Assembly (NCBI GenBank): GCA_963724765.1
Contig: CAVRVY010000004.1
Span: 896,001-960,000, forward strand
Source: an uncultured delta proteobacterium
Lineage (GTDB): Bacteria; Desulfobacterota; Binatia; Binatales; Binataceae
Direction: 5' to 3'
DNA length: 64,000 nt
Below are positions 1 to 64,000 of this stretch, piece by piece. The first letter of the stretch is position 1, and every line of letters starts with the position of its first letter. Both the position numbers and the translations under genes were made by a program. The notes under the pieces were generated by a model. It was not told the origin of the DNA. It worked only from the letters and a program-made list of their open reading frames with translations, and did no database searches.

Positions 1-358
1 GGAATGACTCCCTGATACCCTCGTTGTGCTCAGCGAAGGAGTCGACGTAACGCTGGACAGTTTGGTTAAGGACCAGCGGGAACGGCACCGCCTTATGGGG
101 ACCGCTGCGGACGTATGGAATACCCTCGGCGAGGGCCACGGCAGCGTCCATATCGGCGGCGTCGCGCGAGGCTGCCGTAGAGGTAGAGGTCTTAGCTGTT
201 GCGGGATGCGGGTACCCGCCAACGGGGGCATTAGCGATCAGGGAAAAGCGATCGCCTGGATTGGATGCGAGGTCACTGGCTGGATTTGACACACAACCGC
301 TAAGGGCTGCGCCCAGCAAACCGACCACCGCTAGCGATGTGACAAGACTCCCCCTCAT
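1..358 (-). CDS. Lipoprotein, probable MltD-like lytic transglycosylase (N-terminal part; runs off the window)
   Basis: Not in the ORF track. Manual translation MRGSLVTSLAVVGLLGAALSGC... shows a lipobox LSGC. The segment PFPLVLNQTVQRYVDSF resembles the stretch preceding the SLT domain in MltD proteins. Confidence 0.55.
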   Translation of the reverse strand, partial: MRGSLVTSLAVVGLLGAALSGCVSNPASDLASNPGDRFSLIANAPVGGYPHPATAKTSTSTAASRDAADMDAAVALAEGIPYVRSGPHKAVPFPLVLNQTVQRYVDSFAEHNEGIRESF

Positions 359-555
359 GAACGAACCGAACTGACCCGGGCCAACCCTACAGACCCGGCA
401 GGGCCACAATCAACCCCTGCGACCGTGGTTTGTCGTTAAAAAAACTAATAACAGAAATCGATTATATTAGCGGCAAAGGTATTTTTCTCCTCCATGACAC
501 CTGTTCTTAGGCCATCGCACGCATTGTGATACCGTGCGATTTGGTCGCCGCTGTC

Positions 556-1743
556 ATGCGCAAGCCCCCCCCAATTCCCACTGGTCTCTGGCAGGAAATC
601 GTCGACAGCCTTAGCGACGCGGTTGTGGTTTTCGACCCCGCTCTCGCTCCAATCGCAATGAACCCGGCGGCCGAAACCCTTTTCGGCGTCTCGCACCTTA
701 ATGAGGCCGCCGTCGGCGCTTTCATGCGCCACAACGAATGGCTGCTGCGGATGGTCGAGACCTGCCTGGGCAGTGGGCAAAACCTGTCAGATGCTGAGGC
801 CAGGCTCAGCTTAGGAACGCGCTTGGCGACAGTCAGCGCCGAGGTCGCGCCACTTCTGACCGCGGGGGGAACGAGCCGAGGCGCGGTGGTGCTGCTGCAT
901 GATCTCGCGCTCCATCGCGGCGCCGCACAGGCGCTCAATATGGCCGAGCCCGATCTCAAGCTGTCGCCGGCGGGGCTCGCACATGAGGTCAAAAATCCGC
1001 TGACCGGAATCAAGGGAGCGGCCGAGTTGCTGGCGGGGCGCCTGCGCGCCGACCCCCGCGCTCAGCAGTATTGCGGGCTCATCCTGGAGGGCGTCAACCG
1101 TATCACGGCGCTGGTCGAGCAGGTTCTGACGGCCAGCGCACCGCAGCGGCTGAGCTTTGGGCCGGTCAATATCCATCGCGTGCTTCACCAGGCGCTCAGG
1201 ATGGCCGGGCTGCATCCGCATCCGCCCGAAGGCATGACGATCGAGCAGCTTTTCGACCCGAGCCTGCCCGAGATCAGCGCCGACGCCGCGGCACTCGAGC
1301 GCACCTTTCTCAACCTGTTGCGCAACGCCGCTGAAGCAATCGGCGCGGCCGGGACGATCCGGCTGCGGACGCGGATGGAGACCGAATTCCGCCTCAGCGC
1401 CGAGGGCCGCCGCCGGCAGTTCCTGCGCGTGGAGGTGAGCGACAGCGGCCGCGGCATGAACTCAGCCGAAATGGCGCAGCTCTTCACGCCGTTCTTCACC
1501 ACCAAGCCGTCGGGCACCGGCCTAGGCCTGGTGCTGAGCCAACGGATCGTCTCGGCTCATGGCGGCAAGCTGTGGGCCGAGGCGGGTGGCGTAAGCCCTG
1601 CGCGAGCGGCACCGGCGATTCATGCGGCCGGTCCGCATCCCGCCCATCCGGCCAACCCCGACGAGCATCGCGCGCGCGGGATGACCTTCAAGGTCACATT
1701 GCCGGTGGGTTCGCGCGATCCGGAACCGTCCGAGGCAGCATAA
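556..1743 (+). CDS. ntrB: PAS-containing sensor histidine kinase, NtrB/GlnL type
   Basis: H-box LAHEVKNPL, N-box NLLRNAAEA, G-boxes DSGRG and GTGLGL, F-box PFFTTK. N-terminal PAS domain. Lies upstream of an NtrC-type regulator. Confidence 0.8.
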   Translation: MRKPPPIPTGLWQEIVDSLSDAVVVFDPALAPIAMNPAAETLFGVSHLNEAAVGAFMRHNEWLLRMVETCLGSGQNLSDAEARLSLGTRLATVSAEVAPLLTAGGTSRGAVVLLHDLALHRGAAQALNMAEPDLKLSPAGLAHEVKNPLTGIKGAAELLAGRLRADPRAQQYCGLILEGVNRITALVEQVLTASAPQRLSFGPVNIHRVLHQALRMAGLHPHPPEGMTIEQLFDPSLPEISADAAALERTFLNLLRNAAEAIGAAGTIRLRTRMETEFRLSAEGRRRQFLRVEVSDSGRGMNSAEMAQLFTPFFTTKPSGTGLGLVLSQRIVSAHGGKLWAEAGGVSPARAAPAIHAAGPHPAHPANPDEHRARGMTFKVTLPVGSRDPEPSEAA

Positions 1744-1835
1744 TAGATGTTCACCTCCGGCGGGCGCATCGCAGGCAAAATCCACGGTTTCGGAGCCGTT
1801 GCCGCGTTTGCCGATACTGTTATCATGGAAGCCCA

Positions 1836-3341
1836 ATGAGTGAGACCGAACAAAATCTCGGCGGCGTGGCCGAGGCGCGCGCTATTCGTGCGCTGATTGC
1901 CGATGACGACCCGGCTATCCGTCTCGTCGTGCGTCATCGGCTGGAGGCCGAGGGATGGCGCGTCGAGGAGGCGGCCGATAGCGGCGCCGCCCTCCAGGCG
2001 CTGGGCAGCGGGCGGTTCGACGTCGCGCTGGTTGACATCATCATGCCCGGCGTGGGCGGCCTCGAAGTGCTCACGGCCGCGCGCGAGCAGGGATGCGCGA
2101 CGCCAATCGTCGTAATCACCGCGGCCAGCACGATGAACAACGCTATCGAGGCGCTCAAGCGCGGCGCTCGCGACTACCTCACCAAGCCGTTCGAAAACCT
2201 CGACCTGGTGCTGACGACCGCGGCGCGCGCGGCGGAGACGGCGGCGCAGGCATCCGAACTGGAAAGAGTCAAGAAAGAACTCGACCGCAAGCTGATCGGC
2301 GGTGAGATCATCGGCCATAGCGCGGCCATCCAGGAGGTCTACAAGCTCATCGGGCGGGTGGTCAGCAACGACAAGATCGACGTAGTGCTGGTCAGCGGCG
2401 AGAGCGGCACCGGCAAGGAACTGGTGGCGCACAAGATCCATAGCGAGTCGCGCCTCCGCGAGCCCTTCATCCCGGTCAACTGCTCGGCCATCCCGCACGG
2501 CCTGGTCGAGAGCGAGTTGTTCGGTCACGAGCGCGGCGCGTTCACCGGCGCGGCCGAGCGGCGCGCGGGCAAGTTCGAGGCGGCGGGCGAAGGCACGCTG
2601 TTCCTCGACGAGATCGGCGATCTGCCGCTGGAGCTGCAGCCCAAGCTGTTGCGCGCACTCCAGGAGCGCGAGTTCACCCGGATCGGCGGCTTCGAGACCC
2701 AGCGCCTGCAAGCCCGCATCATCGCGGCCACCAACCAGGACCTCGAAACGGCGGTCGCCGCGCGCCGTTTCCGCGAGGATCTTTACTTCCGCCTGCGCGT
2801 CATCCTGATCAACCTGCCGCCGCTCCGCCAGCGCCGCGAGGACATCCCCGAGTTGACCGACTACTTCGTCGCCAGGGCGGTCCGCGATATGGGATCGCTT
2901 GTAACCGCGGTTAGCCCCGAGGCGCGCGCGAAATTGCGAGCCTACGACTGGCCCGGCAACGTGCGCGAGCTGGAGAACACGATGCTGCGCGCCGCGCTGC
3001 TCGTCTCGGGCAACACCATCCGCGCCGACGACATCTCGCTTGTGCGAAGCCCCTCGATGGCCGCCGCCGTTTCCGAAACTGAGAGCGACGCTGCCGACTC
3101 CTTCGCCGCGCTCATCGGACGCCGCGTGGCCCAGTACCTCGAGAAAGCCAATGGCGAGGAGCCGCGCGGGCTTTACCAGAAGCTGGTCGCCGAGATCGAA
3201 CGTCCGCTCATCGAGCAGGCGATGCGCCGGGCCGACGGCAACCAGGTGCGCGCCGCGCGCATCCTGGGGCTCAACCGCAATACGCTGCGCAAGAAGCTCG
3301 TCGATCTCGGAATCGCAACCCGCAAGCTGCCGTTCGATTAG
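1836..3341 (+). CDS. ntrC: Sigma54-dependent response regulator, NtrC/GlnG type
   Basis: REC domain (DDD, DIIMPG), Walker [25 protein letters not shown], and a Fis-type [22 protein letters not shown] typical of NtrC. Confidence 0.85.
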
Positions 3342-3362
3342 CCGCACGCGCCGCGGCTCGCG

Positions 3363-3980
3363 ATGAAGCTTCCCTCGCACTTCTATGCGATGGTCGATCC
3401 GGCGGGCGGCCACGAACCGACTGCGCTCGCGCGCATCCTGCTCGACGCCGGCGCGCGGATAATGCAGCTTCGGCTCAAAAGCGCGCCGGGCCGCGAACTG
3501 CTCGCGGCGGCGCGTGCGATCACCGCGATGTGCCGCGAGCGCGGCGCGATGCTAATCATTGACGACCGCGCGGATATCGCGATGCTGGCCGGGGCCGGCG
3601 GCGTTCATCTCGGGCAGGAGGACCTGCCGCTTAAGGCCGCGCGCCAATTGGTCGGCCGCGAAATGATCATCGGAATCTCCACCCATAACGTCGAACAGGC
3701 GCTCGCCGCCGAGCGCGGGGGCGCCGACTACATCGGATTCGGCCCGCTCTATCCGGGCGGGTTACGCAACAACGCGGCGGGCAAGGGACTCGCGAGCTTG
3801 CGCGAGGTGCGCGCGGCGGTGAGCATCCCGATTGTCGCGATCGGCGGCATCACCGAGACCACGATGCCCGAGGCGCTCGCGGCCGGCGCGGACGCCTGCG
3901 CGATCATCACCGACGTGGTTCGCGCAGCTGACATCACCGGCAAAGTCCGCGCGATACTGAGCTTGAATCGTTCGCCTTGA
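3363..3980 (+). CDS. thiE: Thiamine-phosphate synthase
   Basis: Motifs QLRLK, DDRAD, GVHLGQEDL, GISTH, DYIGFGP and VAIGGI. Confidence 0.92.
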   Translation: MKLPSHFYAMVDPAGGHEPTALARILLDAGARIMQLRLKSAPGRELLAAARAITAMCRERGAMLIIDDRADIAMLAGAGGVHLGQEDLPLKAARQLVGREMIIGISTHNVEQALAAERGGADYIGFGPLYPGGLRNNAAGKGLASLREVRAAVSIPIVAIGGITETTMPEALAAGADACAIITDVVRAADITGKVRAILSLNRSP

Positions 3981-4061
3981 ATCGCGCAACCTGAATCATT
4001 CGCCTGAGGTCTTCGGGAAAATTTGGGGAGATCTTCAGGACCTCTTCGGGAGGACTTGTCG

Positions 4062-4817
4062 ATGGGAAAACTGCAGGACAAAGTCGCGCTGATCACCGGC
4101 TCCAGCTCCGGTATCGGACGCGGTGTCGCGATCGCGTTCGCGCGCGAGGGCGCCAAAGTCATCGTCAACTATCCCGATGACTCCGAGACGCAAAACGCCG
4201 CCGGGGTCCGTGCCGAGATCGAACGGATCGGCGTGCAAGCGCTCGACGTGCGCGCCGACGTCTCGGTCGAGCACGAAGCGCAGACGCTGGTTGAAACCGT
4301 GCAGAGGAATTTCGGACGCATCGACGTGCTGGTGAACAACGCCGGCATCGGCAATGTCGCGCGGGTCGAGGCGATGGCGCCGAGCCAATGGGACCGGATG
4401 ATCGCGGTCAACCTGCGCAGCGTGTTTCTGTGCACGCATTTCGTGCTGCCGATCATGTACCGGCAGGATTACGGCAGGATCATCAGCACCGCTTCGCAAC
4501 TCGCCTACAAGGGCAGCGCGGGGCTTGCGCACTATTGCGCGGCCAAGGCCGCGGTCATCGCGTTTACCCGCGCGCTCTCGCACGAGATCGGCACCAGCAA
4601 CATCACCGCCAACTGCGTCGCGCCCGGCGCCACCCAGACCCGGATGGTCGAGGGCCTCGACAAGGATTTGATGGCGTCGCTGCTGGCCTCGATTCCCAAG
4701 CGACGCCTGGCGACGGTGGACGAAATCGTGCCGGCGTACGTGTTCCTGGCCTCGGACGAGGCGCGCCATTTCGTGGGCCAGTGTCTGAGCCCCAACGGCG
4801 GCGACGTGATGCTTTGA
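4062..4817 (+). CDS. SDR-family oxidoreductase (FabG-like)
   Basis: TGSSSGIG, NNAG and catalytic YCAAK; RBS GGAGG upstream. Confidence 0.9.
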   Translation: MGKLQDKVALITGSSSGIGRGVAIAFAREGAKVIVNYPDDSETQNAAGVRAEIERIGVQALDVRADVSVEHEAQTLVETVQRNFGRIDVLVNNAGIGNVARVEAMAPSQWDRMIAVNLRSVFLCTHFVLPIMYRQDYGRIISTASQLAYKGSAGLAHYCAAKAAVIAFTRALSHEIGTSNITANCVAPGATQTRMVEGLDKDLMASLLASIPKRRLATVDEIVPAYVFLASDEARHFVGQCLSPNGGDVML

Positions 4818-4931
4818 GCTTTGCGTGTCGCACAAGGATTTCAGTATCGCGCTCTAGGAATCATGCCGAAGCCTGACGAGATCGTGTGGCATTGGATCGG
4901 CTCGCACGCCGACTACGACAAGCTGATCTGA
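4818..4931 (+). pseudogene. C-terminal remnant of a RelE/ParE-like toxin
   Basis: Manual translation ALRVAQGFQYRALGIMPKPDEIVWHWIGSHADYDKLI*. The YRALG...WxWIGSHADYDKL ending is typical of a RelE/ParE-like toxin group. The N-terminus is missing. Confidence 0.6.
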
Positions 4932-5061
4932 AAGCCGGCGCGCGTTTGACGCAAAATTGACAATGTGAAAAGGATCGCTGGTCGATTCCGATCCGCGCCG
5001 ATCCGCGTGCCACGCAACCTTTGTTTCGGCGTCGAGATTTCCCAGCCCAGGAGGACGTTCC

Positions 5062-5505
5062 ATGAAAGTGCAAACTTTCGCCGGACTGACGGTCGCGCTC
5101 GTCTTCGCATCAATTCCTGTTTGCGCGCACGCACAGGGCGCCGCGGGCACAGTGCCGGGGGCGTCGTCAGCGCCGTCAATGCCGGGCGCACCTTCGATGC
5201 CGGGTTCATCGTCGATGCCCTCGATGCCCGGCGCGCCTTCGATGCCCGGCGGTGCATCGGCAGCACCGGGCATGCCGTCAGTCCCGGGTGCTTCGTCGAT
5301 GCCCTCGATGCCTGGGGCGCCGTCGATGCCCGGCGGGTCATCACTGCCCTCAGTGCCCGGCGCGTCCTCGATGCCGGGGGCACCGTCGATGCCGGGCGCT
5401 GCATCGGCGGCACCGGGCGCGCCGTCAGTGCCGGGTGCTCCTTCGGCGCCCTCAGTGCCGGGCGGGCCGTCGATGCCGGCCGCTCCTTCGGGCGGGGGCT
5501 ACTAG
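5062..5505 (+). CDS. Secreted low-complexity Pro/Ser/Gly/Ala/Met repeat protein
   Basis: RBS AGGAGG; signal peptide ending AHA-Q; mature chain built from PS(M/V)PG(A/G) repeats. Confidence 0.75.
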   Translation: MKVQTFAGLTVALVFASIPVCAHAQGAAGTVPGASSAPSMPGAPSMPGSSSMPSMPGAPSMPGGASAAPGMPSVPGASSMPSMPGAPSMPGGSSLPSVPGASSMPGAPSMPGAASAAPGAPSVPGAPSAPSVPGGPSMPAAPSGGGY

Positions 5506-5586
5506 CGCGGCAGACTTCATAAATATCGGGTAAATTATTCGTAAATATCGCGAAACTATCGCGAGTTACCGCTTGACCAATTCGCG

Positions 5587-6597
5587 TTACGCCAGTGGGG
5601 CGAGGCGATGGCCGATGACCTCGCGCGCCTCGGCCGCTATCCGCCGCACGATCTCGCCCGCTGGCGCGACGTCCTTGACCAGCGCACACGACATCCCGGC
5701 GTAGAACGCGAACTCGTCGAGCTCGCCCTCCAGATACTCAGCCGGCGGCATCACCGTGTATTTCACCAGCGGCGGCATCGCCATCCCGGCGTGCTTGAGC
5801 GTGCCCACCACTTTCCCCTCGCCCGGGCGCTTGCCGCTCTCGGGCCGCCCTGCGCGCTCCCATTCTTCATAGACGGCGGTGCGCAGCACGCGATGCGCCG
5901 CGTCGGGCCATCCCATGTCGTAGAGCTTGGTGTGGACGGTGTCCTCGGCGCGCGCGCTCACGATGCCTTCCTTATAAGAGGGATGGGCGGCCGACTCGCC
6001 CGACGCCAACAAACGCGTACCGAAAACCGCGCCGTCGGCGCCCAGCGCGAGCACCGCCGCGAGCCCGCGGCCGTCGGCCAGACCGCCCGCCGCGAGCATC
6101 GGCAGGTCGCCGATCGCGTCGCGTACCTGGGGCACCAGCACCAGCGTCGAGACGAGGCCGCGCACGTGTCCGCCGGCCTCGACGCCCTGCGCGATAATCA
6201 TGTCGGCGCCAGCGCTCTTGGCGGCGGCCGCCTCTTCAGCCGAGCCGCACTGCCAGATGACCTTCTTGCCAGCGTTCTTGAAGCGCGCGACGTGCTCGAC
6301 GGGAACGCCCCAAAAGAGCGTCACCGCATCGACCGGCGCCGCGGCGGCGGCCTCGGCCACGCCCGGCTGAAGAAACGGAATCAGCAGGTTGCAGGCGAGT
6401 GGCTTTCCGGTCAGCCGGCGGGCGGCGGCGATCTCGTTATGGATTCCCTCGGGAGTGAATCCGGCCAGCGCCACCGTGCCCATCCCGCCAGCCTCGGAGA
6501 CCGCGGCGGCGAGGTCGGCGAGCGCGATCGTACCCATCCCGGCCAGCATGATCGGCAACTCGACGCCGAACAGCTCGCAGAACCTGGTCTTCAGCAT
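5587..6597 (-). CDS. Nitronate monooxygenase/FabK-like flavin oxidoreductase
   Basis: Motifs PIMLAGM, AQGVEAGGH, AAGGLADGRG and GADGAVFGTR. Confidence 0.88.
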   Translation of the reverse strand: MLKTRFCELFGVELPIMLAGMGTIALADLAAAVSEAGGMGTVALAGFTPEGIHNEIAAARRLTGKPLACNLLIPFLQPGVAEAAAAAPVDAVTLFWGVPVEHVARFKNAGKKVIWQCGSAEEAAAAKSAGADMIIAQGVEAGGHVRGLVSTLVLVPQVRDAIGDLPMLAAGGLADGRGLAAVLALGADGAVFGTRLLASGESAAHPSYKEGIVSARAEDTVHTKLYDMGWPDAAHRVLRTAVYEEWERAGRPESGKRPGEGKVVGTLKHAGMAMPPLVKYTVMPPAEYLEGELDEFAFYAGMSCALVKDVAPAGEIVRRIAAEAREVIGHRLAPLA

Positions 6598-6666
6598 GTC
6601 ACGCGAACCTCCCCATCGAGCCTGCCCTTTGAGAGCAGTCCCGCTCTCGCGTGGAGAGCGTCCCGC

Positions 6667-7176
6667 CTAGCGCAGTCCCGGCGGCAGGGCCACGGATTTC
6701 GGCCCCGACGGTGAAGGATTCAGCCATGGGTCAAACGGCTCTCCGGAAGACGGAGGGGCATCCCCGGCCGCTGGCGCGGAAGTGTTGGCCGTTTGCCCGG
6801 CCGTGGGAGCGGACGAGTCCTCGCCGGCGGGCGTCCCCGCCTCAGCATCATCGCCAGTCGCCTGCTCATCGGTCGGGGCGCCGGGGTCGTCAGGGTTGAT
6901 GGGGTTCTTGATGATGCGGACTGGAAAGCCGTTCAGCTCATGCGGCAGCTGGCGCATCTGGTCCGTGACAACGTCCGCATGAAGTTCTATCTCGGGCGCA
7001 CCGCCGGGCGGCTCTCCAACACTGACATCGGTGACCCCGGGAATCGAGGACAGCCAATCCGCGTAGTAATCCTTCACCTTGGCGACCTCCCCGAGGTCGC
7101 TCTGCGCAAGCGCGCTCGTACACACGCATAGCGCCGCCACGAACAACATCAAAGTGACTATCTTCAGTACACGCAT
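6667..7176 (-). CDS. Secreted hypothetical protein with acidic Pro-rich tail
   Basis: Signal peptide (ALA-Q), RBS GAGG, a small domain SIPGVTDVSVG...LPHELNGFPVRII, then a disordered tail. Confidence 0.65.
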   Translation of the reverse strand: MRVLKIVTLMLFVAALCVCTSALAQSDLGEVAKVKDYYADWLSSIPGVTDVSVGEPPGGAPEIELHADVVTDQMRQLPHELNGFPVRIIKNPINPDDPGAPTDEQATGDDAEAGTPAGEDSSAPTAGQTANTSAPAAGDAPPSSGEPFDPWLNPSPSGPKSVALPPGLR

Positions 7177-7346
7177 GATCTAAAACCTCACGAGCGTACC
7201 CCCCGCCGCGCTACGGCACGGCAATTCGCCGGTCGCCGCTTCTTAACATTGTGCGACTTTACGGCGGCGGGCGATAGTCCCGCCGCACGCGCGTCCGATT
7301 CAAACGCCTCTTTGCTCCAATGCCCTTGCTCTAACGCCCTTTGCCT

Positions 7347-8174
7347 CTAGCGTCCTTTGAACGTGGGCTGGCGCTTTTCCATGAACGCTTTGACCGCGTC
7401 CTTGTGATCTTCGGTGCGTCCAGTGAGCGTCTGGCCGACCGCTTCGCGATCGAGCAGCGTCCGAAGATCGGCGGTGAGCGCGGCGTTGATGTTGGCCTTC
7501 ATGTAGCCGTAAGCAATCGCCGGCCCCGAGGCGATTCGTTTCGCCAGCGCGCCGGCCTCGGCCATCAGAGACGCCGCCGGCACCACGCGGTTTACCAGCC
7601 CCAGCGCGAGCGCCTGGTTGGCCTCGATCGGATCGGCAAGAAAATAGAATTCCTTGGCGCGTGCCGGTCCGACCAGCCGCGTCATCAGCCAGGTGCCGCC
7701 GAAGTCGCCGGAAAATCCCACACGTGCGAAGGCGGTGACGAGCCGCGCCGAGTCGGCGGCAATCCGCAGGTCGCAAGCGAGCGCGATACCGAGGCCGGCG
7801 CCAGCCGCCGCTCCATTGATCGCCGCGATCGTCGGTTTGGGCAGTTCGTGGAGCAAGAGGCTCACGTCCTCGGCGCGGCGCAGCCCCGCTATCCGCTGCT
7901 CGACGGTCTGCTCGCCAGTCTTGCCGGAGCCGCCGCCCTCGTTGCGATCGCGCATCCGGCTCACGTCGCCACCCGAGCAGAAGCCGCGGCCTGCGCCGCT
8001 CAGCACGACGCATCGCACCTCGGTGTCGTGCGCCGCGCGGCTGAGCTGTTCGAGCAACCCGGCGATCATCTGATCGCTCAGCGCATTGAGCTTGTCGGGC
8101 TGATTGAGGGTCAGGTTGAGCACGCCGTCATGGCGCTCAGCGATCAGATGTTCGGTAGTCTGTTCGGGACTCAT
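7347..8174 (-). CDS. Enoyl-CoA hydratase/isomerase family protein
   Basis: LNQPDKLNAL, FCSGGD, IAAINGAAAGAG and C-terminal AFMEKRQPTFKG. Start chosen by GGAGG spacing. Confidence 0.92.
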   Translation of the reverse strand: MSPEQTTEHLIAERHDGVLNLTLNQPDKLNALSDQMIAGLLEQLSRAAHDTEVRCVVLSGAGRGFCSGGDVSRMRDRNEGGGSGKTGEQTVEQRIAGLRRAEDVSLLLHELPKPTIAAINGAAAGAGLGIALACDLRIAADSARLVTAFARVGFSGDFGGTWLMTRLVGPARAKEFYFLADPIEANQALALGLVNRVVPAASLMAEAGALAKRIASGPAIAYGYMKANINAALTADLRTLLDREAVGQTLTGRTEDHKDAVKAFMEKRQPTFKGR

Positions 8175-8264
8175 CGGGGGCATCCTCCAAAAAAAATTTG
8201 CACAGAGGTCTGCTCGACCGGCCATGCGCCGCGCGCGGCGCGCAACGATCGTTCAGTTCTCGTA

Positions 8265-9137
8265 TTACTTCAGGCGGGCCAGGCGGTCGAGCGCGGCCGC
8301 GACCGCCTGCGTCCCGTCGAGGTCATGGCCGAGCGCGGCCGCCGCATTGAACATCGATTGCATCAGCGCGAGGCCCGGTAGCGCGAGGCCGCTCTCGCGC
8401 GCGGCGTCGCCGACCAGGCGCAGGTCCTTGCGGATGAGCTTGATGAAAAAGCCAGGGCGCCAATCGTGCGCGATTATCTTGGGACCCAGGTTGGCGAGTT
8501 GCCATGAGCCGGCCGCGCCCGCGCCGATCGCCTCGAGCACACGCGCGCGGTCCAAACCACCGCTCTCGGCCAACGCCAGCGCTTCGGCCGCCGCCTCGAG
8601 CGCCAACGCAACCGCGATCTGATTGGCGAGCTTGGTCATCTGGCCCGCGCCCGGCGGCCCCATGTGGGTGACGCGCCGGCCGAGCTTCTCGAACAATGGG
8701 ATCGCGCTCTTGTAGGCCGGCTCGGCGCCGCCCACCATGATCGTGAGCGTGCCTTCGATAGCGCCGCCTTCGCCGCCTGAGACGGGAGCGTCGAGGTAAG
8801 CGACGCCGGCCTTCGCCAGGCGCTCCGCGATCGCGCGCTCGGCGGCCGGCGCGACGGTGCTCATGTCGATCACCAGTTGGCCCTTGTGCAGTGCCGGTTC
8901 GATTCGCGCCACGACGCTTTCGACGTCGGGCGTGTCAGGCACCATGATGAAGACCGCGTCGGCGCCACCGGCCGCCGCGGCCGGGTCAGCCGCGACAGTG
9001 ATTTCGGATCCTTCGGCGGCGAGGGCCACGGCTCTTTTGGCCGTTCGGTTATGCAGACGCAGGCGATGCCCCGCGCGCATCAGGTTGCGCGCCATCGGCG
9101 CACCCATGATCCCGGTTCCAATCCACGCGATTTCCAT
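8265..9137 (-). CDS. NAD(P)-dependent beta-hydroxyacid dehydrogenase (GarR/MmsB family)
   Basis: Motifs IGTGIMGAPMARNL, DAPVSGG and GAGQMTKLANQ. Confidence 0.9.
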   Translation of the reverse strand: MEIAWIGTGIMGAPMARNLMRAGHRLRLHNRTAKRAVALAAEGSEITVAADPAAAAGGADAVFIMVPDTPDVESVVARIEPALHKGQLVIDMSTVAPAAERAIAERLAKAGVAYLDAPVSGGEGGAIEGTLTIMVGGAEPAYKSAIPLFEKLGRRVTHMGPPGAGQMTKLANQIAVALALEAAAEALALAESGGLDRARVLEAIGAGAAGSWQLANLGPKIIAHDWRPGFFIKLIRKDLRLVGDAARESGLALPGLALMQSMFNAAAALGHDLDGTQAVAAALDRLARLK

Positions 9138-9170
9138 CGATGTCGACTCCCTTCCTGGCAACGCAAGATG

Positions 9171-9653
9171 CTAGGCCGCCTTCGAGATCGGACCGCTCTT
9201 GCGCCAGGAAAATCCGCCGGGCGCAATCGCGCTCATCGCGGCCACCGGCACCCAGAGGGTGAAGATGACGCCGAGCGCGATCGAGTGCCACAACCAGAAA
9301 AGCCCATACAGAAGGAAGGCGGCGGTGAGGATCAGATGGAGCGTCACGCGCGCGTCGCTCACGCCCGGCAGCCTGGGCGCGAAGAGCTTCGAAACGAGCA
9401 CCGCCTGCCCGCCGCAATGCCAGGTCGCGTAATGCCGGCATCGGCGGCACATCGCGAGACTCATATCGAGCCAGTTGACCGCAAACAGCCCGGCGAGAAC
9501 GAAGAACGGCACCGCGCCGCCGCCCAGCGCCGCCTCGCGCAGCGCGAGCAGCGTGAAGAGGACGCAGCCGCCCACTGCGACCAGCCGATAGAATTGGCGC
9601 GTTTGGGCGAAGTAGATGAACGGTTCGAAAGGACCGGGGTTTACTCTGGACAT
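9171..9653 (-). CDS. Hypothetical membrane protein with a Cys cluster
   Basis: About four hydrophobic segments; loop CRRCRHYATWHC. Start is uncertain. Confidence 0.6.
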   Translation of the reverse strand: MSRVNPGPFEPFIYFAQTRQFYRLVAVGGCVLFTLLALREAALGGGAVPFFVLAGLFAVNWLDMSLAMCRRCRHYATWHCGGQAVLVSKLFAPRLPGVSDARVTLHLILTAAFLLYGLFWLWHSIALGVIFTLWVPVAAMSAIAPGGFSWRKSGPISKAA

Positions 9654-9761
9654 GGTGAGTGACCGCGCGAGGCTTAATCTACTCGACGGCGCAGCGTGCG
9701 CAAAGCGCGCGCGCGTCACTGGCATGAGCGCCGACATCAAAGGCGCGCGCGACGGATGATG

Positions 9762-9797
9762 AAAAAAAGGGCCGGACGCTCCGAGCGTCCGGCCCTT
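9762..9797 (-). terminator. Rho-independent terminator of hppA
   Basis: Perfect stem AAGGGCCGGACGCT-ccg-AGCGTCCGGCCCTT with a T-run on the minus strand, about 25 bp after the hppA stop. Confidence 0.85.
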
Positions 9798-9821
9798 GGT
9801 ATTGCGCAATAGCCGCGGAGA

Positions 9822-12098
9822 CTACGCAGCCGCCTTGGCCTGGCCCGTCTGGCCCTGCTCTTCCGCGATCGATCCGCGCTTGGAGAGCGCCACCGCGATC
9901 GCGAGCATCACGACCGAGAACACGGTAATCGCGACCCTGCTCCAGCTGAAGCCAACCTCGATCGAAGTGAACGGCGCGGCAAGGATGCCGACCAGGTTCA
10001 TCACCTTGATCATCGGGTTGAGCGCCGGACCGGCGGTGTCCTTGAAGGGATCGCCGACGGTGTCGCCCACGACGGTCGCTTTGTGGACCTCGGTGCCCTT
10101 GCCGCCAAGGAAGCCGTCCTCGACTTTCTTCTTAGCGTTGTCCCAGTTGGCGCCGGCGTTGGCCATAAAGACCGCGAGCAGTTGTCCGGTCACGATAGTG
10201 CCGGCGAGAAATCCGCCGAGCGCGCCCGCGTCCAATCCGAAACCGACCATCAGCGGCGCGAACACCGCGAGGATACCGGGGCCGAGCAACTCTTTCTGCG
10301 CGCTCGCGGTGACGATATCGACGCATCGCGCGTAGTCGGGCTTCTCCTTGTACTCCATGATTCCCGGATGCTCGCGGAACTGGCGGCGCACCTCGAAAAC
10401 CACCTGGTAAGCCGCACGGCTCACGGCCTTAATCGCGAACGCGCTGAACAGGAAGGGCACCGCTCCGCCGATCATCAGGCCGACGAACACGGTCGGCATG
10501 TTGACCTGGACGCCGAGCAGCCCGATGTGGGCTTCGTCGATGAATGAGCGGAACAGCGAAACCGCCGCGATGACCGCGGTGGCAATCGCGAGCCCCTTGG
10601 TCAGCGCCTTGGTGGTATTGCCGATCGCGTCCATCCACGACAGCGTGCGCGAGGCCTCTTCCTGATGGATACCGCCCATCTCGAAGATGCCGTGGGCGTT
10701 GTCAGTGATCGGTCCGTAAGTATCCATCGCAAGGATGAAGCCGGTGGTGGTCAGCAGCCCCAGGCCGGTAAGCGCAATGCCATAGAACTGCAGCGCCAGC
10801 GAGCCACGGAAGATGACCATCGCGCCGATGATGCACAACACGATAACCACCAGCGCCCACACCGAAGACTCCAGCCCCTCGGCCATGCCGGACAGGATGA
10901 GCGTCGCCGGGCCGGTGCGCGCCGCGTAGGCGGTCTCGGTGACCGGGCCGCGATCGGGATGCGTAAAGTAGTTGGTCAGCCACAGGGTGACGATGGCGAG
11001 AATGATGCCGAGCGTGGCGCACCAGGCGAAGCGCCAGTCGGGCGCTCCGGTTCGAGGATCTTCGAGGTAGAGCCAGTTGACGATGAAAAAGCCGACCACC
11101 GAGGCGATGGCCGAAGTCAGGTAGCCGATGTTGATCGGGCGCATCGGATCGCGCATCTCGCCCGGCGGCACGCGCACCGCGATGATGCCGAGGATCGAGG
11201 AAAACACGCCGACCGCGCGCAGGATGAGCGCGAAGACAATGAGCTTCATCGCGAACATGCCGGCCATCGCACCGTACAGGTCGATGAAATCCTTTTCGCT
11301 CAGCGCATAGGCCGCGAGGATGATCGCCGCGACCAAGGTGACTTCGTACGACTCGAACACGTCGGCCGCCATCCCGGCGCAGTCGCCGACGTTGTCGCCG
11401 ACGTTGTCTGCGATCGTTGCGGCGTTGCGCGGATCGTCCTCGGGGATTCCTGCCTCCACCTTGCCGACCAGGTCGCCGCCGACGTCAGCCGCCTTGGTAT
11501 AGATGCCGCCGCCCACGCGCATGAAGAGCGCGGCCAGCGAGCCGCCGAAGCCGAACCCAATCAGCACCTTCATCGCGTTTTCCTGGAAGACCAGGAAGAT
11601 GATGGTCGCGCCGAGCAATCCAAAGCCGACCGTGAACATGCCCGAGACGCCGCCGGCCTTGAACGCGATCTCCATCGCGTCTTTAAAGCTGGTGAGCGCG
11701 GCGTTGGCGCTGCGCACGTTGCCCTTGACCGCCAGCTTCATCCCGACCAGTCCCGCGCCATAGGAGGCGCTGACGCCCATCAGGAAGGCGATCGCGATTC
11801 CGATCGCCAGCGTCAGGTTGTCCGGATAAACACGGCGGTACATAAAAAAGAGCGCGAGCGCGATCACGATGACGAACCAGATCATCGTTTTGACCTGGCG
11901 TCTCATGTAGGCCATCGCGCCTTCCTCGACCGCGTCGGCGACGTCGGTCATCGACTTGGCGCCGGGGCTGGCGGCAAGCACAGTCCGCGCCAGCGACCAG
12001 CCGTAGAGCAGTGCGACCAGCGCGGAGGCCAGCACCGCCCATAGGATAATCAACTGGTTGCCGGTCAGGTGCGGCAGAACAATATTAGCTTCGCTCAT
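9822..12098 (-). CDS. hppA: Membrane-bound ion-translocating pyrophosphatase (K+-independent signature)
   Basis: GGGIYTKAADVGGDLVGKVE, EDDPRN, DNVGDNVGD and GDTVGDPFKDTAGP. GNTTKA has Lys at the K+-dependence determinant position. Confidence 0.95.
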   Translation of the reverse strand: MSEANIVLPHLTGNQLIILWAVLASALVALLYGWSLARTVLAASPGAKSMTDVADAVEEGAMAYMRRQVKTMIWFVIVIALALFFMYRRVYPDNLTLAIGIAIAFLMGVSASYGAGLVGMKLAVKGNVRSANAALTSFKDAMEIAFKAGGVSGMFTVGFGLLGATIIFLVFQENAMKVLIGFGFGGSLAALFMRVGGGIYTKAADVGGDLVGKVEAGIPEDDPRNAATIADNVGDNVGDCAGMAADVFESYEVTLVAAIILAAYALSEKDFIDLYGAMAGMFAMKLIVFALILRAVGVFSSILGIIAVRVPPGEMRDPMRPINIGYLTSAIASVVGFFIVNWLYLEDPRTGAPDWRFAWCATLGIILAIVTLWLTNYFTHPDRGPVTETAYAARTGPATLILSGMAEGLESSVWALVVIVLCIIGAMVIFRGSLALQFYGIALTGLGLLTTTGFILAMDTYGPITDNAHGIFEMGGIHQEEASRTLSWMDAIGNTTKALTKGLAIATAVIAAVSLFRSFIDEAHIGLLGVQVNMPTVFVGLMIGGAVPFLFSAFAIKAVSRAAYQVVFEVRRQFREHPGIMEYKEKPDYARCVDIVTASAQKELLGPGILAVFAPLMVGFGLDAGALGGFLAGTIVTGQLLAVFMANAGANWDNAKKKVEDGFLGGKGTEVHKATVVGDTVGDPFKDTAGPALNPMIKVMNLVGILAAPFTSIEVGFSWSRVAITVFSVVMLAIAVALSKRGSIAEEQGQTGQAKAAA

Positions 12099-12404
12099 CT
12101 GAGTCTGGATCTCCTGAAATTTGACACTTCTTCGCCGAGGCCCGGCTCAAAAAGACCGGTTGCAAATGGCTCTTTATCTGAGGAGCAGCAGCCTACGGCG
12201 CATAGTTACTTGGGTCAACCGAGGAAGTCTAGGGATTCTACGGCTTTATGTCCAGCCGTCGCAGCTCCGGTTTCCGTCACCCCGTAGATCGTCAGGCCGT
12301 CACAATCGCCACGGGTCTGATGTGCTCCATTTTGCCACAGCTTTCTGTTGGCGCGCGATTGATTGTGCCGTGCGGGGTATGTTTAGTTAAATGTTCCACC
12401 AACT

Positions 12405-13727
12405 ATGAATGTCAATCTTGAGAGCCCTTCGGCGCTTCGGCGCAAACTGACCATCGAACTCGAACCGGCCGAGATCAAGACCGAACTCGACCGCGCTTAC
12501 AATGACCTGCGCCGCAACGTGGTGCTCAAGGGCTTCCGCCCCGGTCACGCGCCACGCACGATGCTCGAGCGCCTGTTCGGCGACCGAGTCCGCGGCGAGA
12601 TCGTGCAGAAGCTGATCAAGGAATATACTGACAAGGCGCTGGAAGAGCAGAACTTGAAGCCCCTGCTGGCGCCGGAGATCGTCACCGAGGAAAGCGACCT
12701 CGCCAAGGCGCTGCGCTTCAGCGCGACCTTCGATCTGCGCCCCGAAATAGTGGTGCGCGACTACCAGGGCCTGCGCGTGCCGCGGCCGCAAGTCCAGGTC
12801 AGCGACGAAGAAGTGCAGAAGATGCTCGAGGAGCTGCGCGAGCGCTCGGCCACGCTCAAGAAGGTCGAAGAACGCACGCGGGTCGAGCGCGGCGACCTGG
12901 TGCTGGCGGAAATCGAGGGCCACGTCGACGGCAAGCCGCTGGAAGGTGCGAAAATCGGCCAGCGCATCCTCGAAGTTTCCCCCGAGCGCCTCGCCCATGG
13001 GCTCGACGAGGTGCTGGCTGGGGCCGAAGTCGGGCATCCGGCGCACGCGACGCGCAGCTACGCGGCCGACTACGCCGAGAAAGACCTCGCCGGAAAAAGC
13101 GTCGAGTGGCGCGCGGCGGTCAAGGAAATCTACATCAAGGTGCTGCCGGCGCTCGACGACGAATTCGCCAAGGACCTGGGCGACGTCGCCTCGCTCGACG
13201 AGTTGCGCGCCAAGGTGCGCGAGCAGCTGATGCAACGTGCGAGCGAGGAGGCCGACATGCGCGCGCGCCAGGGACTGCTCGACCTTGTGATCGAGCGTAA
13301 CCCGGTCGAAGTGCCGCAGTCGCTCGACGATCGCGAGCGCGAGCTGATGGAATCCGAGATGACCGGCGCGCTGATCGGTGCGGGGATGCCGCGAGAGGCG
13401 GCGGCCGAGCGGGTGCGCAACAGCGCGGAGGAAATTCACACGCGGGCGCACAAGCGGGCACTCAGCTCACTCATCGTCGACGCGATCGCCGAGCAGGAAA
13501 AAATCGAAGTAAGCGACGACGAGCTGGCCGCACGGGTCGCGCAGATCGTGACCCGCAGCTCCGGACGCGAGCGTGACCACGTGGCCGAGCACTACCGCAG
13601 CGAGGAGCATCGCGCGCTGCTCAAGCAGTCAATGCGGCGCGAGAAAACGCTCGACGCTTTGCTCGAGCGCGCGCAGTCGGAAACCGGGGACGCGGCCGGC
13701 GAGGCGCCCTCGGACGCACAGGCGTAG
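12405..13727 (+). CDS. tig: Trigger factor
   Basis: Ribosome-binding signature GFRPGHAP, LPALDDEFAK, and the canonical position upstream of clpP. Confidence 0.93.
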   Translation: MNVNLESPSALRRKLTIELEPAEIKTELDRAYNDLRRNVVLKGFRPGHAPRTMLERLFGDRVRGEIVQKLIKEYTDKALEEQNLKPLLAPEIVTEESDLAKALRFSATFDLRPEIVVRDYQGLRVPRPQVQVSDEEVQKMLEELRERSATLKKVEERTRVERGDLVLAEIEGHVDGKPLEGAKIGQRILEVSPERLAHGLDEVLAGAEVGHPAHATRSYAADYAEKDLAGKSVEWRAAVKEIYIKVLPALDDEFAKDLGDVASLDELRAKVREQLMQRASEEADMRARQGLLDLVIERNPVEVPQSLDDRERELMESEMTGALIGAGMPREAAAERVRNSAEEIHTRAHKRALSSLIVDAIAEQEKIEVSDDELAARVAQIVTRSSGRERDHVAEHYRSEEHRALLKQSMRREKTLDALLERAQSETGDAAGEAPSDAQA

Positions 13728-13834
13728 CGGCACGCCGCAGATTTCAGGTTGCCGCGCTATCTCAAACTGGATAGAATTTTACGTGGGGTGCCTGCACGGA
13801 GAAATCATCGCCGGCCGCGCCGAGCCGGGGTCTT

Positions 13835-14431
13835 ATGAGCAGCCTGATTCCGATGGTCGTCGAACAGACTGGCCGCGGCGAGCGTGCCTACGATATATAC
13901 TCTCGCCTGCTCAAAGACCGCATCGTTTTTCTCGGCACTGAAGTCAATGACGACGTCGCCAACCTGGTGACCGCGCAGTTTCTATTCCTGGAGTCCGAGG
14001 ACCCGGAAAAAGAGATCAGCTTCTACATCAACTCGCCGGGCGGCTCGGTCACGGCGGGCCTGGCGATTTACGACACCATGCAGTTCATCAAGCCTCCCGT
14101 TTCCACGCTATGCCTGGGACAGGCGGCGAGCATGGGTGCGGTGCTGCTGACGGCCGGCCACAAGGGACGGCGGTACGCGCTGCCGCACTCAAGAATTATG
14201 ATTCATCAGCCGCTCGGCGGCGCGCAGGGTCAGGCGGTCGACCTCGAGATCCAGGCGCGCGAAATTTTGCGCATGCGCGAAGAGCTCAACAACATCTTTG
14301 TGCGCCATTCCGGGCAGAAGCTGGGCAAGATCGAGAAGGACACGGACCGCGACATGTTCATGTCACCCGAGCAGGCGGTTGAATACGGACTGATCGATGA
14401 GGTAATCGTTAGGCGGGGGTCCTCCAAGTGA
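13835..14431 (+). CDS. clpP: ATP-dependent Clp protease proteolytic subunit
   Basis: Motifs [23 protein letters not shown] and MIHQP. Confidence 0.98.
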
Positions 14432-14450
14432 AGGGCGGTGGGAGGCATTA

Positions 14451-15701
14451 ATGGCCAAGCATGACGACCGCTCGGGCAACCTGGTCTGCTCGTTCTGTGG
14501 CAAGAGCCAGGATGAAGTCCGCAAGCTGATTGCGGGCCCGACGGTTTATATCTGCGACGAGTGCATCGACCTCTGCAACGACATCATCGCGGAGGAGACC
14601 GATAGCGAAGAGGCCTTCAGCCAGACCTCGGCGGTGCCCAAGCCGGCCGAGATCAAGCGCGTACTCGACCAGTACGTGATCGGCCAGGAGCGGGCCAAGA
14701 AGATCCTCTCGGTCGCGGTGCACAACCACTACAAACGCATCGACTCCCAGATGGTGACCGGCGAGGTCGAGCTGCAGAAGTCCAACATCCTGCTGATCGG
14801 CCCGACCGGTGTGGGCAAGACCCTGCTGGCGCAGACGCTCGCGCGTTTCCTGCAGGTGCCCTTCACCATCGCGGATGCGACCTCGCTGACCGAGGCCGGC
14901 TACGTCGGCGAAGACGTCGAGAACATCATCCTGTCGCTGCTGCAAAACGCCGACTACGACATCGAGCGCTGCCAGCGCGGCATCGTCTACATCGATGAAA
15001 TCGACAAGATCGCGCGCAAGGGCGACAATCCCTCGATTACGCGCGACGTCTCGGGCGAGGGCGTGCAGCAGGCGCTGCTCAAGATCGTCGAAGGCACGAT
15101 GGCGAGCGTGCCGCCCAAGGGCGGCCGCAAGCATCCGCAGCAGGAATTCCTGCAGGTCGACACCACCAATATCCTGTTCATCTGCGGCGGCGCCTTCGTG
15201 GGCCTCGACGACATCATCCGGCGGCGTATCGCGGGCAAGACGATGGGCTTTCGGGCCGACCTCTCCCATCGCGATCCCAAGACGGTCTCCGAGCTGCTCA
15301 ACGAAGTGCAGCCCGAGGATCTGCTCAAGTTCGGGCTGATCCCGGAATTCGTCGGACGCCTGCCGGTAATCGCGACGCTCGGCGAACTCGACGAGGACGC
15401 GCTGGTGCGGATTCTGACCGAGCCCAAGAACGCGCTAGTGCGCCAGTATCAGAAATTGTTCGACATGGAGAACGTCCACCTTAAATTCACCCAGGGGGCG
15501 CTGCGCGCGATCGCGCGCGAGGCGCTCAAGCGCAAGTCGGGCGCCCGCGGCCTGCGTGCTATAATGGAAGCCATCATGGTGGACCTGATGTACGAGATTC
15601 CCTCACAGCCCAACATCAAGGAGGTTCTGATTTCCGAGGAGGTGGTCACACAGAAGGAACAGCCGTTGCTGGTTTACCAGAAAACCGCCGAAACCGCCTG
15701 A
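14451..15701 (+). CDS. clpX: Clp protease ATP-binding subunit ClpX
   Basis: C4 zinc finger CSFCGK...CDEC, Walker [12 protein letters not shown] and GYVG pore loops. Confidence 0.98.
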
Positions 15702-15723
15702 ACATCTCAGGAATTGATAACCG

Positions 15724-18216
15724 ATGCTTTTTCGCAATGACAAGGACAAGAACGACAAGAAAGACGGCCGCGACGCGCAGAGCGATACAGTTCCGCTTCT
15801 GCCCTTGCGCGAGTTGATCGTTTTCCCGCACCAGGTTTACCCGATCTTCGTCGGCCGCCAGAAGTCAATCAAGGCGCTGGAAGCCGCCGAGGCGCGCAAG
15901 CAGCCGATCTTGCTGGTCGCACAAAAGGACGCCAAGGTCTCCGACCCGGGCCCGCAGGACATCTACGCCACCGGCACGCTGGGCGTGGTGGTGCAGTTGC
16001 TGCGCCTGCCCGACGGCACCGTCAAGGCGCTGCTCGAAGGCAAGCGCCGCGCGCGTATCGTGCGCTACGCCACCGAGGAGGAATATTTCCAGGTCGAAGT
16101 CGAGCCGATCGAAGAGGTCTACGATCGCACGACCGAGGTCGAGGCGCTGATCCGTTCGGTCAACGCGACCTTCGACAACTACGTACGCCTGAACAAGAAG
16201 ATCCCGCCCGAGATGGTCACCTCGATCGCTGCGGTCGACGATCCCGCCTACCTGGCCGACAAGCTGGTCGAACATCTGGGCATCAAGCTCGAGGACAAGC
16301 AGGCGCTGCTCGAATGCGCCAATCCGGCCGAGCGGCTGGAGAAGATTCTCGGTTACATGCGCTCCGAACTCGAAATCCTGGAGGTCGAAAAACGCATCCG
16401 CTCCCGGGTCAAGAAGCAGATGGAAAAGACCCAGAAGGAGTACTACCTCAACGAGCAGATGCGGGCGATTCAGAAGGAATTGGGCGAGAAAGACGAATTC
16501 AAGAACGAGATCCAGGAGCTCGAAGAGAAGCTGCGCCAGAAAAAGATGCCGGCCGAGGCTCGCGAGAAATGCGAGCGCGAAATCAAAAAGCTCAAGATGA
16601 TGTCGCCGATGTCGGCCGAGGCGACCGTGGTGCGCAACTACCTCGACTGGTTCCTGGCCCTGCCCTGGTTCGAGTACACAGAGGACAAGCTCGACATCAA
16701 GGAAGCCGAGCGCATCCTCGAGGAGGACCACTACGGGCTGGAAAAGGTCAAGCAGCGCATCCTCGAATACCTCGCGGTGCAGACCCTGGTGGGCCAGATG
16801 AAGGGTCCCATCTTGTGCCTGGTCGGGCCGCCAGGTGTGGGCAAGACTTCGCTCGGAAAATCGATCGCGCGCGCCACCGGGCGCAAGTTCGTGCGCGTCT
16901 CGTTGGGCGGAGTGCGTGACGAGGCGGAGGTCCGCGGCCATCGCCGAACCTATATTGGCGCGCTGCCCGGCAAGATCATCCAATCGATGCGCAAGGCGAG
17001 CTCGGGTAACCCCGTGATGTTGCTCGACGAGGTCGACAAGATGTCGACCGACTTCCGCGGCGACCCGTCCTCGGCGCTGCTCGAAGTGCTTGATCCCGAG
17101 CAGAACTGCACCTTCAACGATCATTATCTCGATTGTGACTACGACCTGGCCAAGGTGATGTTCGTCACCACCGCCAACACGCTCGAGCGCATCCCGCGCC
17201 CTTTGCAGGACCGGATGGAAATCATCCGTATCCCGGGCTACACCGAGACCGAGAAGCTCAATATCGCCAAGCGCTACCTGGTGCGAAAACAGCGCGAGGC
17301 CAACGGGCTGAAGGAGGAGAACATCGAGTTCTCCGACCAGGCGATTCTGCAAATCATCCGGCTCTACACGCGCGAGGCCGGAGTGCGCAACCTGGAACGT
17401 GAGATCGCCTCGATTTGCCGCAAGGTCGCGGTCGAGGTGGTCAAGACAGACCGTAGCGCGCACGTCCGCGTCTCGGCTTCCAGCCTGGCCAAGCAGCTCG
17501 GCCCGCCGCGCTTCCGTTACGGGATGGCCGAGACCGAGCCGCAGGTCGGCATGGCAACGGGTCTCGCGTGGACCGAGATGGGCGGCGAGTTGCTTGGGGT
17601 CGAGGTCACCATCGTGCCAGGCCGCGGCAAGCTGACCGTGACCGGGCAACTGGGCGAAGTGATGCAGGAGAGCGCGCATGCGGCGCTGTCGTACATCCGC
17701 TCACGCGCTGACACGCTGGGACTGGCGTCCAGCTTCTACCAGAAGATCGATATCCACATCCACATTCCTGAAGGCGCGACGCCCAAGGACGGCCCCTCAG
17801 CCGGCATCACCCTGGCGACGGCGCTGGCCTCGGCGCTGTGCCGCGTACCGGTGCGCAACGATCTGGCGATGACCGGCGAAATCACGCTGCGTGGACGCGT
17901 ACTGCCGATCGGCGGGCTCAAGGAAAAAATCCTCGCGGCTCATCGCGGCGGCGTCAAGACCGTGCTCATCCCCAAGGAAAACGCCAAGGATGTGGACGAT
18001 ATCCCGGCGCCAATTCTGAAAAACGTGACGCTCATCCAGGTCGAGCACATGGACGAGGTGCTACGCCACGCCCTGGTGCTATCGGACCCGGAGGCGTTCT
18101 TCAAGGTCAAGCCGGCCGCCATTGACTACCGCACGGCGGCCGAGAGCAAGGAAGAGCTGGTGGATGACGAGGCGGAGGACGACTCCACTATCCCCTCGCC
18201 CACCAATTTGTCCTGA
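15724..18216 (+). CDS. lon: Lon protease
   Basis: [20 protein letters not shown], catalytic PKDGPSAG and IGGLKEK. Confidence 0.98.
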
Positions 18217-18306
18217 GGCTCGGCAACGGGGGAACCGCGCGCGCACCGCACACGCCGATGGGCGCGCCGTAACAAGCCCAATGGTACGGGGGGCGGGAGG
18301 GACTAA

Positions 18307-18624
18307 ATGACAAAGGCCGAACTAATCGAGGGACTGGCCAATAAGCTCAACCTCAACAAGGCCGAGGCCGAGAAGGCGGTCAACCTCCTACTCGACGACA
18401 TCGTCGCTGCGCTCAAACAAGGTGAGCGGGTCAATATCTCGGGCTTCGGGACGTTTTCGGTTTCTGAGCGGGCTTCGCGGGTAGGGCGCAATCCGAAGAC
18501 CGGCGAAGCGATCCAGATTTCGGCCAGCCGCTCGGCCAAGTTTCGCGCCGGCAAACAGCTCAAGGATTCTCTCAACGACGCCGCTCCCGGCGGCGGCTCG
18601 CAGGCAAGTCCTCCACCGGCCTGA
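18307..18624 (+). CDS. hup: HU-family DNA-binding protein
   Basis: MTKAELI, GFGTF and GRNPKTG; follows lon. Confidence 0.93.
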   Translation: MTKAELIEGLANKLNLNKAEAEKAVNLLLDDIVAALKQGERVNISGFGTFSVSERASRVGRNPKTGEAIQISASRSAKFRAGKQLKDSLNDAAPGGGSQASPPPA

Positions 18625-18831
18625 ATCCGCCGCGCGGCGGGAGCCCGTTTTGGCGACAGACGCCGCGTCCGCAAAGGCGCGGCGTTCGTTTGTATGGAGG
18701 CGAAGCTTCGAGCGCCGGAGGGTTAGGTTCCTGCAATTATGTGGAGTTCTCTTGATCAACGAAGCTCGAGTGCGATTTGCTTAGATCGACGTCGAGAGAC
18801 TGGGCCGCTTTTTTGATGTATTGAAGCCGAA

Positions 18832-18906
18832 GGGCGGTTAGCTCAGCGGTAGAGCATCGGCCTTACAAGCCGAGGGTCGCAGGTTCGAAACCTGCACCGC
18901 CCACCA
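18832..18906 (+). tRNA. tRNA-Val(TAC)
   Basis: Cloverleaf with acceptor GGGCGGT/ACCGCCC, anticodon arm TCGGC-CTTACAA-GCCGA, T-arm GCAGG-TTCGAAA-CCTGC and encoded CCA. Confidence 0.97.
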
Positions 18907-19040
18907 ATGAAATCAAGGCCTTTCTGAGGAACAGAGAGCGCCCATTGAGCGCCGGTGCCATTAGGGTGCCATCTTTACCCGAGTCCCCAGAGGCCACAGC
19001 ATCATCGCGAGTGCCTTGCACGCTGCCGAACACGCGTGCC

Positions 19041-19178
19041 GAATCCGGCCCACCTGGCGAGTACGCGCTCATCATGGCGACGATCGCGGTCGTGGTCTAC
19101 AGCGCCTACCGTAAGTTGGGCAACAACATCGGTTCGCTCGCCAGTGGCGTCGATTCCGCTCTGGCCAACTCGCAAGCA
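19041..19178 (+). pseudogene. Flp (type IVb) pilin remnant
   Basis: ESGPPGEYALIMATIAVVVYSAYRKLGNNIGSLASGVDSAL keeps the Flp EY motif and hydrophobic helix. The prepilin G-x4-E spacing is disrupted and no proper start is present. Confidence 0.6.
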
Positions 19179-19694
19179 GGCCGAGCGGCAGCGGCAAATC
19201 ATCGACGAAATTCCCAAGGAGATAGCCAGACCCCGTGAAGGATAGCGCACCTGATGACGCGCAGGAACTATGGCTTCTGGCCGCCTGGGTTGTGTGGGTC
19301 ACGTTCCGCCTCGCCCCGCACCCCGTCAGGCCTGTGAGGAGCATCCATGCTTGGCGGGCGACGATACTTGTCTCGCGGTCGGGCTAGCGGTGTGGATGCT
19401 TCACGGCGCGCAAATCGCGGTGCGCGTGCTCGATATCAAACCAGCCCCGCCAGTCGTCACCAGCTATCGCCTTGACCGCGGCTGAAACCGGCCCATAGCC
19501 CCCAGGAGCCGATGTGGGCCGTCCGCCCGCTCGGGACGCTCCCGACCCCTGCTTCGCCAGCCCGGAGGCACCAAGAATTAACGACAAAATTATTGGCGCA
19601 CGTTCCCGCGGCCTAGCCGGCCGGCAATCGACACGATATGAGACGGGGCGGCCCTTCTTACGGCATCTCGCGCGTATTCGCGTGTGGCTTGAAA

Positions 19695-19732
19695 TCGAAG
19701 CGGGACCGCCATGGAACGCGGCCCCGCTTCGA
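19695..19732 (-). terminator. Hairpin downstream of 19752-20342
   Basis: Near-perfect stem TCGAAGCGGGACCGC...GCGGCCCCGCTTCGA with a short T-tail on the minus strand. Confidence 0.45.
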
Positions 19733-19751
19733 GGTGTTCACGCAAAGCGGC

Positions 19752-20342
19752 TCACGGGAGGGTCACGCTTGTTTTCCCATTGGCTTCGGCCCATTGAAAG
19801 AAACCGAGCCCGCCCGCAGGTGGCGCCAGAGTGAAGCCGACCTCAGTGTAGGTGGAGCTCCCGGTCGCGCCTTTGTATATGCCCGTGCCGGCGAATAGCG
19901 TGTCGGTCTCGGTTACAGTGAATTCTCCGCTTGTAAGGTTGATACAGCCGCTTCCCGAGGCACCGCCATAGAAAGTAGAGCCAAGGGGTCCATCAACTGC
20001 GGAGGCCGATCCTATGAAATCAAGATTCACACCGGTTTCGCTTTCACCGAAAACACCAGTGAAGCTGCAGGAGGTAGTGCCTTCGCTGTATTCACTCACC
20101 GACTGAAAGCTATAAGCGCCACCCAAAATTGGCTTCTTCGGGAAAATAGACGTTCCTGAGCCCGTGCCCAGGGCGGCAGTCGAAGTCGTGTCAGCTGTGT
20201 CGAAACTGAACGACCCGCCCATGCTCACGGCCGTGCCTCTGGAATGGAACGTACCCTTGAAGGTTTTCGCATCAGCCTTTGGCGCCAGAAACACTCCCAC
20301 TGAGAGAGCCAGGACCACGATACCCGTTAGCTTCGAAAGCAT
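19752..20342 (-). CDS. Secreted Gly/Ser/Thr-rich beta-strand protein
   Basis: RBS GGAGG; signal peptide ending ADA-K; two Cys. AGTGIYKGATGS is reminiscent of dirigent/AOC-like barrels. Confidence 0.7.
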   Translation of the reverse strand: MLSKLTGIVVLALSVGVFLAPKADAKTFKGTFHSRGTAVSMGGSFSFDTADTTSTAALGTGSGTSIFPKKPILGGAYSFQSVSEYSEGTTSCSFTGVFGESETGVNLDFIGSASAVDGPLGSTFYGGASGSGCINLTSGEFTVTETDTLFAGTGIYKGATGSSTYTEVGFTLAPPAGGLGFFQWAEANGKTSVTLP

Positions 20343-20767
20343 CGCTCTACCTCCCTGTTAGGGTTGATTCTCAGCGTAGCCGGGAAACCGGCAGCGGCCA
20401 CAAGGCAAGGCGTCCGACGCTCAATTAAGACCACCAAAGCTCAGTTATAGTTTGTGCACGTTAACGTCAAACACTCGGTCTTGTGCGATGGCTTCGCGGG
20501 GTCCTCCGAATTTCGTAAAAGTTCCCGGGACCACGGGACCCCACGCGCGAAACGCGATCGCGATTTTTGGGGGTACCCTGGCCCGACCTGGCAAAGCATC
20601 CTTCGAAAGGACAGTCCCCGCCGGTGCCAAACTCGGTGCCGAACTAGCGCCAACCGGGCATCTCACTGCTTACTACTCAGTACAACTCAAAGTAAGGATG
20701 GGCCGTATATCGACTGAGGTTTTGAGATGGAGCGCGCTATAGATACTGGACTATTTGCGGGCCAGTT

Positions 20768-20815
20768 TCGGCCTTACAAGCCGGTCGCAAATTCGAAACC
20801 TGCACCGCCCACCAA
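20768..20815 (+). repeat. attR-like degenerate direct repeat of the tRNA-Val 3' half
   Basis: TCGGCCTTACAAGCCG---GTCGCAAATTCGAAACCTGCACCGCCCACCAA versus tRNA 18857-18907, differing by a 3-nt deletion and GG>AA. Confidence 0.9.
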
Positions 20816-20924
20816 GTACCGACGGCCTCTCGTGAATATGCGGCTTGCGCAGCTGACGCGAGTCGCAGACGAGTCGCAATCTGGGGTCGCCTTGAGCCAG
20901 AGCGGGGATCACTGTACAGGCTGT

Positions 20925-21212
20925 CTCAAGGTGAGCGGAGTAAAGCGCGTGGTGAATGAACTGCAGGTGTAGCCGAGCGCGCAGCAGAACGCTGTCAATG
21001 CGAGCGACGACGAGATCCAGCGTCAGGTCAGGAAGGCTCTCGACGATCATGGGTTCAATAACCTCGGCTTGGACGTGCGCAACGGCGTCGCGCGTTTGAC
21101 GGGGCACATTCCAACCGAAGCGCGGTATCTAGAGGCCGCTGTCGTAGCGCGTTCGGTCCGAAGCATGCGCGCGCTCGAAGACGACCTGCGCCTTCGGGCG
21201 GGCGATCATTAG
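20925..21212 (+). pseudogene. BON-domain (OsmY-like) protein remnant
   Basis: LKVSGVKRVVNELQV*PSAQ...SDDEIQRQVRKAL...VRNGVARLTG...LEDDLRL. In-frame TAG at 20970; 5' part missing. Confidence 0.75.
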
Positions 21213-21451
21213 CCCAGCGCGGCAGCGCCCCGACATCACACATCTCCTTATGCAAAAGCGATACGCGGCAAGCTTAAAACCTGTTCTCTGGGGCACTAAT
21301 AGTCAACTTGAAACCCTGGCCGCGCTTGTCGCGAAGCGAGCAATATCGGAATGTGGACTAAATGAATGCATGAACGTATGAACAGCGCAGATGTATTGGG
21401 TAACCTGATCATGTGACTGAACAATGACTTGACCGACAGGAAGACAGTATA

Positions 21452-21631
21452 ATGAGCGGAACCAGCGACAAGATCAAAGGCCGTGTAAAGGAAGCAGTGG
21501 GTGTTTTAGCCGATGACCAACGTTTAAAGGACGAAGGAAAGCTGGACCAGACCACCGGTAAGATCAAGGAGACCGTGGAGAGCGTGATCGACAAGGCAAA
21601 GAATGCTGTAAAGGGTCCCGCGAAAAAATAG
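21452..21631 (+). CDS. csbD: CsbD-family general stress protein
   Basis: Not in the ORF track (59 aa). MSGTSDKIKGRVKEAVGVLADDQRLKDEGKLDQTTGKIKE matches the CsbD pattern. Confidence 0.88.
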   Translation: MSGTSDKIKGRVKEAVGVLADDQRLKDEGKLDQTTGKIKETVESVIDKAKNAVKGPAKK

Positions 21632-21762
21632 CATTTCTTCCGCTACCACAGTAACCAAAACCGATTCGTACCGGAGTAATGATCATGAAGAAGATGAAGA
21701 AAAGCACAACCAGGTTCGTCGCCATGACCGCGAAGGGCGTGCAATTAATGATAGCGCCATTA

Positions 21763-21912
21763 ATGATTAAGAGGGTTGCGTTGATTCTCGCGACGGTGTT
21801 GATGGCGAGCTGCTTCCCCATGGAATCTCGCCCACAGCAGCAGACCACCACGACGACAACCACTACGTGCCCCCCGGGGACGCAGCTTGGTAGCGATGGG
21901 ATATGTCGCTGA
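21763..21912 (+). CDS. Small lipoprotein
   Basis: MIKRVALILATVLMASC lipobox, a poly-Thr linker and a CPPG...DGIC Cys pair. Confidence 0.6.
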   Translation: MIKRVALILATVLMASCFPMESRPQQQTTTTTTTTCPPGTQLGSDGICR

Positions 21913-22103
21913 GCAGTGAGGCAAACGTCATAACATACCGACAATTCAGATTCTGCGGCTACTCTCCACTAGAGGTCGTCGCGCGAACGCCCCCAACGAT
22001 GCCCGGACCACGCGAATCCCTGCTTGCTTAAGTTGATTCCGAGAGTTGCCGCTTGTTTGTTTCATTCCTACCCTGTCGCGCATACGTTTAGGAGAAACTG
22101 GAC

Positions 22104-22316
22104 ATCGATAGATACAGTTCGCGCCTAAACTTGGCCTTGCTGGTCGGTATGATGCTCGGCGCTGCGGGGACTGTACTGGCGCGGCAGGCGCTACCCAATA
22201 ATCCGGGGAAACAAATGTCGATATTCAAAGGCACAGTGGCACAATACTCGCTCACGCCGCGCGGCGACGTGGACGGCCTGATGCGGCGGATTTCGACCTT
22301 GGCCTGGCCCCTCTAA
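22104..22316 (+). pseudogene. Truncated secreted protein (YSLTPRGDVDGL motif)
   Basis: RBS AGGAG followed by ATC in place of ATG, a signal-like segment, then KGTVAQYSLTPRGDVDGL, after which the sequence breaks off. Confidence 0.5.
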
Positions 22317-22517
22317 ACGGGATCGAAGGGATAAGACGTAATACCAGCTAATTCTGTTCCAGAAGGTAGCGACACGCATTGACTATAAGTTCGTGAACGT
22401 CGGCCTCGGACAATATTCCTTGTCGTTGCGATACGGTGCCGGACTCATTTCAATGTAACTGAGAGATTATGAATTTCCATTTAGTAAGATGGTTCCGTTG
22501 GTCGTAGTCCGTGACTT

Positions 22518-22916
22518 ATGAGACGCTTAATCAAAATAGAAATTGGATCTGTCGGCAGTCGGATAGTGAGGATTTTGGCAGCGCTGCTTTTCGCGACTCT
22601 GGCGACGGGTTGTTACGTCGGCGGTCCCGGTTGGTGGGGTGGTCGAGGTGGAGGCTACTACAGCGGCGCAGGCGGCTATTACGGGAGCAACTACTACGAG
22701 AGGAACGTCTATCGGGGCTACGGCGGGCATCCGGAGTCCGGTATGTTCGGCGGCTATCCGCCGGCTCACGAAGCTTGGGACGCGAGCAGCCGGGGCAGGG
22801 CCAGCTATGGCAGCGGAGGCGGATCGAGGGGCGGACATAGCGGCGGGGGAGGCGGTGGACACACCGGCGGCTCCGGAGGCGGCGGACATGGTGGAGGCGG
22901 CGGTCATGGCCACTAA
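22518..22916 (+). CDS. Gly/Tyr-rich lipoprotein
   Basis: Lipobox-like ATGC; G/Y-rich body with a GGGH tail; lies directly upstream of the DUF2950 gene. Confidence 0.65.
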   Translation: MRRLIKIEIGSVGSRIVRILAALLFATLATGCYVGGPGWWGGRGGGYYSGAGGYYGSNYYERNVYRGYGGHPESGMFGGYPPAHEAWDASSRGRASYGSGGGSRGGHSGGGGGGHTGGSGGGGHGGGGGHGH

Positions 22917-22938
22917 TCGTGGATGCCGGGGAAAAGTA

Positions 22939-23925
22939 ATGCTTCCACTAAATAACAATCGAAGAAGCGCTACGGGTTGGCTAGCTATCCGGATTATGTG
23001 GGTCAGCCTCGTACTTTGGCTTGGCAGCGCCGGGGCGGTCTTGGCGCAAGCGCCGGGCCAGAAAACGTTCAATTCGGCTGCGGAGGCAACCGACGCTTTC
23101 GCCTTAGCCGTGCAGAATCACGATGAGGCGACGATGCTGGCGATCCTGGGCCCGTCCGGACGGGACTTGATTTCCTCCGGCGATCCGGTCGCCGACAAGA
23201 ACAGACAGGATACCTTTTCCGCGAAGTATCATGCGTCGCATCAGTTTGCCTCGGCCGGCGACGGACGAACCTTCCTCTACATAGGCACCGGGAATTGGCC
23301 GACTCCGATACCGCTGCGGCAAAATGGATCTCAGTGGTACTTCGACACGGATTACGGCAAGCTGGAGATCCTGTATCGGCGGATCGGCGCCGACGAACTG
23401 AACGTGATCAAAGTCTGCGCTGCAATCGCCGATGCCCAGCGAGACTATTACGCCTCGCTGCACGACGGTGCGTCGGAGCATCAATACGCTCAGAAGTTCC
23501 GGAGCACGCAAGGAGCGCAGGACGGCTTGTACTGGGAGGTCAAGGCGGGCGCACAGCCGGAGAGTCCGCTGGGTCCCCTGGTCGCTGAAGCGGCTAGCGA
23601 AGGCTATCAACGCCAGGCCACCGGCCAACCGCATCCTTTCCACGGCTACGTTTACCGGATGCTAACCAGTCAAGGAGCCAACGCGCCGGGCGGCGCGCGA
23701 AGCTATATCGTCGATGGCAAGATGACCGGAGGATTTGCGGTGGTTGCGTATCCGGTCAGCTATCGCGACTCCGGGGTGATGACCTTCATCATCAATCAGG
23801 ACGGCCAAGTCTATCAAAAGGACCTGGGCCCCCACACCGATCAGATAGCCAGCGAGATGGTGTCATACGATCCGGATGCGACCTGGCAACCCGCGAACAA
23901 AGCGAGCGTTGCCGCGCACAAATAA
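22939..23925 (+). CDS. DUF2950-family exported protein
   Basis: Signal peptide; WPTPIPL, WYFDT, RRIG, YAQKF, DGLYW, PFHGY, GFAVVAYP, SGVMTF and VYQKDLG. Confidence 0.88.
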   Translation: MLPLNNNRRSATGWLAIRIMWVSLVLWLGSAGAVLAQAPGQKTFNSAAEATDAFALAVQNHDEATMLAILGPSGRDLISSGDPVADKNRQDTFSAKYHASHQFASAGDGRTFLYIGTGNWPTPIPLRQNGSQWYFDTDYGKLEILYRRIGADELNVIKVCAAIADAQRDYYASLHDGASEHQYAQKFRSTQGAQDGLYWEVKAGAQPESPLGPLVAEAASEGYQRQATGQPHPFHGYVYRMLTSQGANAPGGARSYIVDGKMTGGFAVVAYPVSYRDSGVMTFIINQDGQVYQKDLGPHTDQIASEMVSYDPDATWQPANKASVAAHK

Positions 23926-24007
23926 GAAGAATCACGAGCTCAGGCCGAGCCGTACGCGCGCATCGAGCTCGGCGGAACTGTAGAAGTCGAGGAGTAATAT
24001 AGTATTT

Positions 24008-24523
24008 ATGGAAATGCTTGTGAAAACCAAGAGTCGAATGATCATTGCGATGGCGGCCGTCTTACTCTCCACCCTGGTGCCGATTCGGGCGCGTGCGGCC
24101 GACAATATAACGGTAAAAACCGGCTATTTAACCTGCCATGAAGCGAGCGGGTGGGGGTTTATCATCGGTTCGTCGCACGCAATCCACTGCACATATACGT
24201 CGAATAAGCATCGAACCGAATACTACACGGGCTCCATTTCCAAGTTTGGCGCCGATATTGGCTATCTGCAGTCCGCGGTTATCCTGTGGGCTGTCGCCGC
24301 TCCGACTACTGATCTGAACCCTGGAGCGTTGGCGGGAGACTACGGCGGCGTTCAGGCGAGTCTGGCCCTGGGAGTGGGTGCGGGTGCGAATGTTCTGCTC
24401 GGCGGCTTTCATAAGTCGATCGCGCTGCAGCCGGTCTCAGTCGAAGGCCAGAACGGTTTGAACGTGGCCGCAGGCATCGCGGGGATGAGCCTCCATTACG
24501 AGGGACTTAAGGCTCCTCGCTAG
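24008..24523 (+). CDS. DUF992-family exported protein
   Basis: Signal peptide; GYLTC...GFIIGSS..IHC, KFGADIG and IALQPVSVEGQNGLNVAAG. Confidence 0.85.
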   Translation: MEMLVKTKSRMIIAMAAVLLSTLVPIRARAADNITVKTGYLTCHEASGWGFIIGSSHAIHCTYTSNKHRTEYYTGSISKFGADIGYLQSAVILWAVAAPTTDLNPGALAGDYGGVQASLALGVGAGANVLLGGFHKSIALQPVSVEGQNGLNVAAGIAGMSLHYEGLKAPR

Positions 24524-24529
24524 ACCCCA

Positions 24530-24643
24530 GATACCGTTGGATTCCTCTAGCGAAACGACACCCTCAGCTCCAGCCTTCTCGAACGCATCTGCGGCCAGTT
24601 CGCCGACTGTCAGATCGTTGTGCGCGGATATAGCCGCTATCTG
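24530..24643 (-). pseudogene. Internal fragment of a groEL paralog
   Basis: QIAAISAHNDLTVGELAADAFEKAGAEGVVSLEESNGI aligns with the GroEL QVATISAN...IGELIAEAMEKVGKEGVITVEE segment. Confidence 0.75.
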
Positions 24644-24811
24644 GAGGCGACAGCCAAGAAGGTGCCAATCGAAGCCGCGCACTGAATCAGGCGGCCGACA
24701 ACGTCAAGTCACCCGCCGTGGCGGAGCCTCCGTTACGTCGCCAGCGCCAGACGGGCAATGCTGAGGAGACGCCACTTCGACCAGTGCGACTAGCGCCTGA
24801 GTGATCCCGCT

Positions 24812-25243
24812 ATGCTGCAACTCTACAAGACCATCCTATGCCCGGTCGACTTTGACGATAGCTCTGTCGTCGCCCTCAGGCATGCGGCGCAGCTTGCGGC
24901 ACAGGTGGACGCAACGGTCCATCTTCTGCACGTCACCCCGATAATCCCGACCGCGCCCGAAATCGTTCAAAGCTTTGAGCCTCAAGGTGAGTTGTCGGCT
25001 CGTCGTCGGCTCGAGAAGATGGCGAACGACGAGTTGGCCGGAATCAAACATCAGATCCACACCAAGGTTGCATTCGCCTCTCACATCCCAAAGAGCATCC
25101 TTGCCGCGGCTCGCGAGGCCGGCGCCGACCTTATTGTGATCGCAACGCATGGACGTTCCGGGCTCCCGCGCCTGTTGCTCGGCAGCGTCGCGGAAGCGGT
25201 CGTGCGCAACTCCACTTGCGCGGTGCTGACCGTTCGGCCTTAG
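24812..25243 (+). CDS. Universal stress protein
   Basis: [19 protein letters not shown]...[11 protein letters not shown] and VLTVR. Confidence 0.93.
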
Positions 25244-25327
25244 TCAGGTAGCAAGAACAGGCGGGCGGGCGGCTTTGGACACAGGCGCCAAGCGCACGGC
25301 GCACCTGTCGAGTCGAGGGAGAGGACC

Positions 25328-27361
25328 ATGGCATTGGACGCGTGGGGCCGTGCCGAGGGGGTTTTGACCCCGCTCGGCGCGACCTGGATCGAATCCGCCG
25401 AAGCTTACAACTTCGCGCTCTATTCAAAGAACGCCACGGCGGTTTCACTGCTGCTCTACGGCGACGGCGATTTCGTCAAACCGATCAGGACTTTTGCCTT
25501 CGATTTTCCCGCGCACAAAACGGCCAGGATCTGGCACATGCTCGTGCCGGCCGCGGAAATCGCGGGAGCAAAATACTACGCCTATAAGGTCGACGGCCCC
25601 TTCGGTCCCGGCCTCGGCGAGCGCTTCGATCGCGGCAAAGCTCTTCTTGACCCGTACGCCAGAGGCATTTTCCTCCCGCCCGCCTTCAGCCGCGAGGCGG
25701 CGCGCGCGCCCGGCCCCAACGACGGCAAGGCGCCGCTCGGGATTCTTCCTCCCAAGGCCTCCGCCGGCCCGATCCATCTGGACGACCCGCCCGCCCGGCA
25801 TACCCATGACCTAGTCATCTACGAGCTTCACGTACGCAACTTCACAAGGCATCCGAGCGCCGGACTGGACGAGCGTACACGCGGGACTTACGCGGGCGTG
25901 GCCGCGATGGTTCCGTATCTGAAAGACCTCGGGGTCACCGCGGTCGAGTTGATGCCGGTGCATCAGTACGACCCGCAAGAGAGGAGCCATTGGGGATATA
26001 TGACCCTTGGATTCTTCGCGCCCCATCATACCTATGCGCGGGATTCCGACGCCGAAGCGGCCGCCGGGGAGTTCCGGGCCATGGTCGAAGCCCTTCACGC
26101 GGCCGATATCGAAGTAATCCTCGATGTGGTTTACAACCACACGACCGAGTGCGATCAGAACGGCCCGACCTACAGCTTTCGCGGAATCGACAATTCAACC
26201 TACTACTCACTCGACCCCGGCGACCTCTCCCGCTACTTCAACTTCAGCGCCTGCGGCAACGATCTGCGCACCTCTCATCCGGCGGTACGCAGGCTCGTGG
26301 TCGACAGCCTTCGTTATTGGGCCTCTGAAATGGGCGTCGACGGGTTCCGCTTCGACCTTGCCTCGGTCTTCATGCGCGATGACGCGGGGAATCTGAATTA
26401 CCACGATCCGGCGATCATCTCCGCGATTAGCGCCGACGCGACACTGGCCACTCTGCGGCTTATCGCGGAGCCCTGGCAGGGCGAGTTGGGAGGCGGCTAC
26501 GTCCTGGGCCGGGCGTTTCCCGGTTTGACCTGGCAGCAATGGAACGGAAAATTTCGCGACGATGTCAGGCGGTTCGTGAAGGGCGACAATGGATTGGTGT
26601 CCTCCCTGATGACGCGCCTGCACGGCAGCACCGATCTCTTCCCCGATGATCTGCCCAACGCCTTCCGTCCCCATCAGAGCGTCAATTTCGTGACCTGTCA
26701 CGACGGCCTCTGCCTGTACGACGTGGTCTCCTACACCAACGGCGGACAGAACAGCTGGAACTATGGGTGGGAAGGTGAGGCTGGCACGCCGCCGGAAGTG
26801 GCCGCCCTGCGCAAGCGGCAAATCAAGAACTTTTGCTGCCTGCTGATGCTCGCCAACGGAGCGCCGATGTTCGTCGCAGGCGACGAGTTCATGAACACGC
26901 AGCGCGGCAACAACAATCCCTACAACGAAGACGGCGAGATCGTCTGGCTCGATTGGCGCCGGCTGGACGCGAACCCGGATATTTTCAGATTCTTCAAAAC
27001 CATGATCGCGTTCCGCAAGGCTCATCCGTCGATTGGTCGCAGCACCTTCTGGGAGGACGACGTTCGCTGGCACGGGCTGAGCGCGGACCCGGATCAATCG
27101 TATTCCTCGCACACGCTGGCATTTTTCCTGCGCGGCGGCCGGCTTCACGACTCCGATCTCTACGTAATGATCAATTGCTATTGGGAGGATCTGGACTTCA
27201 CCATCGGAGAGGGCGAGGCGCACGAATGGCTGAGGGTCGTCGATACCGCCCAGAACAGTCCCAACGATATCGTTGAGCCCGGAGCGGACGAGCGCCTAAC
27301 GTCGCTTCGCTACAAGGTTGGGGCGCGGTCAGTCGTAGTGCTGGTCCGCCGGATCCCCTGA
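25328..27361 (+). CDS. glgX: Glycogen-debranching enzyme/isoamylase (GH13)
   Basis: IYELHVR, WGY, DVVYNH, GFRFDLAS, IAEPW, TCHDG and GNNNPY. Confidence 0.92.
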   Translation: MALDAWGRAEGVLTPLGATWIESAEAYNFALYSKNATAVSLLLYGDGDFVKPIRTFAFDFPAHKTARIWHMLVPAAEIAGAKYYAYKVDGPFGPGLGERFDRGKALLDPYARGIFLPPAFSREAARAPGPNDGKAPLGILPPKASAGPIHLDDPPARHTHDLVIYELHVRNFTRHPSAGLDERTRGTYAGVAAMVPYLKDLGVTAVELMPVHQYDPQERSHWGYMTLGFFAPHHTYARDSDAEAAAGEFRAMVEALHAADIEVILDVVYNHTTECDQNGPTYSFRGIDNSTYYSLDPGDLSRYFNFSACGNDLRTSHPAVRRLVVDSLRYWASEMGVDGFRFDLASVFMRDDAGNLNYHDPAIISAISADATLATLRLIAEPWQGELGGGYVLGRAFPGLTWQQWNGKFRDDVRRFVKGDNGLVSSLMTRLHGSTDLFPDDLPNAFRPHQSVNFVTCHDGLCLYDVVSYTNGGQNSWNYGWEGEAGTPPEVAALRKRQIKNFCCLLMLANGAPMFVAGDEFMNTQRGNNNPYNEDGEIVWLDWRRLDANPDIFRFFKTMIAFRKAHPSIGRSTFWEDDVRWHGLSADPDQSYSSHTLAFFLRGGRLHDSDLYVMINCYWEDLDFTIGEGEAHEWLRVVDTAQNSPNDIVEPGADERLTSLRYKVGARSVVVLVRRIP

Positions 27362-27398
27362 CGAACGGGATTCAAATAGCGCTGGCCGCCCAACGCAA

Positions 27399-27414
27399 TG
27401 GCACGCAAATCGCG
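27399..27414 (+). promoter_or_regulatory. Sigma54 -24/-12 motif (no clear sense target)
   Basis: TGGCACGCAAATCGCG: GG-N10-GC with a perfect TGGCACG. Confidence 0.45.
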
Positions 27415-27489
27415 TTCTGTCAGATGAAGCCAGCAAGGCCTGGAGGCGCTTCAGCCGGAGGTTCCTGGAAGGATTGGCGCGCGACCGCC

Positions 27490-29955
27490 TCACAATGCAC
27501 TCACTGCCGTCTCGACTTCATGTGCCAGCTCGACGTAGTCGCCGCCCTTGAGCTCCATCGGCGATCCGAACGCCACTTCGACGGGACCCGGATGAATCAT
27601 CCTTGAGTAGCGATGCAGCACGTGGTCGAGGCCTCTCAAACGGATGGGCACTACGGGCACTCGCAGCCTCGAACCGACCATACCGACCCCCGGTTGGAAC
27701 GTCCCTATTTGCCCGGTCATGGTGCGCTCACCCTCAGGGAAAATCAGGACCGACCAACCTTCACTTACGAGGTCACCGATATGACGCATCGTTTCGCGCA
27801 GTCCAGCTTCCTCTTGCGAAAGCGGAAAGCCATTGAAGAGCAGGGTTGCCAAGTAGTAGTTGGCGCTACTGCTCAGCCATTGCGGACGGGTATGACGCTC
27901 GGGATGGAAGTGGGCGTCGAAAAATTCTTTCCACATCGCGGGAACGACCGAATGGCGCCATGGTGGCGGCAACGCGGCCAGAATCACCGGTGTATCAAGG
28001 TGGCTCTGATGATTCGAAGCGAAGATGACAGGACCTTTTAGAGAATCGAGGACGTCGAGCCCGCGGACCTGGATGTGCGAGCAGAGGTGTGTAATCGGAA
28101 GAATGAGCCCGGCCAGTGCAATCCGCCGGACCAGGCACGCCGGAGCGCTCCGATTCCAGCTCAGCGACACCGCCGGTTCCTGCGGGGGTACCGCTCGAGA
28201 GAGCTGCTCGGTGAGATCGCCGAGCATGCGCGCCTCGCTGAAGGCGCGCTCGTCGAGCGTGACGTTGAAGCGCTCCTCCAACTCGACCATCAGCTCGACC
28301 TGTTCGAGCGAGCTCAAGCCGAGTTCCTTGAGCGTGGTGTCAGGCGTGATTGTCCGATCGGGGGCGTAGCGATGGAGCACAGCGATGATTTCGCTGTGCT
28401 CGCCGGGCGTCGTTTGCGGCAGCGGAGCGCCCGCATCTACCCATTTCTGGATCGTCGGGCGTTTGAGCTTTCCCGTACCTTCGGTGCGGGGCAGGTCCCC
28501 CGTGCTCCACACCGAAACGCTGCGGATCTTCTGATGCTCCTCGAGCTGGTCGTTGGCGCGGCGGACGACCTCATCCTGATCGGCCCCGCTATCCAGGACG
28601 AGCACGGCATGAACACGCTCCCTGCCGACGACGGCGCAGTCGCGAACTCCCGGGATTCGGCTGAGGACCAGTTCGACGTCGTCGGGAAAAACCTTGAGGC
28701 CCTCGGGCGTGACGATCATTTCGCTCAAGCGTCCGCGCACGATGAGGTAGCCGTCGCGGTCGAGCGCGCCGATGTCAGCGGTGTGGAACCAACCGTTCTC
28801 GAAGGCCCGGGAAGCCTCGGCCGGAGCGCCGACGTAACCCGGGGTCACGATATCGCCCCGCACCAGGATTTCGCCGTCGGGCGCGATCCGCAGATCGACC
28901 CCGGGCAACGGTCTCCCCACCGTCCCGGGCTTGAGATGGAACGGATGATTGAAGCTGATGATCGGCGCGGTCTCGGTGAGCCCGTACCCCTGCACGACCA
29001 TGAAACCGAGTTGCCGCCAGAATTCCTCGAGGCCCGTCTCGAGCGGCGCGCCGCCCACGACGAAGCCGAAGAACTTCCAGCCGAAGGGGCGATGGACTTT
29101 GCGATAGCGCCAGCGGCGGGCGAGCCACGATAAGGCATTAGGCTTGATGCGCGCGAGGTCGGGAAACTCGCGCAGCAAGTACTGGCGGAGAACCTGGAGC
29201 ATCTTTGGCACCGCGACCAGGAACGCCACGCGCTTGCCCCGGATTTGGCGGACGATCTCGTGTGGGGCGTAGCCGCGCATGAACACCACGGTCGCCGGCA
29301 CCATCGGCGGAAAGAACGTCGCCAAGGCCTGCCCGAACATGTGGCTGAGCGGCAGCAGGTTGAGCAGCCGGATCGGAAAGAGCGGGCGGACATAGCGGCG
29401 GTACTTGAGCACTTCGCGCTCGATCGGGATCAGGTCGGCGACCACGTTGCGATGGGTGATCACGACGCCCTTGGGGGCCGCGGTCGAGCCCGAGGTGAAG
29501 ACGATTTCAGCGATGTCGTCGGCCGTGAGCGCAACCGCCGACCTGGTATCCGCGCTGCGCGAAAGGTCGAGGTCGGCAAGCCGCCAGACAGGCGCCGCCT
29601 CGCCCAGGCCGTCGCCGCGGACTTCGTCGCCGACCAGGATGGCGCGTGCCTGTACCAGGCCCTGGATGCTGCGCAGCACCTCGGCCGAAGATCGGTAGTC
29701 AATCGGAACGACGATAACTCCACCCAGCAGGCATCCCCAGAACGCGGCCAGCCATTCGGGACGGTTCTCCGACCAGAACAGAACTTTCTCGCCCTTGCCG
29801 ATACCCTCGCGCTCAAGCCGCGCCGCGAAGGCGCGGGCGGCGCCGGCAATTTGCCGATATTGATAGGTCCAGAAGCGGAAGCCGTCGTCGTGGATTACGA
29901 ACTCGGCCGATGAATCGGCGAAGTCGTTGAAGAAGTCGAGCAGGGTTGTGTGCAC
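27490..29955 (-). CDS. Long-chain acyl-CoA ligase / ACP / PlsC acyltransferase fusion
   Basis: AMP-binding FTSGSTAAPKG and QGYGLTE, phosphopantetheine site LGLSSL, acyltransferase NHQSHLD and FPEGERT. Confidence 0.9.
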   Translation of the reverse strand: MHTTLLDFFNDFADSSAEFVIHDDGFRFWTYQYRQIAGAARAFAARLEREGIGKGEKVLFWSENRPEWLAAFWGCLLGGVIVVPIDYRSSAEVLRSIQGLVQARAILVGDEVRGDGLGEAAPVWRLADLDLSRSADTRSAVALTADDIAEIVFTSGSTAAPKGVVITHRNVVADLIPIEREVLKYRRYVRPLFPIRLLNLLPLSHMFGQALATFFPPMVPATVVFMRGYAPHEIVRQIRGKRVAFLVAVPKMLQVLRQYLLREFPDLARIKPNALSWLARRWRYRKVHRPFGWKFFGFVVGGAPLETGLEEFWRQLGFMVVQGYGLTETAPIISFNHPFHLKPGTVGRPLPGVDLRIAPDGEILVRGDIVTPGYVGAPAEASRAFENGWFHTADIGALDRDGYLIVRGRLSEMIVTPEGLKVFPDDVELVLSRIPGVRDCAVVGRERVHAVLVLDSGADQDEVVRRANDQLEEHQKIRSVSVWSTGDLPRTEGTGKLKRPTIQKWVDAGAPLPQTTPGEHSEIIAVLHRYAPDRTITPDTTLKELGLSSLEQVELMVELEERFNVTLDERAFSEARMLGDLTEQLSRAVPPQEPAVSLSWNRSAPACLVRRIALAGLILPITHLCSHIQVRGLDVLDSLKGPVIFASNHQSHLDTPVILAALPPPWRHSVVPAMWKEFFDAHFHPERHTRPQWLSSSANYYLATLLFNGFPLSQEEAGLRETMRHIGDLVSEGWSVLIFPEGERTMTGQIGTFQPGVGMVGSRLRVPVVPIRLRGLDHVLHRYSRMIHPGPVEVAFGSPMELKGGDYVELAHEVETAVSAL

Positions 29956-29993
29956 GCGAGCTGGCCAAGCTGACGATTATTGATGGTAGTTTA

Positions 29994-30009
29994 CGCATGT
30001 GCCGTGCCA
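29994..30009 (-). promoter_or_regulatory. Sigma54 -24/-12 promoter of the ligase fusion gene
   Basis: TGGCACGGCACATGCG, about 40 nt upstream of the start. Confidence 0.65.
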
Positions 30010-30134
30010 GTCACGATGCGAATTACGGAGGAGGGCGCCGTGGACGCCTCGCATGAGGCTGCCGAACGGGCTGCGGACGGTCAGACTTCTTGGAACGAAC
30101 CGACCATCTTCTCGACGTCCCTCAAGGCGATCGG

Positions 30135-30320
30135 TTAAGAAAGCTGGAGACGCTCCATAATTCGGTCGAGCCGCTCTTTGACGACCAGTTCGAGGGAGTT
30201 GGTAAAGAGCAGCTTGCAGCCCGGAGCAGCGCCTTGCGGCAGCTCGGCCATATGGGTGACGAGGCTGCTGTTCACCCAAACCGCCTGATTGGTACCCTGG
30301 TCCGTCAGCTCAAGCCACAT
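30135..30320 (-). CDS. FlbD-like small protein
   Basis: RBS AGGAG. The pattern W-LT...VN..LV....E...L.TN....VVKE....I resembles the FlbD family. Confidence 0.55.
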   Translation of the reverse strand: MWLELTDQGTNQAVWVNSSLVTHMAELPQGAAPGCKLLFTNSLELVVKERLDRIMERLQLS

Positions 30321-30471
30321 ATATGCATTCTCCTGTGAACACGATTTTGGTTGCGGCTCGATTTCGAATCCGCCTTCGACAAGCGAACCCTGAAATAGAG
30401 TCGTCCGCAGGTGACCACCTCAAGGTTGCTCTGGACCACGCCGAGCAACGCGTTGTCGCGCATGGGAGGAA

Positions 30472-30487
30472 TGCACCGATCATGCCG
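30472..30487 (-). promoter_or_regulatory. Sigma54 -24/-12 motif upstream of the FlbD-like gene
   Basis: CGGCATGATCGGTGCA (GG-N10-GC), about 150 nt upstream of the start. Confidence 0.45.
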
Positions 30488-30683
30488 CGTACGATGGTCA
30501 CTGTCATCACGGTTCGTGCTCATGCCGCGGCGACTGAAGCTGAGCACCAGGTGCACAGGAAACCCCCTCCCCTGCTTGTCGTGCAGATAGCAAACGCGCA
30601 GGGATGACTCTCGCGGCCCGCTCTCTGGTACCCCCTCTCGTTCGCGCCATCGAGACCACGACCCGTCCGCGCAAATCGCTCGA

Positions 30684-32063
30684 CTAGCGGATGCTGTGCT
30701 TGTTGAGCAGGCGGTGAAGCGTCTTGCGATCGACCCCGGCCTTGCGCGCCGCCTGCGACACATTGCCGCCCTCGCGCCGGAGCAATTCTGCCACGTAGGC
30801 GGACTCGAGCTCGCTTACCCAGCGCTCCTTGGCTTCTTTCAGAGTAAGTTTGCTGGCGCCCTCGCCGGAAGATGGATGATCCGCCGGCGGCACCACGGTC
30901 CTGAGATGAGCGGGCAGGTCGGCGAGCGTGATCATCTCGCCTTCGGCCAGCGCGCAGGCCCGTTCGATCACGTTTTGCAGCTCGCGCACATTGCCGGGCC
31001 ACGAATACATCTCCAGCGCCGCCATCGCTTCCGGCTCGAATCCCTTGGGCGTCGCTTCGTCACGACGGGCGAATTTCTCCAGAAAGCTCATTGCCAGCAG
31101 TTCGACGTCGCCCTGGCGCTCGCGTAGCGGCGGAAGCGCGATCTCGATGACGGCGAGGCGGTAGTAGAGATCGTCGCGGAACTCGCCGGCCTTCACCAAC
31201 GCTCGCAGGTCGCGATTGGTGGCGCAGACGACGCGAATGTCAACGTCGATCTGCCGCGTGCCGCCCACTCGCCGGATCTGCCGCTCTTGGAGCGCACGCA
31301 GGAACTTGACCTGCAGGCTCAGCGGCAGCTCGCCAATCTCGTCCAGGAACAGCGTGCCGCGATGGGCGCTCTCGATGAGTCCCTGCTTCGCCGCCGTCGC
31401 ACCTGTGAATGCGCCCTTCTCATGGCCGAAGAGTTCCGACTCGAGCAGGTTTTCCGGCAGCGAAGCGCAATCCACCGGCACGAAGGGTTCGGCCGCGCGC
31501 GGGCTGTTGGCGTGGATCGCGCGCGCGATCAGCTCCTTGCCGGTTCCCGATTCGCCGAGCACCAGCATGTTGGCCTCCGAACGCGCCGCCTTGCGCACCA
31601 GCTCGAGCACCTGTTGGAGCGTACTGCTGCGGCCGATGATGTTCTCAAAGCCGAAGATTCCGCGCAGCTGCGCGCGCAGATGGAGGTTTTCCAGCTCCAG
31701 TCGCCGCCGAGTAAGTGCCCGTTCGACCGCAACCTTGAGCTGGTCGATTGAAAACGGTTTGGCGAGATAGTCGAACGCCCCCGCCTTCACCGCCGCGACC
31801 GCGGACTCAAGTGTCGCATGTGCGGTAAGCAACACGACCGGCATCTGCGGATCGATTTCGCGCGCCCTCCTCAGCATCTCCATTCCGTCCAACTCGGGCA
31901 TGCGAAGGTCGGTGAGCAGCAGATCAGGACGCTCCATCCCGAGCAGGCTCAAGGCCTCCCGCGCGTCATTAGTCGTGAGACATTGATAGCCGGCCGCACC
32001 CAGGATGCGCCGGCAAGTCTCGGTCATATCGGGTTCGTCGTCGACGATGAGTATTCGCTGCAC
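30684..32063 (-). CDS. Orphan sigma54-dependent response regulator (AtoC/ZraR-like)
   Basis: REC domain (DLRMP), [24 protein letters not shown] and HTH NVSQAARKAGVDRKTL. No adjacent kinase. Confidence 0.92.
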   Translation of the reverse strand: MQRILIVDDEPDMTETCRRILGAAGYQCLTTNDAREALSLLGMERPDLLLTDLRMPELDGMEMLRRAREIDPQMPVVLLTAHATLESAVAAVKAGAFDYLAKPFSIDQLKVAVERALTRRRLELENLHLRAQLRGIFGFENIIGRSSTLQQVLELVRKAARSEANMLVLGESGTGKELIARAIHANSPRAAEPFVPVDCASLPENLLESELFGHEKGAFTGATAAKQGLIESAHRGTLFLDEIGELPLSLQVKFLRALQERQIRRVGGTRQIDVDIRVVCATNRDLRALVKAGEFRDDLYYRLAVIEIALPPLRERQGDVELLAMSFLEKFARRDEATPKGFEPEAMAALEMYSWPGNVRELQNVIERACALAEGEMITLADLPAHLRTVVPPADHPSSGEGASKLTLKEAKERWVSELESAYVAELLRREGGNVSQAARKAGVDRKTLHRLLNKHSIR

Positions 32064-32162
32064 GATCGCTTGGAGCGGGAAGCTGCCCTACCGGACTTCG
32101 CCCTTCTGATTATGCCCATACAGGGCGGGCCGCTCCAAGCGGGCGGCAGCGTGCCCAAACGG

Positions 32163-34319
32163 TCACTCGTACCGGAGCGCTTCGATGGGATCGAGCATTG
32201 AGGCTTTGCGCGCCGGATACCATCCGAAGAACAAACCAACTGCCGCCGCGAAGGCAAACCCGCCGATCACCGCGGTCGGTGAAATGAGTGTCGGCCAGCC
32301 AGCCAGTGCGGACAGTACTTTCGACGCGACTATTCCGAGCGCGGCGCCCGCCAGTCCGCCCACGATGCTGAGCAGCGCGGACTCCACCAGGAACTGAAGA
32401 AGTATCTGCAAACGGCGCGCTCCGATCGCCATGCGGATTCCGATCTCTCGCGTTCGCTCAGTAACCGAGACCAGCATGATGTTCATGATTCCAATGCCGC
32501 CGACCAGCAGCGATATCGAGGCGACCGCCGCGACCAGCAGCGTCATGGCCTCGCTGGCGCTTTCCGAAGCTTGCGCGATTTCGCTGAGACTGCGGACGGT
32601 AAAGTCATCGTCCTGACCGGGGCCGATGTGATGACGCCGATGCAGAAACTGCTGGACCTGGGTTTGCGCCGAATCGACCTCCTGGGCGGTGCGCGCCTTG
32701 ATTAGGATCAGGTTCACCACGCCCGAGATTTTTGGCGGGCCACCGAATGGGTTGATGCGCGTGGTGCTCCCTTCATAGACCGGACTGGTCGCACTGGTGC
32801 TCGGCGCACCGAGGTAGGGGTCGAGGACAGGATTGCTCGATCCGGTTGAGCTTGCGGGAACGCTCGCCGTTACCTGCGAGGTGCCCAGTACCTTTCGCTC
32901 CGCGGTGCTGAAGGGAATGATTACGACGTCGTCCTGATCCTGGCCGTAGTTGGACTGGCCCTTGATGCCGAGCACACCGATCACGCGCAGGGGAAAATTC
33001 TTCACCCGAACGATCGTGCCGATCGGATCCTCACCCGGGCCGAACAGATTGTTCACCACCGTCCGTCCGAGCAAGCACACCGGCGCGGCGCTGCGCTCCT
33101 CGTCGTCGGTAAAGGCGCGGCCATCGACCACCGGCCAGTCGCGAATCATGAGATACGCGGGGGTGGTGCCGTTAATGCTGGTGCTCCAGTTCTGATGTGC
33201 GTACACAACCTGCGCCACCTGGCGGTCGGTGTAACTGGTTGCGGCGACGACGTTTATCTCCTTCCGAATCGCCTCGCCGTCCGCGACGGTCAGGGTCGAG
33301 AGACTGCCGGAACCCGCACGAACTCCGTTGGAAGTGGTGGCGCCGGGCAGCACCACCAGGAGATTGGTGCCGAGACTCTGGATCTGCTGTTGCACCGAAT
33401 AGCGCGCGCCATCACCTACCGCGACCATCGCGATCACCGCGGCGACTCCTATGAAAATGCCGAGCATGGTCAAAGCAGCGCGAGTCTTGTTGCGCCTGAG
33501 CGCTCGTGCCGCGGCACTCAGAGCCATGGGGCCAAATCTACGCGCGCGGGTTCGCCCGGCACTGGCAGTAGCCGGGGTCGGAGACGCGGGCTTCGCCGTG
33601 ACAGGCTCTCTGCTGGCAGCCGCTGCTTCAGCGCGAGCCTTTCGAACGTCGGAGATAATCGCGCCATCGCGGAAGGTCACCACGCGGTCCGTATACGCGG
33701 CGACGTCCGGATCGTGGGTCACCACCAGCACCGTGAGCCCCTGCTCACGGTTAAGCCGACTGATGATCTCCATGATCTCGGCTGAGTTCCTCGAGTCCAG
33801 ATTTCCGGTGGGCTCGTCGGCCAGCAGGATCGTCGGCTGGTTGATCAGCGCGCGCGCTATCGCAACGCGTTGCTGTTGTCCGCCAGAGAGCTGGTTCGGT
33901 TTGTTGTTTTCGCATCCCTGGAGCCCGAGCATTTCGAGCAGCAGCTCGGCGCGTTGCTCGCCCTCGCCGATTTGCTCCGAGTAAAAGAGCGGCAACTCGA
34001 CGTTCTCGAGCGCGGAGGTTCGCGAAAGCAGGTTGAAAGTTTGAAAGATGAAGCCAATTCGACGGCCGCGGATCGCCGCCAGCTCTTGCTCCCGAAGCGA
34101 GGCGACGTCGACTCCTTCCAGCTCGTAGTGGCCATCGGTGGGACGATCGAGGCATCCGATGATGTTCATCAGGGTCGACTTGCCCGAACCCGACGCGCCC
34201 ATGATCGCAATGAACTCGCCACGCTCGACGCAAAGTGAGACGTTCTGCAAGGCGCGCACTTCGACCTCACCCATCCGGTAGGTCTTGTTCAGCCCTTCAA
34301 TATGGATCACCGCCGACAT
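32163..34319 (-). CDS. macB: MacB-type ABC transporter (ATPase-permease fusion)
   Basis: GASGSGKS, LSGGQQQR, ADEPTGNLD, LTMLGIFIGVAAV, GGIGIMNIMLVSVTERTREIG and DPIEALRYE. Confidence 0.92.
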   Translation of the reverse strand: MSAVIHIEGLNKTYRMGEVEVRALQNVSLCVERGEFIAIMGASGSGKSTLMNIIGCLDRPTDGHYELEGVDVASLREQELAAIRGRRIGFIFQTFNLLSRTSALENVELPLFYSEQIGEGEQRAELLLEMLGLQGCENNKPNQLSGGQQQRVAIARALINQPTILLADEPTGNLDSRNSAEIMEIISRLNREQGLTVLVVTHDPDVAAYTDRVVTFRDGAIISDVRKARAEAAAASREPVTAKPASPTPATASAGRTRARRFGPMALSAAARALRRNKTRAALTMLGIFIGVAAVIAMVAVGDGARYSVQQQIQSLGTNLLVVLPGATTSNGVRAGSGSLSTLTVADGEAIRKEINVVAATSYTDRQVAQVVYAHQNWSTSINGTTPAYLMIRDWPVVDGRAFTDDEERSAAPVCLLGRTVVNNLFGPGEDPIGTIVRVKNFPLRVIGVLGIKGQSNYGQDQDDVVIIPFSTAERKVLGTSQVTASVPASSTGSSNPVLDPYLGAPSTSATSPVYEGSTTRINPFGGPPKISGVVNLILIKARTAQEVDSAQTQVQQFLHRRHHIGPGQDDDFTVRSLSEIAQASESASEAMTLLVAAVASISLLVGGIGIMNIMLVSVTERTREIGIRMAIGARRLQILLQFLVESALLSIVGGLAGAALGIVASKVLSALAGWPTLISPTAVIGGFAFAAAVGLFFGWYPARKASMLDPIEALRYE

Positions 34320-34326
34320 TGGATGC

Positions 34327-35517
34327 TCAATGCGCGAAGCGGAGCGTGGATGAAGACGCCGCCGGCGATGCCGCGGTGTTCGTGTCATCCGAACGCGCGG
34401 TTACTACCAATTCACCTGGCCTGAGGTCACCGCTCACGACCTCGACATATTGGCCATCGTCGAGTCCGGCTACGATCGACACTGGCCTGATAGCGCTGCC
34501 CTTCGCGACCCAGACCCGCCGCTCGCGCGAACCCGCCGGGTTCGTCGAGTTGTGCATCGCGGAGGTTGGCGAGAACCGCAATGCCTGGATTGGAACGCGA
34601 AGGACATTGTCGCGGCGTGCAGTAGTGATCGTCACGTTTGCGGTCATGCCGGGTTTGAGGAGGAATTCAGGATTGGGCACGTTCACCACGACGTCGTAGG
34701 TTGTAACGTTCTGCACACTGATCGGTACCTGGCGCACCTGCCCAAGAGTGCCCTCGAACACCCGATCCGGGAACGCGTCAACGCCGAAGACGGCGGTTTC
34801 TCCCTCCCGCACGTCGCCGATATCAGACTCGCTCACGTTGGTGTCGACCTGCATTTGCGTCAGGTCCTTCGCGATCAGAAACAGCGTCGGAGTCTCAAAG
34901 CTGGCGGCAACCGTCTGTCCAACATCCACGTTGCGCGAGACCACGGTACCGTCGACCGGCGAAATGATGTTGGTGTAGTCGAGATTGACCTGCGCCTCTT
35001 CGAGGTTGGCTTGCTGCTGTTTGATCATGGCGCGGTCCAGCGCGACTTGGGATACATCCTGTTGAAATGCGCTGCGCGCGTTGTCGAGCGTGTCTTGCGA
35101 GATCACCTTCTCGGCGAGCAGCTTCGTGTCACGCTCGTAGGTGAGGTTCTTGTAGGCGAGATCAGCCTGGTCTTTGCCGAGTTGGGCTTGCGCATTGCCA
35201 AGCGCAGCCGCCGCCTCATGCACTTTGACGGTGAACGGGCGAGGGTCGATTTTCGCGATCAGCTGTCCCGCTCTGACCGGCGAATTGAAATCCGCATAGA
35301 TGGCGATAATCGGCCCGGAGTCATAGGTGCCGACTTGCACGACGATCACGGGATTGACCGTGCCGGTCGCCGTGACCGAGCGGACCACTGAACCGCGGTC
35401 CACCTGCGCCGTGACATATCGAGGCCCGTCCTTGCGCCCGCTCATCCACCACAACGCAACCCCTGCCGTGATTAGCAGCGCGGCGGCAATCGGCCACAGG
35501 CGTTTGATAAGCGGCAC
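34327..35517 (-). CDS. macA: MacA-type periplasmic adaptor
   Basis: TM anchor, VTATGTVNP, DFNSPV, ISPVDGTVVSRNV and LKPGMTA. Start moved to GTG 35517 because the track's start (35541) lies inside the promoter motif. Confidence 0.88.
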   Translation of the reverse strand: MPLIKRLWPIAAALLITAGVALWWMSGRKDGPRYVTAQVDRGSVVRSVTATGTVNPVIVVQVGTYDSGPIIAIYADFNSPVRAGQLIAKIDPRPFTVKVHEAAAALGNAQAQLGKDQADLAYKNLTYERDTKLLAEKVISQDTLDNARSAFQQDVSQVALDRAMIKQQQANLEEAQVNLDYTNIISPVDGTVVSRNVDVGQTVAASFETPTLFLIAKDLTQMQVDTNVSESDIGDVREGETAVFGVDAFPDRVFEGTLGQVRQVPISVQNVTTYDVVVNVPNPEFLLKPGMTANVTITTARRDNVLRVPIQALRFSPTSAMHNSTNPAGSRERRVWVAKGSAIRPVSIVAGLDDGQYVEVVSGDLRPGELVVTARSDDTNTAASPAASSSTLRFAH

Positions 35518-35536
35518 CTCTATATTCCGTAGAGTA

Positions 35537-35552
35537 AGCACTGGCTATGCCA
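35537..35552 (-). promoter_or_regulatory. Sigma54 -24/-12 promoter of the macA-macB-regulator operon
   Basis: TGGCATAGCCAGTGCT. Confidence 0.6.
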
Positions 35553-35770
35553 CAGAAGATCAGGGGGACCTCGGACTCGGACGCTGACGGGTGTATCCGA
35601 TCGCACCACCGCGTGCCCTTGGTTCCTTTCGAGTCAGTATTCTCACAGCTTTTGGCGATGGGCAGTTGCGGTCCATTGCACCAACGAGCACATGCTGCGC
35701 AAATTGCGCCACCGTCATCGACACGCGGAGCAAACTTTGGTGGGAATAGCGGTGCCGAGACCGGTCGCAA

Positions 35771-35786
35771 CGGCATGGTTCATGCG
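35771..35786 (+). promoter_or_regulatory. Sigma54 -24/-12 promoter of the DUF2267 gene
   Basis: CGGCATGGTTCATGCG, about 28 nt before the ATG. Confidence 0.55.
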
Positions 35787-35813
35787 TGTCGCAGATGTAA
35801 GGGAAGTAAGCTC

Positions 35814-36239
35814 ATGGAAGAAGAAAAGTTTGTCCATACAGTCGCCGAGCAATTGACCGTTGACAAGCAGCAAGCGAGGAAGATCGTGGCAGCCGTCTTC
35901 CGCGAGCTGCGCGATCAGCTCACACCAAAGGAAACTGCGGATGCGGCGGCCCAGATGCCGACCGGGCTCAGACGGCTGTGGCTAGCTTCCGAATCCCCCG
36001 GCAGGGAAGTCAGGCGCATTCATAAGTCGGAATTTATCCGGGAGGTATCCGAACGGGCGGAGATTCAGGAGGCTGAGGCGTCGCACGCTGTGAAGGTCGT
36101 CTTCCAGACTTTGCAGGGGCTGTTCCAGAGCCCCACCGGACAAGAGGGGGAAGCCTGGGATATTTTCAGCCAGCTTCCGAAGGACCTTAAGAAACTATGG
36201 ATGGAGGCGGCGCGGCTGCAATCGCAGCGGCCTGTGTAG
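35814..36239 (+). CDS. DUF2267-family protein
   Basis: Two repeats of F...VA/SE...A...V.AVF..L...E..D..A/SQ(L/M)P..L..LW. Confidence 0.8.
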   Translation: MEEEKFVHTVAEQLTVDKQQARKIVAAVFRELRDQLTPKETADAAAQMPTGLRRLWLASESPGREVRRIHKSEFIREVSERAEIQEAEASHAVKVVFQTLQGLFQSPTGQEGEAWDIFSQLPKDLKKLWMEAARLQSQRPV

Positions 36240-36253
36240 CTACGCGTTGCGCC

Positions 36254-36691
36254 TCATTCGGATATTAGTATCCGCGGTTCGAGCCGAACCGGGGCGGAGA
36301 GCGATGCCGAAAGGAAACAAAGCTTGGCGCTTCTCTCCAGCACCTGCAATGCCGCGGCTGAGTCGGATCCGGCGGACAAGCCTAGCACTGGCCTCAGCAC
36401 AACTTCCGTGATTCGTACCACGCCTTCCTGGCGCTGGAGAAGTCCCTCGCCGGTGATATTGATCGACGTGTAGTCGAGCTTGGCCTCTACCGCTACCGCG
36501 CGCAGCGTGAAGAGAAAGCAGCTCTCGACCGACGCCACCAGGAGCTCTTCAGGGCTCCACGCATCGCCGGGGCCATCGAACTCGACCGGTGGCGCCATAC
36601 GTAGCTCGGGCAGGCCGCTGGCGTAGAGGGTCGCATAGCCGCCGGGGCCGTCTTTCAGAGTGACCTCGTAAAGATGCGGGAGCGGTTTCAT
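36254..36691 (-). CDS. OsmC/Ohr-family peroxidase-like protein
   Basis: PPVEFDG, WSPEELLVASVESC and a second Cys in KLCFLSASL; RBS GGAGG. Confidence 0.88.
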   Translation of the reverse strand: MKPLPHLYEVTLKDGPGGYATLYASGLPELRMAPPVEFDGPGDAWSPEELLVASVESCFLFTLRAVAVEAKLDYTSINITGEGLLQRQEGVVRITEVVLRPVLGLSAGSDSAAALQVLERSAKLCFLSASLSAPVRLEPRILISE

Positions 36692-36786
36692 AAATACCTC
36701 CGTTCTCGCTCGAACTGACAGACATTCCCGGCCTCGGTCCTAAGCGGCTTAAGCTCCGTTCTGGAGACGCTGGAGGACCGGATGAT

Positions 36787-37245
36787 TCAAGCGTGCGCCA
36801 CCTTTTCGATATGCTCCCGCAGTTTCATCGCCTGGTCCGACGAGCGTTTGCGAGCGTCTTCGCTGGCCTCAAGTTCGGCTTTGACCGCCTCGAGAGACTC
36901 GCCGAGGGTACGGACGCGCGCCCTTAGCTCTTCGCCCTGCTGCGTGGTCTCGCGCTCACGGCGGTCCAGATCCTTGAGCTCGTCTTCGAGGGTCGAAATG
37001 AGAACAGAATCTGCCCGAAGGCGAGCCAGTTCACTTACGTGATCTCGCAGCGCCTTTGCCTCCGCGAAAATCTGTTCGCGTTCGCGGGCGGCTTGCGACT
37101 GTTGCATCATGGCCGTTTCGATCGCCAGTTGCGCTTGCTCCACCTGGTTCCGGAGTTGCGTGATTCTGGTCGCACCATCGATGCCGTTCTCGTTCAGTCT
37201 CCTCATACTTTCCTGCAGGGCTCGGAGCAATGTCTCGTTTCTCAT
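36787..37245 (-). CDS. Coiled-coil hypothetical protein
   Basis: RBS GAGAGGG; heptad-like E/R/Q/L-rich sequence throughout. Confidence 0.6.
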   Translation of the reverse strand: MRNETLLRALQESMRRLNENGIDGATRITQLRNQVEQAQLAIETAMMQQSQAAREREQIFAEAKALRDHVSELARLRADSVLISTLEDELKDLDRRERETTQQGEELRARVRTLGESLEAVKAELEASEDARKRSSDQAMKLREHIEKVAHA

Positions 37246-38620
37246 AGTCTTTCCCTCTCTCCCAAGTTGATTCCTCAGCCTTATGCGTGAAGGCTTGATT
37301 CGGTTGAGCGCCTGGCGCAAGAATCCGTTTGACTTCATCGTCGCTGATCTGGTGAAAGTCCCGATAGAATTGTCCTACGGCAAAGAAATTCTCAGGAGTT
37401 TCCAGACAGATGATCTTGTCGGCGTCGTCGCGCAGCGCCTCGAGAGTTTCCGCGGGCGCGACCGGAACCGCCAGTATGACCTGCTTTGGTTTCGCCCGGC
37501 GCACTCCGCGAAGCGCCGCCCGCACCGATGCTCCGGTGGCGATCCCGTCGTCGACGACGATCACGGTCTTGCCTGCCAGTGGCACCGCGGGTTCCGTGCC
37601 GCGGTATTCGAGTTCGCGCCGCTTTGTCTCCTTGAGCTGCCGCTCGATTTCGCGGTTGATGTAGCCGTCCTCGACGCCGAGCGATTCGATCACTTCCTGG
37701 TTGAAGATCGCGTGCGGATGATCGCCATCGACCACCGCGCCGATTCCTAGTTCAGGCTGACCCGGCGCTCCGAGCTTGCGCACGACCACGATATCGAGAG
37801 GCGCCCCGAGGACTTCGGCGACTTCGCGCGCCACGGGCAGACCGCCACGTGGAATGCCAAGCACAACCACCCGCTCGCCCCTGTAAGAGGCCAGCGCGCC
37901 GGCCAGCATCCGCCCGGCCTCTACGCGGTTCGAAAACACGATCGGATTGCCGGTTGAGACGCGGGCTGCCGGCGTGCTTGCCAGATGGCGGACAAACCAT
38001 TCGTTTGCGAGGTTCGCCACCTGCTCCAGCGTTCCCGCTTCCTCAAACAGATGGGTGGCGCGGGGTACGATCTGCAGCGATTTCTCGCAGCGCAGGAGAC
38101 GGTACGCCTTCTCGTTGAGCTCGATTACCCCGTAGTCCCTGCCGCCTACGATAAGCAGAGTGGGCGCCCTGACGTCGGCCAGATGGCGCAGCGCAAGGTC
38201 GGGACGCCCGCCGCGCGAAACCACGGCGCGAATAGTATAGTCCTGGGCGGCGGCCGTCAGCGCGGCCGCGGATCCGGTGCTGGCGCCGAAATATCCCAGT
38301 GCGTAGGCGTTCGTGTCCCGGCCTGCCCTCAGCCACCTCGTCGCGTCGCCAAGCCGATGGGCGAGGAAGTCGATGTCGAAAACGTTCTCGCGGTCGGTCG
38401 CCTCCTCGTCGGTCAGGAGGTCGAACAGCAGTGTGCCGATGCCAGCCTGTTGAAGCGCCTGCGCGACATACTGGTTACGCGGGCTCAGGCGGCTACTGCC
38501 GCTGCCGTGCGCGAATAATACGATCCCGATGGCGCCCTCGGGCATGACCAATTCGCCCTCCAAGCGCACCGAATCGGAAGGTATCAACTCTCGGCTTTGG
38601 CTTATACGTCGCTTCGTCAT
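37031..38620 (-). CDS. Dienelactone-hydrolase-like alpha/beta hydrolase fused to a phosphoribosyltransferase
   Basis: FAHGSGSSRLSPRN, GYFGASTG, VVSRGGRPDL and HLFEE, followed by FSNRVEAGR.L, GIPRGG, VVDDGIATG and AVGQFY. The tail after about 37310 looks like read-through. Confidence 0.88.
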   Translation of the reverse strand: MTKRRISQSRELIPSDSVRLEGELVMPEGAIGIVLFAHGSGSSRLSPRNQYVAQALQQAGIGTLLFDLLTDEEATDRENVFDIDFLAHRLGDATRWLRAGRDTNAYALGYFGASTGSAAALTAAAQDYTIRAVVSRGGRPDLALRHLADVRAPTLLIVGGRDYGVIELNEKAYRLLRCEKSLQIVPRATHLFEEAGTLEQVANLANEWFVRHLASTPAARVSTGNPIVFSNRVEAGRMLAGALASYRGERVVVLGIPRGGLPVAREVAEVLGAPLDIVVVRKLGAPGQPELGIGAVVDGDHPHAIFNQEVIESLGVEDGYINREIERQLKETKRRELEYRGTEPAVPLAGKTVIVVDDGIATGASVRAALRGVRRAKPKQVILAVPVAPAETLEALRDDADKIICLETPENFFAVGQFYRDFHQISDDEVKRILAPGAQPNQAFTHKAEESTWERGKDYEKRDIAPSPAGKYEETERERHRWCDQNHATPEPGGASATGDRNGHDATVASRPRTRTDFRGGKGAARSRK

Positions 38621-38633
38621 ACCCAAGACTGAC

Positions 38634-38649
38634 AGCATCAGCTGTGCCA
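38634..38649 (-). promoter_or_regulatory. Sigma54 -24/-12 promoter of the hydrolase-PRT gene
   Basis: TGGCACAGCTGATGCT, about 14 nt before the ATG, so near-leaderless if real. Confidence 0.6.
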
Positions 38650-38905
38650 CAGGAGTGACGTCCGACTCGCCGGTTTGGCACCATTTGCTATCGCCCCACT
38701 GGGCAGAAAGGAGACAGGACTGGTCCCGGAGGAGCCATTCTTCTGAACTGCACCGCAGGGATTATCAAGTCAGGGCGCCAGCCTCGGCAAGCGAATCCAT
38801 ACCGGCCGAATTCCCGGCCACGTCTCCGGATTACGCCAGAACTGTATCCGCCACGCCGCGTTTCCGGCATCCGACGATCAGGGCAAGTTTAGAATCAGAT
38901 GCTAG

Positions 38906-38921
38906 TGGCACGGGGACTGCA
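38906..38921 (+). promoter_or_regulatory. Sigma54 -24/-12 promoter of the hemerythrin-like gene
   Basis: TGGCACGGGGACTGCA, about 37 nt before the ATG. Confidence 0.68.
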
Positions 38922-38957
38922 CAAGCTAGTCGCTGGAGCACTTCGAAGGGGCCAATC

Positions 38958-39449
38958 ATGGAGACCAAACAAGTACCGCAAGTAGCGAGCAAAGAGTCGC
39001 AGATGAAGTTCACTCTGGCGAAGCTGGCCGACGAGGATGCCAGGCTGAGGCGGCCGATCCTGGAGGCGGCCTCGGTCGCCGCCCGGCTCTCGCTCGACCC
39101 CGGCAACCTTGAGTTGCGTGAAAGAGCCGCCAAGGCATGGTCGCGGATCGATTCCGTCATCGCGAGACACCTCGACAAGAAGGAACGCACGGTGCTGCCG
39201 TGGGCCGAGTCGCTTGCGGACTTTCCCGGCCAACTGGTCGATCGCGCGCGTAAAAAGCACGAACAGATCACGGCACTGCACGACATCATCGCCACACACT
39301 CCTTTGAAAAGGGGCGCGACGAAGAGGTCGCCGCCGAGGCGCGCAACCTCTGCGTTTACGCGACAACGCTCGACGATCTCATAGCCGGCGAGGAACGCGA
39401 ACTGTTCCCGGTGATGCGCCGGGTGCTCTTTCGTCACCCGCAAACCTGA
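38958..39449 (+). CDS. Hemerythrin-like (HHE) domain protein with degenerate ligands
   Basis: Four-helix pattern H..KKE..VLP / KKHEQI / GEERELFP. Confidence 0.7.
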   Translation: METKQVPQVASKESQMKFTLAKLADEDARLRRPILEAASVAARLSLDPGNLELRERAAKAWSRIDSVIARHLDKKERTVLPWAESLADFPGQLVDRARKKHEQITALHDIIATHSFEKGRDEEVAAEARNLCVYATTLDDLIAGEERELFPVMRRVLFRHPQT

Positions 39450-39624
39450 GCCGGCGGTGCAACGAGGCTCGCGATCGCATGACCTGGAAGACCATCGAGA
39501 AGCCCCGGCGGGCGGGGCCCTTATACCCAACCTGATGGACTATGAGCAGGCCCGCATGAAGTAACCCCGATTTGTCCTGTGCAGCCGTGGGAGAAGATCG
39601 ACAAGCCGCAGTCTCGGCAGATAG

Positions 39625-40812
39625 ATGAGCAGGCAACCCAGGAATCCCCCCATGGCATCAAACGAAACGAAATCCATCGAGCTGTTCAGGGTCGCCGGAG
39701 TACAGATCGAGATCGACTATTCCTGGCTAGTGATTTTTTTCCTCGTGCTGTGGAGTTTATCCGCCGGATATTTTCCGCAAGAATATCCCGGCCAGCGGCC
39801 GCTCGACTACTGGGTCGTCGGCCTCGTGGCGACACTGTTTTTTTTCGCCTCGGTTTTGCTCCATGAGCTTTCCCATGCGGCGATGGCGAACCGGCTCGGG
39901 GAGAACGTCGATCGAATCACGCTTTTCATCTTCGGCGGAATCGCACGTCTCTCGGGCGAGCCGAAAAGCGCCAATAGCGAGATCAAAATAGCGGGCGTCG
40001 GACCACTAACCAGCGTGGCCCTCGCGCTTGCCTTCTGGTTGATTTCGAATGCCATCGGCCCAGCCGCGTCGCTGTGGACTGGGGTCTTTCGCTACCTCGC
40101 CTTCATCAATCTCGCGCTGGCGCTGTTTAATCTTCTGCCGGGGTTTCCGCTCGATGGCGGCCGACTGCTGAGGGCGGTGCTATGGAGGCGATGGGGTGAT
40201 CTGCAACGGGCGACGGCGCGCGCGGCGCAGTGGGGCAGTGGTATCGGCTGGGGGCTGATCGGTCTGGGTTCGATGGAGATTTTCGAGGGTGCGCTGGTCG
40301 GTGGCCTCTGGCTGATTTTCATCGGCCTCTTTTTGCATGGCGCGGCGGCGAGCGGTTACCAGGGCACGGTTATCGAGCAGGCCCTCGAGCACGTCCGCGT
40401 GAGCGACATCATGACTCGCGAGCCGGTGACGCTGTCACCCGAGGTGTCTGTCGGGGAAGCCATCGAACAATACTTTCTGCGCTTCGGTTACGGCGGCTTT
40501 CCCGTGACTTCGGATGGACACGTACTGGGCGTGCTGTCGCTATCGCACGTTCGTCACTGCCAGCCGCAGGAGCGAGCGCATAAGAGAGTGCGGGACATAA
40601 TGCTCCCTCTTAGGCCGGGCCTCGAAATCGCACCTGGGGCGAGCACGCTCGATGCGCTGCACAAGATGAACGAAGCGGACAGCGGCCGTCTGGTCGTCAT
40701 CGATGGCGGCAAGATGGTGGGATTTATCACGCGCACCGGCGTCGCGCGTATCGTGCAGATGAAGGCGCAGCTTGGCGGCAAGGCCAATGTTCCGAAGGAC
40801 AGAGAGACGTGA
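39625..40812 (+). CDS. Site-2 protease (M50) with a CBS pair
   Basis: HELSH, AGVGP and FNLLPGFPLDGGR, followed by two CBS domains. Confidence 0.93.
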   Translation: MSRQPRNPPMASNETKSIELFRVAGVQIEIDYSWLVIFFLVLWSLSAGYFPQEYPGQRPLDYWVVGLVATLFFFASVLLHELSHAAMANRLGENVDRITLFIFGGIARLSGEPKSANSEIKIAGVGPLTSVALALAFWLISNAIGPAASLWTGVFRYLAFINLALALFNLLPGFPLDGGRLLRAVLWRRWGDLQRATARAAQWGSGIGWGLIGLGSMEIFEGALVGGLWLIFIGLFLHGAAASGYQGTVIEQALEHVRVSDIMTREPVTLSPEVSVGEAIEQYFLRFGYGGFPVTSDGHVLGVLSLSHVRHCQPQERAHKRVRDIMLPLRPGLEIAPGASTLDALHKMNEADSGRLVVIDGGKMVGFITRTGVARIVQMKAQLGGKANVPKDRET

Positions 40813-40819
40813 GCAGCGT

Positions 40820-40835
40820 TGGCACGACAATAGCT
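40820..40835 (+). promoter_or_regulatory. Sigma54 -24/-12 promoter of the small gene and pcm fusion
   Basis: TGGCACGACAATAGCT, about 24 nt before the ATG. Confidence 0.65.
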
Positions 40836-40858
40836 ATCAGACCCAGAGGTCTCAGAAG

Positions 40859-41041
40859 ATGCCCGTAAATGTAGTCAAGACGCCCGCGGAAGAAATCGCG
40901 TGGGAGCGCGCAAAGGCTCGCGCTCGGGAGCAGTATCCGGAGGCTACCGGCGAACGCTTTTATCGGATTGTTATGGCCATCTACAAGAAAATGGTTCATT
41001 ACCAACCCCGATCCGCGCGCTATCGCCAGAGTGCGCGTTAA
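40859..41041 (+). CDS. Small helical hypothetical protein (60 aa)
   Basis: RBS GAGG; MPVNVVKTPAEEIAWERAKARAREQY...YRIVMAIYKKM. Confidence 0.6.
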   Translation: MPVNVVKTPAEEIAWERAKARAREQYPEATGERFYRIVMAIYKKMVHYQPRSARYRQSAR

Positions 41042-41105
41042 TCGAGAGGTCGCGGGCGATGCAGAAAAAACAAATGTCCCAGGCACTTATGCGAGGTGGC
41101 GAGTT

Positions 41106-43097
41106 ATGCTTGACCTGACAAGCCAGCGTCTTCTGATGGTTCGCGATCAGATTGCCGCGCGCGGAGTGCGCAATCCGGCAGTGCTCGGGGCGATGCGACG
41201 TGTTCCACGGGAGGCTTTTCTCCCGGAAGAATTAGCTGAGTTCGCATACCAGGACACACCCCTGCCGATCGAGGCCGACCAGACCATCTCGCAGCCGTAT
41301 ATCGTTGCGCTGATGATCGAGAGCGTCGAACCGCGCGCCGGCGATCGCGCTCTCGAGATTGGAACCGGCTCGGGATACGCGGCGGCAGTGCTCTCGGAAG
41401 TGGTGCGCGAGGTCTATACCATCGAGCGGCACGCACAATTGGCCAAGCTGGCAAGCAAGCGCTTAGCTGGCCTGGGATATACGAAAATCAAGGTCCTTCA
41501 CGGCGACGGGACCCTCGGTTGGCCCGCGCATGCTCCGTATGACGTGATCGTGGTGACAGCCGGCGGTCCCCAGGTGCCAAAGCCCCTCCTTGAACAACTG
41601 GCCATCGGGGGCCGTCTCATCATTCCGGTAGGCGATACGTCGCGGCTGCAACGCCTGGTGCGAATTACGCGCACCGCCGAAGATCACTTCGATGACGAGG
41701 ATCTTGGCGATGTTCAGTTCGTTCCATTGATTGGAGCGGAAGGTTGGGATTCCGCGGTCGCCAAACAGGCTCGCCCATCTACCCGGGGCAGCCGTCCAGT
41801 GACGATCGCCAAGCTGATCCGCGAGACGGCTGCGCCTCTCGCTGACATTGAGCAGGCCGAGATCGGCCCTTTGCTGGAGCGGATGGCGGGGGCGCGGGTG
41901 GTTCTGCTAGGCGAGGCGACCCATGGTACGTCGGAGTTCTATCGGATGCGGGCGCGCATCACGAAGGAACTGATCCTGCGGCACGGTTTCAACTTCGTCG
42001 CCGTCGAGGCTGATTGGCCGGATGCCGCCAGAATCAATCAGTATGTGCGTCATGCTCCGCCACGGCAGGAGCAATGGAAGGCTTTCGCCCGCTTCCCGAC
42101 CTGGATGTGGCGAAACCATGAAGCGTTGGCACTGGTTGAGTGGCTGCGCGCGTGGAACGCGGAGGTGCCGGACCCGGAGCGGCGCGTCAGCTTCTATGGA
42201 TTGGATCTCTACAGTCTCTTCACTTCAATCGGGGCCGTTATCGACTATCTGGGCAGCGTTGATCCGGCGATGGCCGCAATCGCGCGCAGCCGGTATGCAT
42301 GCCTGAGTCCTTGGGAACACGATCCTGCGGTGTATGGCCGCGCAGTGCTCAGCGGGCGCTATCGAGACTGCGAAGACGCAGTCGTCGCGATGCTACGCGA
42401 TATGCTCAATCGGCGGATCGAATATTCCCAGCGTGACGGCGATCGCTTCTTCGACGCCGCGCAGAACACTCGCTTGGTCGCCGCAGCGGAGCGGTATTAC
42501 CGCGTGATGTATTACGGCTCTGTCGATTCCTGGAATCTGCGCGATCAGCATATGTTCGACACTCTTGAGCGGTTGTTCGATTTCCACGGCCCTGGCAGCA
42601 AGGGCATAGTCTGGGAGCACAACTCACACGTCGGCGACGCATCGGCCACGGAGATGGGCGCGCGTGGTGAGCACAACGTAGGACAGTTATCTCGCGCGCG
42701 ATTCGCCGAGTCGGCATTTCTGCTTGGCTTCGGTACCGACCACGGTACGGTCGCGGCAGCATCGGACTGGGACGGCCCCATGGAGGTCAAGCGCATACGT
42801 CCATCCCATGAAGCCAGCTATGAGCGGCTATGCCACAACTCTGAGGTCAAAGCGTTCATGTTGCACCTTAGAGACCCGGCCAGACAGACGCTGCGCGACG
42901 AACTGGAGGCAGCCCGCCTGGAACGTGCAATCGGCGTGGTCTATAGGCCCGAATCCGAAATCATGAGTCACTATTTCCAGGCCTGCCTGCCCCGACAGTT
43001 CGACGAGTACATCTGGTTCGACGAAACTCGCGCGGTGTCGCCGCTTCCATCGGTCGCCGCCCCCGGTGTCCCAGAGACGTTTCCATTCGGGGTTTAA
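41106..43097 (+). CDS. pcm: Protein-L-isoaspartate O-methyltransferase fused to an erythromycin-esterase-family domain
   Basis: VPREAF, QTISQPY, LEIGTGSGY and APYD, followed by LLGEATHGTSEFY, VEADWPD, WNLRDQHM, HNSHVGDA, ERAIGVVY and ETFPFG. Confidence 0.9.
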   Translation: MLDLTSQRLLMVRDQIAARGVRNPAVLGAMRRVPREAFLPEELAEFAYQDTPLPIEADQTISQPYIVALMIESVEPRAGDRALEIGTGSGYAAAVLSEVVREVYTIERHAQLAKLASKRLAGLGYTKIKVLHGDGTLGWPAHAPYDVIVVTAGGPQVPKPLLEQLAIGGRLIIPVGDTSRLQRLVRITRTAEDHFDDEDLGDVQFVPLIGAEGWDSAVAKQARPSTRGSRPVTIAKLIRETAAPLADIEQAEIGPLLERMAGARVVLLGEATHGTSEFYRMRARITKELILRHGFNFVAVEADWPDAARINQYVRHAPPRQEQWKAFARFPTWMWRNHEALALVEWLRAWNAEVPDPERRVSFYGLDLYSLFTSIGAVIDYLGSVDPAMAAIARSRYACLSPWEHDPAVYGRAVLSGRYRDCEDAVVAMLRDMLNRRIEYSQRDGDRFFDAAQNTRLVAAAERYYRVMYYGSVDSWNLRDQHMFDTLERLFDFHGPGSKGIVWEHNSHVGDASATEMGARGEHNVGQLSRARFAESAFLLGFGTDHGTVAAASDWDGPMEVKRIRPSHEASYERLCHNSEVKAFMLHLRDPARQTLRDELEAARLERAIGVVYRPESEIMSHYFQACLPRQFDEYIWFDETRAVSPLPSVAAPGVPETFPFGV

Positions 43098-43121
43098 CTG
43101 CTCAGAGCAATACTCAACGAA

Positions 43122-43223
43122 ATGGACGGGACGATCGCGAAGGTACTGAGGAAGATTGGCTGGATGCGCGAACAGCGCATCTGGCCCATTGGGTTGCGCT
43201 ACCTGTGGACCGACGCATTCGGG
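43122..43223 (+). pseudogene. N-terminal remnant of an RYLWTDAF-motif conserved hypothetical protein
   Basis: WMREQRIWPIGLRYLWTDAFG, then the frame continues into unrelated-looking sequence and stops at 43331. Confidence 0.5.
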
Positions 43224-43439
43224 GCGAACGTCAGGTCTCTATATGCTGGCAATGCGGGGAAGGCTGTCACTGGGAAATCTGATAGCGGGAGTCTCGGTAA
43301 CCTAATCTTAGGATCAGCAGCGCGTTTTTAGTCAACGGAATCTTGGCGATGCTGATCTACGCCTGGATCATTGACCCATTCTTGGATAAAGGTGAGCGGC
43401 AATGAACACCATGCTCGTGAAAACACCCAGCAGCACGGT

Positions 43440-43716
43440 GTCATAACGTCAAAGCCGGCAATCCGTGCTTCGCCCGAGGAAGGCGGCAGCAACGTTGTCA
43501 ACATCTTGATGAGAGTGCTCTTGCCGGCGCCGTTTGGTCCGATAAGGCCAAAGACCTCGCCCGGCGAGACCGTAAACGAGACATTCGCTAAGTTGGTCGC
43601 GGTTATTTGGAGACGCCGTGCGCAATTCGGTCAGCGGAATTTCAGCGTCGCCGGATGCCGAGGCGGCTATTGTCACCCGTGACCTGACCCAGCGCCTTGG
43701 CGATCTGCTCGCGGTA
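43440..43716. pseudogene. ABC ATPase (DrrA-like) remnant split by an inversion
   Basis: Plus 43618-43716 reads MRNS...AIVTRDLTQRLGDLLAV. Minus 43588-43442 reads [49 protein letters not shown]. Confidence 0.8.
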
Positions 43717-43812
43717 AATCCTGAAAGCGCGTCACTCAGGACCTGGGTCGGCAATTGCCGCCCCTTTTGCGCAAGCCGCGTCGCCTAGCGAAGAGAACCT
43801 CGCTTTCTCAGA

Positions 43813-44271
43813 CTAGCTTTTGTCGGCGTGCTCGGTTCGCCCTTCGTTTCGAATCGTGAGAACCGGACAGGTCGCTTTGCGCACCACCGCCTCAGCCACG
43901 CTGCCGAGAAAAAAGTGAGCGAGTCTGCCACGGCCGTGGGTGGCCATCACCAGCAGGTCGGGTTTGAATTGTTCGACGGCCTGCAAGATGCCACCGACGA
44001 CGTCGCCGATGAACACGATCGACTCGTACCCGACCCCGCCGAGCTTCTGTCCTGCGATCTCGCGCAGCTTGACCGTCGCCGCCTTCTCTTGGCCCCTATA
44101 GACGTCAGCGGGCATCGGAAAGTCTCCGAATTGCGCCACCAGCGGGACGGCGTGTACCAAAATGACCGTAGCGCCAAAATGGCGGGCGATTTCAGCCGCC
44201 TTGTCCAGAGCCACCAGTGAATTCTCACTGAAGTCGATCGGACACAGGATTTTGCGGTAGGGAAATGCCAT
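43813..44271 (-). CDS. Universal stress protein
   Basis: ILCPIDFS, DLLVMATHGRG...[10 protein letters not shown] and CPVLTI; RBS GGAGG. Confidence 0.93.
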   Translation of the reverse strand: MAFPYRKILCPIDFSENSLVALDKAAEIARHFGATVILVHAVPLVAQFGDFPMPADVYRGQEKAATVKLREIAGQKLGGVGYESIVFIGDVVGGILQAVEQFKPDLLVMATHGRGRLAHFFLGSVAEAVVRKATCPVLTIRNEGRTEHADKS

Positions 44272-44542
44272 GGCCGTAATCGCCTCCGTTAATATCTTCG
44301 GCACCCTTCCAAGAACATAACATTGTAACATCCACGAAGCCTAGCGACCTGGCGAAATCGCGCCGACCCCAGAGCGCATCTCACCGAGAAAGCGACCGCA
44401 AAGTGCGAGACCGAAGTCGTATGCAGAGTATTGCTCGCGGCCGACAGGCGCTTGTAGTCACTGGCGCGCCCGCGCCTCCCGACTGCCTGGATTAAAAAGC
44501 TCGTCTCGACCCGCTCAACAACTCTCCGATTAGAAACTACTG

Positions 44543-44749
44543 AAGGTTCACGCGTACACAAGAACTTACGCTCAAGGTCGCCTGAGCAGTCGCGCCAAGT
44601 ACCTCGTTGATATTGTTCTGGCAAAGCAGCTCCTGACGATGGATGCCGCACGGCTTCGCAGCGCGCTCGCGGGAGTCTTCGAGGGACGGCGCCAGCAGCC
44701 TCTTCCCGATCGGTTCCCTGCCCCGCCGGATGAGTGGGCGGTACCATAA
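44543..44749 (+). pseudogene. AbiEii/AbiGii nucleotidyltransferase toxin remnant
   Basis: Not in the ORF track. KVHAYTRTYAQGRLSSRAKYLVDIVL...DAARLRSAL..VF..R..QPLP..FPAPPDEWAVP* matches the KxHAY...SRxKDLxD C-terminal region, with KD changed to KY. Confidence 0.7.
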
Positions 44750-44854
44750 TTGGTGTTGCGTTTCCGCCACGCGTTTGAGCACGCGGATTTGCCTTCTGGA
44801 ATACATAGATTTGCGCTGAGCATGATTGGTCGCGTAAGCGACTTTTGTCGCAAG

Positions 44855-44870
44855 TGGCATGAAGGTTGCG
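44855..44870 (+). promoter_or_regulatory. Sigma54 -24/-12 motif upstream of the ExeA-LysM gene
   Basis: TGGCATGAAGGTTGCG, near consensus with TTGC, preceded by the palindrome GCGAC-TTTT-GTCGC. Confidence 0.55.
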
Positions 44871-45086
44871 TCCTACCTCGCGAGCGTGAGCAGCGTCGGG
44901 GGAGAGGGCGCGGGACCTTGGGGTTCTTAGCAGTCGGGAGACCTTAAGCGCTCGGTTTGTGAAAACTCTGCGAGTCCTTTCGCCTTGGCTATAACGGCCT
45001 CGGCACTGGCACCGGAGCCATTGCTGCATCGGCAACAGATATAAGAGTGGTTCCATGAGGGCCGAAGACGCACTGCGAAAGATCGG

Positions 45087-46598
45087 GTGATGCAATACTA
45101 TCAGTACTTCCGCCTGAAAGGTCCGCCTTTCCAGCCCGCGTCACCTGACAGCGCGGTATATTTCAGCCCAACTCATCTTGAGGGCCTTGCCACGCTCGAA
45201 TCTGGACTGTCGAGCGAGCTGACTGGCTTGACCATGCTGACTGGCGAAGCCGGGACCGGAAAAACCACCCTCATATATTCGCTGCTGCAGCGCGATTTTA
45301 AGCGGGTCCGAATCGCGCATATCGACGATCCCAAGCTCTCGTTCCTGGAAATAATGCAGGTCGTCCTGACGCAGCTGAATCTTTACACCACCGGATCGAC
45401 GAAGCTGGATTATCTCGAGACGCTGGACCGATTGCTGAAGCTTCGCGGCAAGGAAGAACGGATTGCGCTAATCGTCGACGAGTCCCAGCTCCTGAGCGAT
45501 GACGTGTTGGAGGAACTGCGGCTACTGTCGAATCGCGGTGACCGATGCCTTCAGCTTATCCTGGTCGGCCATCCGGAACTCGCTGAGCGGTTGAAGAAGC
45601 CGGAGCTACGTCAACTGAATCAGCGAATTTCCTCCCGCGGGGTACTTCAACCGCTTACCCACGCGCAGGCTATCAAGTACGTCGAGTGCAAGCTGAGCGC
45701 TCAAGGCAGCACCTGCTCGGCGATCTTCGAGCGCGGCGCTTTGAAACGGCTGCTTCGGCGTAGCGATGGAATACCCCGAAAAATCAATATGCTCTGCCAT
45801 AACGCGATGGAAACTGCGTATAACGCGGCGGAAAAAAAGATCAGCTACAAGACCGCGAACAAAATTGCCACCGCGTACCACGACTCGGTTAAAATCAAAA
45901 ATCGGGGATTCGGCTTGCGGCCCCTGCGAGTGCCCGCGCTTGTTGTGGGTACCGCGCTCGCGGCGCTTTTGCTATTGGGCTTGGTCTACCCAAATATCTG
46001 GTCAGGTAGGGTACTCCACCATACCGTCTCATCCGCCGGGGCAACCGAACAGACGGTTCGACCAGTTAAGCCAATTAAAGAAGTTAAGTTAGTCGAGCAA
46101 GTTAAGCCAGCCGAGCAAGCGGGCGTCGACGGACATCCGGACTCTGGCGCAAAGCCCCAAGCCGCCATTCCTCTCGCGCCCCATCCGATCGAATTGCGGG
46201 CATCACTTGCTCCCGCAGCGGAGGCGCCCGCAGCCCCCAAAAGCGAGGTTGCCGGGCCGGGGACGGCGCCCGAAATGCGCACAGTTCCAACCGCTCCTGC
46301 CGCGGCCGCGGTAAGCGACGCGATTCACAAACAGACCGAAGTACCCGCAACTCCGGAGCAGCGAAGTCAAACTACGGTCAGGTTTGGAGATACGCTCGAG
46401 AAAATTGCCGTTCGTTATTCCGGATCGAAGTCTGGAATTAATGAACTCATCGCCGCGAACCCGCAGCTGAACAACATAAATCAGTTGAGTGTCGGACAGA
46501 TCATTAACCTGCCTCCCGGCGTCACTCCAAAAGCCCAGCACGATCAGGCCGCAACCGCAGGGCCAGTCCCGAACGCGGAAGATTCTCCGGAGCGATAA
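45087..46598 (+). CDS. ExeA/GspA-family AAA ATPase with a TM segment and C-terminal LysM
   Basis: YYQYFRLKGPPF, GEAGTGKT, IVDESQ, LQLILVG.PEL, QLNQRI and GIPRKINMLC; LysM VRFGDTLEKIA...LSVGQIINLP. Confidence 0.88.
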   Translation: MMQYYQYFRLKGPPFQPASPDSAVYFSPTHLEGLATLESGLSSELTGLTMLTGEAGTGKTTLIYSLLQRDFKRVRIAHIDDPKLSFLEIMQVVLTQLNLYTTGSTKLDYLETLDRLLKLRGKEERIALIVDESQLLSDDVLEELRLLSNRGDRCLQLILVGHPELAERLKKPELRQLNQRISSRGVLQPLTHAQAIKYVECKLSAQGSTCSAIFERGALKRLLRRSDGIPRKINMLCHNAMETAYNAAEKKISYKTANKIATAYHDSVKIKNRGFGLRPLRVPALVVGTALAALLLLGLVYPNIWSGRVLHHTVSSAGATEQTVRPVKPIKEVKLVEQVKPAEQAGVDGHPDSGAKPQAAIPLAPHPIELRASLAPAAEAPAAPKSEVAGPGTAPEMRTVPTAPAAAAVSDAIHKQTEVPATPEQRSQTTVRFGDTLEKIAVRYSGSKSGINELIAANPQLNNINQLSVGQIINLPPGVTPKAQHDQAATAGPVPNAEDSPER

Positions 46599-46804
46599 GC
46601 AACGCCGCACTGCGTGCGGAATGTTCACGTGGTCCAATACCGGTTGGGGCCTGTTGTACTTATAGCCCCGGCGGCGCAGTTGGAACTAGCCAATCGGGGC
46701 ATCTGCCTGCCGACTGCGCTCATTGATGTCCTAACTTCGGGATGCGCGTTGCGCAAATTGCATCAGGCGGCCGACGCTGATAGCGGTTTTACCTTCATTA
46801 CGCC

Positions 46805-47245
46805 CTACGAGCCCGAAGAAATGTAGTTGCGCAGCTCGTTCAGTTCCGACTGGGCTTCCTGGAGACGCTGTTTCACGACGTCGCCGATACTGACAATCCC
46901 CTCGAGCACGCCGTCGCGAATCACTGGCAGGTGACGAATACGCTGCAGCGTCATCACCTCCATGAGTTCGACAATCGCGTCCTCCGGCGAACAGGTCCTG
47001 ACCTCGGCCGTCATCAGACGCTCGACCGGAAGCTCCGATACCATCTCTCCGTACTGGGCCATGCCACGGATCACGTCGCGCTCAGAGATTATTCCGGCCA
47101 GGCGGCCCTCTTCATTGACCACCGGGGCGGCTCCGATTCGATTTACGCTGAGCACCTTGACCAGCGCGGCGACGGTGTCGCGCGGCGCGACGGTGACGAC
47201 CCTATGGCCCTTCAGCTCCAGGACCGCCGAAACCTTCGTTGCCAT
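46805..47245 (-). CDS. Stand-alone CBS-pair protein
   Basis: GIISERD, IRHLPV and GIVSIGDVVK; RBS AGGAG. Confidence 0.92.
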   Translation of the reverse strand: MATKVSAVLELKGHRVVTVAPRDTVAALVKVLSVNRIGAAPVVNEEGRLAGIISERDVIRGMAQYGEMVSELPVERLMTAEVRTCSPEDAIVELMEVMTLQRIRHLPVIRDGVLEGIVSIGDVVKQRLQEAQSELNELRNYISSGS

Positions 47246-47442
47246 TTGCGATCTCCTGGGTCTTGACTTCGTTGGCCTATGGTCAAGTCTGCGCGCGCTG
47301 CAGCTCTAGCGTCAAGCTCGGATTTGAGGCGGTGGAGCATCGGCGATACCGGCCGGAGTCGCAGATTCAAGGCCGCGTCGTCCAAGATAAGACCGGCAGA
47401 CGACCACTGATTATTGCGCCCAGTGTCTGATTAGCCGCCGCC

Positions 47443-49809
47443 TCACTGACGACGCGCGACTTCAAGCACCGCCGCCAAGGCGTCCAGCGTAACCGGCTTG
47501 GCGACGTACTCGTCCATCCCCGACTCCAGGCAACGTTCGCGCGCGCCTTCAAGAGCATGCCCGGTCATCGCGATTATGGTGGTGTGCCGCTGGCCGTTTT
47601 CGCGCCGCCGGATTTCGGCGGTAGTGGCGTAACCGTCCATCTCCGGCATTTCACAGTCGAGCAGCACGACTGGATACGGCGCGCCTGCCATTGCTGCCAA
47701 GGCTGGCTTGCCGCCGTCCACGGTATCGACCAGGTAGCCAAGCCGCTCGAGCTGTTTTTGCGCAACCTTGCGATTCACCAGGTTGTCATCGACGACCAGG
47801 ATTCGCAGCGTATCGGGAGATTTCCCGTAATGCGGCATCGCCACTGCTGACGGAGCCGCCAATTCAGTTTTGTTACAAGACTCTTGAAGGATCGGCGGCC
47901 TTAGGGCGAGCAAGGCACAGAGCGTTGCGTGAAGATAGGACGGCTTGATCGGTTTGCTCAACCAGTGGTCGGAGTCCTCCCTTTCCCGGGCCGTTGGGGC
48001 TTCAGCTTTTCTTACCGCGCCCATCATGATCAGAGGAGTTTTCGCCAGGCCCGGATCCAGTCTGATCGTGCGCGCGAGCGCCGGGCCATCCATGCCGGGC
48101 ATTTGGGCGTCAACCAAAATCACATCGAAGGGCTGCGTACCGGCGGATCGTTGGCGCATCGCGGCCAGCGCTTCGTCGCCGCTTGCGGCGACGTCGGCGA
48201 TCATTCCCCACCCCCGCATCGTATTCGCGAGCGCGGCGCGATTGGTCGCGTTGTCATCGACAACCAGAGCGCAGCGGCCGGCGAGCGGCAAGGTGTCCGG
48301 TATTTCCGCCGGAAGGGAAGCCTGTATGCCAAAGACCGCAGTCAGGTAAAATATCGATCCTTCGCCCGATACGCTTTCGATATCGATCTTGCCCTCCATA
48401 CCCTCGGCCAGTTTCGCCGAGATCGTCAGGCCCAGACCGGTCCCGCCGTATTTGCGCGTGGTTGACGCATCGGCCTGCGAGAAGGGGCTGAAAAGCGCGG
48501 CCTGCAAGGCCTGTGGAATACCGATTCCGGTGTCGCGGATCGCGAATCGAATCGTCACCTTATCGGAGGCTGGCGTCTGCGCCGTAACGCTCACCGCGAC
48601 CTCGCCGGCGCCGGTGAATTTCAAAGCGTTGCCGATCAGATTATTCAACACCTGGCGCAGCCGATTCGGATCGCCCGAAACGATTGTGGGCACGCCGCCA
48701 GCTACGGCCAGGATGAGTTCGAGTCCCTTGCTATGGGCCTTTTCCGCGAACGACTCGATCGTACTTTCGAGCACTCCGCGCAAGTCGAAATCGATTCGTT
48801 CGAATACCACCTTGCCCTCGATCAACTTGGAGAAGTCGAGGATGTCGTTCACGATCGTCATCAGCAGGCCGCCGCATTCCGCGGCCGTCTTCGCGCATTC
48901 AAACTGTTCCACGTTCAGACCCGATTCGAGCAGCAGTTCGTTCATCCCGATGATGCCGTTAAGCGGCGTGCGAATCTCGTGGCTCATGTTGCTCATGAAC
49001 TCCGACTTGATCCGCACGCCCTCGAGTGCCGCGTCGCGCGCGCGGCTCAATTCCTGCTCCGCGCGCTTGCGTTCCGTGATGTCCACCGAGACCCCTTCGT
49101 AGTGGTCGATTTCGCCGGCGGCGTCGTATACCACGTGGGCACTTACCACGCACCAGACGGTCGTTCCATCGGGCCGGCGGAACTCAACCTCGCGGTTTTC
49201 AACCACGCCGTCGCGCGCGAGCAGAGCGTTAAGCTGCGATCGCTCCTGCGGATGCTTCCATAGCTCACCAACATTGACCCGTTTCAGGCTCTCCTCGTCC
49301 TCGAGTCCGAGCATCGCGGCGAATCTCGGATTGGCCTCGATCACTTTTCCCTCGGCAGTGATGAGGAAAACGCCGACCGGCACGCTATTGAACAGATTGC
49401 GATAGCGCGACTCCGCCCGTCTGCGTTCGCGCCGCAATTCGGCGTCACGCAACTCGCGCTCCACCGCGGGCGCCAGCCGCGCCAGGTTGTCCTTCAAAAT
49501 GTAGTGATGCGCACCAGCCTTCATCGCGTCCACCGCGACGTTCTCACCGGCGTTGCCGGAGACCAGGATGAAGGGCAGGTCGAGTTCCCTGTCCTGGAGC
49601 AGCTTCAGCGCGGCGAGCCCGTTGAAATGCGGCATCGAGTAATCCGAAATGACCAGGTCCCAGGGCTCTCGCGCCAGCGCCGCTTCCATTGCCTCGGGCG
49701 TTTCCACTCGCTCGTAGGTCGGGTCGACGCCGGCCCGGCGCAGCGCCCGCACCATCAGCTCGGCGTCATCCGCCGAGTCCTCGACTATTAGGAGGTGCAG
49801 CGCGGTCAT
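47443..49809 (-). CDS. Hybrid kinase REC-PAS-HisKA-HATPase-REC-REC
   Basis: N-terminal REC (SDYSMP), PAS, MSHEIRTPLNG, NLIGNALKFT, GGTGLGL and two C-terminal RECs (DAQMP, DCEMP). Confidence 0.92.
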   Translation of the reverse strand: MTALHLLIVEDSADDAELMVRALRRAGVDPTYERVETPEAMEAALAREPWDLVISDYSMPHFNGLAALKLLQDRELDLPFILVSGNAGENVAVDAMKAGAHHYILKDNLARLAPAVERELRDAELRRERRRAESRYRNLFNSVPVGVFLITAEGKVIEANPRFAAMLGLEDEESLKRVNVGELWKHPQERSQLNALLARDGVVENREVEFRRPDGTTVWCVVSAHVVYDAAGEIDHYEGVSVDITERKRAEQELSRARDAALEGVRIKSEFMSNMSHEIRTPLNGIIGMNELLLESGLNVEQFECAKTAAECGGLLMTIVNDILDFSKLIEGKVVFERIDFDLRGVLESTIESFAEKAHSKGLELILAVAGGVPTIVSGDPNRLRQVLNNLIGNALKFTGAGEVAVSVTAQTPASDKVTIRFAIRDTGIGIPQALQAALFSPFSQADASTTRKYGGTGLGLTISAKLAEGMEGKIDIESVSGEGSIFYLTAVFGIQASLPAEIPDTLPLAGRCALVVDDNATNRAALANTMRGWGMIADVAASGDEALAAMRQRSAGTQPFDVILVDAQMPGMDGPALARTIRLDPGLAKTPLIMMGAVRKAEAPTAREREDSDHWLSKPIKPSYLHATLCALLALRPPILQESCNKTELAAPSAVAMPHYGKSPDTLRILVVDDNLVNRKVAQKQLERLGYLVDTVDGGKPALAAMAGAPYPVVLLDCEMPEMDGYATTAEIRRRENGQRHTTIIAMTGHALEGARERCLESGMDEYVAKPVTLDALAAVLEVARRQ

Positions 49810-50256
49810 GAACTGTTCGCCGCGCCGTTGGGAGGTTTCTCGTTCAAGACCAGCCAGTAGAGGCCGAGTTGACGAACCGCTTCGACGAACTGCTCGAAGT
49901 CAACCGGCTTGCGCACGTAACTGTTAGCGCCCAAGTCGTAGCCACGCGCTATATCCTGATCCTCCCTGGAGGAGGTAAGGATTACTACGGGGATAAGCTT
50001 AGTCCGCGGGTCCGCGCGCAGCCTGGTCAGCACCTCGAATCCGTCGAGCTTGGGTAGCTTCAGGTCGAGCAGAACGATTTGCGGCAGGTCGTTGGGATCT
50101 CGTCCCGCATACGATCCCGTCCCGAGGAGGTAATCGATCGCCTGGACACCGTCGCGCGCCACCACGACCCTGTTGGTGATATTGTTCTTCTTCAACGCGC
50201 GCAGGGTCAGCGCTTCGTCGTCAGCGTTGTCTTCCACCAACAGGATGACTTGTTGT

Positions 50257-50264
<8 letters not shown>
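49806..50264 (-). CDS. Single-domain response regulator (Rcp1-like)
   Basis: LLVEDN, LLDLKLPK, LTSS, GANSYVRKPV and LGLYW; overlaps both neighbours. Confidence 0.92.
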
Positions 50265-53250
<2,986 letters not shown>

Positions 53251-53827
53251 AGATTGCGATTGTGGGTTGCCTCGAGGCCGCCATCAGCAGGTTTGGTCCT
53301 CAAGCTCGGCTCCCGAGTTAAGTCTTTAAGTCAGGGTCTCCAGACTTCGGCCCAAGCCAGCAGTTCCAGCGCTTCAGCAGCGGCTTCAGCGATTCAAATG
53401 ATGATCAAGGATCGTACGACTCAAGACCCGTGCCGCCAGGCACGCGTACTTTGGTCTCCTACAATTTGCTGCGACGGCCCACACCCGGCAGGTTGGGCAA
53501 TTGGATGCCGCCCGCGGCATCAATTTGTCGCGACCGGACTTCCGCGATCAGCCCGGCACTGTCGCATTCGCGCTGTGCGCCAGCGCGAAATGAACTTGAT
53601 GAAAATCCGTAGGCTTCGGGACCGCGCTTCCTGTGCTCCGCAGAACCACACGAAGAGGTATTGCCATGGTCTTGGCCTGGCACTCGATGTAAGCTGAGTG
53701 AGTCGGGATCGACATAGGAATCGAGGCCCAACTTGATCCAGCCCTACGGTGGCCCTTTCGCTCGCCTTTGACCACGTTCCGCTAGACCATCCGATTTTCT
53801 CATACGTAAGGCTTGCGGAGGTCCCGA

Positions 53828-54151
53828 ATGGGACTTTCTCGCTTTTGTACAGTCCGGTTCAGGTGGCTCGGCGCGATATTCTTCGCGCCTGCGATTGCGG
53901 CACCCGCCTCGGCGCAGGTAAGGATTGCGTTCGAGCGGCCGCAGGTAGCTTCTCGTATAACTATTCCTCTTCAACGACGTCCCGCAATACCCGAGAACCC
54001 GGCCCGCGTGGCAGGCAAGCCGTCAGCAGGCTCGGCCTCAGCAGGTCGCGCGCGCCAACAAACGCTAATTCCGTGCTGGCGCGATGCGTATCGCGCTGAA
54101 CACATCGTGAAAAGCCGTACCGATCATCGCGACGGTGTGGCTTTTCTTTAA
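53828..54151 (+). CDS. Hypothetical, possibly degenerate secreted protein
   Basis: RBS GGAGG and a signal-like ...PAIAAPASA-Q; the rest is unrecognised. Confidence 0.3.
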   Translation: MGLSRFCTVRFRWLGAIFFAPAIAAPASAQVRIAFERPQVASRITIPLQRRPAIPENPARVAGKPSAGSASAGRARQQTLIPCWRDAYRAEHIVKSRTDHRDGVAFL

Positions 54152-54184
54152 GACAGAGATGGCTTGGAAAAGGACCTGGCTCCG

Positions 54185-54538
54185 ATGAAATGGAATCAGC
54201 TATTGAATCCGCCAAGGGGAGTGGCGAGTTTGAGTTTGCTCGCCGGCTACGTTGCAGGTGAGGCCTGTTCGCTCTACGCGATTTTCATCGCGCATACCAT
54301 GAACCCGGTGAGTTATCGTATGGTCGAGAATAATCTAAAGCTTCGGGCGATATATGGTAGATATCAGGAAATTTATAATCTGCATGGGCTGGCATTCACG
54401 CTGATAGCGTCATTCGCCGTGTTCGCGATGGCATGGTTTGCCGTAAGAGGAATCGCCTGGGCGATTAGCAGGCCGGAAGCAGGATTTAGCCGGCAGACTG
54501 CGCACCAACTTGCATGGGTTTCACAGAGGGATCGTTAA
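54185..54538 (+). CDS. Hypothetical membrane protein
   Basis: RBS AAGGA; two hydrophobic segments. Confidence 0.5.
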   Translation: MKWNQLLNPPRGVASLSLLAGYVAGEACSLYAIFIAHTMNPVSYRMVENNLKLRAIYGRYQEIYNLHGLAFTLIASFAVFAMAWFAVRGIAWAISRPEAGFSRQTAHQLAWVSQRDR

Positions 54539-54743
54539 AACGGCGGGGGCAAATCGTACCGCAACACTTGTTTGAGGAAAAAAAGGACGACGAGGTCCAG
54601 CCGTGCGCGCGGCGGTCCTCCGATGAAAGTTACGCGCGCGACAATTGACCCCGCAGAACGCTCCGCGTAGAGTCGCACGCCAGAAGTTGACAACCGTTGA
54701 GGCAGGCTGCCGGTGCCGATAGCGTACGGTGACCGCGGTTAGG

Positions 54744-55166
54744 ATGCGTATGGCGCGACGCAAGATGGTTGTGGCGTTTGCAAACTGCCCGCGTTGCGGT
54801 GCGACGACGCACATGCCGAACGCCCGCTTCTGTGGCCACTGCGGAGCGAGTCTCGCAGGGGGCGCGAGCAGCCTGCCAACCTGGCAGCGCTCAACCCCTG
54901 CGAAGTACAACCACGTCGCGATGAACCGAATCGCGTTATCGTGCCCGGAATGCGGCGAGCCGATGCGCTTCGGCTTCCGTAAGATTTGCCGGCGCTGCGG
55001 CGCGCGGCTGGTGATGGTGCCGCGCCTGTTTCATCCCAACCACGTGCGGGTTTACACCGCCGGACTGCGCGCGGCGCTGGCGGGGCTGGCGGTCGAGGTG
55101 TTCTGGTTTGCGGTCCTGATAGGCATCCTCGGGCTGATTGGTTTGAGTATGCACTCGGGAAAATAA
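54744..55166 (+). CDS. Double zinc-ribbon protein with a C-terminal TM helix
   Basis: CPRC...CGHC and CPEC...CRRC; hydrophobic C-terminus. Confidence 0.7.
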   Translation: MRMARRKMVVAFANCPRCGATTHMPNARFCGHCGASLAGGASSLPTWQRSTPAKYNHVAMNRIALSCPECGEPMRFGFRKICRRCGARLVMVPRLFHPNHVRVYTAGLRAALAGLAVEVFWFAVLIGILGLIGLSMHSGK

Positions 55167-55355
55167 ACCGGGCGGCCATTTTCTGGAGCGAGGGTCTTCT
55201 CGTCAGCGGTTGGGCGCGCAGTTAAAGATCGCTGTCAACGAAGCCACACTGCCCGCCGTTGGCGAAAGGCGTCTCCGGCATACCGTCTTGACCCAAGAGT
55301 ACGCGGTTCCCACCATCGCGCTTCGAGACTATATTTGGTCCGAAGAGGCCCCCCA

Positions 55356-56240
55356 ATGGCTGACGCACCTGACCTTAACCGGCGTTACCTGACCGACGAA
55401 CAGATCGACGCGTACCGGCGCAACGGCTATGTGGCTCTCGCCGGCATCATCGACGCTCAGCGTATCGGTGAGCTGCGCGCTCTTACCGAGCGGTTCGTCG
55501 ACCGTTCGCGTGCGGTCAGCGCGAGCGACGGACTATTCGACCTCGATCCGCTGCATTCCGCGCAGACTCCGACGCTGCGCCGAATCAAGAATCCCGCTGA
55601 CAACGATCCGCTATATCGTTGGGTCGCCTTCGACTCGCCGATTCCCGACATCGTGGCCGAGTTAATCGGACCCGACGTAAAGTTCCATCACAGCAAGCTC
55701 AATCTCAAAGGCGGCCGAGTTGGAGCACCGGTCGAGTGGCATCAGGACGCCGCTTTTTACCCGCACTCCAACGATGACGTCCTCGCGGTAGGGCTGCTGC
55801 TCGACGATGCGACCGCCGAGAACGGATGCCTCGTGGTGCTGCCGGGAAGCCATCGCGAGGCGGTCCACGAGCATTACGACGAGGCCGGCCGCTTCGTCGG
55901 ACAAATGCGCGAAGAGGACATCCGCCGCTTCGACGGCCGCAAGGGCCAACTGCTCGAACTGCCCGCCGGCAGTATCCACATCCATCACTACCGGCTGATC
56001 CACTGGTCCGCGCCCAACACCTCGCCGGACGACCGCCGGCTGCTGATCAACGCTTACAGCGCGGCGGACGCGATGCCGCTCAGTGCCGACCCGACCAAAA
56101 CGCGATTTTTTGGCGCGATAGTTCGAGGCCGCGCGCCGCTTACCGCCCGGCGGACGGCGGGCGATATCCGCCTGCCTCCCGACTTCAGCAAGGGCTACAG
56201 CTCCATTTACGAGCTCCAGACCCAGGCCGCCGACGGTTAG
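55356..56240 (+). CDS. PhyH/EctD-family Fe(II)/2OG dioxygenase
   Basis: WHQD, ENGCL.VLPGSH and H.SAPN.S...RR. Confidence 0.9.
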   Translation: MADAPDLNRRYLTDEQIDAYRRNGYVALAGIIDAQRIGELRALTERFVDRSRAVSASDGLFDLDPLHSAQTPTLRRIKNPADNDPLYRWVAFDSPIPDIVAELIGPDVKFHHSKLNLKGGRVGAPVEWHQDAAFYPHSNDDVLAVGLLLDDATAENGCLVVLPGSHREAVHEHYDEAGRFVGQMREEDIRRFDGRKGQLLELPAGSIHIHHYRLIHWSAPNTSPDDRRLLINAYSAADAMPLSADPTKTRFFGAIVRGRAPLTARRTAGDIRLPPDFSKGYSSIYELQTQAADG

Positions 56241-56308
56241 ACCGGGCGGCCGCAAGCGGTTTCTTTCTTATCGCGGCGCTCACCACACCTCGCGCCGGCT
56301 CGCTGAGC

Positions 56309-56872
56309 CTATTTGACCTTGGGCAGGTTAACGAACACGGCGGCCGCCACGACCGAAGTCCACAGCCCTTCGCGATCGCCGATCGCCGACTGCGTGACGT
56401 TACGCGTCGTGATGATCTTGTCCGAGACTTTCCAGATGTCCTTGCGCTCGTCGTAACTGGCGTTGGGATCGAAATCGACGCCCAGGATGGTGGCTAGCAT
56501 CGTGGCCGCGAGGTCCTCGGCATAGTCGCCGGCCTTCTGGTCGGTCTCGCCGAAACTTTTGTGCTCCGAGAGGTAGCCGTACTGATCCTTGTCCGCCGGG
56601 ATCGCAAGACCGACGGAGGAGGCCACCAGGCGATGGGGTTCATTGGTGGCGTTGTCGTACATTACGGCGTAAACAATCTGGCCGGGCTTCAGATGCTTAA
56701 GCCCCTCCTGGACCGGGATTACTTTACATCCGGGAGGAAAAATCGAACTCACCCGCACCAGATTGAACTCGGCAATGCGTGCGTCGCGTAGCGCAAGCTC
56801 GAATGAAGTGAGCTTCTCGCTATGCCGTCCCACGCCCTTGGTCAGAAAAATCGCGTCTCCGATCGGCCCCAT
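56309..56872 (-). CDS. pdaD: Pyruvoyl-dependent arginine decarboxylase
   Basis: SFELALRDA, self-cleavage site [17 protein letters not shown] and YAEDLAA. Confidence 0.9.
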
Positions 56873-57155
56873 CTATTCCTCCCGCTTCGTGCAGCCCCAT
56901 CTCGCAAACCGCACTGTGCGCCAATATTAAAAGTGAGCTGGCGGCGAATCGTAACCGCGCGACCATGGCCGCAGCGTTACATCTGTGTTTCAAGCGGATG
57001 ATCGCGACGCCGCCACTTTGTGGATACATTGCGCCACGCGATCCCGCAACAGGGGCCGCCGATTCGGCTTCGCCATATCGGCAAATTTGCCGCCGCGAGG
57101 CGAAGTGTGGTACGCGGCGTTAGCTCGATCGCGATCTCTGAGGGAGGGCTCGGCG

Positions 57156-58607
57156 ATGATTTCGCTCAACGATTACACTTCGCACGATGCACTTGGATTG
57201 GCTGACCTGGTGGCGCGCAGGGAGGTGACGCCCGACGAACTCGCCGCCGCCGCGTTCGAGGCGGTGGCAAAGGTAAATCCCAGGATCAATGCGGTGCTGC
57301 ATACGCGCCCCAAGGAGCTGGCCGCCGAGATTCGCGCCGGCCTTCCGCGCGGCCCGTTCACCGGCGTCCCGTTCATGATCAAAGAGCTCGTCCTGCACGC
57401 CAGGGGGGTTCGCTGCGAGATGGGCTCGAAGCTCGTGAAGGGTTTCGTCCCCGAGGCGGATAATGAATTGATGGCGCGTTTTCGGCGCGCCGGCCTGATG
57501 CTCACCGGCACCACGCAGACGCCCGAGTTCGGCTACAACCCGACCACCGAGACCCGGGCCTTCGGCCCGGTACATAACCCGTGGGACCTCGGACGCAGCC
57601 CCGGCGGATCCAGTGGCGGCTCGGGAGCGGCGGTCGCGGCCGGTATCGTGCCGATCGCGCATGCCAACGACGGCGGCGGATCGATTCGGATCCCGGCCTC
57701 GTGCAACGGCCTGGTCGGGCTCAAGCCCTCGCGCGACCGCATCCCGTCGGGCCCCGACTACGGCGACCTGCTCTGCGGCCTGGCTTGCGAATTCGTGCTG
57801 ACCCGCAGCGTGCGCGACGCCGCCGCCATGCTCGACGCCGTGGCCGGCCCCGACCCGGGAGCGCCGGGCCATCCTGTGCCTCCGGCCCGCCCCTACCGCG
57901 AGCAAATCGGCACTCCCCCGGGCGGCCTGCGTATCGCATGGACCGCCACGCCGGCCTCAGGAGCCAAGGTCGATCCCGAATGCGAAAAAGCCGTGCATGA
58001 GACGGTGCGCCTGCTTGAAAGTCTCGGCCATACGCTGATCGAGGATCGCCCGCGCTACGATTGGGACGCGTTCCTCGAAAACGTGCACGTCATCTGGGCC
58101 GCCTTCGGCGTTATGTCCATCGATTTCGCCTCGGCTGTGAGCGGCCGCAAGCCGGGGCCCGACAACCTCGAGGCGGTGACGCTCGCCTGCTACGAGGATG
58201 GCAAGCGTTACTCGGCGGCGGATCTGCTCAATGCGATGGCGCACGGCAACCTGGTGTCGCGGCAGGTCGGCGCTTTTTTCGAGAACGTTGACATGCTGAT
58301 GACGCCGACTATCGCGCGCCTGCCCGCGCCGCTGGGCGAACTCGATCAGGATCGCAAAGGCATGACCGCAAGGGAGTGGACGCAGCAGGTCTTCTCCTAC
58401 GTGCCGTTCACGCCGCTCTTCAACACCACCGGTCAGCCGGCCATCTCGCTCCCGCTGCACTGGAGCACGGGCGGGCTTCCAGTCGGAGTGCAGATAGCCG
58501 GACGATTTGGTGATGAGGCGATGCTGCTCCGCCTGGCCGCGCAACTCGAACAGGCGCGTCCGTGGGCTGCAAAACGGCCGCCAGTGCACGCGGCAGCGGC
58601 AATCTGA
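57156..58607 (+). CDS. Amidase-signature family amidase
   Basis: [26 protein letters not shown] and GLKPSR. Confidence 0.92.
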
Positions 58608-58665
58608 CAACCTCGCGAGGGGGGCTGCTGCCGCGACACGCGGCAGCAGCCCCTGCATAAAATCG

Positions 58666-60021
58666 TCAGCCAAGGCGCGCGATTCGCGCGACCACGCGGT
58701 CGACGAATGCGCCCGCCGACCCCAGGTACGCTGCCGGATCGGTCAGGCGATCGATCTGTTCATCGCTAAGAAGCCGGCGCACCTCGGCGTCGTCGCGTAG
58801 CGCCTGCCCAAGGGTCTTGCCCTCGGCGATTGCGCGATCCGAAACGCGCTGGAGCGCGTGATGCGCCGCCGCACGGCCCATCACCGGCCCGAGCCCCGTG
58901 GACACCGCCTCGGCCATGATCAGTCCGCCGCCAAGCTCCAGGTTGCGGCGCATCCGCGCCGCATCGATCGTCATTCCGCCGGCAATCGTGAGCGCGTGCG
59001 CCATCGCGCCCGCGCAAAGCACGAAGCATTGCGGCAGCGCCAGTGCCTCGCTCTGCCACGGACCGGTTGCGCGCTCGTGATCCTGCGCCATCGCGGTCAG
59101 CATCAGGGGCACCAGCGCGTGCACGCCGCGCGCGGCCGCGATGATGTATTCGGCGGCGACCGGGTTGCGCTTTTGCGGCATCGTGCTCGAACCGCCGCGG
59201 CCCGGCGCGTGCGGCTCGAAAACTTCGGCCACCTCGGTCTGCATCAGGAGGGCCACGTCGAACGCGAACTTGGAGAGAGTGCCGCACACCAGTCCCAGCA
59301 GCGCAACGATTTCGCCCATGGTGTCGCGCGCGACATGCCAGGGCAAATCCGGCGTGCGCAGGCCAAGCTCGTGCGCGAGCGCCTCGGCCACCGCGATTCC
59401 ATTCGCGCCGAGCGCGGCGAGCGTTCCCGCGGCGCCTCCGAATTGCACCACCAGGCTGCGGCGCGCCACCTGATCGAGCCGTTCGACGTGAGCGGCGAGC
59501 GGTGATGCCCATGTCGCACACTTGAGCCCGAAGGTTATCGGCACCGCCTGCTGCAAGTGCGTGCGCCCGGCCATCGGCGTGTCGCGATATTCGCTCGCGC
59601 GACTGGCCAGCGCGCGGGCAAGCGCCATCAGGTCGCGGCGCAGATGTTCGAGCGCGGGGCGCACCTGGAGCACAAGCGCGGAGTCGAGAATATCCTGCGT
59701 GGTTGCTCCCAGATGGACGTAACGGGCGGCCTCTTCGCCCGCGGCGCGGCCAAGTTCGCTCACCAGCGCGGGGACCGGCACGCCGGTCTCACGCGTGCCC
59801 TCGGCGATACGCTCGATCCGCAGATTTTCGAGTCGCGCCGCCTTCGTAATCGCCTCGGCGACCTTCTGCGGCACCAGGCCGAGCCCGGCTTCGGCCCGCG
59901 CTAGCGCGGCCTCGACGTCGAGCATCAATTGAAGATAGGTCGCGTCGGCAAAGAGCGTGCGCATCTCGGCCGTTGCCCACAGCGATCCGAAAATTTCCGA
60001 GTCCGCCGGATGTACACTCAT
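58666..60021 (-). CDS. pcaB: 3-carboxy-cis,cis-muconate cycloisomerase
   Basis: HLGATTQD, GRTHLQQA, GGSSTMPQKRNP and HERATGPWQSE; adjacent to pcaGH. Confidence 0.88.
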   Translation of the reverse strand: MSVHPADSEIFGSLWATAEMRTLFADATYLQLMLDVEAALARAEAGLGLVPQKVAEAITKAARLENLRIERIAEGTRETGVPVPALVSELGRAAGEEAARYVHLGATTQDILDSALVLQVRPALEHLRRDLMALARALASRASEYRDTPMAGRTHLQQAVPITFGLKCATWASPLAAHVERLDQVARRSLVVQFGGAAGTLAALGANGIAVAEALAHELGLRTPDLPWHVARDTMGEIVALLGLVCGTLSKFAFDVALLMQTEVAEVFEPHAPGRGGSSTMPQKRNPVAAEYIIAAARGVHALVPLMLTAMAQDHERATGPWQSEALALPQCFVLCAGAMAHALTIAGGMTIDAARMRRNLELGGGLIMAEAVSTGLGPVMGRAAAHHALQRVSDRAIAEGKTLGQALRDDAEVRRLLSDEQIDRLTDPAAYLGSAGAFVDRVVARIARLG

Positions 60022-60054
60022 CGATTTTGCCTTCGAAACCGTAAGTGCATCGTC

Positions 60055-60669
60055 TCATACGTCCAGGAACACGGTCTCGTTGTCGCCCTGCAAAACGATA
60101 TCGAAGCGCACGACGCGCTCAGCCGCGCCGGCGTCCGCGACGCGCGCGATCAGCGTCGCCCGGCGTTCGGCAGGAAGCGCCCTCAGCAGAGGATCGGCCT
60201 CGTTGAGCGGCTCGTCAGGAAAATAGATCCGCGTCACCAGCCGCTTCAAAAGTCCGCGCGCGAAGACGGACACGTTGATGTGCGGCGCCTGCGCAACGGC
60301 GCCGCTGCCCGACACCGGTCCCGGCCCTGGCACGGGTCCTGGCTTGATCGTGCGCAGGCGGAAACGCCCGTCCGGGCCGGTGGCGACGCGGCCGAACCCG
60401 TGGAAATTGGAATCGAGCGGTCTTTCCTGCTGATCTTTTTCTTTTTTCTCAAAATCTTCAGGATGGTCATAGCGGCCGGCGGCGTTGGCCTGCCACACCT
60501 CGATCATCGCGTCGGTGACCGGCGCGCCGTCGCCGTCAAGCACGCGCCCGTCGATCGCAACGCGCTCACCAGCCGCGCCGCGCGCGGTCAGATCGTCCCA
60601 TCCTTCGTGCAGCAGCGCGCGGTGAAAAAACGGACCGATGGTTTGTGATGGCGTCACGCCGCGGGTCAT
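60055..60669 (-). CDS. pcaG: Protocatechuate 3,4-dioxygenase alpha subunit
   Basis: TPSQTIGPFF, EVWQANAAG, QAPHINVSVFARGLL, TRIYF and ETVF. Confidence 0.93.
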   Translation of the reverse strand: MTRGVTPSQTIGPFFHRALLHEGWDDLTARGAAGERVAIDGRVLDGDGAPVTDAMIEVWQANAAGRYDHPEDFEKKEKDQQERPLDSNFHGFGRVATGPDGRFRLRTIKPGPVPGPGPVSGSGAVAQAPHINVSVFARGLLKRLVTRIYFPDEPLNEADPLLRALPAERRATLIARVADAGAAERVVRFDIVLQGDNETVFLDV

Positions 60670-61391
60670 CTCACGCCTCCACCGGAGTCGCGTTCATGAG
60701 GGATGGCATTGCGGCCGCGCAGCACGATGTCGAAGCGATAGCCCAGCGCACGCTCGGGTATGGTCGTCTCGATATCGAATGCACACACCAGGCGCTCGCG
60801 GGCCGCCGCGTCGGGCACGCTCAGGTAGATCGGATCGAGCTTGAGCAGCGGATCGCCGGGGAAATACATCTGCGTAATGAGCCGGGTCGCGAAGCCAGGG
60901 CCGAAGAGGCTGAAATGGATGTGCTGCGGGCGCCATGCGTTGAAGTGATTTTTCCACGGATAGGCGGCCGGCTTGATGGTGACGAAGCGGTAGACGCCGT
61001 CGGCGCCGCTTGCCACCCGGCCGACCCCGCAAAAATGCGGGTCGAGCGGCGCGTCGTGTTGATCGACGTCGTGCGCGTAGCGGCCGGCCGAGTTCGCCTG
61101 CCAGATCTCGACCAGCGCGTTGGACACCGGGCGGCCGTCCTCGTCGAGCACGCGCCCGGTCACGACGATGCGTTCGCCCAGCGCCTCGCCGCCGGCGAAG
61201 CGCGTGAGGTCGGCATCGCCGGCGGCCACCAACTCCGCGCCGAGACGAGGCCCCGTGATCTCGGAAAGCGTATGCGCGATCCGAATTGGCGGGCGCCTGG
61301 GCGCACGTTTGTGCGTACTCGTATAAGCGCTGTGGTCGTAAGGCGGATCGATTCCCTCCGCGATGCGCCGATAGGCCGGGAGCGTGCTCAT
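60666..61391 (-). CDS. pcaH: Protocatechuate 3,4-dioxygenase beta subunit
   Basis: TLSEITGP, WQANSAGRY, YPWKNH.NAWRPQHIHFS (Tyr/His iron ligands) and ITQMYFPGDP. Confidence 0.95.
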   Translation of the reverse strand: MSTLPAYRRIAEGIDPPYDHSAYTSTHKRAPRRPPIRIAHTLSEITGPRLGAELVAAGDADLTRFAGGEALGERIVVTGRVLDEDGRPVSNALVEIWQANSAGRYAHDVDQHDAPLDPHFCGVGRVASGADGVYRFVTIKPAAYPWKNHFNAWRPQHIHFSLFGPGFATRLITQMYFPGDPLLKLDPIYLSVPDAAARERLVCAFDIETTIPERALGYRFDIVLRGRNAIPHERDSGGGVR

Positions 61392-61418
61392 GTTACTTAG
61401 CTCCTCCTTGGCTCCTCG

Positions 61419-63143
61419 TTACAGCGGACGGCAGATGAGGTTGAGCACGGCCTGGCGGTGCTCTTCGCGCACCGCGCGGAGGGCGCGTTCCAGCGCCGTC
61501 GGCAGTTCCCTCGGATCGCGTACCGCCTCGCCGTAACCGCCGTAGGCCTGCGCGAACATCTCGTACGCCGGCTGTATCCCAAAGCGCACGAACGGCATTT
61601 CACCGGTGCGCATCGACCATCCTTCCGGATGCACGTCCTGGACGGCGCGATGCACCGCACCCCATCCGCCGTTGTTCGCGATGATCGTCAAGATCGGCAG
61701 GCCTAGCGCTGCCGAGGCCAGATGGCACGCACTCGGCACGCTGAAGATGTAGCTGCCGTCACCGACTACCGCGACCACCGTCTTGTCCGGTGCGCCCAGC
61801 TTGGCGCCCAGCGCCGCACCAACGCCCCATCCGAGATGACCCGCGGTGGAGTGGCCGAACTGTGCGCCGGGGCGGTCGAGCGTGATGTGGCGCAGGCTCA
61901 GATCGTACTCGTTGATGAAAACTGTCTGGTCGTCGCGCACGCGGTCCAGACAGTGGGCGAGCCATGGGAGCGTGACGTGCTCGTGCTTCGCGGCCGCCTC
62001 GATCTCCGCCTGCGCCGCCGCAATCAGGCGTCGATGCTGCTCGGCGATCCTCGCCGCGCGACCCTCGATCGCACCCTGATGGGCGGTGCGCATCGGGGCC
62101 AGCGCCTCGGTCAGCATCGGCAGCGCCACGGCTGAATCGGCTTGCAGCGCGAGATCGGACGGAAATCCCCAGATCGGGTAGCGATCGTAAATCGGGTTGA
62201 CACCGAGATGAACGATCTTCGCGCCGGCGCCGGGACTGCGCAGATGCGGAATCCACGGAACGTCGGTATCGATCACGACGATGAGATCGGCGTCGTCCAG
62301 GTAGGGCGCGGGATCATAGCCGAGATGCAGCGGATGATTGTTGGGAAAGTTGACATATGCGGGATTGGGATGCTCGACCACCGGCAGCGCGAACGACTCG
62401 GCTAGCGCGACCAGACTCGCGACCGCCGCCGTATTGCGCCCCAGCATGCGCGTGATGATGAGCGGCCGCTCGGCCGAGGCAATCAACCGCGCCATCGCGG
62501 CCAGCGCCTGGGGCGACGGCGCCGGCGGCATCACCGGCGCCTCGAGTCCCTTGGGCGAGTAGCTGAATTCGCGATGCGTCTCGGCCAGCACCTCGCGCGG
62601 CAGACTCAGATAGACCGGACCACGCGGCTCCGCCATCGCGACCGCAAACGCCCGGCGCATCACGGTCTCGAGTTGTGCGAAGTTGCGCAGTTCGTAATCC
62701 CACTTGACGAACTCGCGCACTATCGAGCCCTGGTCGAACGACTCCTGGCCCCAATGGATCAGCGTGTCGCGGCTGCCCGGCATCCCGGCCTCGGTAAGCG
62801 GCGTGCGGCCAGCGCACAGCAGCATCGGCACGTTGGAGCGAAACGCATTCATGAGCGCGCCGAGCGCGTTGGCCGTGCCGGGCGTGGTATGGACCATTGC
62901 CACTGCCGGCTCACCGGTGACCAGGTAGTAGCCGTGCGCCATGCTGACGGCGCAGCACTCGTGCGCGACCATCAGCGCGCGCGGCGCGGACTTGCCATCG
63001 ACGGTGCGCCTGGAAAACGCGTCGATGATCGAGGCGAAGTCCGTGCCTGCATTGCCGATCAGGTACCGCGCGCCCAGCGCCTCGAGCATTTCGAGGAAGG
63101 CCTGCGCGGTATTCTCGACCGCGACCGTCTTGCGTGTGCTCAT
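61419..63143 (-). CDS. Thiamine-diphosphate-dependent enzyme (ALS/benzoylformate-decarboxylase-like)
   Basis: NAGTDF, HE..AVSMAHGY and the TPP motif GDGSY...NNGGW. Confidence 0.88.
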   Translation of the reverse strand: MSTRKTVAVENTAQAFLEMLEALGARYLIGNAGTDFASIIDAFSRRTVDGKSAPRALMVAHECCAVSMAHGYYLVTGEPAVAMVHTTPGTANALGALMNAFRSNVPMLLCAGRTPLTEAGMPGSRDTLIHWGQESFDQGSIVREFVKWDYELRNFAQLETVMRRAFAVAMAEPRGPVYLSLPREVLAETHREFSYSPKGLEAPVMPPAPSPQALAAMARLIASAERPLIITRMLGRNTAAVASLVALAESFALPVVEHPNPAYVNFPNNHPLHLGYDPAPYLDDADLIVVIDTDVPWIPHLRSPGAGAKIVHLGVNPIYDRYPIWGFPSDLALQADSAVALPMLTEALAPMRTAHQGAIEGRAARIAEQHRRLIAAAQAEIEAAAKHEHVTLPWLAHCLDRVRDDQTVFINEYDLSLRHITLDRPGAQFGHSTAGHLGWGVGAALGAKLGAPDKTVVAVVGDGSYIFSVPSACHLASAALGLPILTIIANNGGWGAVHRAVQDVHPEGWSMRTGEMPFVRFGIQPAYEMFAQAYGGYGEAVRDPRELPTALERALRAVREEHRQAVLNLICRPL

Positions 63144-63296
63144 CGTGGGTCGCCTGCGTCCCCCGGTATTCGATAGCGCGTCCCGCGCCGGGAAAAAAGC
63201 ATACCCCGGCGCGGCCGTGCTTGCGACCATTGGCGGCCAGTAGCCTTCAATGCGATGTAGCTTTCGATGCGCATGGCTTTCGATAGAAAATGCGCT

Positions 63297-64000
63297 ATGA
63301 GGCGGCGCATCACGGTCCCTCCGCGCGGCTCTCGCGATGCGCGCGCCCGCGCGCGCGCATCCCTGATGGCGCTCGCTCTCGCGGCGGCCTGCATGTTCTG
63401 CCCCGCCGCCCCTGCCCTCGCCAATTCTTTCGGGGCGGTTTGGCGAGTAATCGTGCTCAAGGGCGCGGCGATGCCATCGCTCGTCGGCAGCCCTGAGAGC
63501 CATCTGGAGGTGCTCGCGTTACATGACGGACGCCTGTCGCCGATTCCCTTCCAGATCGATGAAGTCCTGCCCGATGGCCACTACGCGCTGCCCGACGGAC
63601 CCGAGCCGCTCGCCGACGACAGCCCCGGAATTCTCGACCGCGACGATGAAGTCGCGATGATGCTCTCCGACCTGGGCGATCGCGCATCGCCGCCGCTGCG
63701 CGCGCTTCCTGCGGACGCGCTCGAGATCGAAACGCTCGACGCCACAAGCGGAGCGCGTCGCTATGCCTATATCGCGGCCGTGCGGTTGCCGCGTCTCAGC
63801 CACATCTCCTACGTCAACTACGATCCGGCCAACAGCAGTATCGAGGGCGGCAGTTACCGGATGACGTTTCGCGGCGATTTTCCGGTCGGACTCGCGCTCA
63901 AGGACGGCCGCGGCAGTGTCTCGCCGAATCTCATCGAGGGTTCGCAAGTGCGGGTGACGGCGCGGGTGCTGATGCTGTTTAATTTGAGGCTCAGCGCCAA
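63297..64000 (+). CDS. Secreted hypothetical protein (runs off the window)
   Basis: Not in the ORF track. Open frame MRRRITV...ALA-NS with PIPFQIDE and LDRDDE motifs and no stop before the window end. Confidence 0.65.
   Translation, partial: MRRRITVPPRGSRDARARARASLMALALAAACMFCPAAPALANSFGAVWRVIVLKGAAMPSLVGSPESHLEVLALHDGRLSPIPFQIDEVLPDGHYALPDGPEPLADDSPGILDRDDEVAMMLSDLGDRASPPLRALPADALEIETLDATSGARRYAYIAAVRLPRLSHISYVNYDPANSSIEGGSYRMTFRGDFPVGLALKDGRGSVSPNLIEGSQVRVTARVLMLFNLRLSA

Follow-up and report, generated by a model that had tools for sequence, protein, structure and literature searches.

A cluster of predicted sigma-54 promoters around an NtrC-family activator, probably one node of a dispersed stress network

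We analyze nine sigma-54-like motifs in an 18-kb stretch (27-45 kb) of a 64-kb window (the whole stretch of DNA under analysis), set around the gene of an NtrC-family response regulator that we term EBP-A. In our assessment six or seven of these motifs probably work, and the cluster probably represents one node in a sigma-54 stress network that is dispersed over the genome and has several activators, not a closed regulon. The initial annotation had proposed a self-contained, autoregulated sigma-54 regulon; mostly conserved promoters, rpoN, an intact activator and plausible autoregulation sustain part of that proposal, but not self-containment under one activator, with paralogues, a probable partner kinase and other activators lying elsewhere. 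It is these paralogues and this kinase, together with promoters kept in genomes without EBP-A, that lead us to describe the cluster as a node.

Motif specificity and conservation

The host is a soil bacterium, and the stretch holds genes of stress and low-oxygen type. Predicted features are given below by window coordinates, strand and description.

27399..27413, +, weak sigma-54-like motif TGGCACGCAAATCGC (softened PWM 11.8), pointing into the 3' end of the convergent Aas-like gene
27490..29955, -, Aas-like fusion: AMP-binding, PP-binding, acyltransferase (Pfam, NCBIfam)
29995..30009, -, Aas-like sigma-54 promoter TGGCACGGCACATGC (PWM 18.8), GTG start 39 nt on
30473..30487, -, doubtful motif CGGCATGATCGGTGC (softened PWM <9)
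30684..32063, -, EBP-A, NtrC-family response regulator: REC, AAA+, HTH_8 (Pfam)
32163..34388, -, MacB-type ABC transporter (Pfam, NCBIfam)
34327..35517, -, MacA-type membrane-fusion protein (Pfam; start placed by alignment with G016)
35538..35552, -, sigma-54 promoter of macA-macB-(EBP-A) TGGCATAGCCAGTGC (PWM 20.0)
35686..35709, no strand, palindrome GCGCAAATTGCGC, candidate activator site, unique in the genome, between the divergent macA and DUF2267 promoters
35771..35785, +, DUF2267 sigma-54 promoter CGGCATGGTTCATGC (softened PWM 13.2)
35814..36239, +, DUF2267 protein (Pfam)
36254..36691, -, OsmC-like protein (Pfam)
37031..38620, -, hydrolase-PRT: alpha/beta-hydrolase and phosphoribosyltransferase fusion (Pfam)
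38635..38649, -, hydrolase-PRT sigma-54 promoter TGGCACAGCTGATGC (PWM 20.7)
38706..38742, +, upstream element GAAAGGAGACA...AGGAGCCA, two AGGAGNCA boxes 21 nt apart
38906..38920, +, sigma-54 promoter of hemerythrin, probably also of M50-CBS, TGGCACGGGGACTGC (PWM 16.3)
38958..39449, +, hemerythrin-domain protein (Pfam, homologous loci)
39625..40812, +, M50 metalloprotease with CBS pair, M50-CBS (Pfam)
40820..40834, +, sigma-54-like promoter with atypical -12 element TGGCACGACAATAGC (softened PWM 11.8)
40859..41041, +, conserved 60-aa ORF, first gene past the 40820+ promoter (no Pfam family)
41097..43097, +, PCMT-Ere: PCMT (isoaspartyl methyltransferase) and erythromycin-esterase-like fusion (Pfam, NCBIfam; start approximate)
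43813..44331, -, universal stress protein, USP (Pfam)
44855..44869, +, sigma-54 promoter TGGCATGAAGGTTGC (PWM 17.8), 217 nt upstream of AAA_22-LysM
45087..46598, +, AAA-LysM: AAA_22 ATPase and LysM domain, ExeA-like (Pfam, NCBIfam)

The nine YGGCAY-N7-GC matches reported in the initial annotation (27399+, 30009-, 30487-, 35552-, 35771+, 38649-, 38906+, 40820+ and 44855+) were all recovered, each between Pfam-mapped genes, as were its two divergent pairs, macA/DUF2267 (35552-/35771+, separated by 219 nt) and hydrolase-PRT/hemerythrin (38649-/38906+, 257 nt). This loose pattern has almost no specificity: the genome holds 1778 matches, at 0.37 per kb in intergenic and 0.32 per kb in coding DNA, and 8 of the 17 matches in the 27-45 kb stretch lie within genes. 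Its excess in the whole window (46 against 23 expected) is partly explained by nine matches falling in the repetitive segment 5143-5460. Under stricter models, TGGCAY-N6-TGC occurs 6 times in the 18-kb stretch against 0.38 expected (114 genome-wide), PWM scores of at least 14 occur 5 times against 0.35 (106 genome-wide) and softened PWM scores of at least 11 occur 10 times against 2.1 (638 genome-wide), with Poisson tails for these stricter models of 3e-6 to 7.5e-5. Across the genome, intergenic DNA carries the strict motif at 5-fold the density of coding DNA. The intergenic, strand-correct enrichment that had been suggested as a check is thus found, the stretch standing about 15-fold above expectation with the extended -24/-12 consensus, and the reported lack of comparable motifs in the flanks extends to the rest of the 64-kb window, where no PWM match of at least 12 occurs. 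As many or nearly as many PWM matches are present in the 18-kb stretches starting at C4:708360, 726039, 716686 and 847905.

Five to seven of the nine sites are strong under the extended consensus, and every strong site is intergenic and on the correct strand. The first base is C at 35771+ and 30487-, and the -12 element reads AGC at 40820+ and CGC at 27399+. From the GC to the likely start codon there are 39 nt for Aas-like, 20 for macA, 28 for DUF2267, 14 for hydrolase-PRT, 37 for hemerythrin, 24 for the 60-aa ORF (not PCMT-Ere itself) and 217 for AAA-LysM. At 27399+ an ATG lies 10 nt after the GC, opening a 60-aa ORF of no family, and at 30487- it lies 9 nt after, with downstream ORFs that have no Pfam family; both distances are too short for a sigma-54 start site, and the two sites are weak or doubtful. 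A softened PWM scan found no motif upstream of the OsmC-like or USP genes.

Conservation, also suggested as a check, is apparent in relatives, where sigma-54 motifs precede hemerythrin, hydrolase-PRT, AAA-LysM, macA, DUF2267 and Aas-like orthologues. All nine hemerythrin loci carry TGGCAY-N5-(A/C/G)TGC 51-70 nt upstream of the ATG, with invariant -24/-12 bases and diverged flanks. For hydrolase-PRT, whose start ATGACGAAGCG is conserved, a site scoring at least 17 is found in 8 of 13 loci, a weak one in 2 and none in 3. The 13 AAA-LysM loci comprise seven strong motifs, three degenerate ones, one unrelated weak match and two without a motif; an alignment of 7 genomes shows no change in the -24/-12 bases, and the spacer is conserved as well, so a constraint other than sigma-54 may act on this sequence. 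The macA promoter is kept upstream of macA in G016, CGGCATGGTT-ATGC at the DUF2267 promoter is identical before the G011 orthologue, and a DUF2267 paralogue at C4:674.6 kb has a site with a PWM score of 19.6. For Aas-like, a motif at similar distance is present in two of five loci (G000, G012) and absent before the gene in G010 and G018, both of which hold EBP-A. The 40820+ promoter occurs at three loci (G000, G024, G001), and G024 and G001 also hold the small ORF, with synonymous changes and its sequence kept.

Taken together, these comparisons support the view that most of the nine motifs behave as genuine, conserved sigma-54 promoters. We consider it very improbable that they arise by chance or are silent binding sites that play no part in expression, as the low specificity of the loose pattern, the character of 27399+ and 30487-, and the E. 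coli sigma-54 sites that PMC4591121 describes as intragenic and non-productive might suggest: the 15-fold enrichment of the strict motif, the placement of all strong sites, and the -24/-12 invariance amid diverging flanks in the hemerythrin loci and the AAA-LysM alignment argue against it. The one RNA library matching the sequence yielded two short identical contigs, too little for start sites.

EBP-A and the assignment of activators

EBP-A is intact (Walker A at residue 170, GAFTGA at residue 217) and matches no named type, falling below every NCBIfam equivalog cut-off (AtoC 503 vs 714, PEP-CTERM regulator 454 vs 503, NtrC 444 vs 559). Its position as the last gene of the macAB operon, noted in the initial annotation, is borne out: the gene follows macAB after 99 nt and has no motif of its own, which makes autoregulation through the macA promoter plausible. 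The genome encodes one rpoN and has 31 Sigma54_activat matches, 3 of them weak, and thus about 28 activators. Six promoters appear solid (Aas-like, macAB-EBP-A, DUF2267, hydrolase-PRT, hemerythrin(-M50-CBS) and AAA-LysM), and 40820+, before the small ORF and PCMT-Ere, would be a seventh, atypical at -12 and conserved. Each of these promoters would serve its own short transcription unit within a stress gene set and be opened by an ATP-dependent enhancer-binding protein, and EBP-A, probably co-transcribed from the macA promoter, would be positively autoregulated.

That EBP-A alone activates all nine promoters, as a self-contained autoregulated regulon, seems to us improbable. EBP-A does lie within the cluster behind sigma-54-driven macAB, and its orthologues adjoin the same gene families elsewhere: five relatives have them next to members of the gene set, as does a Rokubacteria MAG (EBP-A 63% identical; order kinase, EBP, sigma-54 motif, three USP genes, CBS), the neighbours including a divergent hemerythrin gene (G001), M50-CBS (G010), USP and hemerythrin-OsmC-DUF2267 (G011) and macAB (G016). 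Among 16 other genomes of the genus, five have both EBP-A and hemerythrin, one EBP-A alone, one hemerythrin alone and nine neither. Set against this, two of the nine motifs are doubtful, and repeated searches for an upstream activator site common to the cluster's promoters found none, so no promoter is linked to EBP-A by sequence. The hydrolase-PRT/hemerythrin pair has an element of its own, whose AGGAGNCA boxes lie about 59 and 80 nt before the -24 element of hydrolase-PRT. It is conserved in G001 and in G005, where both EBP-A and EBP-B, a second activator, are absent, and the genome holds just three such two-box sites, each next to a hydrolase-PRT or hemerythrin paralogue.

Promoters of hydrolase-PRT, hemerythrin and AAA-LysM are likewise kept where no EBP-A orthologue was found: the hydrolase-PRT motif in G005, G019, G021 and G023 (best EBP-A matches 44-49% identical), the AAA-LysM promoter in G003, G004, G005 and G013. 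The small-ORF promoter is present in G024 without EBP-A. Paralogues of hydrolase-PRT, hemerythrin, DUF2267, USP, OsmC and M50-CBS are found at C4:652-675 kb, C2:53 kb and C4:1650-1702 kb; several of these copies have promoters of this type and lie close to other activators. The probable kinase and receiver are on another contig, C1, away from EBP-A; a PAS histidine kinase and a receiver flank EBP-A in G007, G010, G016, G017 and G018.

Somewhat less remote, though still unlikely, is that the promoters are real but depend on other activators, whether the EBP-B family or further members of the roughly 28. EBP-A would then regulate just its own operon with macAB, or genes elsewhere, and would owe its position to rearrangement in a variable region. 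The genes around EBP-A are ordered differently in each relative, and an operon joining it to macAB is seen only in this genome. EBP-B lies 2-8 kb from EBP-A in G001, G010, G011 and G012, the two being 40% identical overall with differing HTH helices, and the box GAAAGGA[GA]ACA, present four times in the genome, adjoins the hydrolase-PRT/hemerythrin loci and also abuts the EBP-B promoter. Retention of the boxes in G005 without an EBP-B orthologue speaks against this reading, as does the placement of EBP-A beside hemerythrin (G001) and beside M50-CBS and USP (G010, G011). The "island" of the initial annotation holds as a variable region adjoining tRNA-Val with flanks common to G001; an integrase was looked for in this variable stretch and none was found. 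The multi-activator network that we favour would probably have three or more dedicated activators, among them EBP-A, the receiver-less EBP-B (C4:660 kb) and the EBP-B copy at C1:340 kb.

Relation to known regulons and the likely signal

EBP-A resembles classical NtrC/AtoC/ZraR activators in its REC, AAA+ (GAFTGA) and HTH_8 domains and in its probable autoregulation from a sigma-54 promoter, and differs in scoring below the named equivalog cut-offs and in lacking an adjacent kinase in this genome. The C1 kinase has a PAS domain closest to the solved haem-PAS domains of FixL and DosP (E 4e-12 to 4e-5), with a His aligned to that of the FixL H-D motif; the positions that we take to be the haem-pocket Arg positions of FixL are unmatched.

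One of the closest known systems is that of NmpR in Myxococcus xanthus, an NtrC-like regulator that, according to PMC11841059, induces genes for CBS, USP and hemerythrin proteins under hypoxia. As there, the cluster combines an NtrC-like regulator with sigma-54 promoters in separate units holding these families. In the same account NmpR's own operon is among its targets, its regulon includes a P-type ATPase (here one lies with a CBS gene at the C1 kinase locus), and signalling through NmpRSTU is multi-component with a haem-based kinase, where we find several activators, a PAS kinase and a receiver; hydrolase-PRT, PCMT-Ere, M50-CBS, MacAB and Aas-like are additions to the regulon as described there. 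Myxococcal relatives are about 45% identical to EBP-A, the level of any NtrC-family protein, and so do not mark EBP-A as an NmpR orthologue. The NmpR site GCGCA-N5-TGCGC is not enriched here (20 vs 14.3 expected) and among the promoters occurs only near the palindrome at 35697, which GAGCA-N5-TGCGC overlaps. A further difference is the lack of a protoglobin kinase here: a search for the Protoglobin domain in this genome found none. In G016 a protoglobin-AAA+-HTH activator adjoins EBP-A.

The DosR (DevR) regulon of Mycobacterium tuberculosis likewise includes, as described in PMC4410610 and PMC5309233, USPs, the CBS protein Rv2626c, the M50-type metalloprotease Rv2625c/Rip3, the PRT protein Rv0571c and Rv2030c, a PRT and erythromycin-esterase-superfamily protein. 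Plasmid pTK1 of Sphingobium sp. TKS brings together Ere, hydrolase, PRT, PfkB, CBS, USP, BON, P-type ATPase and PAS kinase; at that locus no intergenic sigma-54 motif scores at least 10, and all five weak matches lie in genes. DosR-type systems employ a small response regulator, DosR acting at sigma-70 promoters, whereas the units of this cluster stand behind -24/-12 promoters and require an AAA+ activator. The likeness to DosR and NmpR targets appears to hold at the level of Pfam families only.

By family membership, the USP, CBS, M50-CBS, PRT-hydrolase, erythromycin-esterase-like and hemerythrin proteins of the gene set match hypoxia and dormancy regulons. The FixL-like PAS kinase on C1 probably phosphorylates EBP-A, and with it as probable partner the likely signal reaching this node of the network would be low oxygen or redox state.

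Genomic setting of the cluster

Between 27 and 45 kb of the window, the genome under study (G000; 5.4 Mb in four contigs, C1-C4, with 62% G+C) carries a cluster of predicted sigma-54 promoters on a hypoxia- or dormancy-type gene set which, judged by its sequence and that of related genomes, is real and conserved. The window itself spans C4:896001-960000.

Features in and around the cluster (window positions; all but the first two lines assigned with Pfam)
Left of the cluster: tig-clpP-clpX-lon-hupB and tRNA-Val
18832-18906: tRNA-Val
24812-25243: USP gene
In or around the cluster: GlgX-type isoamylase gene
27490-29955, minus strand: Aas-like AMP-binding/PP-binding/acyltransferase gene
30684-32063, minus strand: EBP-A, a REC-AAA+-HTH_8 sigma-54 activator
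Minus strand: MacB and MacA genes
Plus strand: DUF2267 gene
Minus strand: OsmC gene
Minus strand: hydrolase-PRT gene (alpha/beta-hydrolase-phosphoribosyltransferase fusion)
Plus strand: hemerythrin gene
Plus strand: M50 protease gene with CBS pair
41097-43097, plus strand: PCMT-Ere gene
Minus strand: USP gene between PCMT-Ere and AAA_22-LysM
Plus strand: AAA_22-LysM gene
Minus strand: CBS-pair gene after AAA_22-LysM
In or around the cluster: PAS hybrid kinase with three receiver domains
In or around the cluster: CHASE3-4xPAS kinase

The description of this region as an island in the initial annotation holds in part. The region adjoins a tRNA and its content varies between conserved flanks, which in the relative G001 are likewise hupB-tRNA-Val on one side and PhyH/arginine decarboxylase/amidase on the other, enclosing about 43.5 kb of partly different content versus 36.4 kb here. 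From tRNA-Val (18906) to approximately 55 kb, G+C content is slightly lower than in the outer flanks (0.55-0.63 versus 0.64-0.68). No integrase was found, eight ORFs in 19-22.9 kb have no Pfam match, and the tRNA-Val 3' half recurs in part at 20768-20815, 1.9 kb past the tRNA, bounding only those 1.9 kb. In G001, G003, G004, G005, G007, G013 and G016, similar tRNA 3'-half fragments are found close to AAA_22-LysM or PCMT-Ere genes; AAA_22-LysM genes are multi-copy, with 1-7 matches per genome. A tRNA-Val(cac) called by ARAGORN inside macA (35320-35408, minus strand) is probably a false call, since the Rfam scan, with tRNA as its sole match, gives no confirmation.

Promoter motifs, their density and their conservation

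The initial annotation had listed nine YGGCAY-N7-GC motifs, and each was recovered between genes, with a spacing of exactly 10 nt from its GG to its GC doublet.

Predicted sigma-54 motifs (window position, strand, score with the position weight matrix, PWM)
30009, minus: strong, PWM 18.8
35552, minus: strong, PWM 20.0
38649, minus: strong, PWM 20.7
38906, plus: strong, PWM 16.3
44855, plus: strong, PWM 17.8
35771, plus: softened PWM 13.2; first base C
40820, plus: softened PWM 11.8; -12 element AGC
27399, plus: softened PWM 11.8; directed into the Aas-like gene, which is convergent with it, at that gene's 3' end
30487, minus: softened PWM below 9

The loose pattern has 1778 matches genome-wide and is hardly denser between genes than in coding DNA; of the 17 that lie in 27-45 kb, 8 fall within genes. 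Its total for the whole window (46, with 23 expected) is inflated by nine CGGCAY-N7-GC matches in a repetitive stretch of about 320 nt at 5143-5460. By itself this pattern says little; it is the extended sigma-54 consensus, TGGCAC-N5-TTGCW, that parts signal from noise. The form TGGCAY-N6-TGC occurs 114 times genome-wide and 6 times in 27-45 kb, where 0.38 are expected. The genome-wide PWM scan likewise bore out an enrichment, with 5 of 106 matches scoring at least 14 in this interval (0.35 expected) and, for the softened PWM, 10 of 638 scoring at least 11 (2.1 expected); since the PWM was derived from 66 intergenic matches of the genome itself and is thus seeded by the motif that it scores, these scores rank sites and are not independent evidence. 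Poisson tails for the enrichment range from 3e-6 to 7.5e-5. Genome-wide, the strict motif is five-fold denser in intergenic than in coding DNA, a figure that is approximate because the crude codon-usage caller used for the gene map leaves 22% of the genome uncalled. Comparably or nearly as dense 18-kb stretches start at C4:708360, 716686, 726039 and 847905, and C4:650-1000 kb holds 23 of the 106 PWM matches. High-scoring motifs also occur in C4:726000-741000 (726039+, 726305+, 740202- and 740787-), where the codon-usage caller found almost no genes and the composition may be foreign.

As to the claim that the motifs point at start codons, seven of the nine are intergenic, in the correct orientation for a gene and at a workable distance from it. 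Transcription from sigma-54 promoters starts approximately 11-13 nt past the GC; at 27399+ and 30487- the ATG lies 9-10 nt past the GC, at or before the expected start site. For hydrolase-PRT a conserved ATG lies 14 nt past the GC here, versus 24-28 nt in a paralogue, G001 and G005, so that its message would be almost leaderless if transcription started at the usual sigma-54 position. The predicted promoter at 40820+ serves not PCMT-Ere directly, which starts near 41097, but a 60-aa ORF that directly follows it (40859-41041, plus strand; MPVNVVKTP...). This ORF has a GGAGG-type ribosome site, matches no Pfam family and is conserved in G024 and G001, where it shows synonymous changes and the motif is present as well. 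A longer PCMT-Ere call, from 40968, begins about 43 codons too early; the fusion itself (protein-L-isoaspartate O-methyltransferase and erythromycin-esterase-like domain) is conserved in several relatives, and in G014 it contains a TAG codon, the match there falling into two pieces. Contigs from a peat metatranscriptome contain two identical pieces of the cluster (37419-37554 and 39297-39565), although such contigs cannot show starts and may reflect DNA carry-over. Scans for terminators (22 versus 16.4) and for sigma-70 promoters (2 versus 4.6) did no better than on shuffled sequences.

Conservation is the main support for the predicted promoter function. The motif is retained, to differing extents, upstream of hemerythrin, hydrolase-PRT, AAA-LysM, macA, DUF2267, Aas-like and small-ORF orthologues. 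Before hemerythrin, TGGCAY-N5-(A/C/G)TGC lies 51-70 nt from the ATG at all nine loci (three paralogues in this genome and six loci in the genus), within diverged surrounding sequence. Among 13 hydrolase-PRT loci, eight score at least 17, two have weak C-initial motifs (G002, G017) and three have none (G012, G018, G022); the 13 AAA-LysM loci comprise seven strong and three degenerate motifs, an unrelated weak match (G012) and two loci without one (G014, G018). Alignment of AAA-LysM across seven genomes shows invariant -24/-12 bases, though the invariance extends to some of the spacer and to a block immediately upstream. The Aas-like motif is found at two of five loci, the small-ORF motif at three, and those of macA and DUF2267 at the one orthologue of each, with 35771+ identical letter for letter before the DUF2267 orthologue of G011.

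Activators and the extent of the network

The region had been proposed to form a self-contained regulon under its own activator. EBP-A does possess the REC-AAA-HTH architecture ascribed to it, with a receiver, Walker A (GESGTGKE, residue 170), GAFTGA (residue 217) and HTH_8. It scores below the curated cut-offs of all NCBIfam equivalogs compared (AtoC, NtrC, NtrX, ZraR, GlrR and others). The genome encodes one Sigma54_DBD match, rpoN (C3:568723-569199), and 31 Sigma54_activat matches, 28 of them solid. Because the 99-nt gap between macB and EBP-A contains neither a motif nor a convincing terminator, co-transcription of EBP-A from the predicted macA promoter is plausible.

Orthologues of EBP-A with at least 65% identity occur in 9 of 40 relatives, and their neighbourhoods speak for a link between this putative activator and the stress gene set. 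EBP-A adjoins hemerythrin in G001, M50-CBS in G010, macAB in G016 and a USP gene in G011, where hem-OsmC-DUF2267 lies nearby, and in five genomes it adjoins a PAS kinase and a single receiver. A scan of public genomes with EBP-A, near relatives excluded, yielded one informative locus, in a Rokubacteria MAG: a kinase gene precedes a 63% EBP-A orthologue, after which come a sigma-54 motif, USP genes, three in number, and finally a CBS gene. The other 79 matches were generic NtrC-family proteins at 40-50% identity. Among the genomes of the genus, five have both EBP-A and hemerythrin, two have one of them and nine have neither, counts drawn from genomes that are related to one another.

EBP-A is thus a plausible local activator of the cluster, but a closed regulon under EBP-A alone did not hold up: no common upstream site was found, several of the promoters occur where no EBP-A was found, other C4 stretches are of similar motif density, and paralogues and further activators lie elsewhere. 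In G005 hemerythrin and hydrolase-PRT are predicted to be sigma-54-driven, yet neither EBP-A nor EBP-B, a receiver-less activator, was found. The hydrolase-PRT motif is likewise present in G019, G021 and G023, the AAA-LysM motif in G003, G004, G005 and G013, and the small-ORF motif in G024, all in genomes where no EBP-A was found. The genome under study has paralogues of hydrolase-PRT (75% identity), hemerythrin (84% and 83%), DUF2267, USP, OsmC and M50-CBS, with strong motifs at C4:665 kb, 667 kb, 674.6 kb and C2:53 kb. Two in-frame TAG codons were reported inside the hydrolase-PRT paralogue at C4:663521-665083, which may therefore be a pseudogene; its promoter is intact. EBP-B, at C4:660 kb, has its own sigma-54 motif, and its HTH helices differ from those of EBP-A. 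The two activator genes lie 2-8 kb apart in G001, G010, G011 and G012, whereas the module is split here. A second EBP-B copy lies at C1:339.5-342.7 kb with a PAS kinase at C1:340846-342162 (67% identical to that of G010) and a receiver (74%), adjoining CBS and P-type ATPase genes and again accompanied by sigma-54 motifs. The cluster is hence part of a dispersed, multi-activator network.

Searches for a shared activator site, all of limited sensitivity, comprised k-mer enrichment in eight intergenic regions, which gave nothing convincing; all-against-all short BLAST of 90 upstream regions, which returned only orthologue- or paralogue-specific blocks; a perfect-arm dyad search of 27 regions, with counts within or just above those of shuffles and GC-rich dyads; and a mismatch-tolerant seed scan of 15 EBP-A-linked regions, in which the best observed seed equalled the best of 12 shuffles. 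TGTATCC/GGATACA, near the macA and hemerythrin promoters, was set aside, as GGATAC occurs 1393 times in the genome. The palindrome GCGCAAATTGCGC (35686-35709, between the divergent macA and DUF2267 promoters) is unique in the genome and missing from the other promoters. A one-mismatch copy, GTGCAATTTGCGC, lies 117 nt upstream of a sigma-54 motif that precedes kdpA by 209 nt (C4:967957-968096); an activator gene is located at C4:976 kb, and the kdp operon may be sigma-54 dependent.

The hydrolase-PRT/hemerythrin region contains an element of its own at 38706-38742, in which two AGGAGNCA boxes, GAAAGGAGACA followed by AGGAGYCA, are spaced 21 nt apart. The genome has three copies in all (here, at C4:665192 and at C2:53289), each beside a hydrolase-PRT or hemerythrin paralogue, and the element is conserved in G001 and G005; a related box lies directly against the EBP-B promoter. 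A reading of the element as peptide-coding was set aside, as the paralogues differ, by eye, mainly by non-synonymous changes.

Relation to hypoxia and dormancy regulons

The mycobacterial DosR regulon contains the same gene families as the cluster. Two reports (PMC4410610, PMC5309233) place in it USPs, the CBS protein Rv2626c, the metalloprotease Rv2625c, the PRT Rv0571c and Rv2030c, which combines PRT and erythromycin-esterase-superfamily domains. Matching gene families also characterize the NmpR regulon of Myxococcus, a hypoxia-induced NtrC-like/sigma-54 system according to its description (PMC11841059). The NmpR type has tandem GCGCA-N5-TGCGC sites upstream of its sigma-54 promoters, whereas the cluster lacks this arrangement: the site is not enriched (20 matches with at most one mismatch versus 14.3 expected), and only the match at 35686 is intergenic within the cluster. 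A Protoglobin haem kinase heads the NmpR-type relay, whereas the genome under study has no protoglobin (PF11563) match. In G016 a 555-aa activator (L018:17589-19256) carries Protoglobin (27.7 bits against a cut-off of 25) at its N-terminus, fused to AAA+ and HTH_8, has a sigma-54 motif upstream and adjoins the EBP-A orthologue. The PAS domain of the C1 kinase most closely resembles the solved haem domains of FixL and DosP, and one of its His residues, a putative haem ligand, aligns with the His retained ahead of the D in FixL.

Large plasmids often carry homologues of hydrolase-PRT (275 records, of which Ralstonia accounts for 133). Sphingobium pTK1 carries the same set (Ere, hydrolase, PRT, PfkB, CBS, USP, BON and P-type ATPase), but there it is accompanied by a PAS kinase and by small response regulators, and sigma-54 motifs are missing from its intergenic DNA, which makes the sigma-54 wiring a lineage-specific trait. 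A literature search of limited coverage turned up no account of a gene set of like composition under sigma-54 in Alphaproteobacteria. USP genes (COG0589) are reported to be enriched among predicted sigma-54 targets in a comparative study (PMC12316311).

Tentatively, and with rather less than even confidence, we propose that this genome has a dormancy/hypoxia gene set equivalent to the DosR type and that all of it is under sigma-54 control, with several activators and a FixL-like kinase above them. Nearly every gene would have its own -24/-12 promoter, some of them nearly leaderless, and the gene copies would occupy four or more loci. The promoters would be opened by no fewer than three dedicated activators (one of receiver type, one that lacks a receiver and is present twice, and, in a sister species, a relative fused to a protoglobin), acting below the FixL-like haem-PAS kinase.

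If this proposal is correct, enhancer-dependent control has replaced NarL-type control throughout a widely shared stress module. In the absence of an activator a sigma-54 promoter stays silent, which makes for tight on/off control. The loci offer testable material: the promoters and their predicted start sites, the three activator candidates, the putative haem-PAS kinase, the conserved upstream element with its two boxes and the conserved 60-aa protein without known family. Gene-by-gene sigma-54 control of a dormancy set would show a soil bacterium holding costly survival functions off until a signal arrives, and would show one conserved gene module wired to different regulators across lineages.
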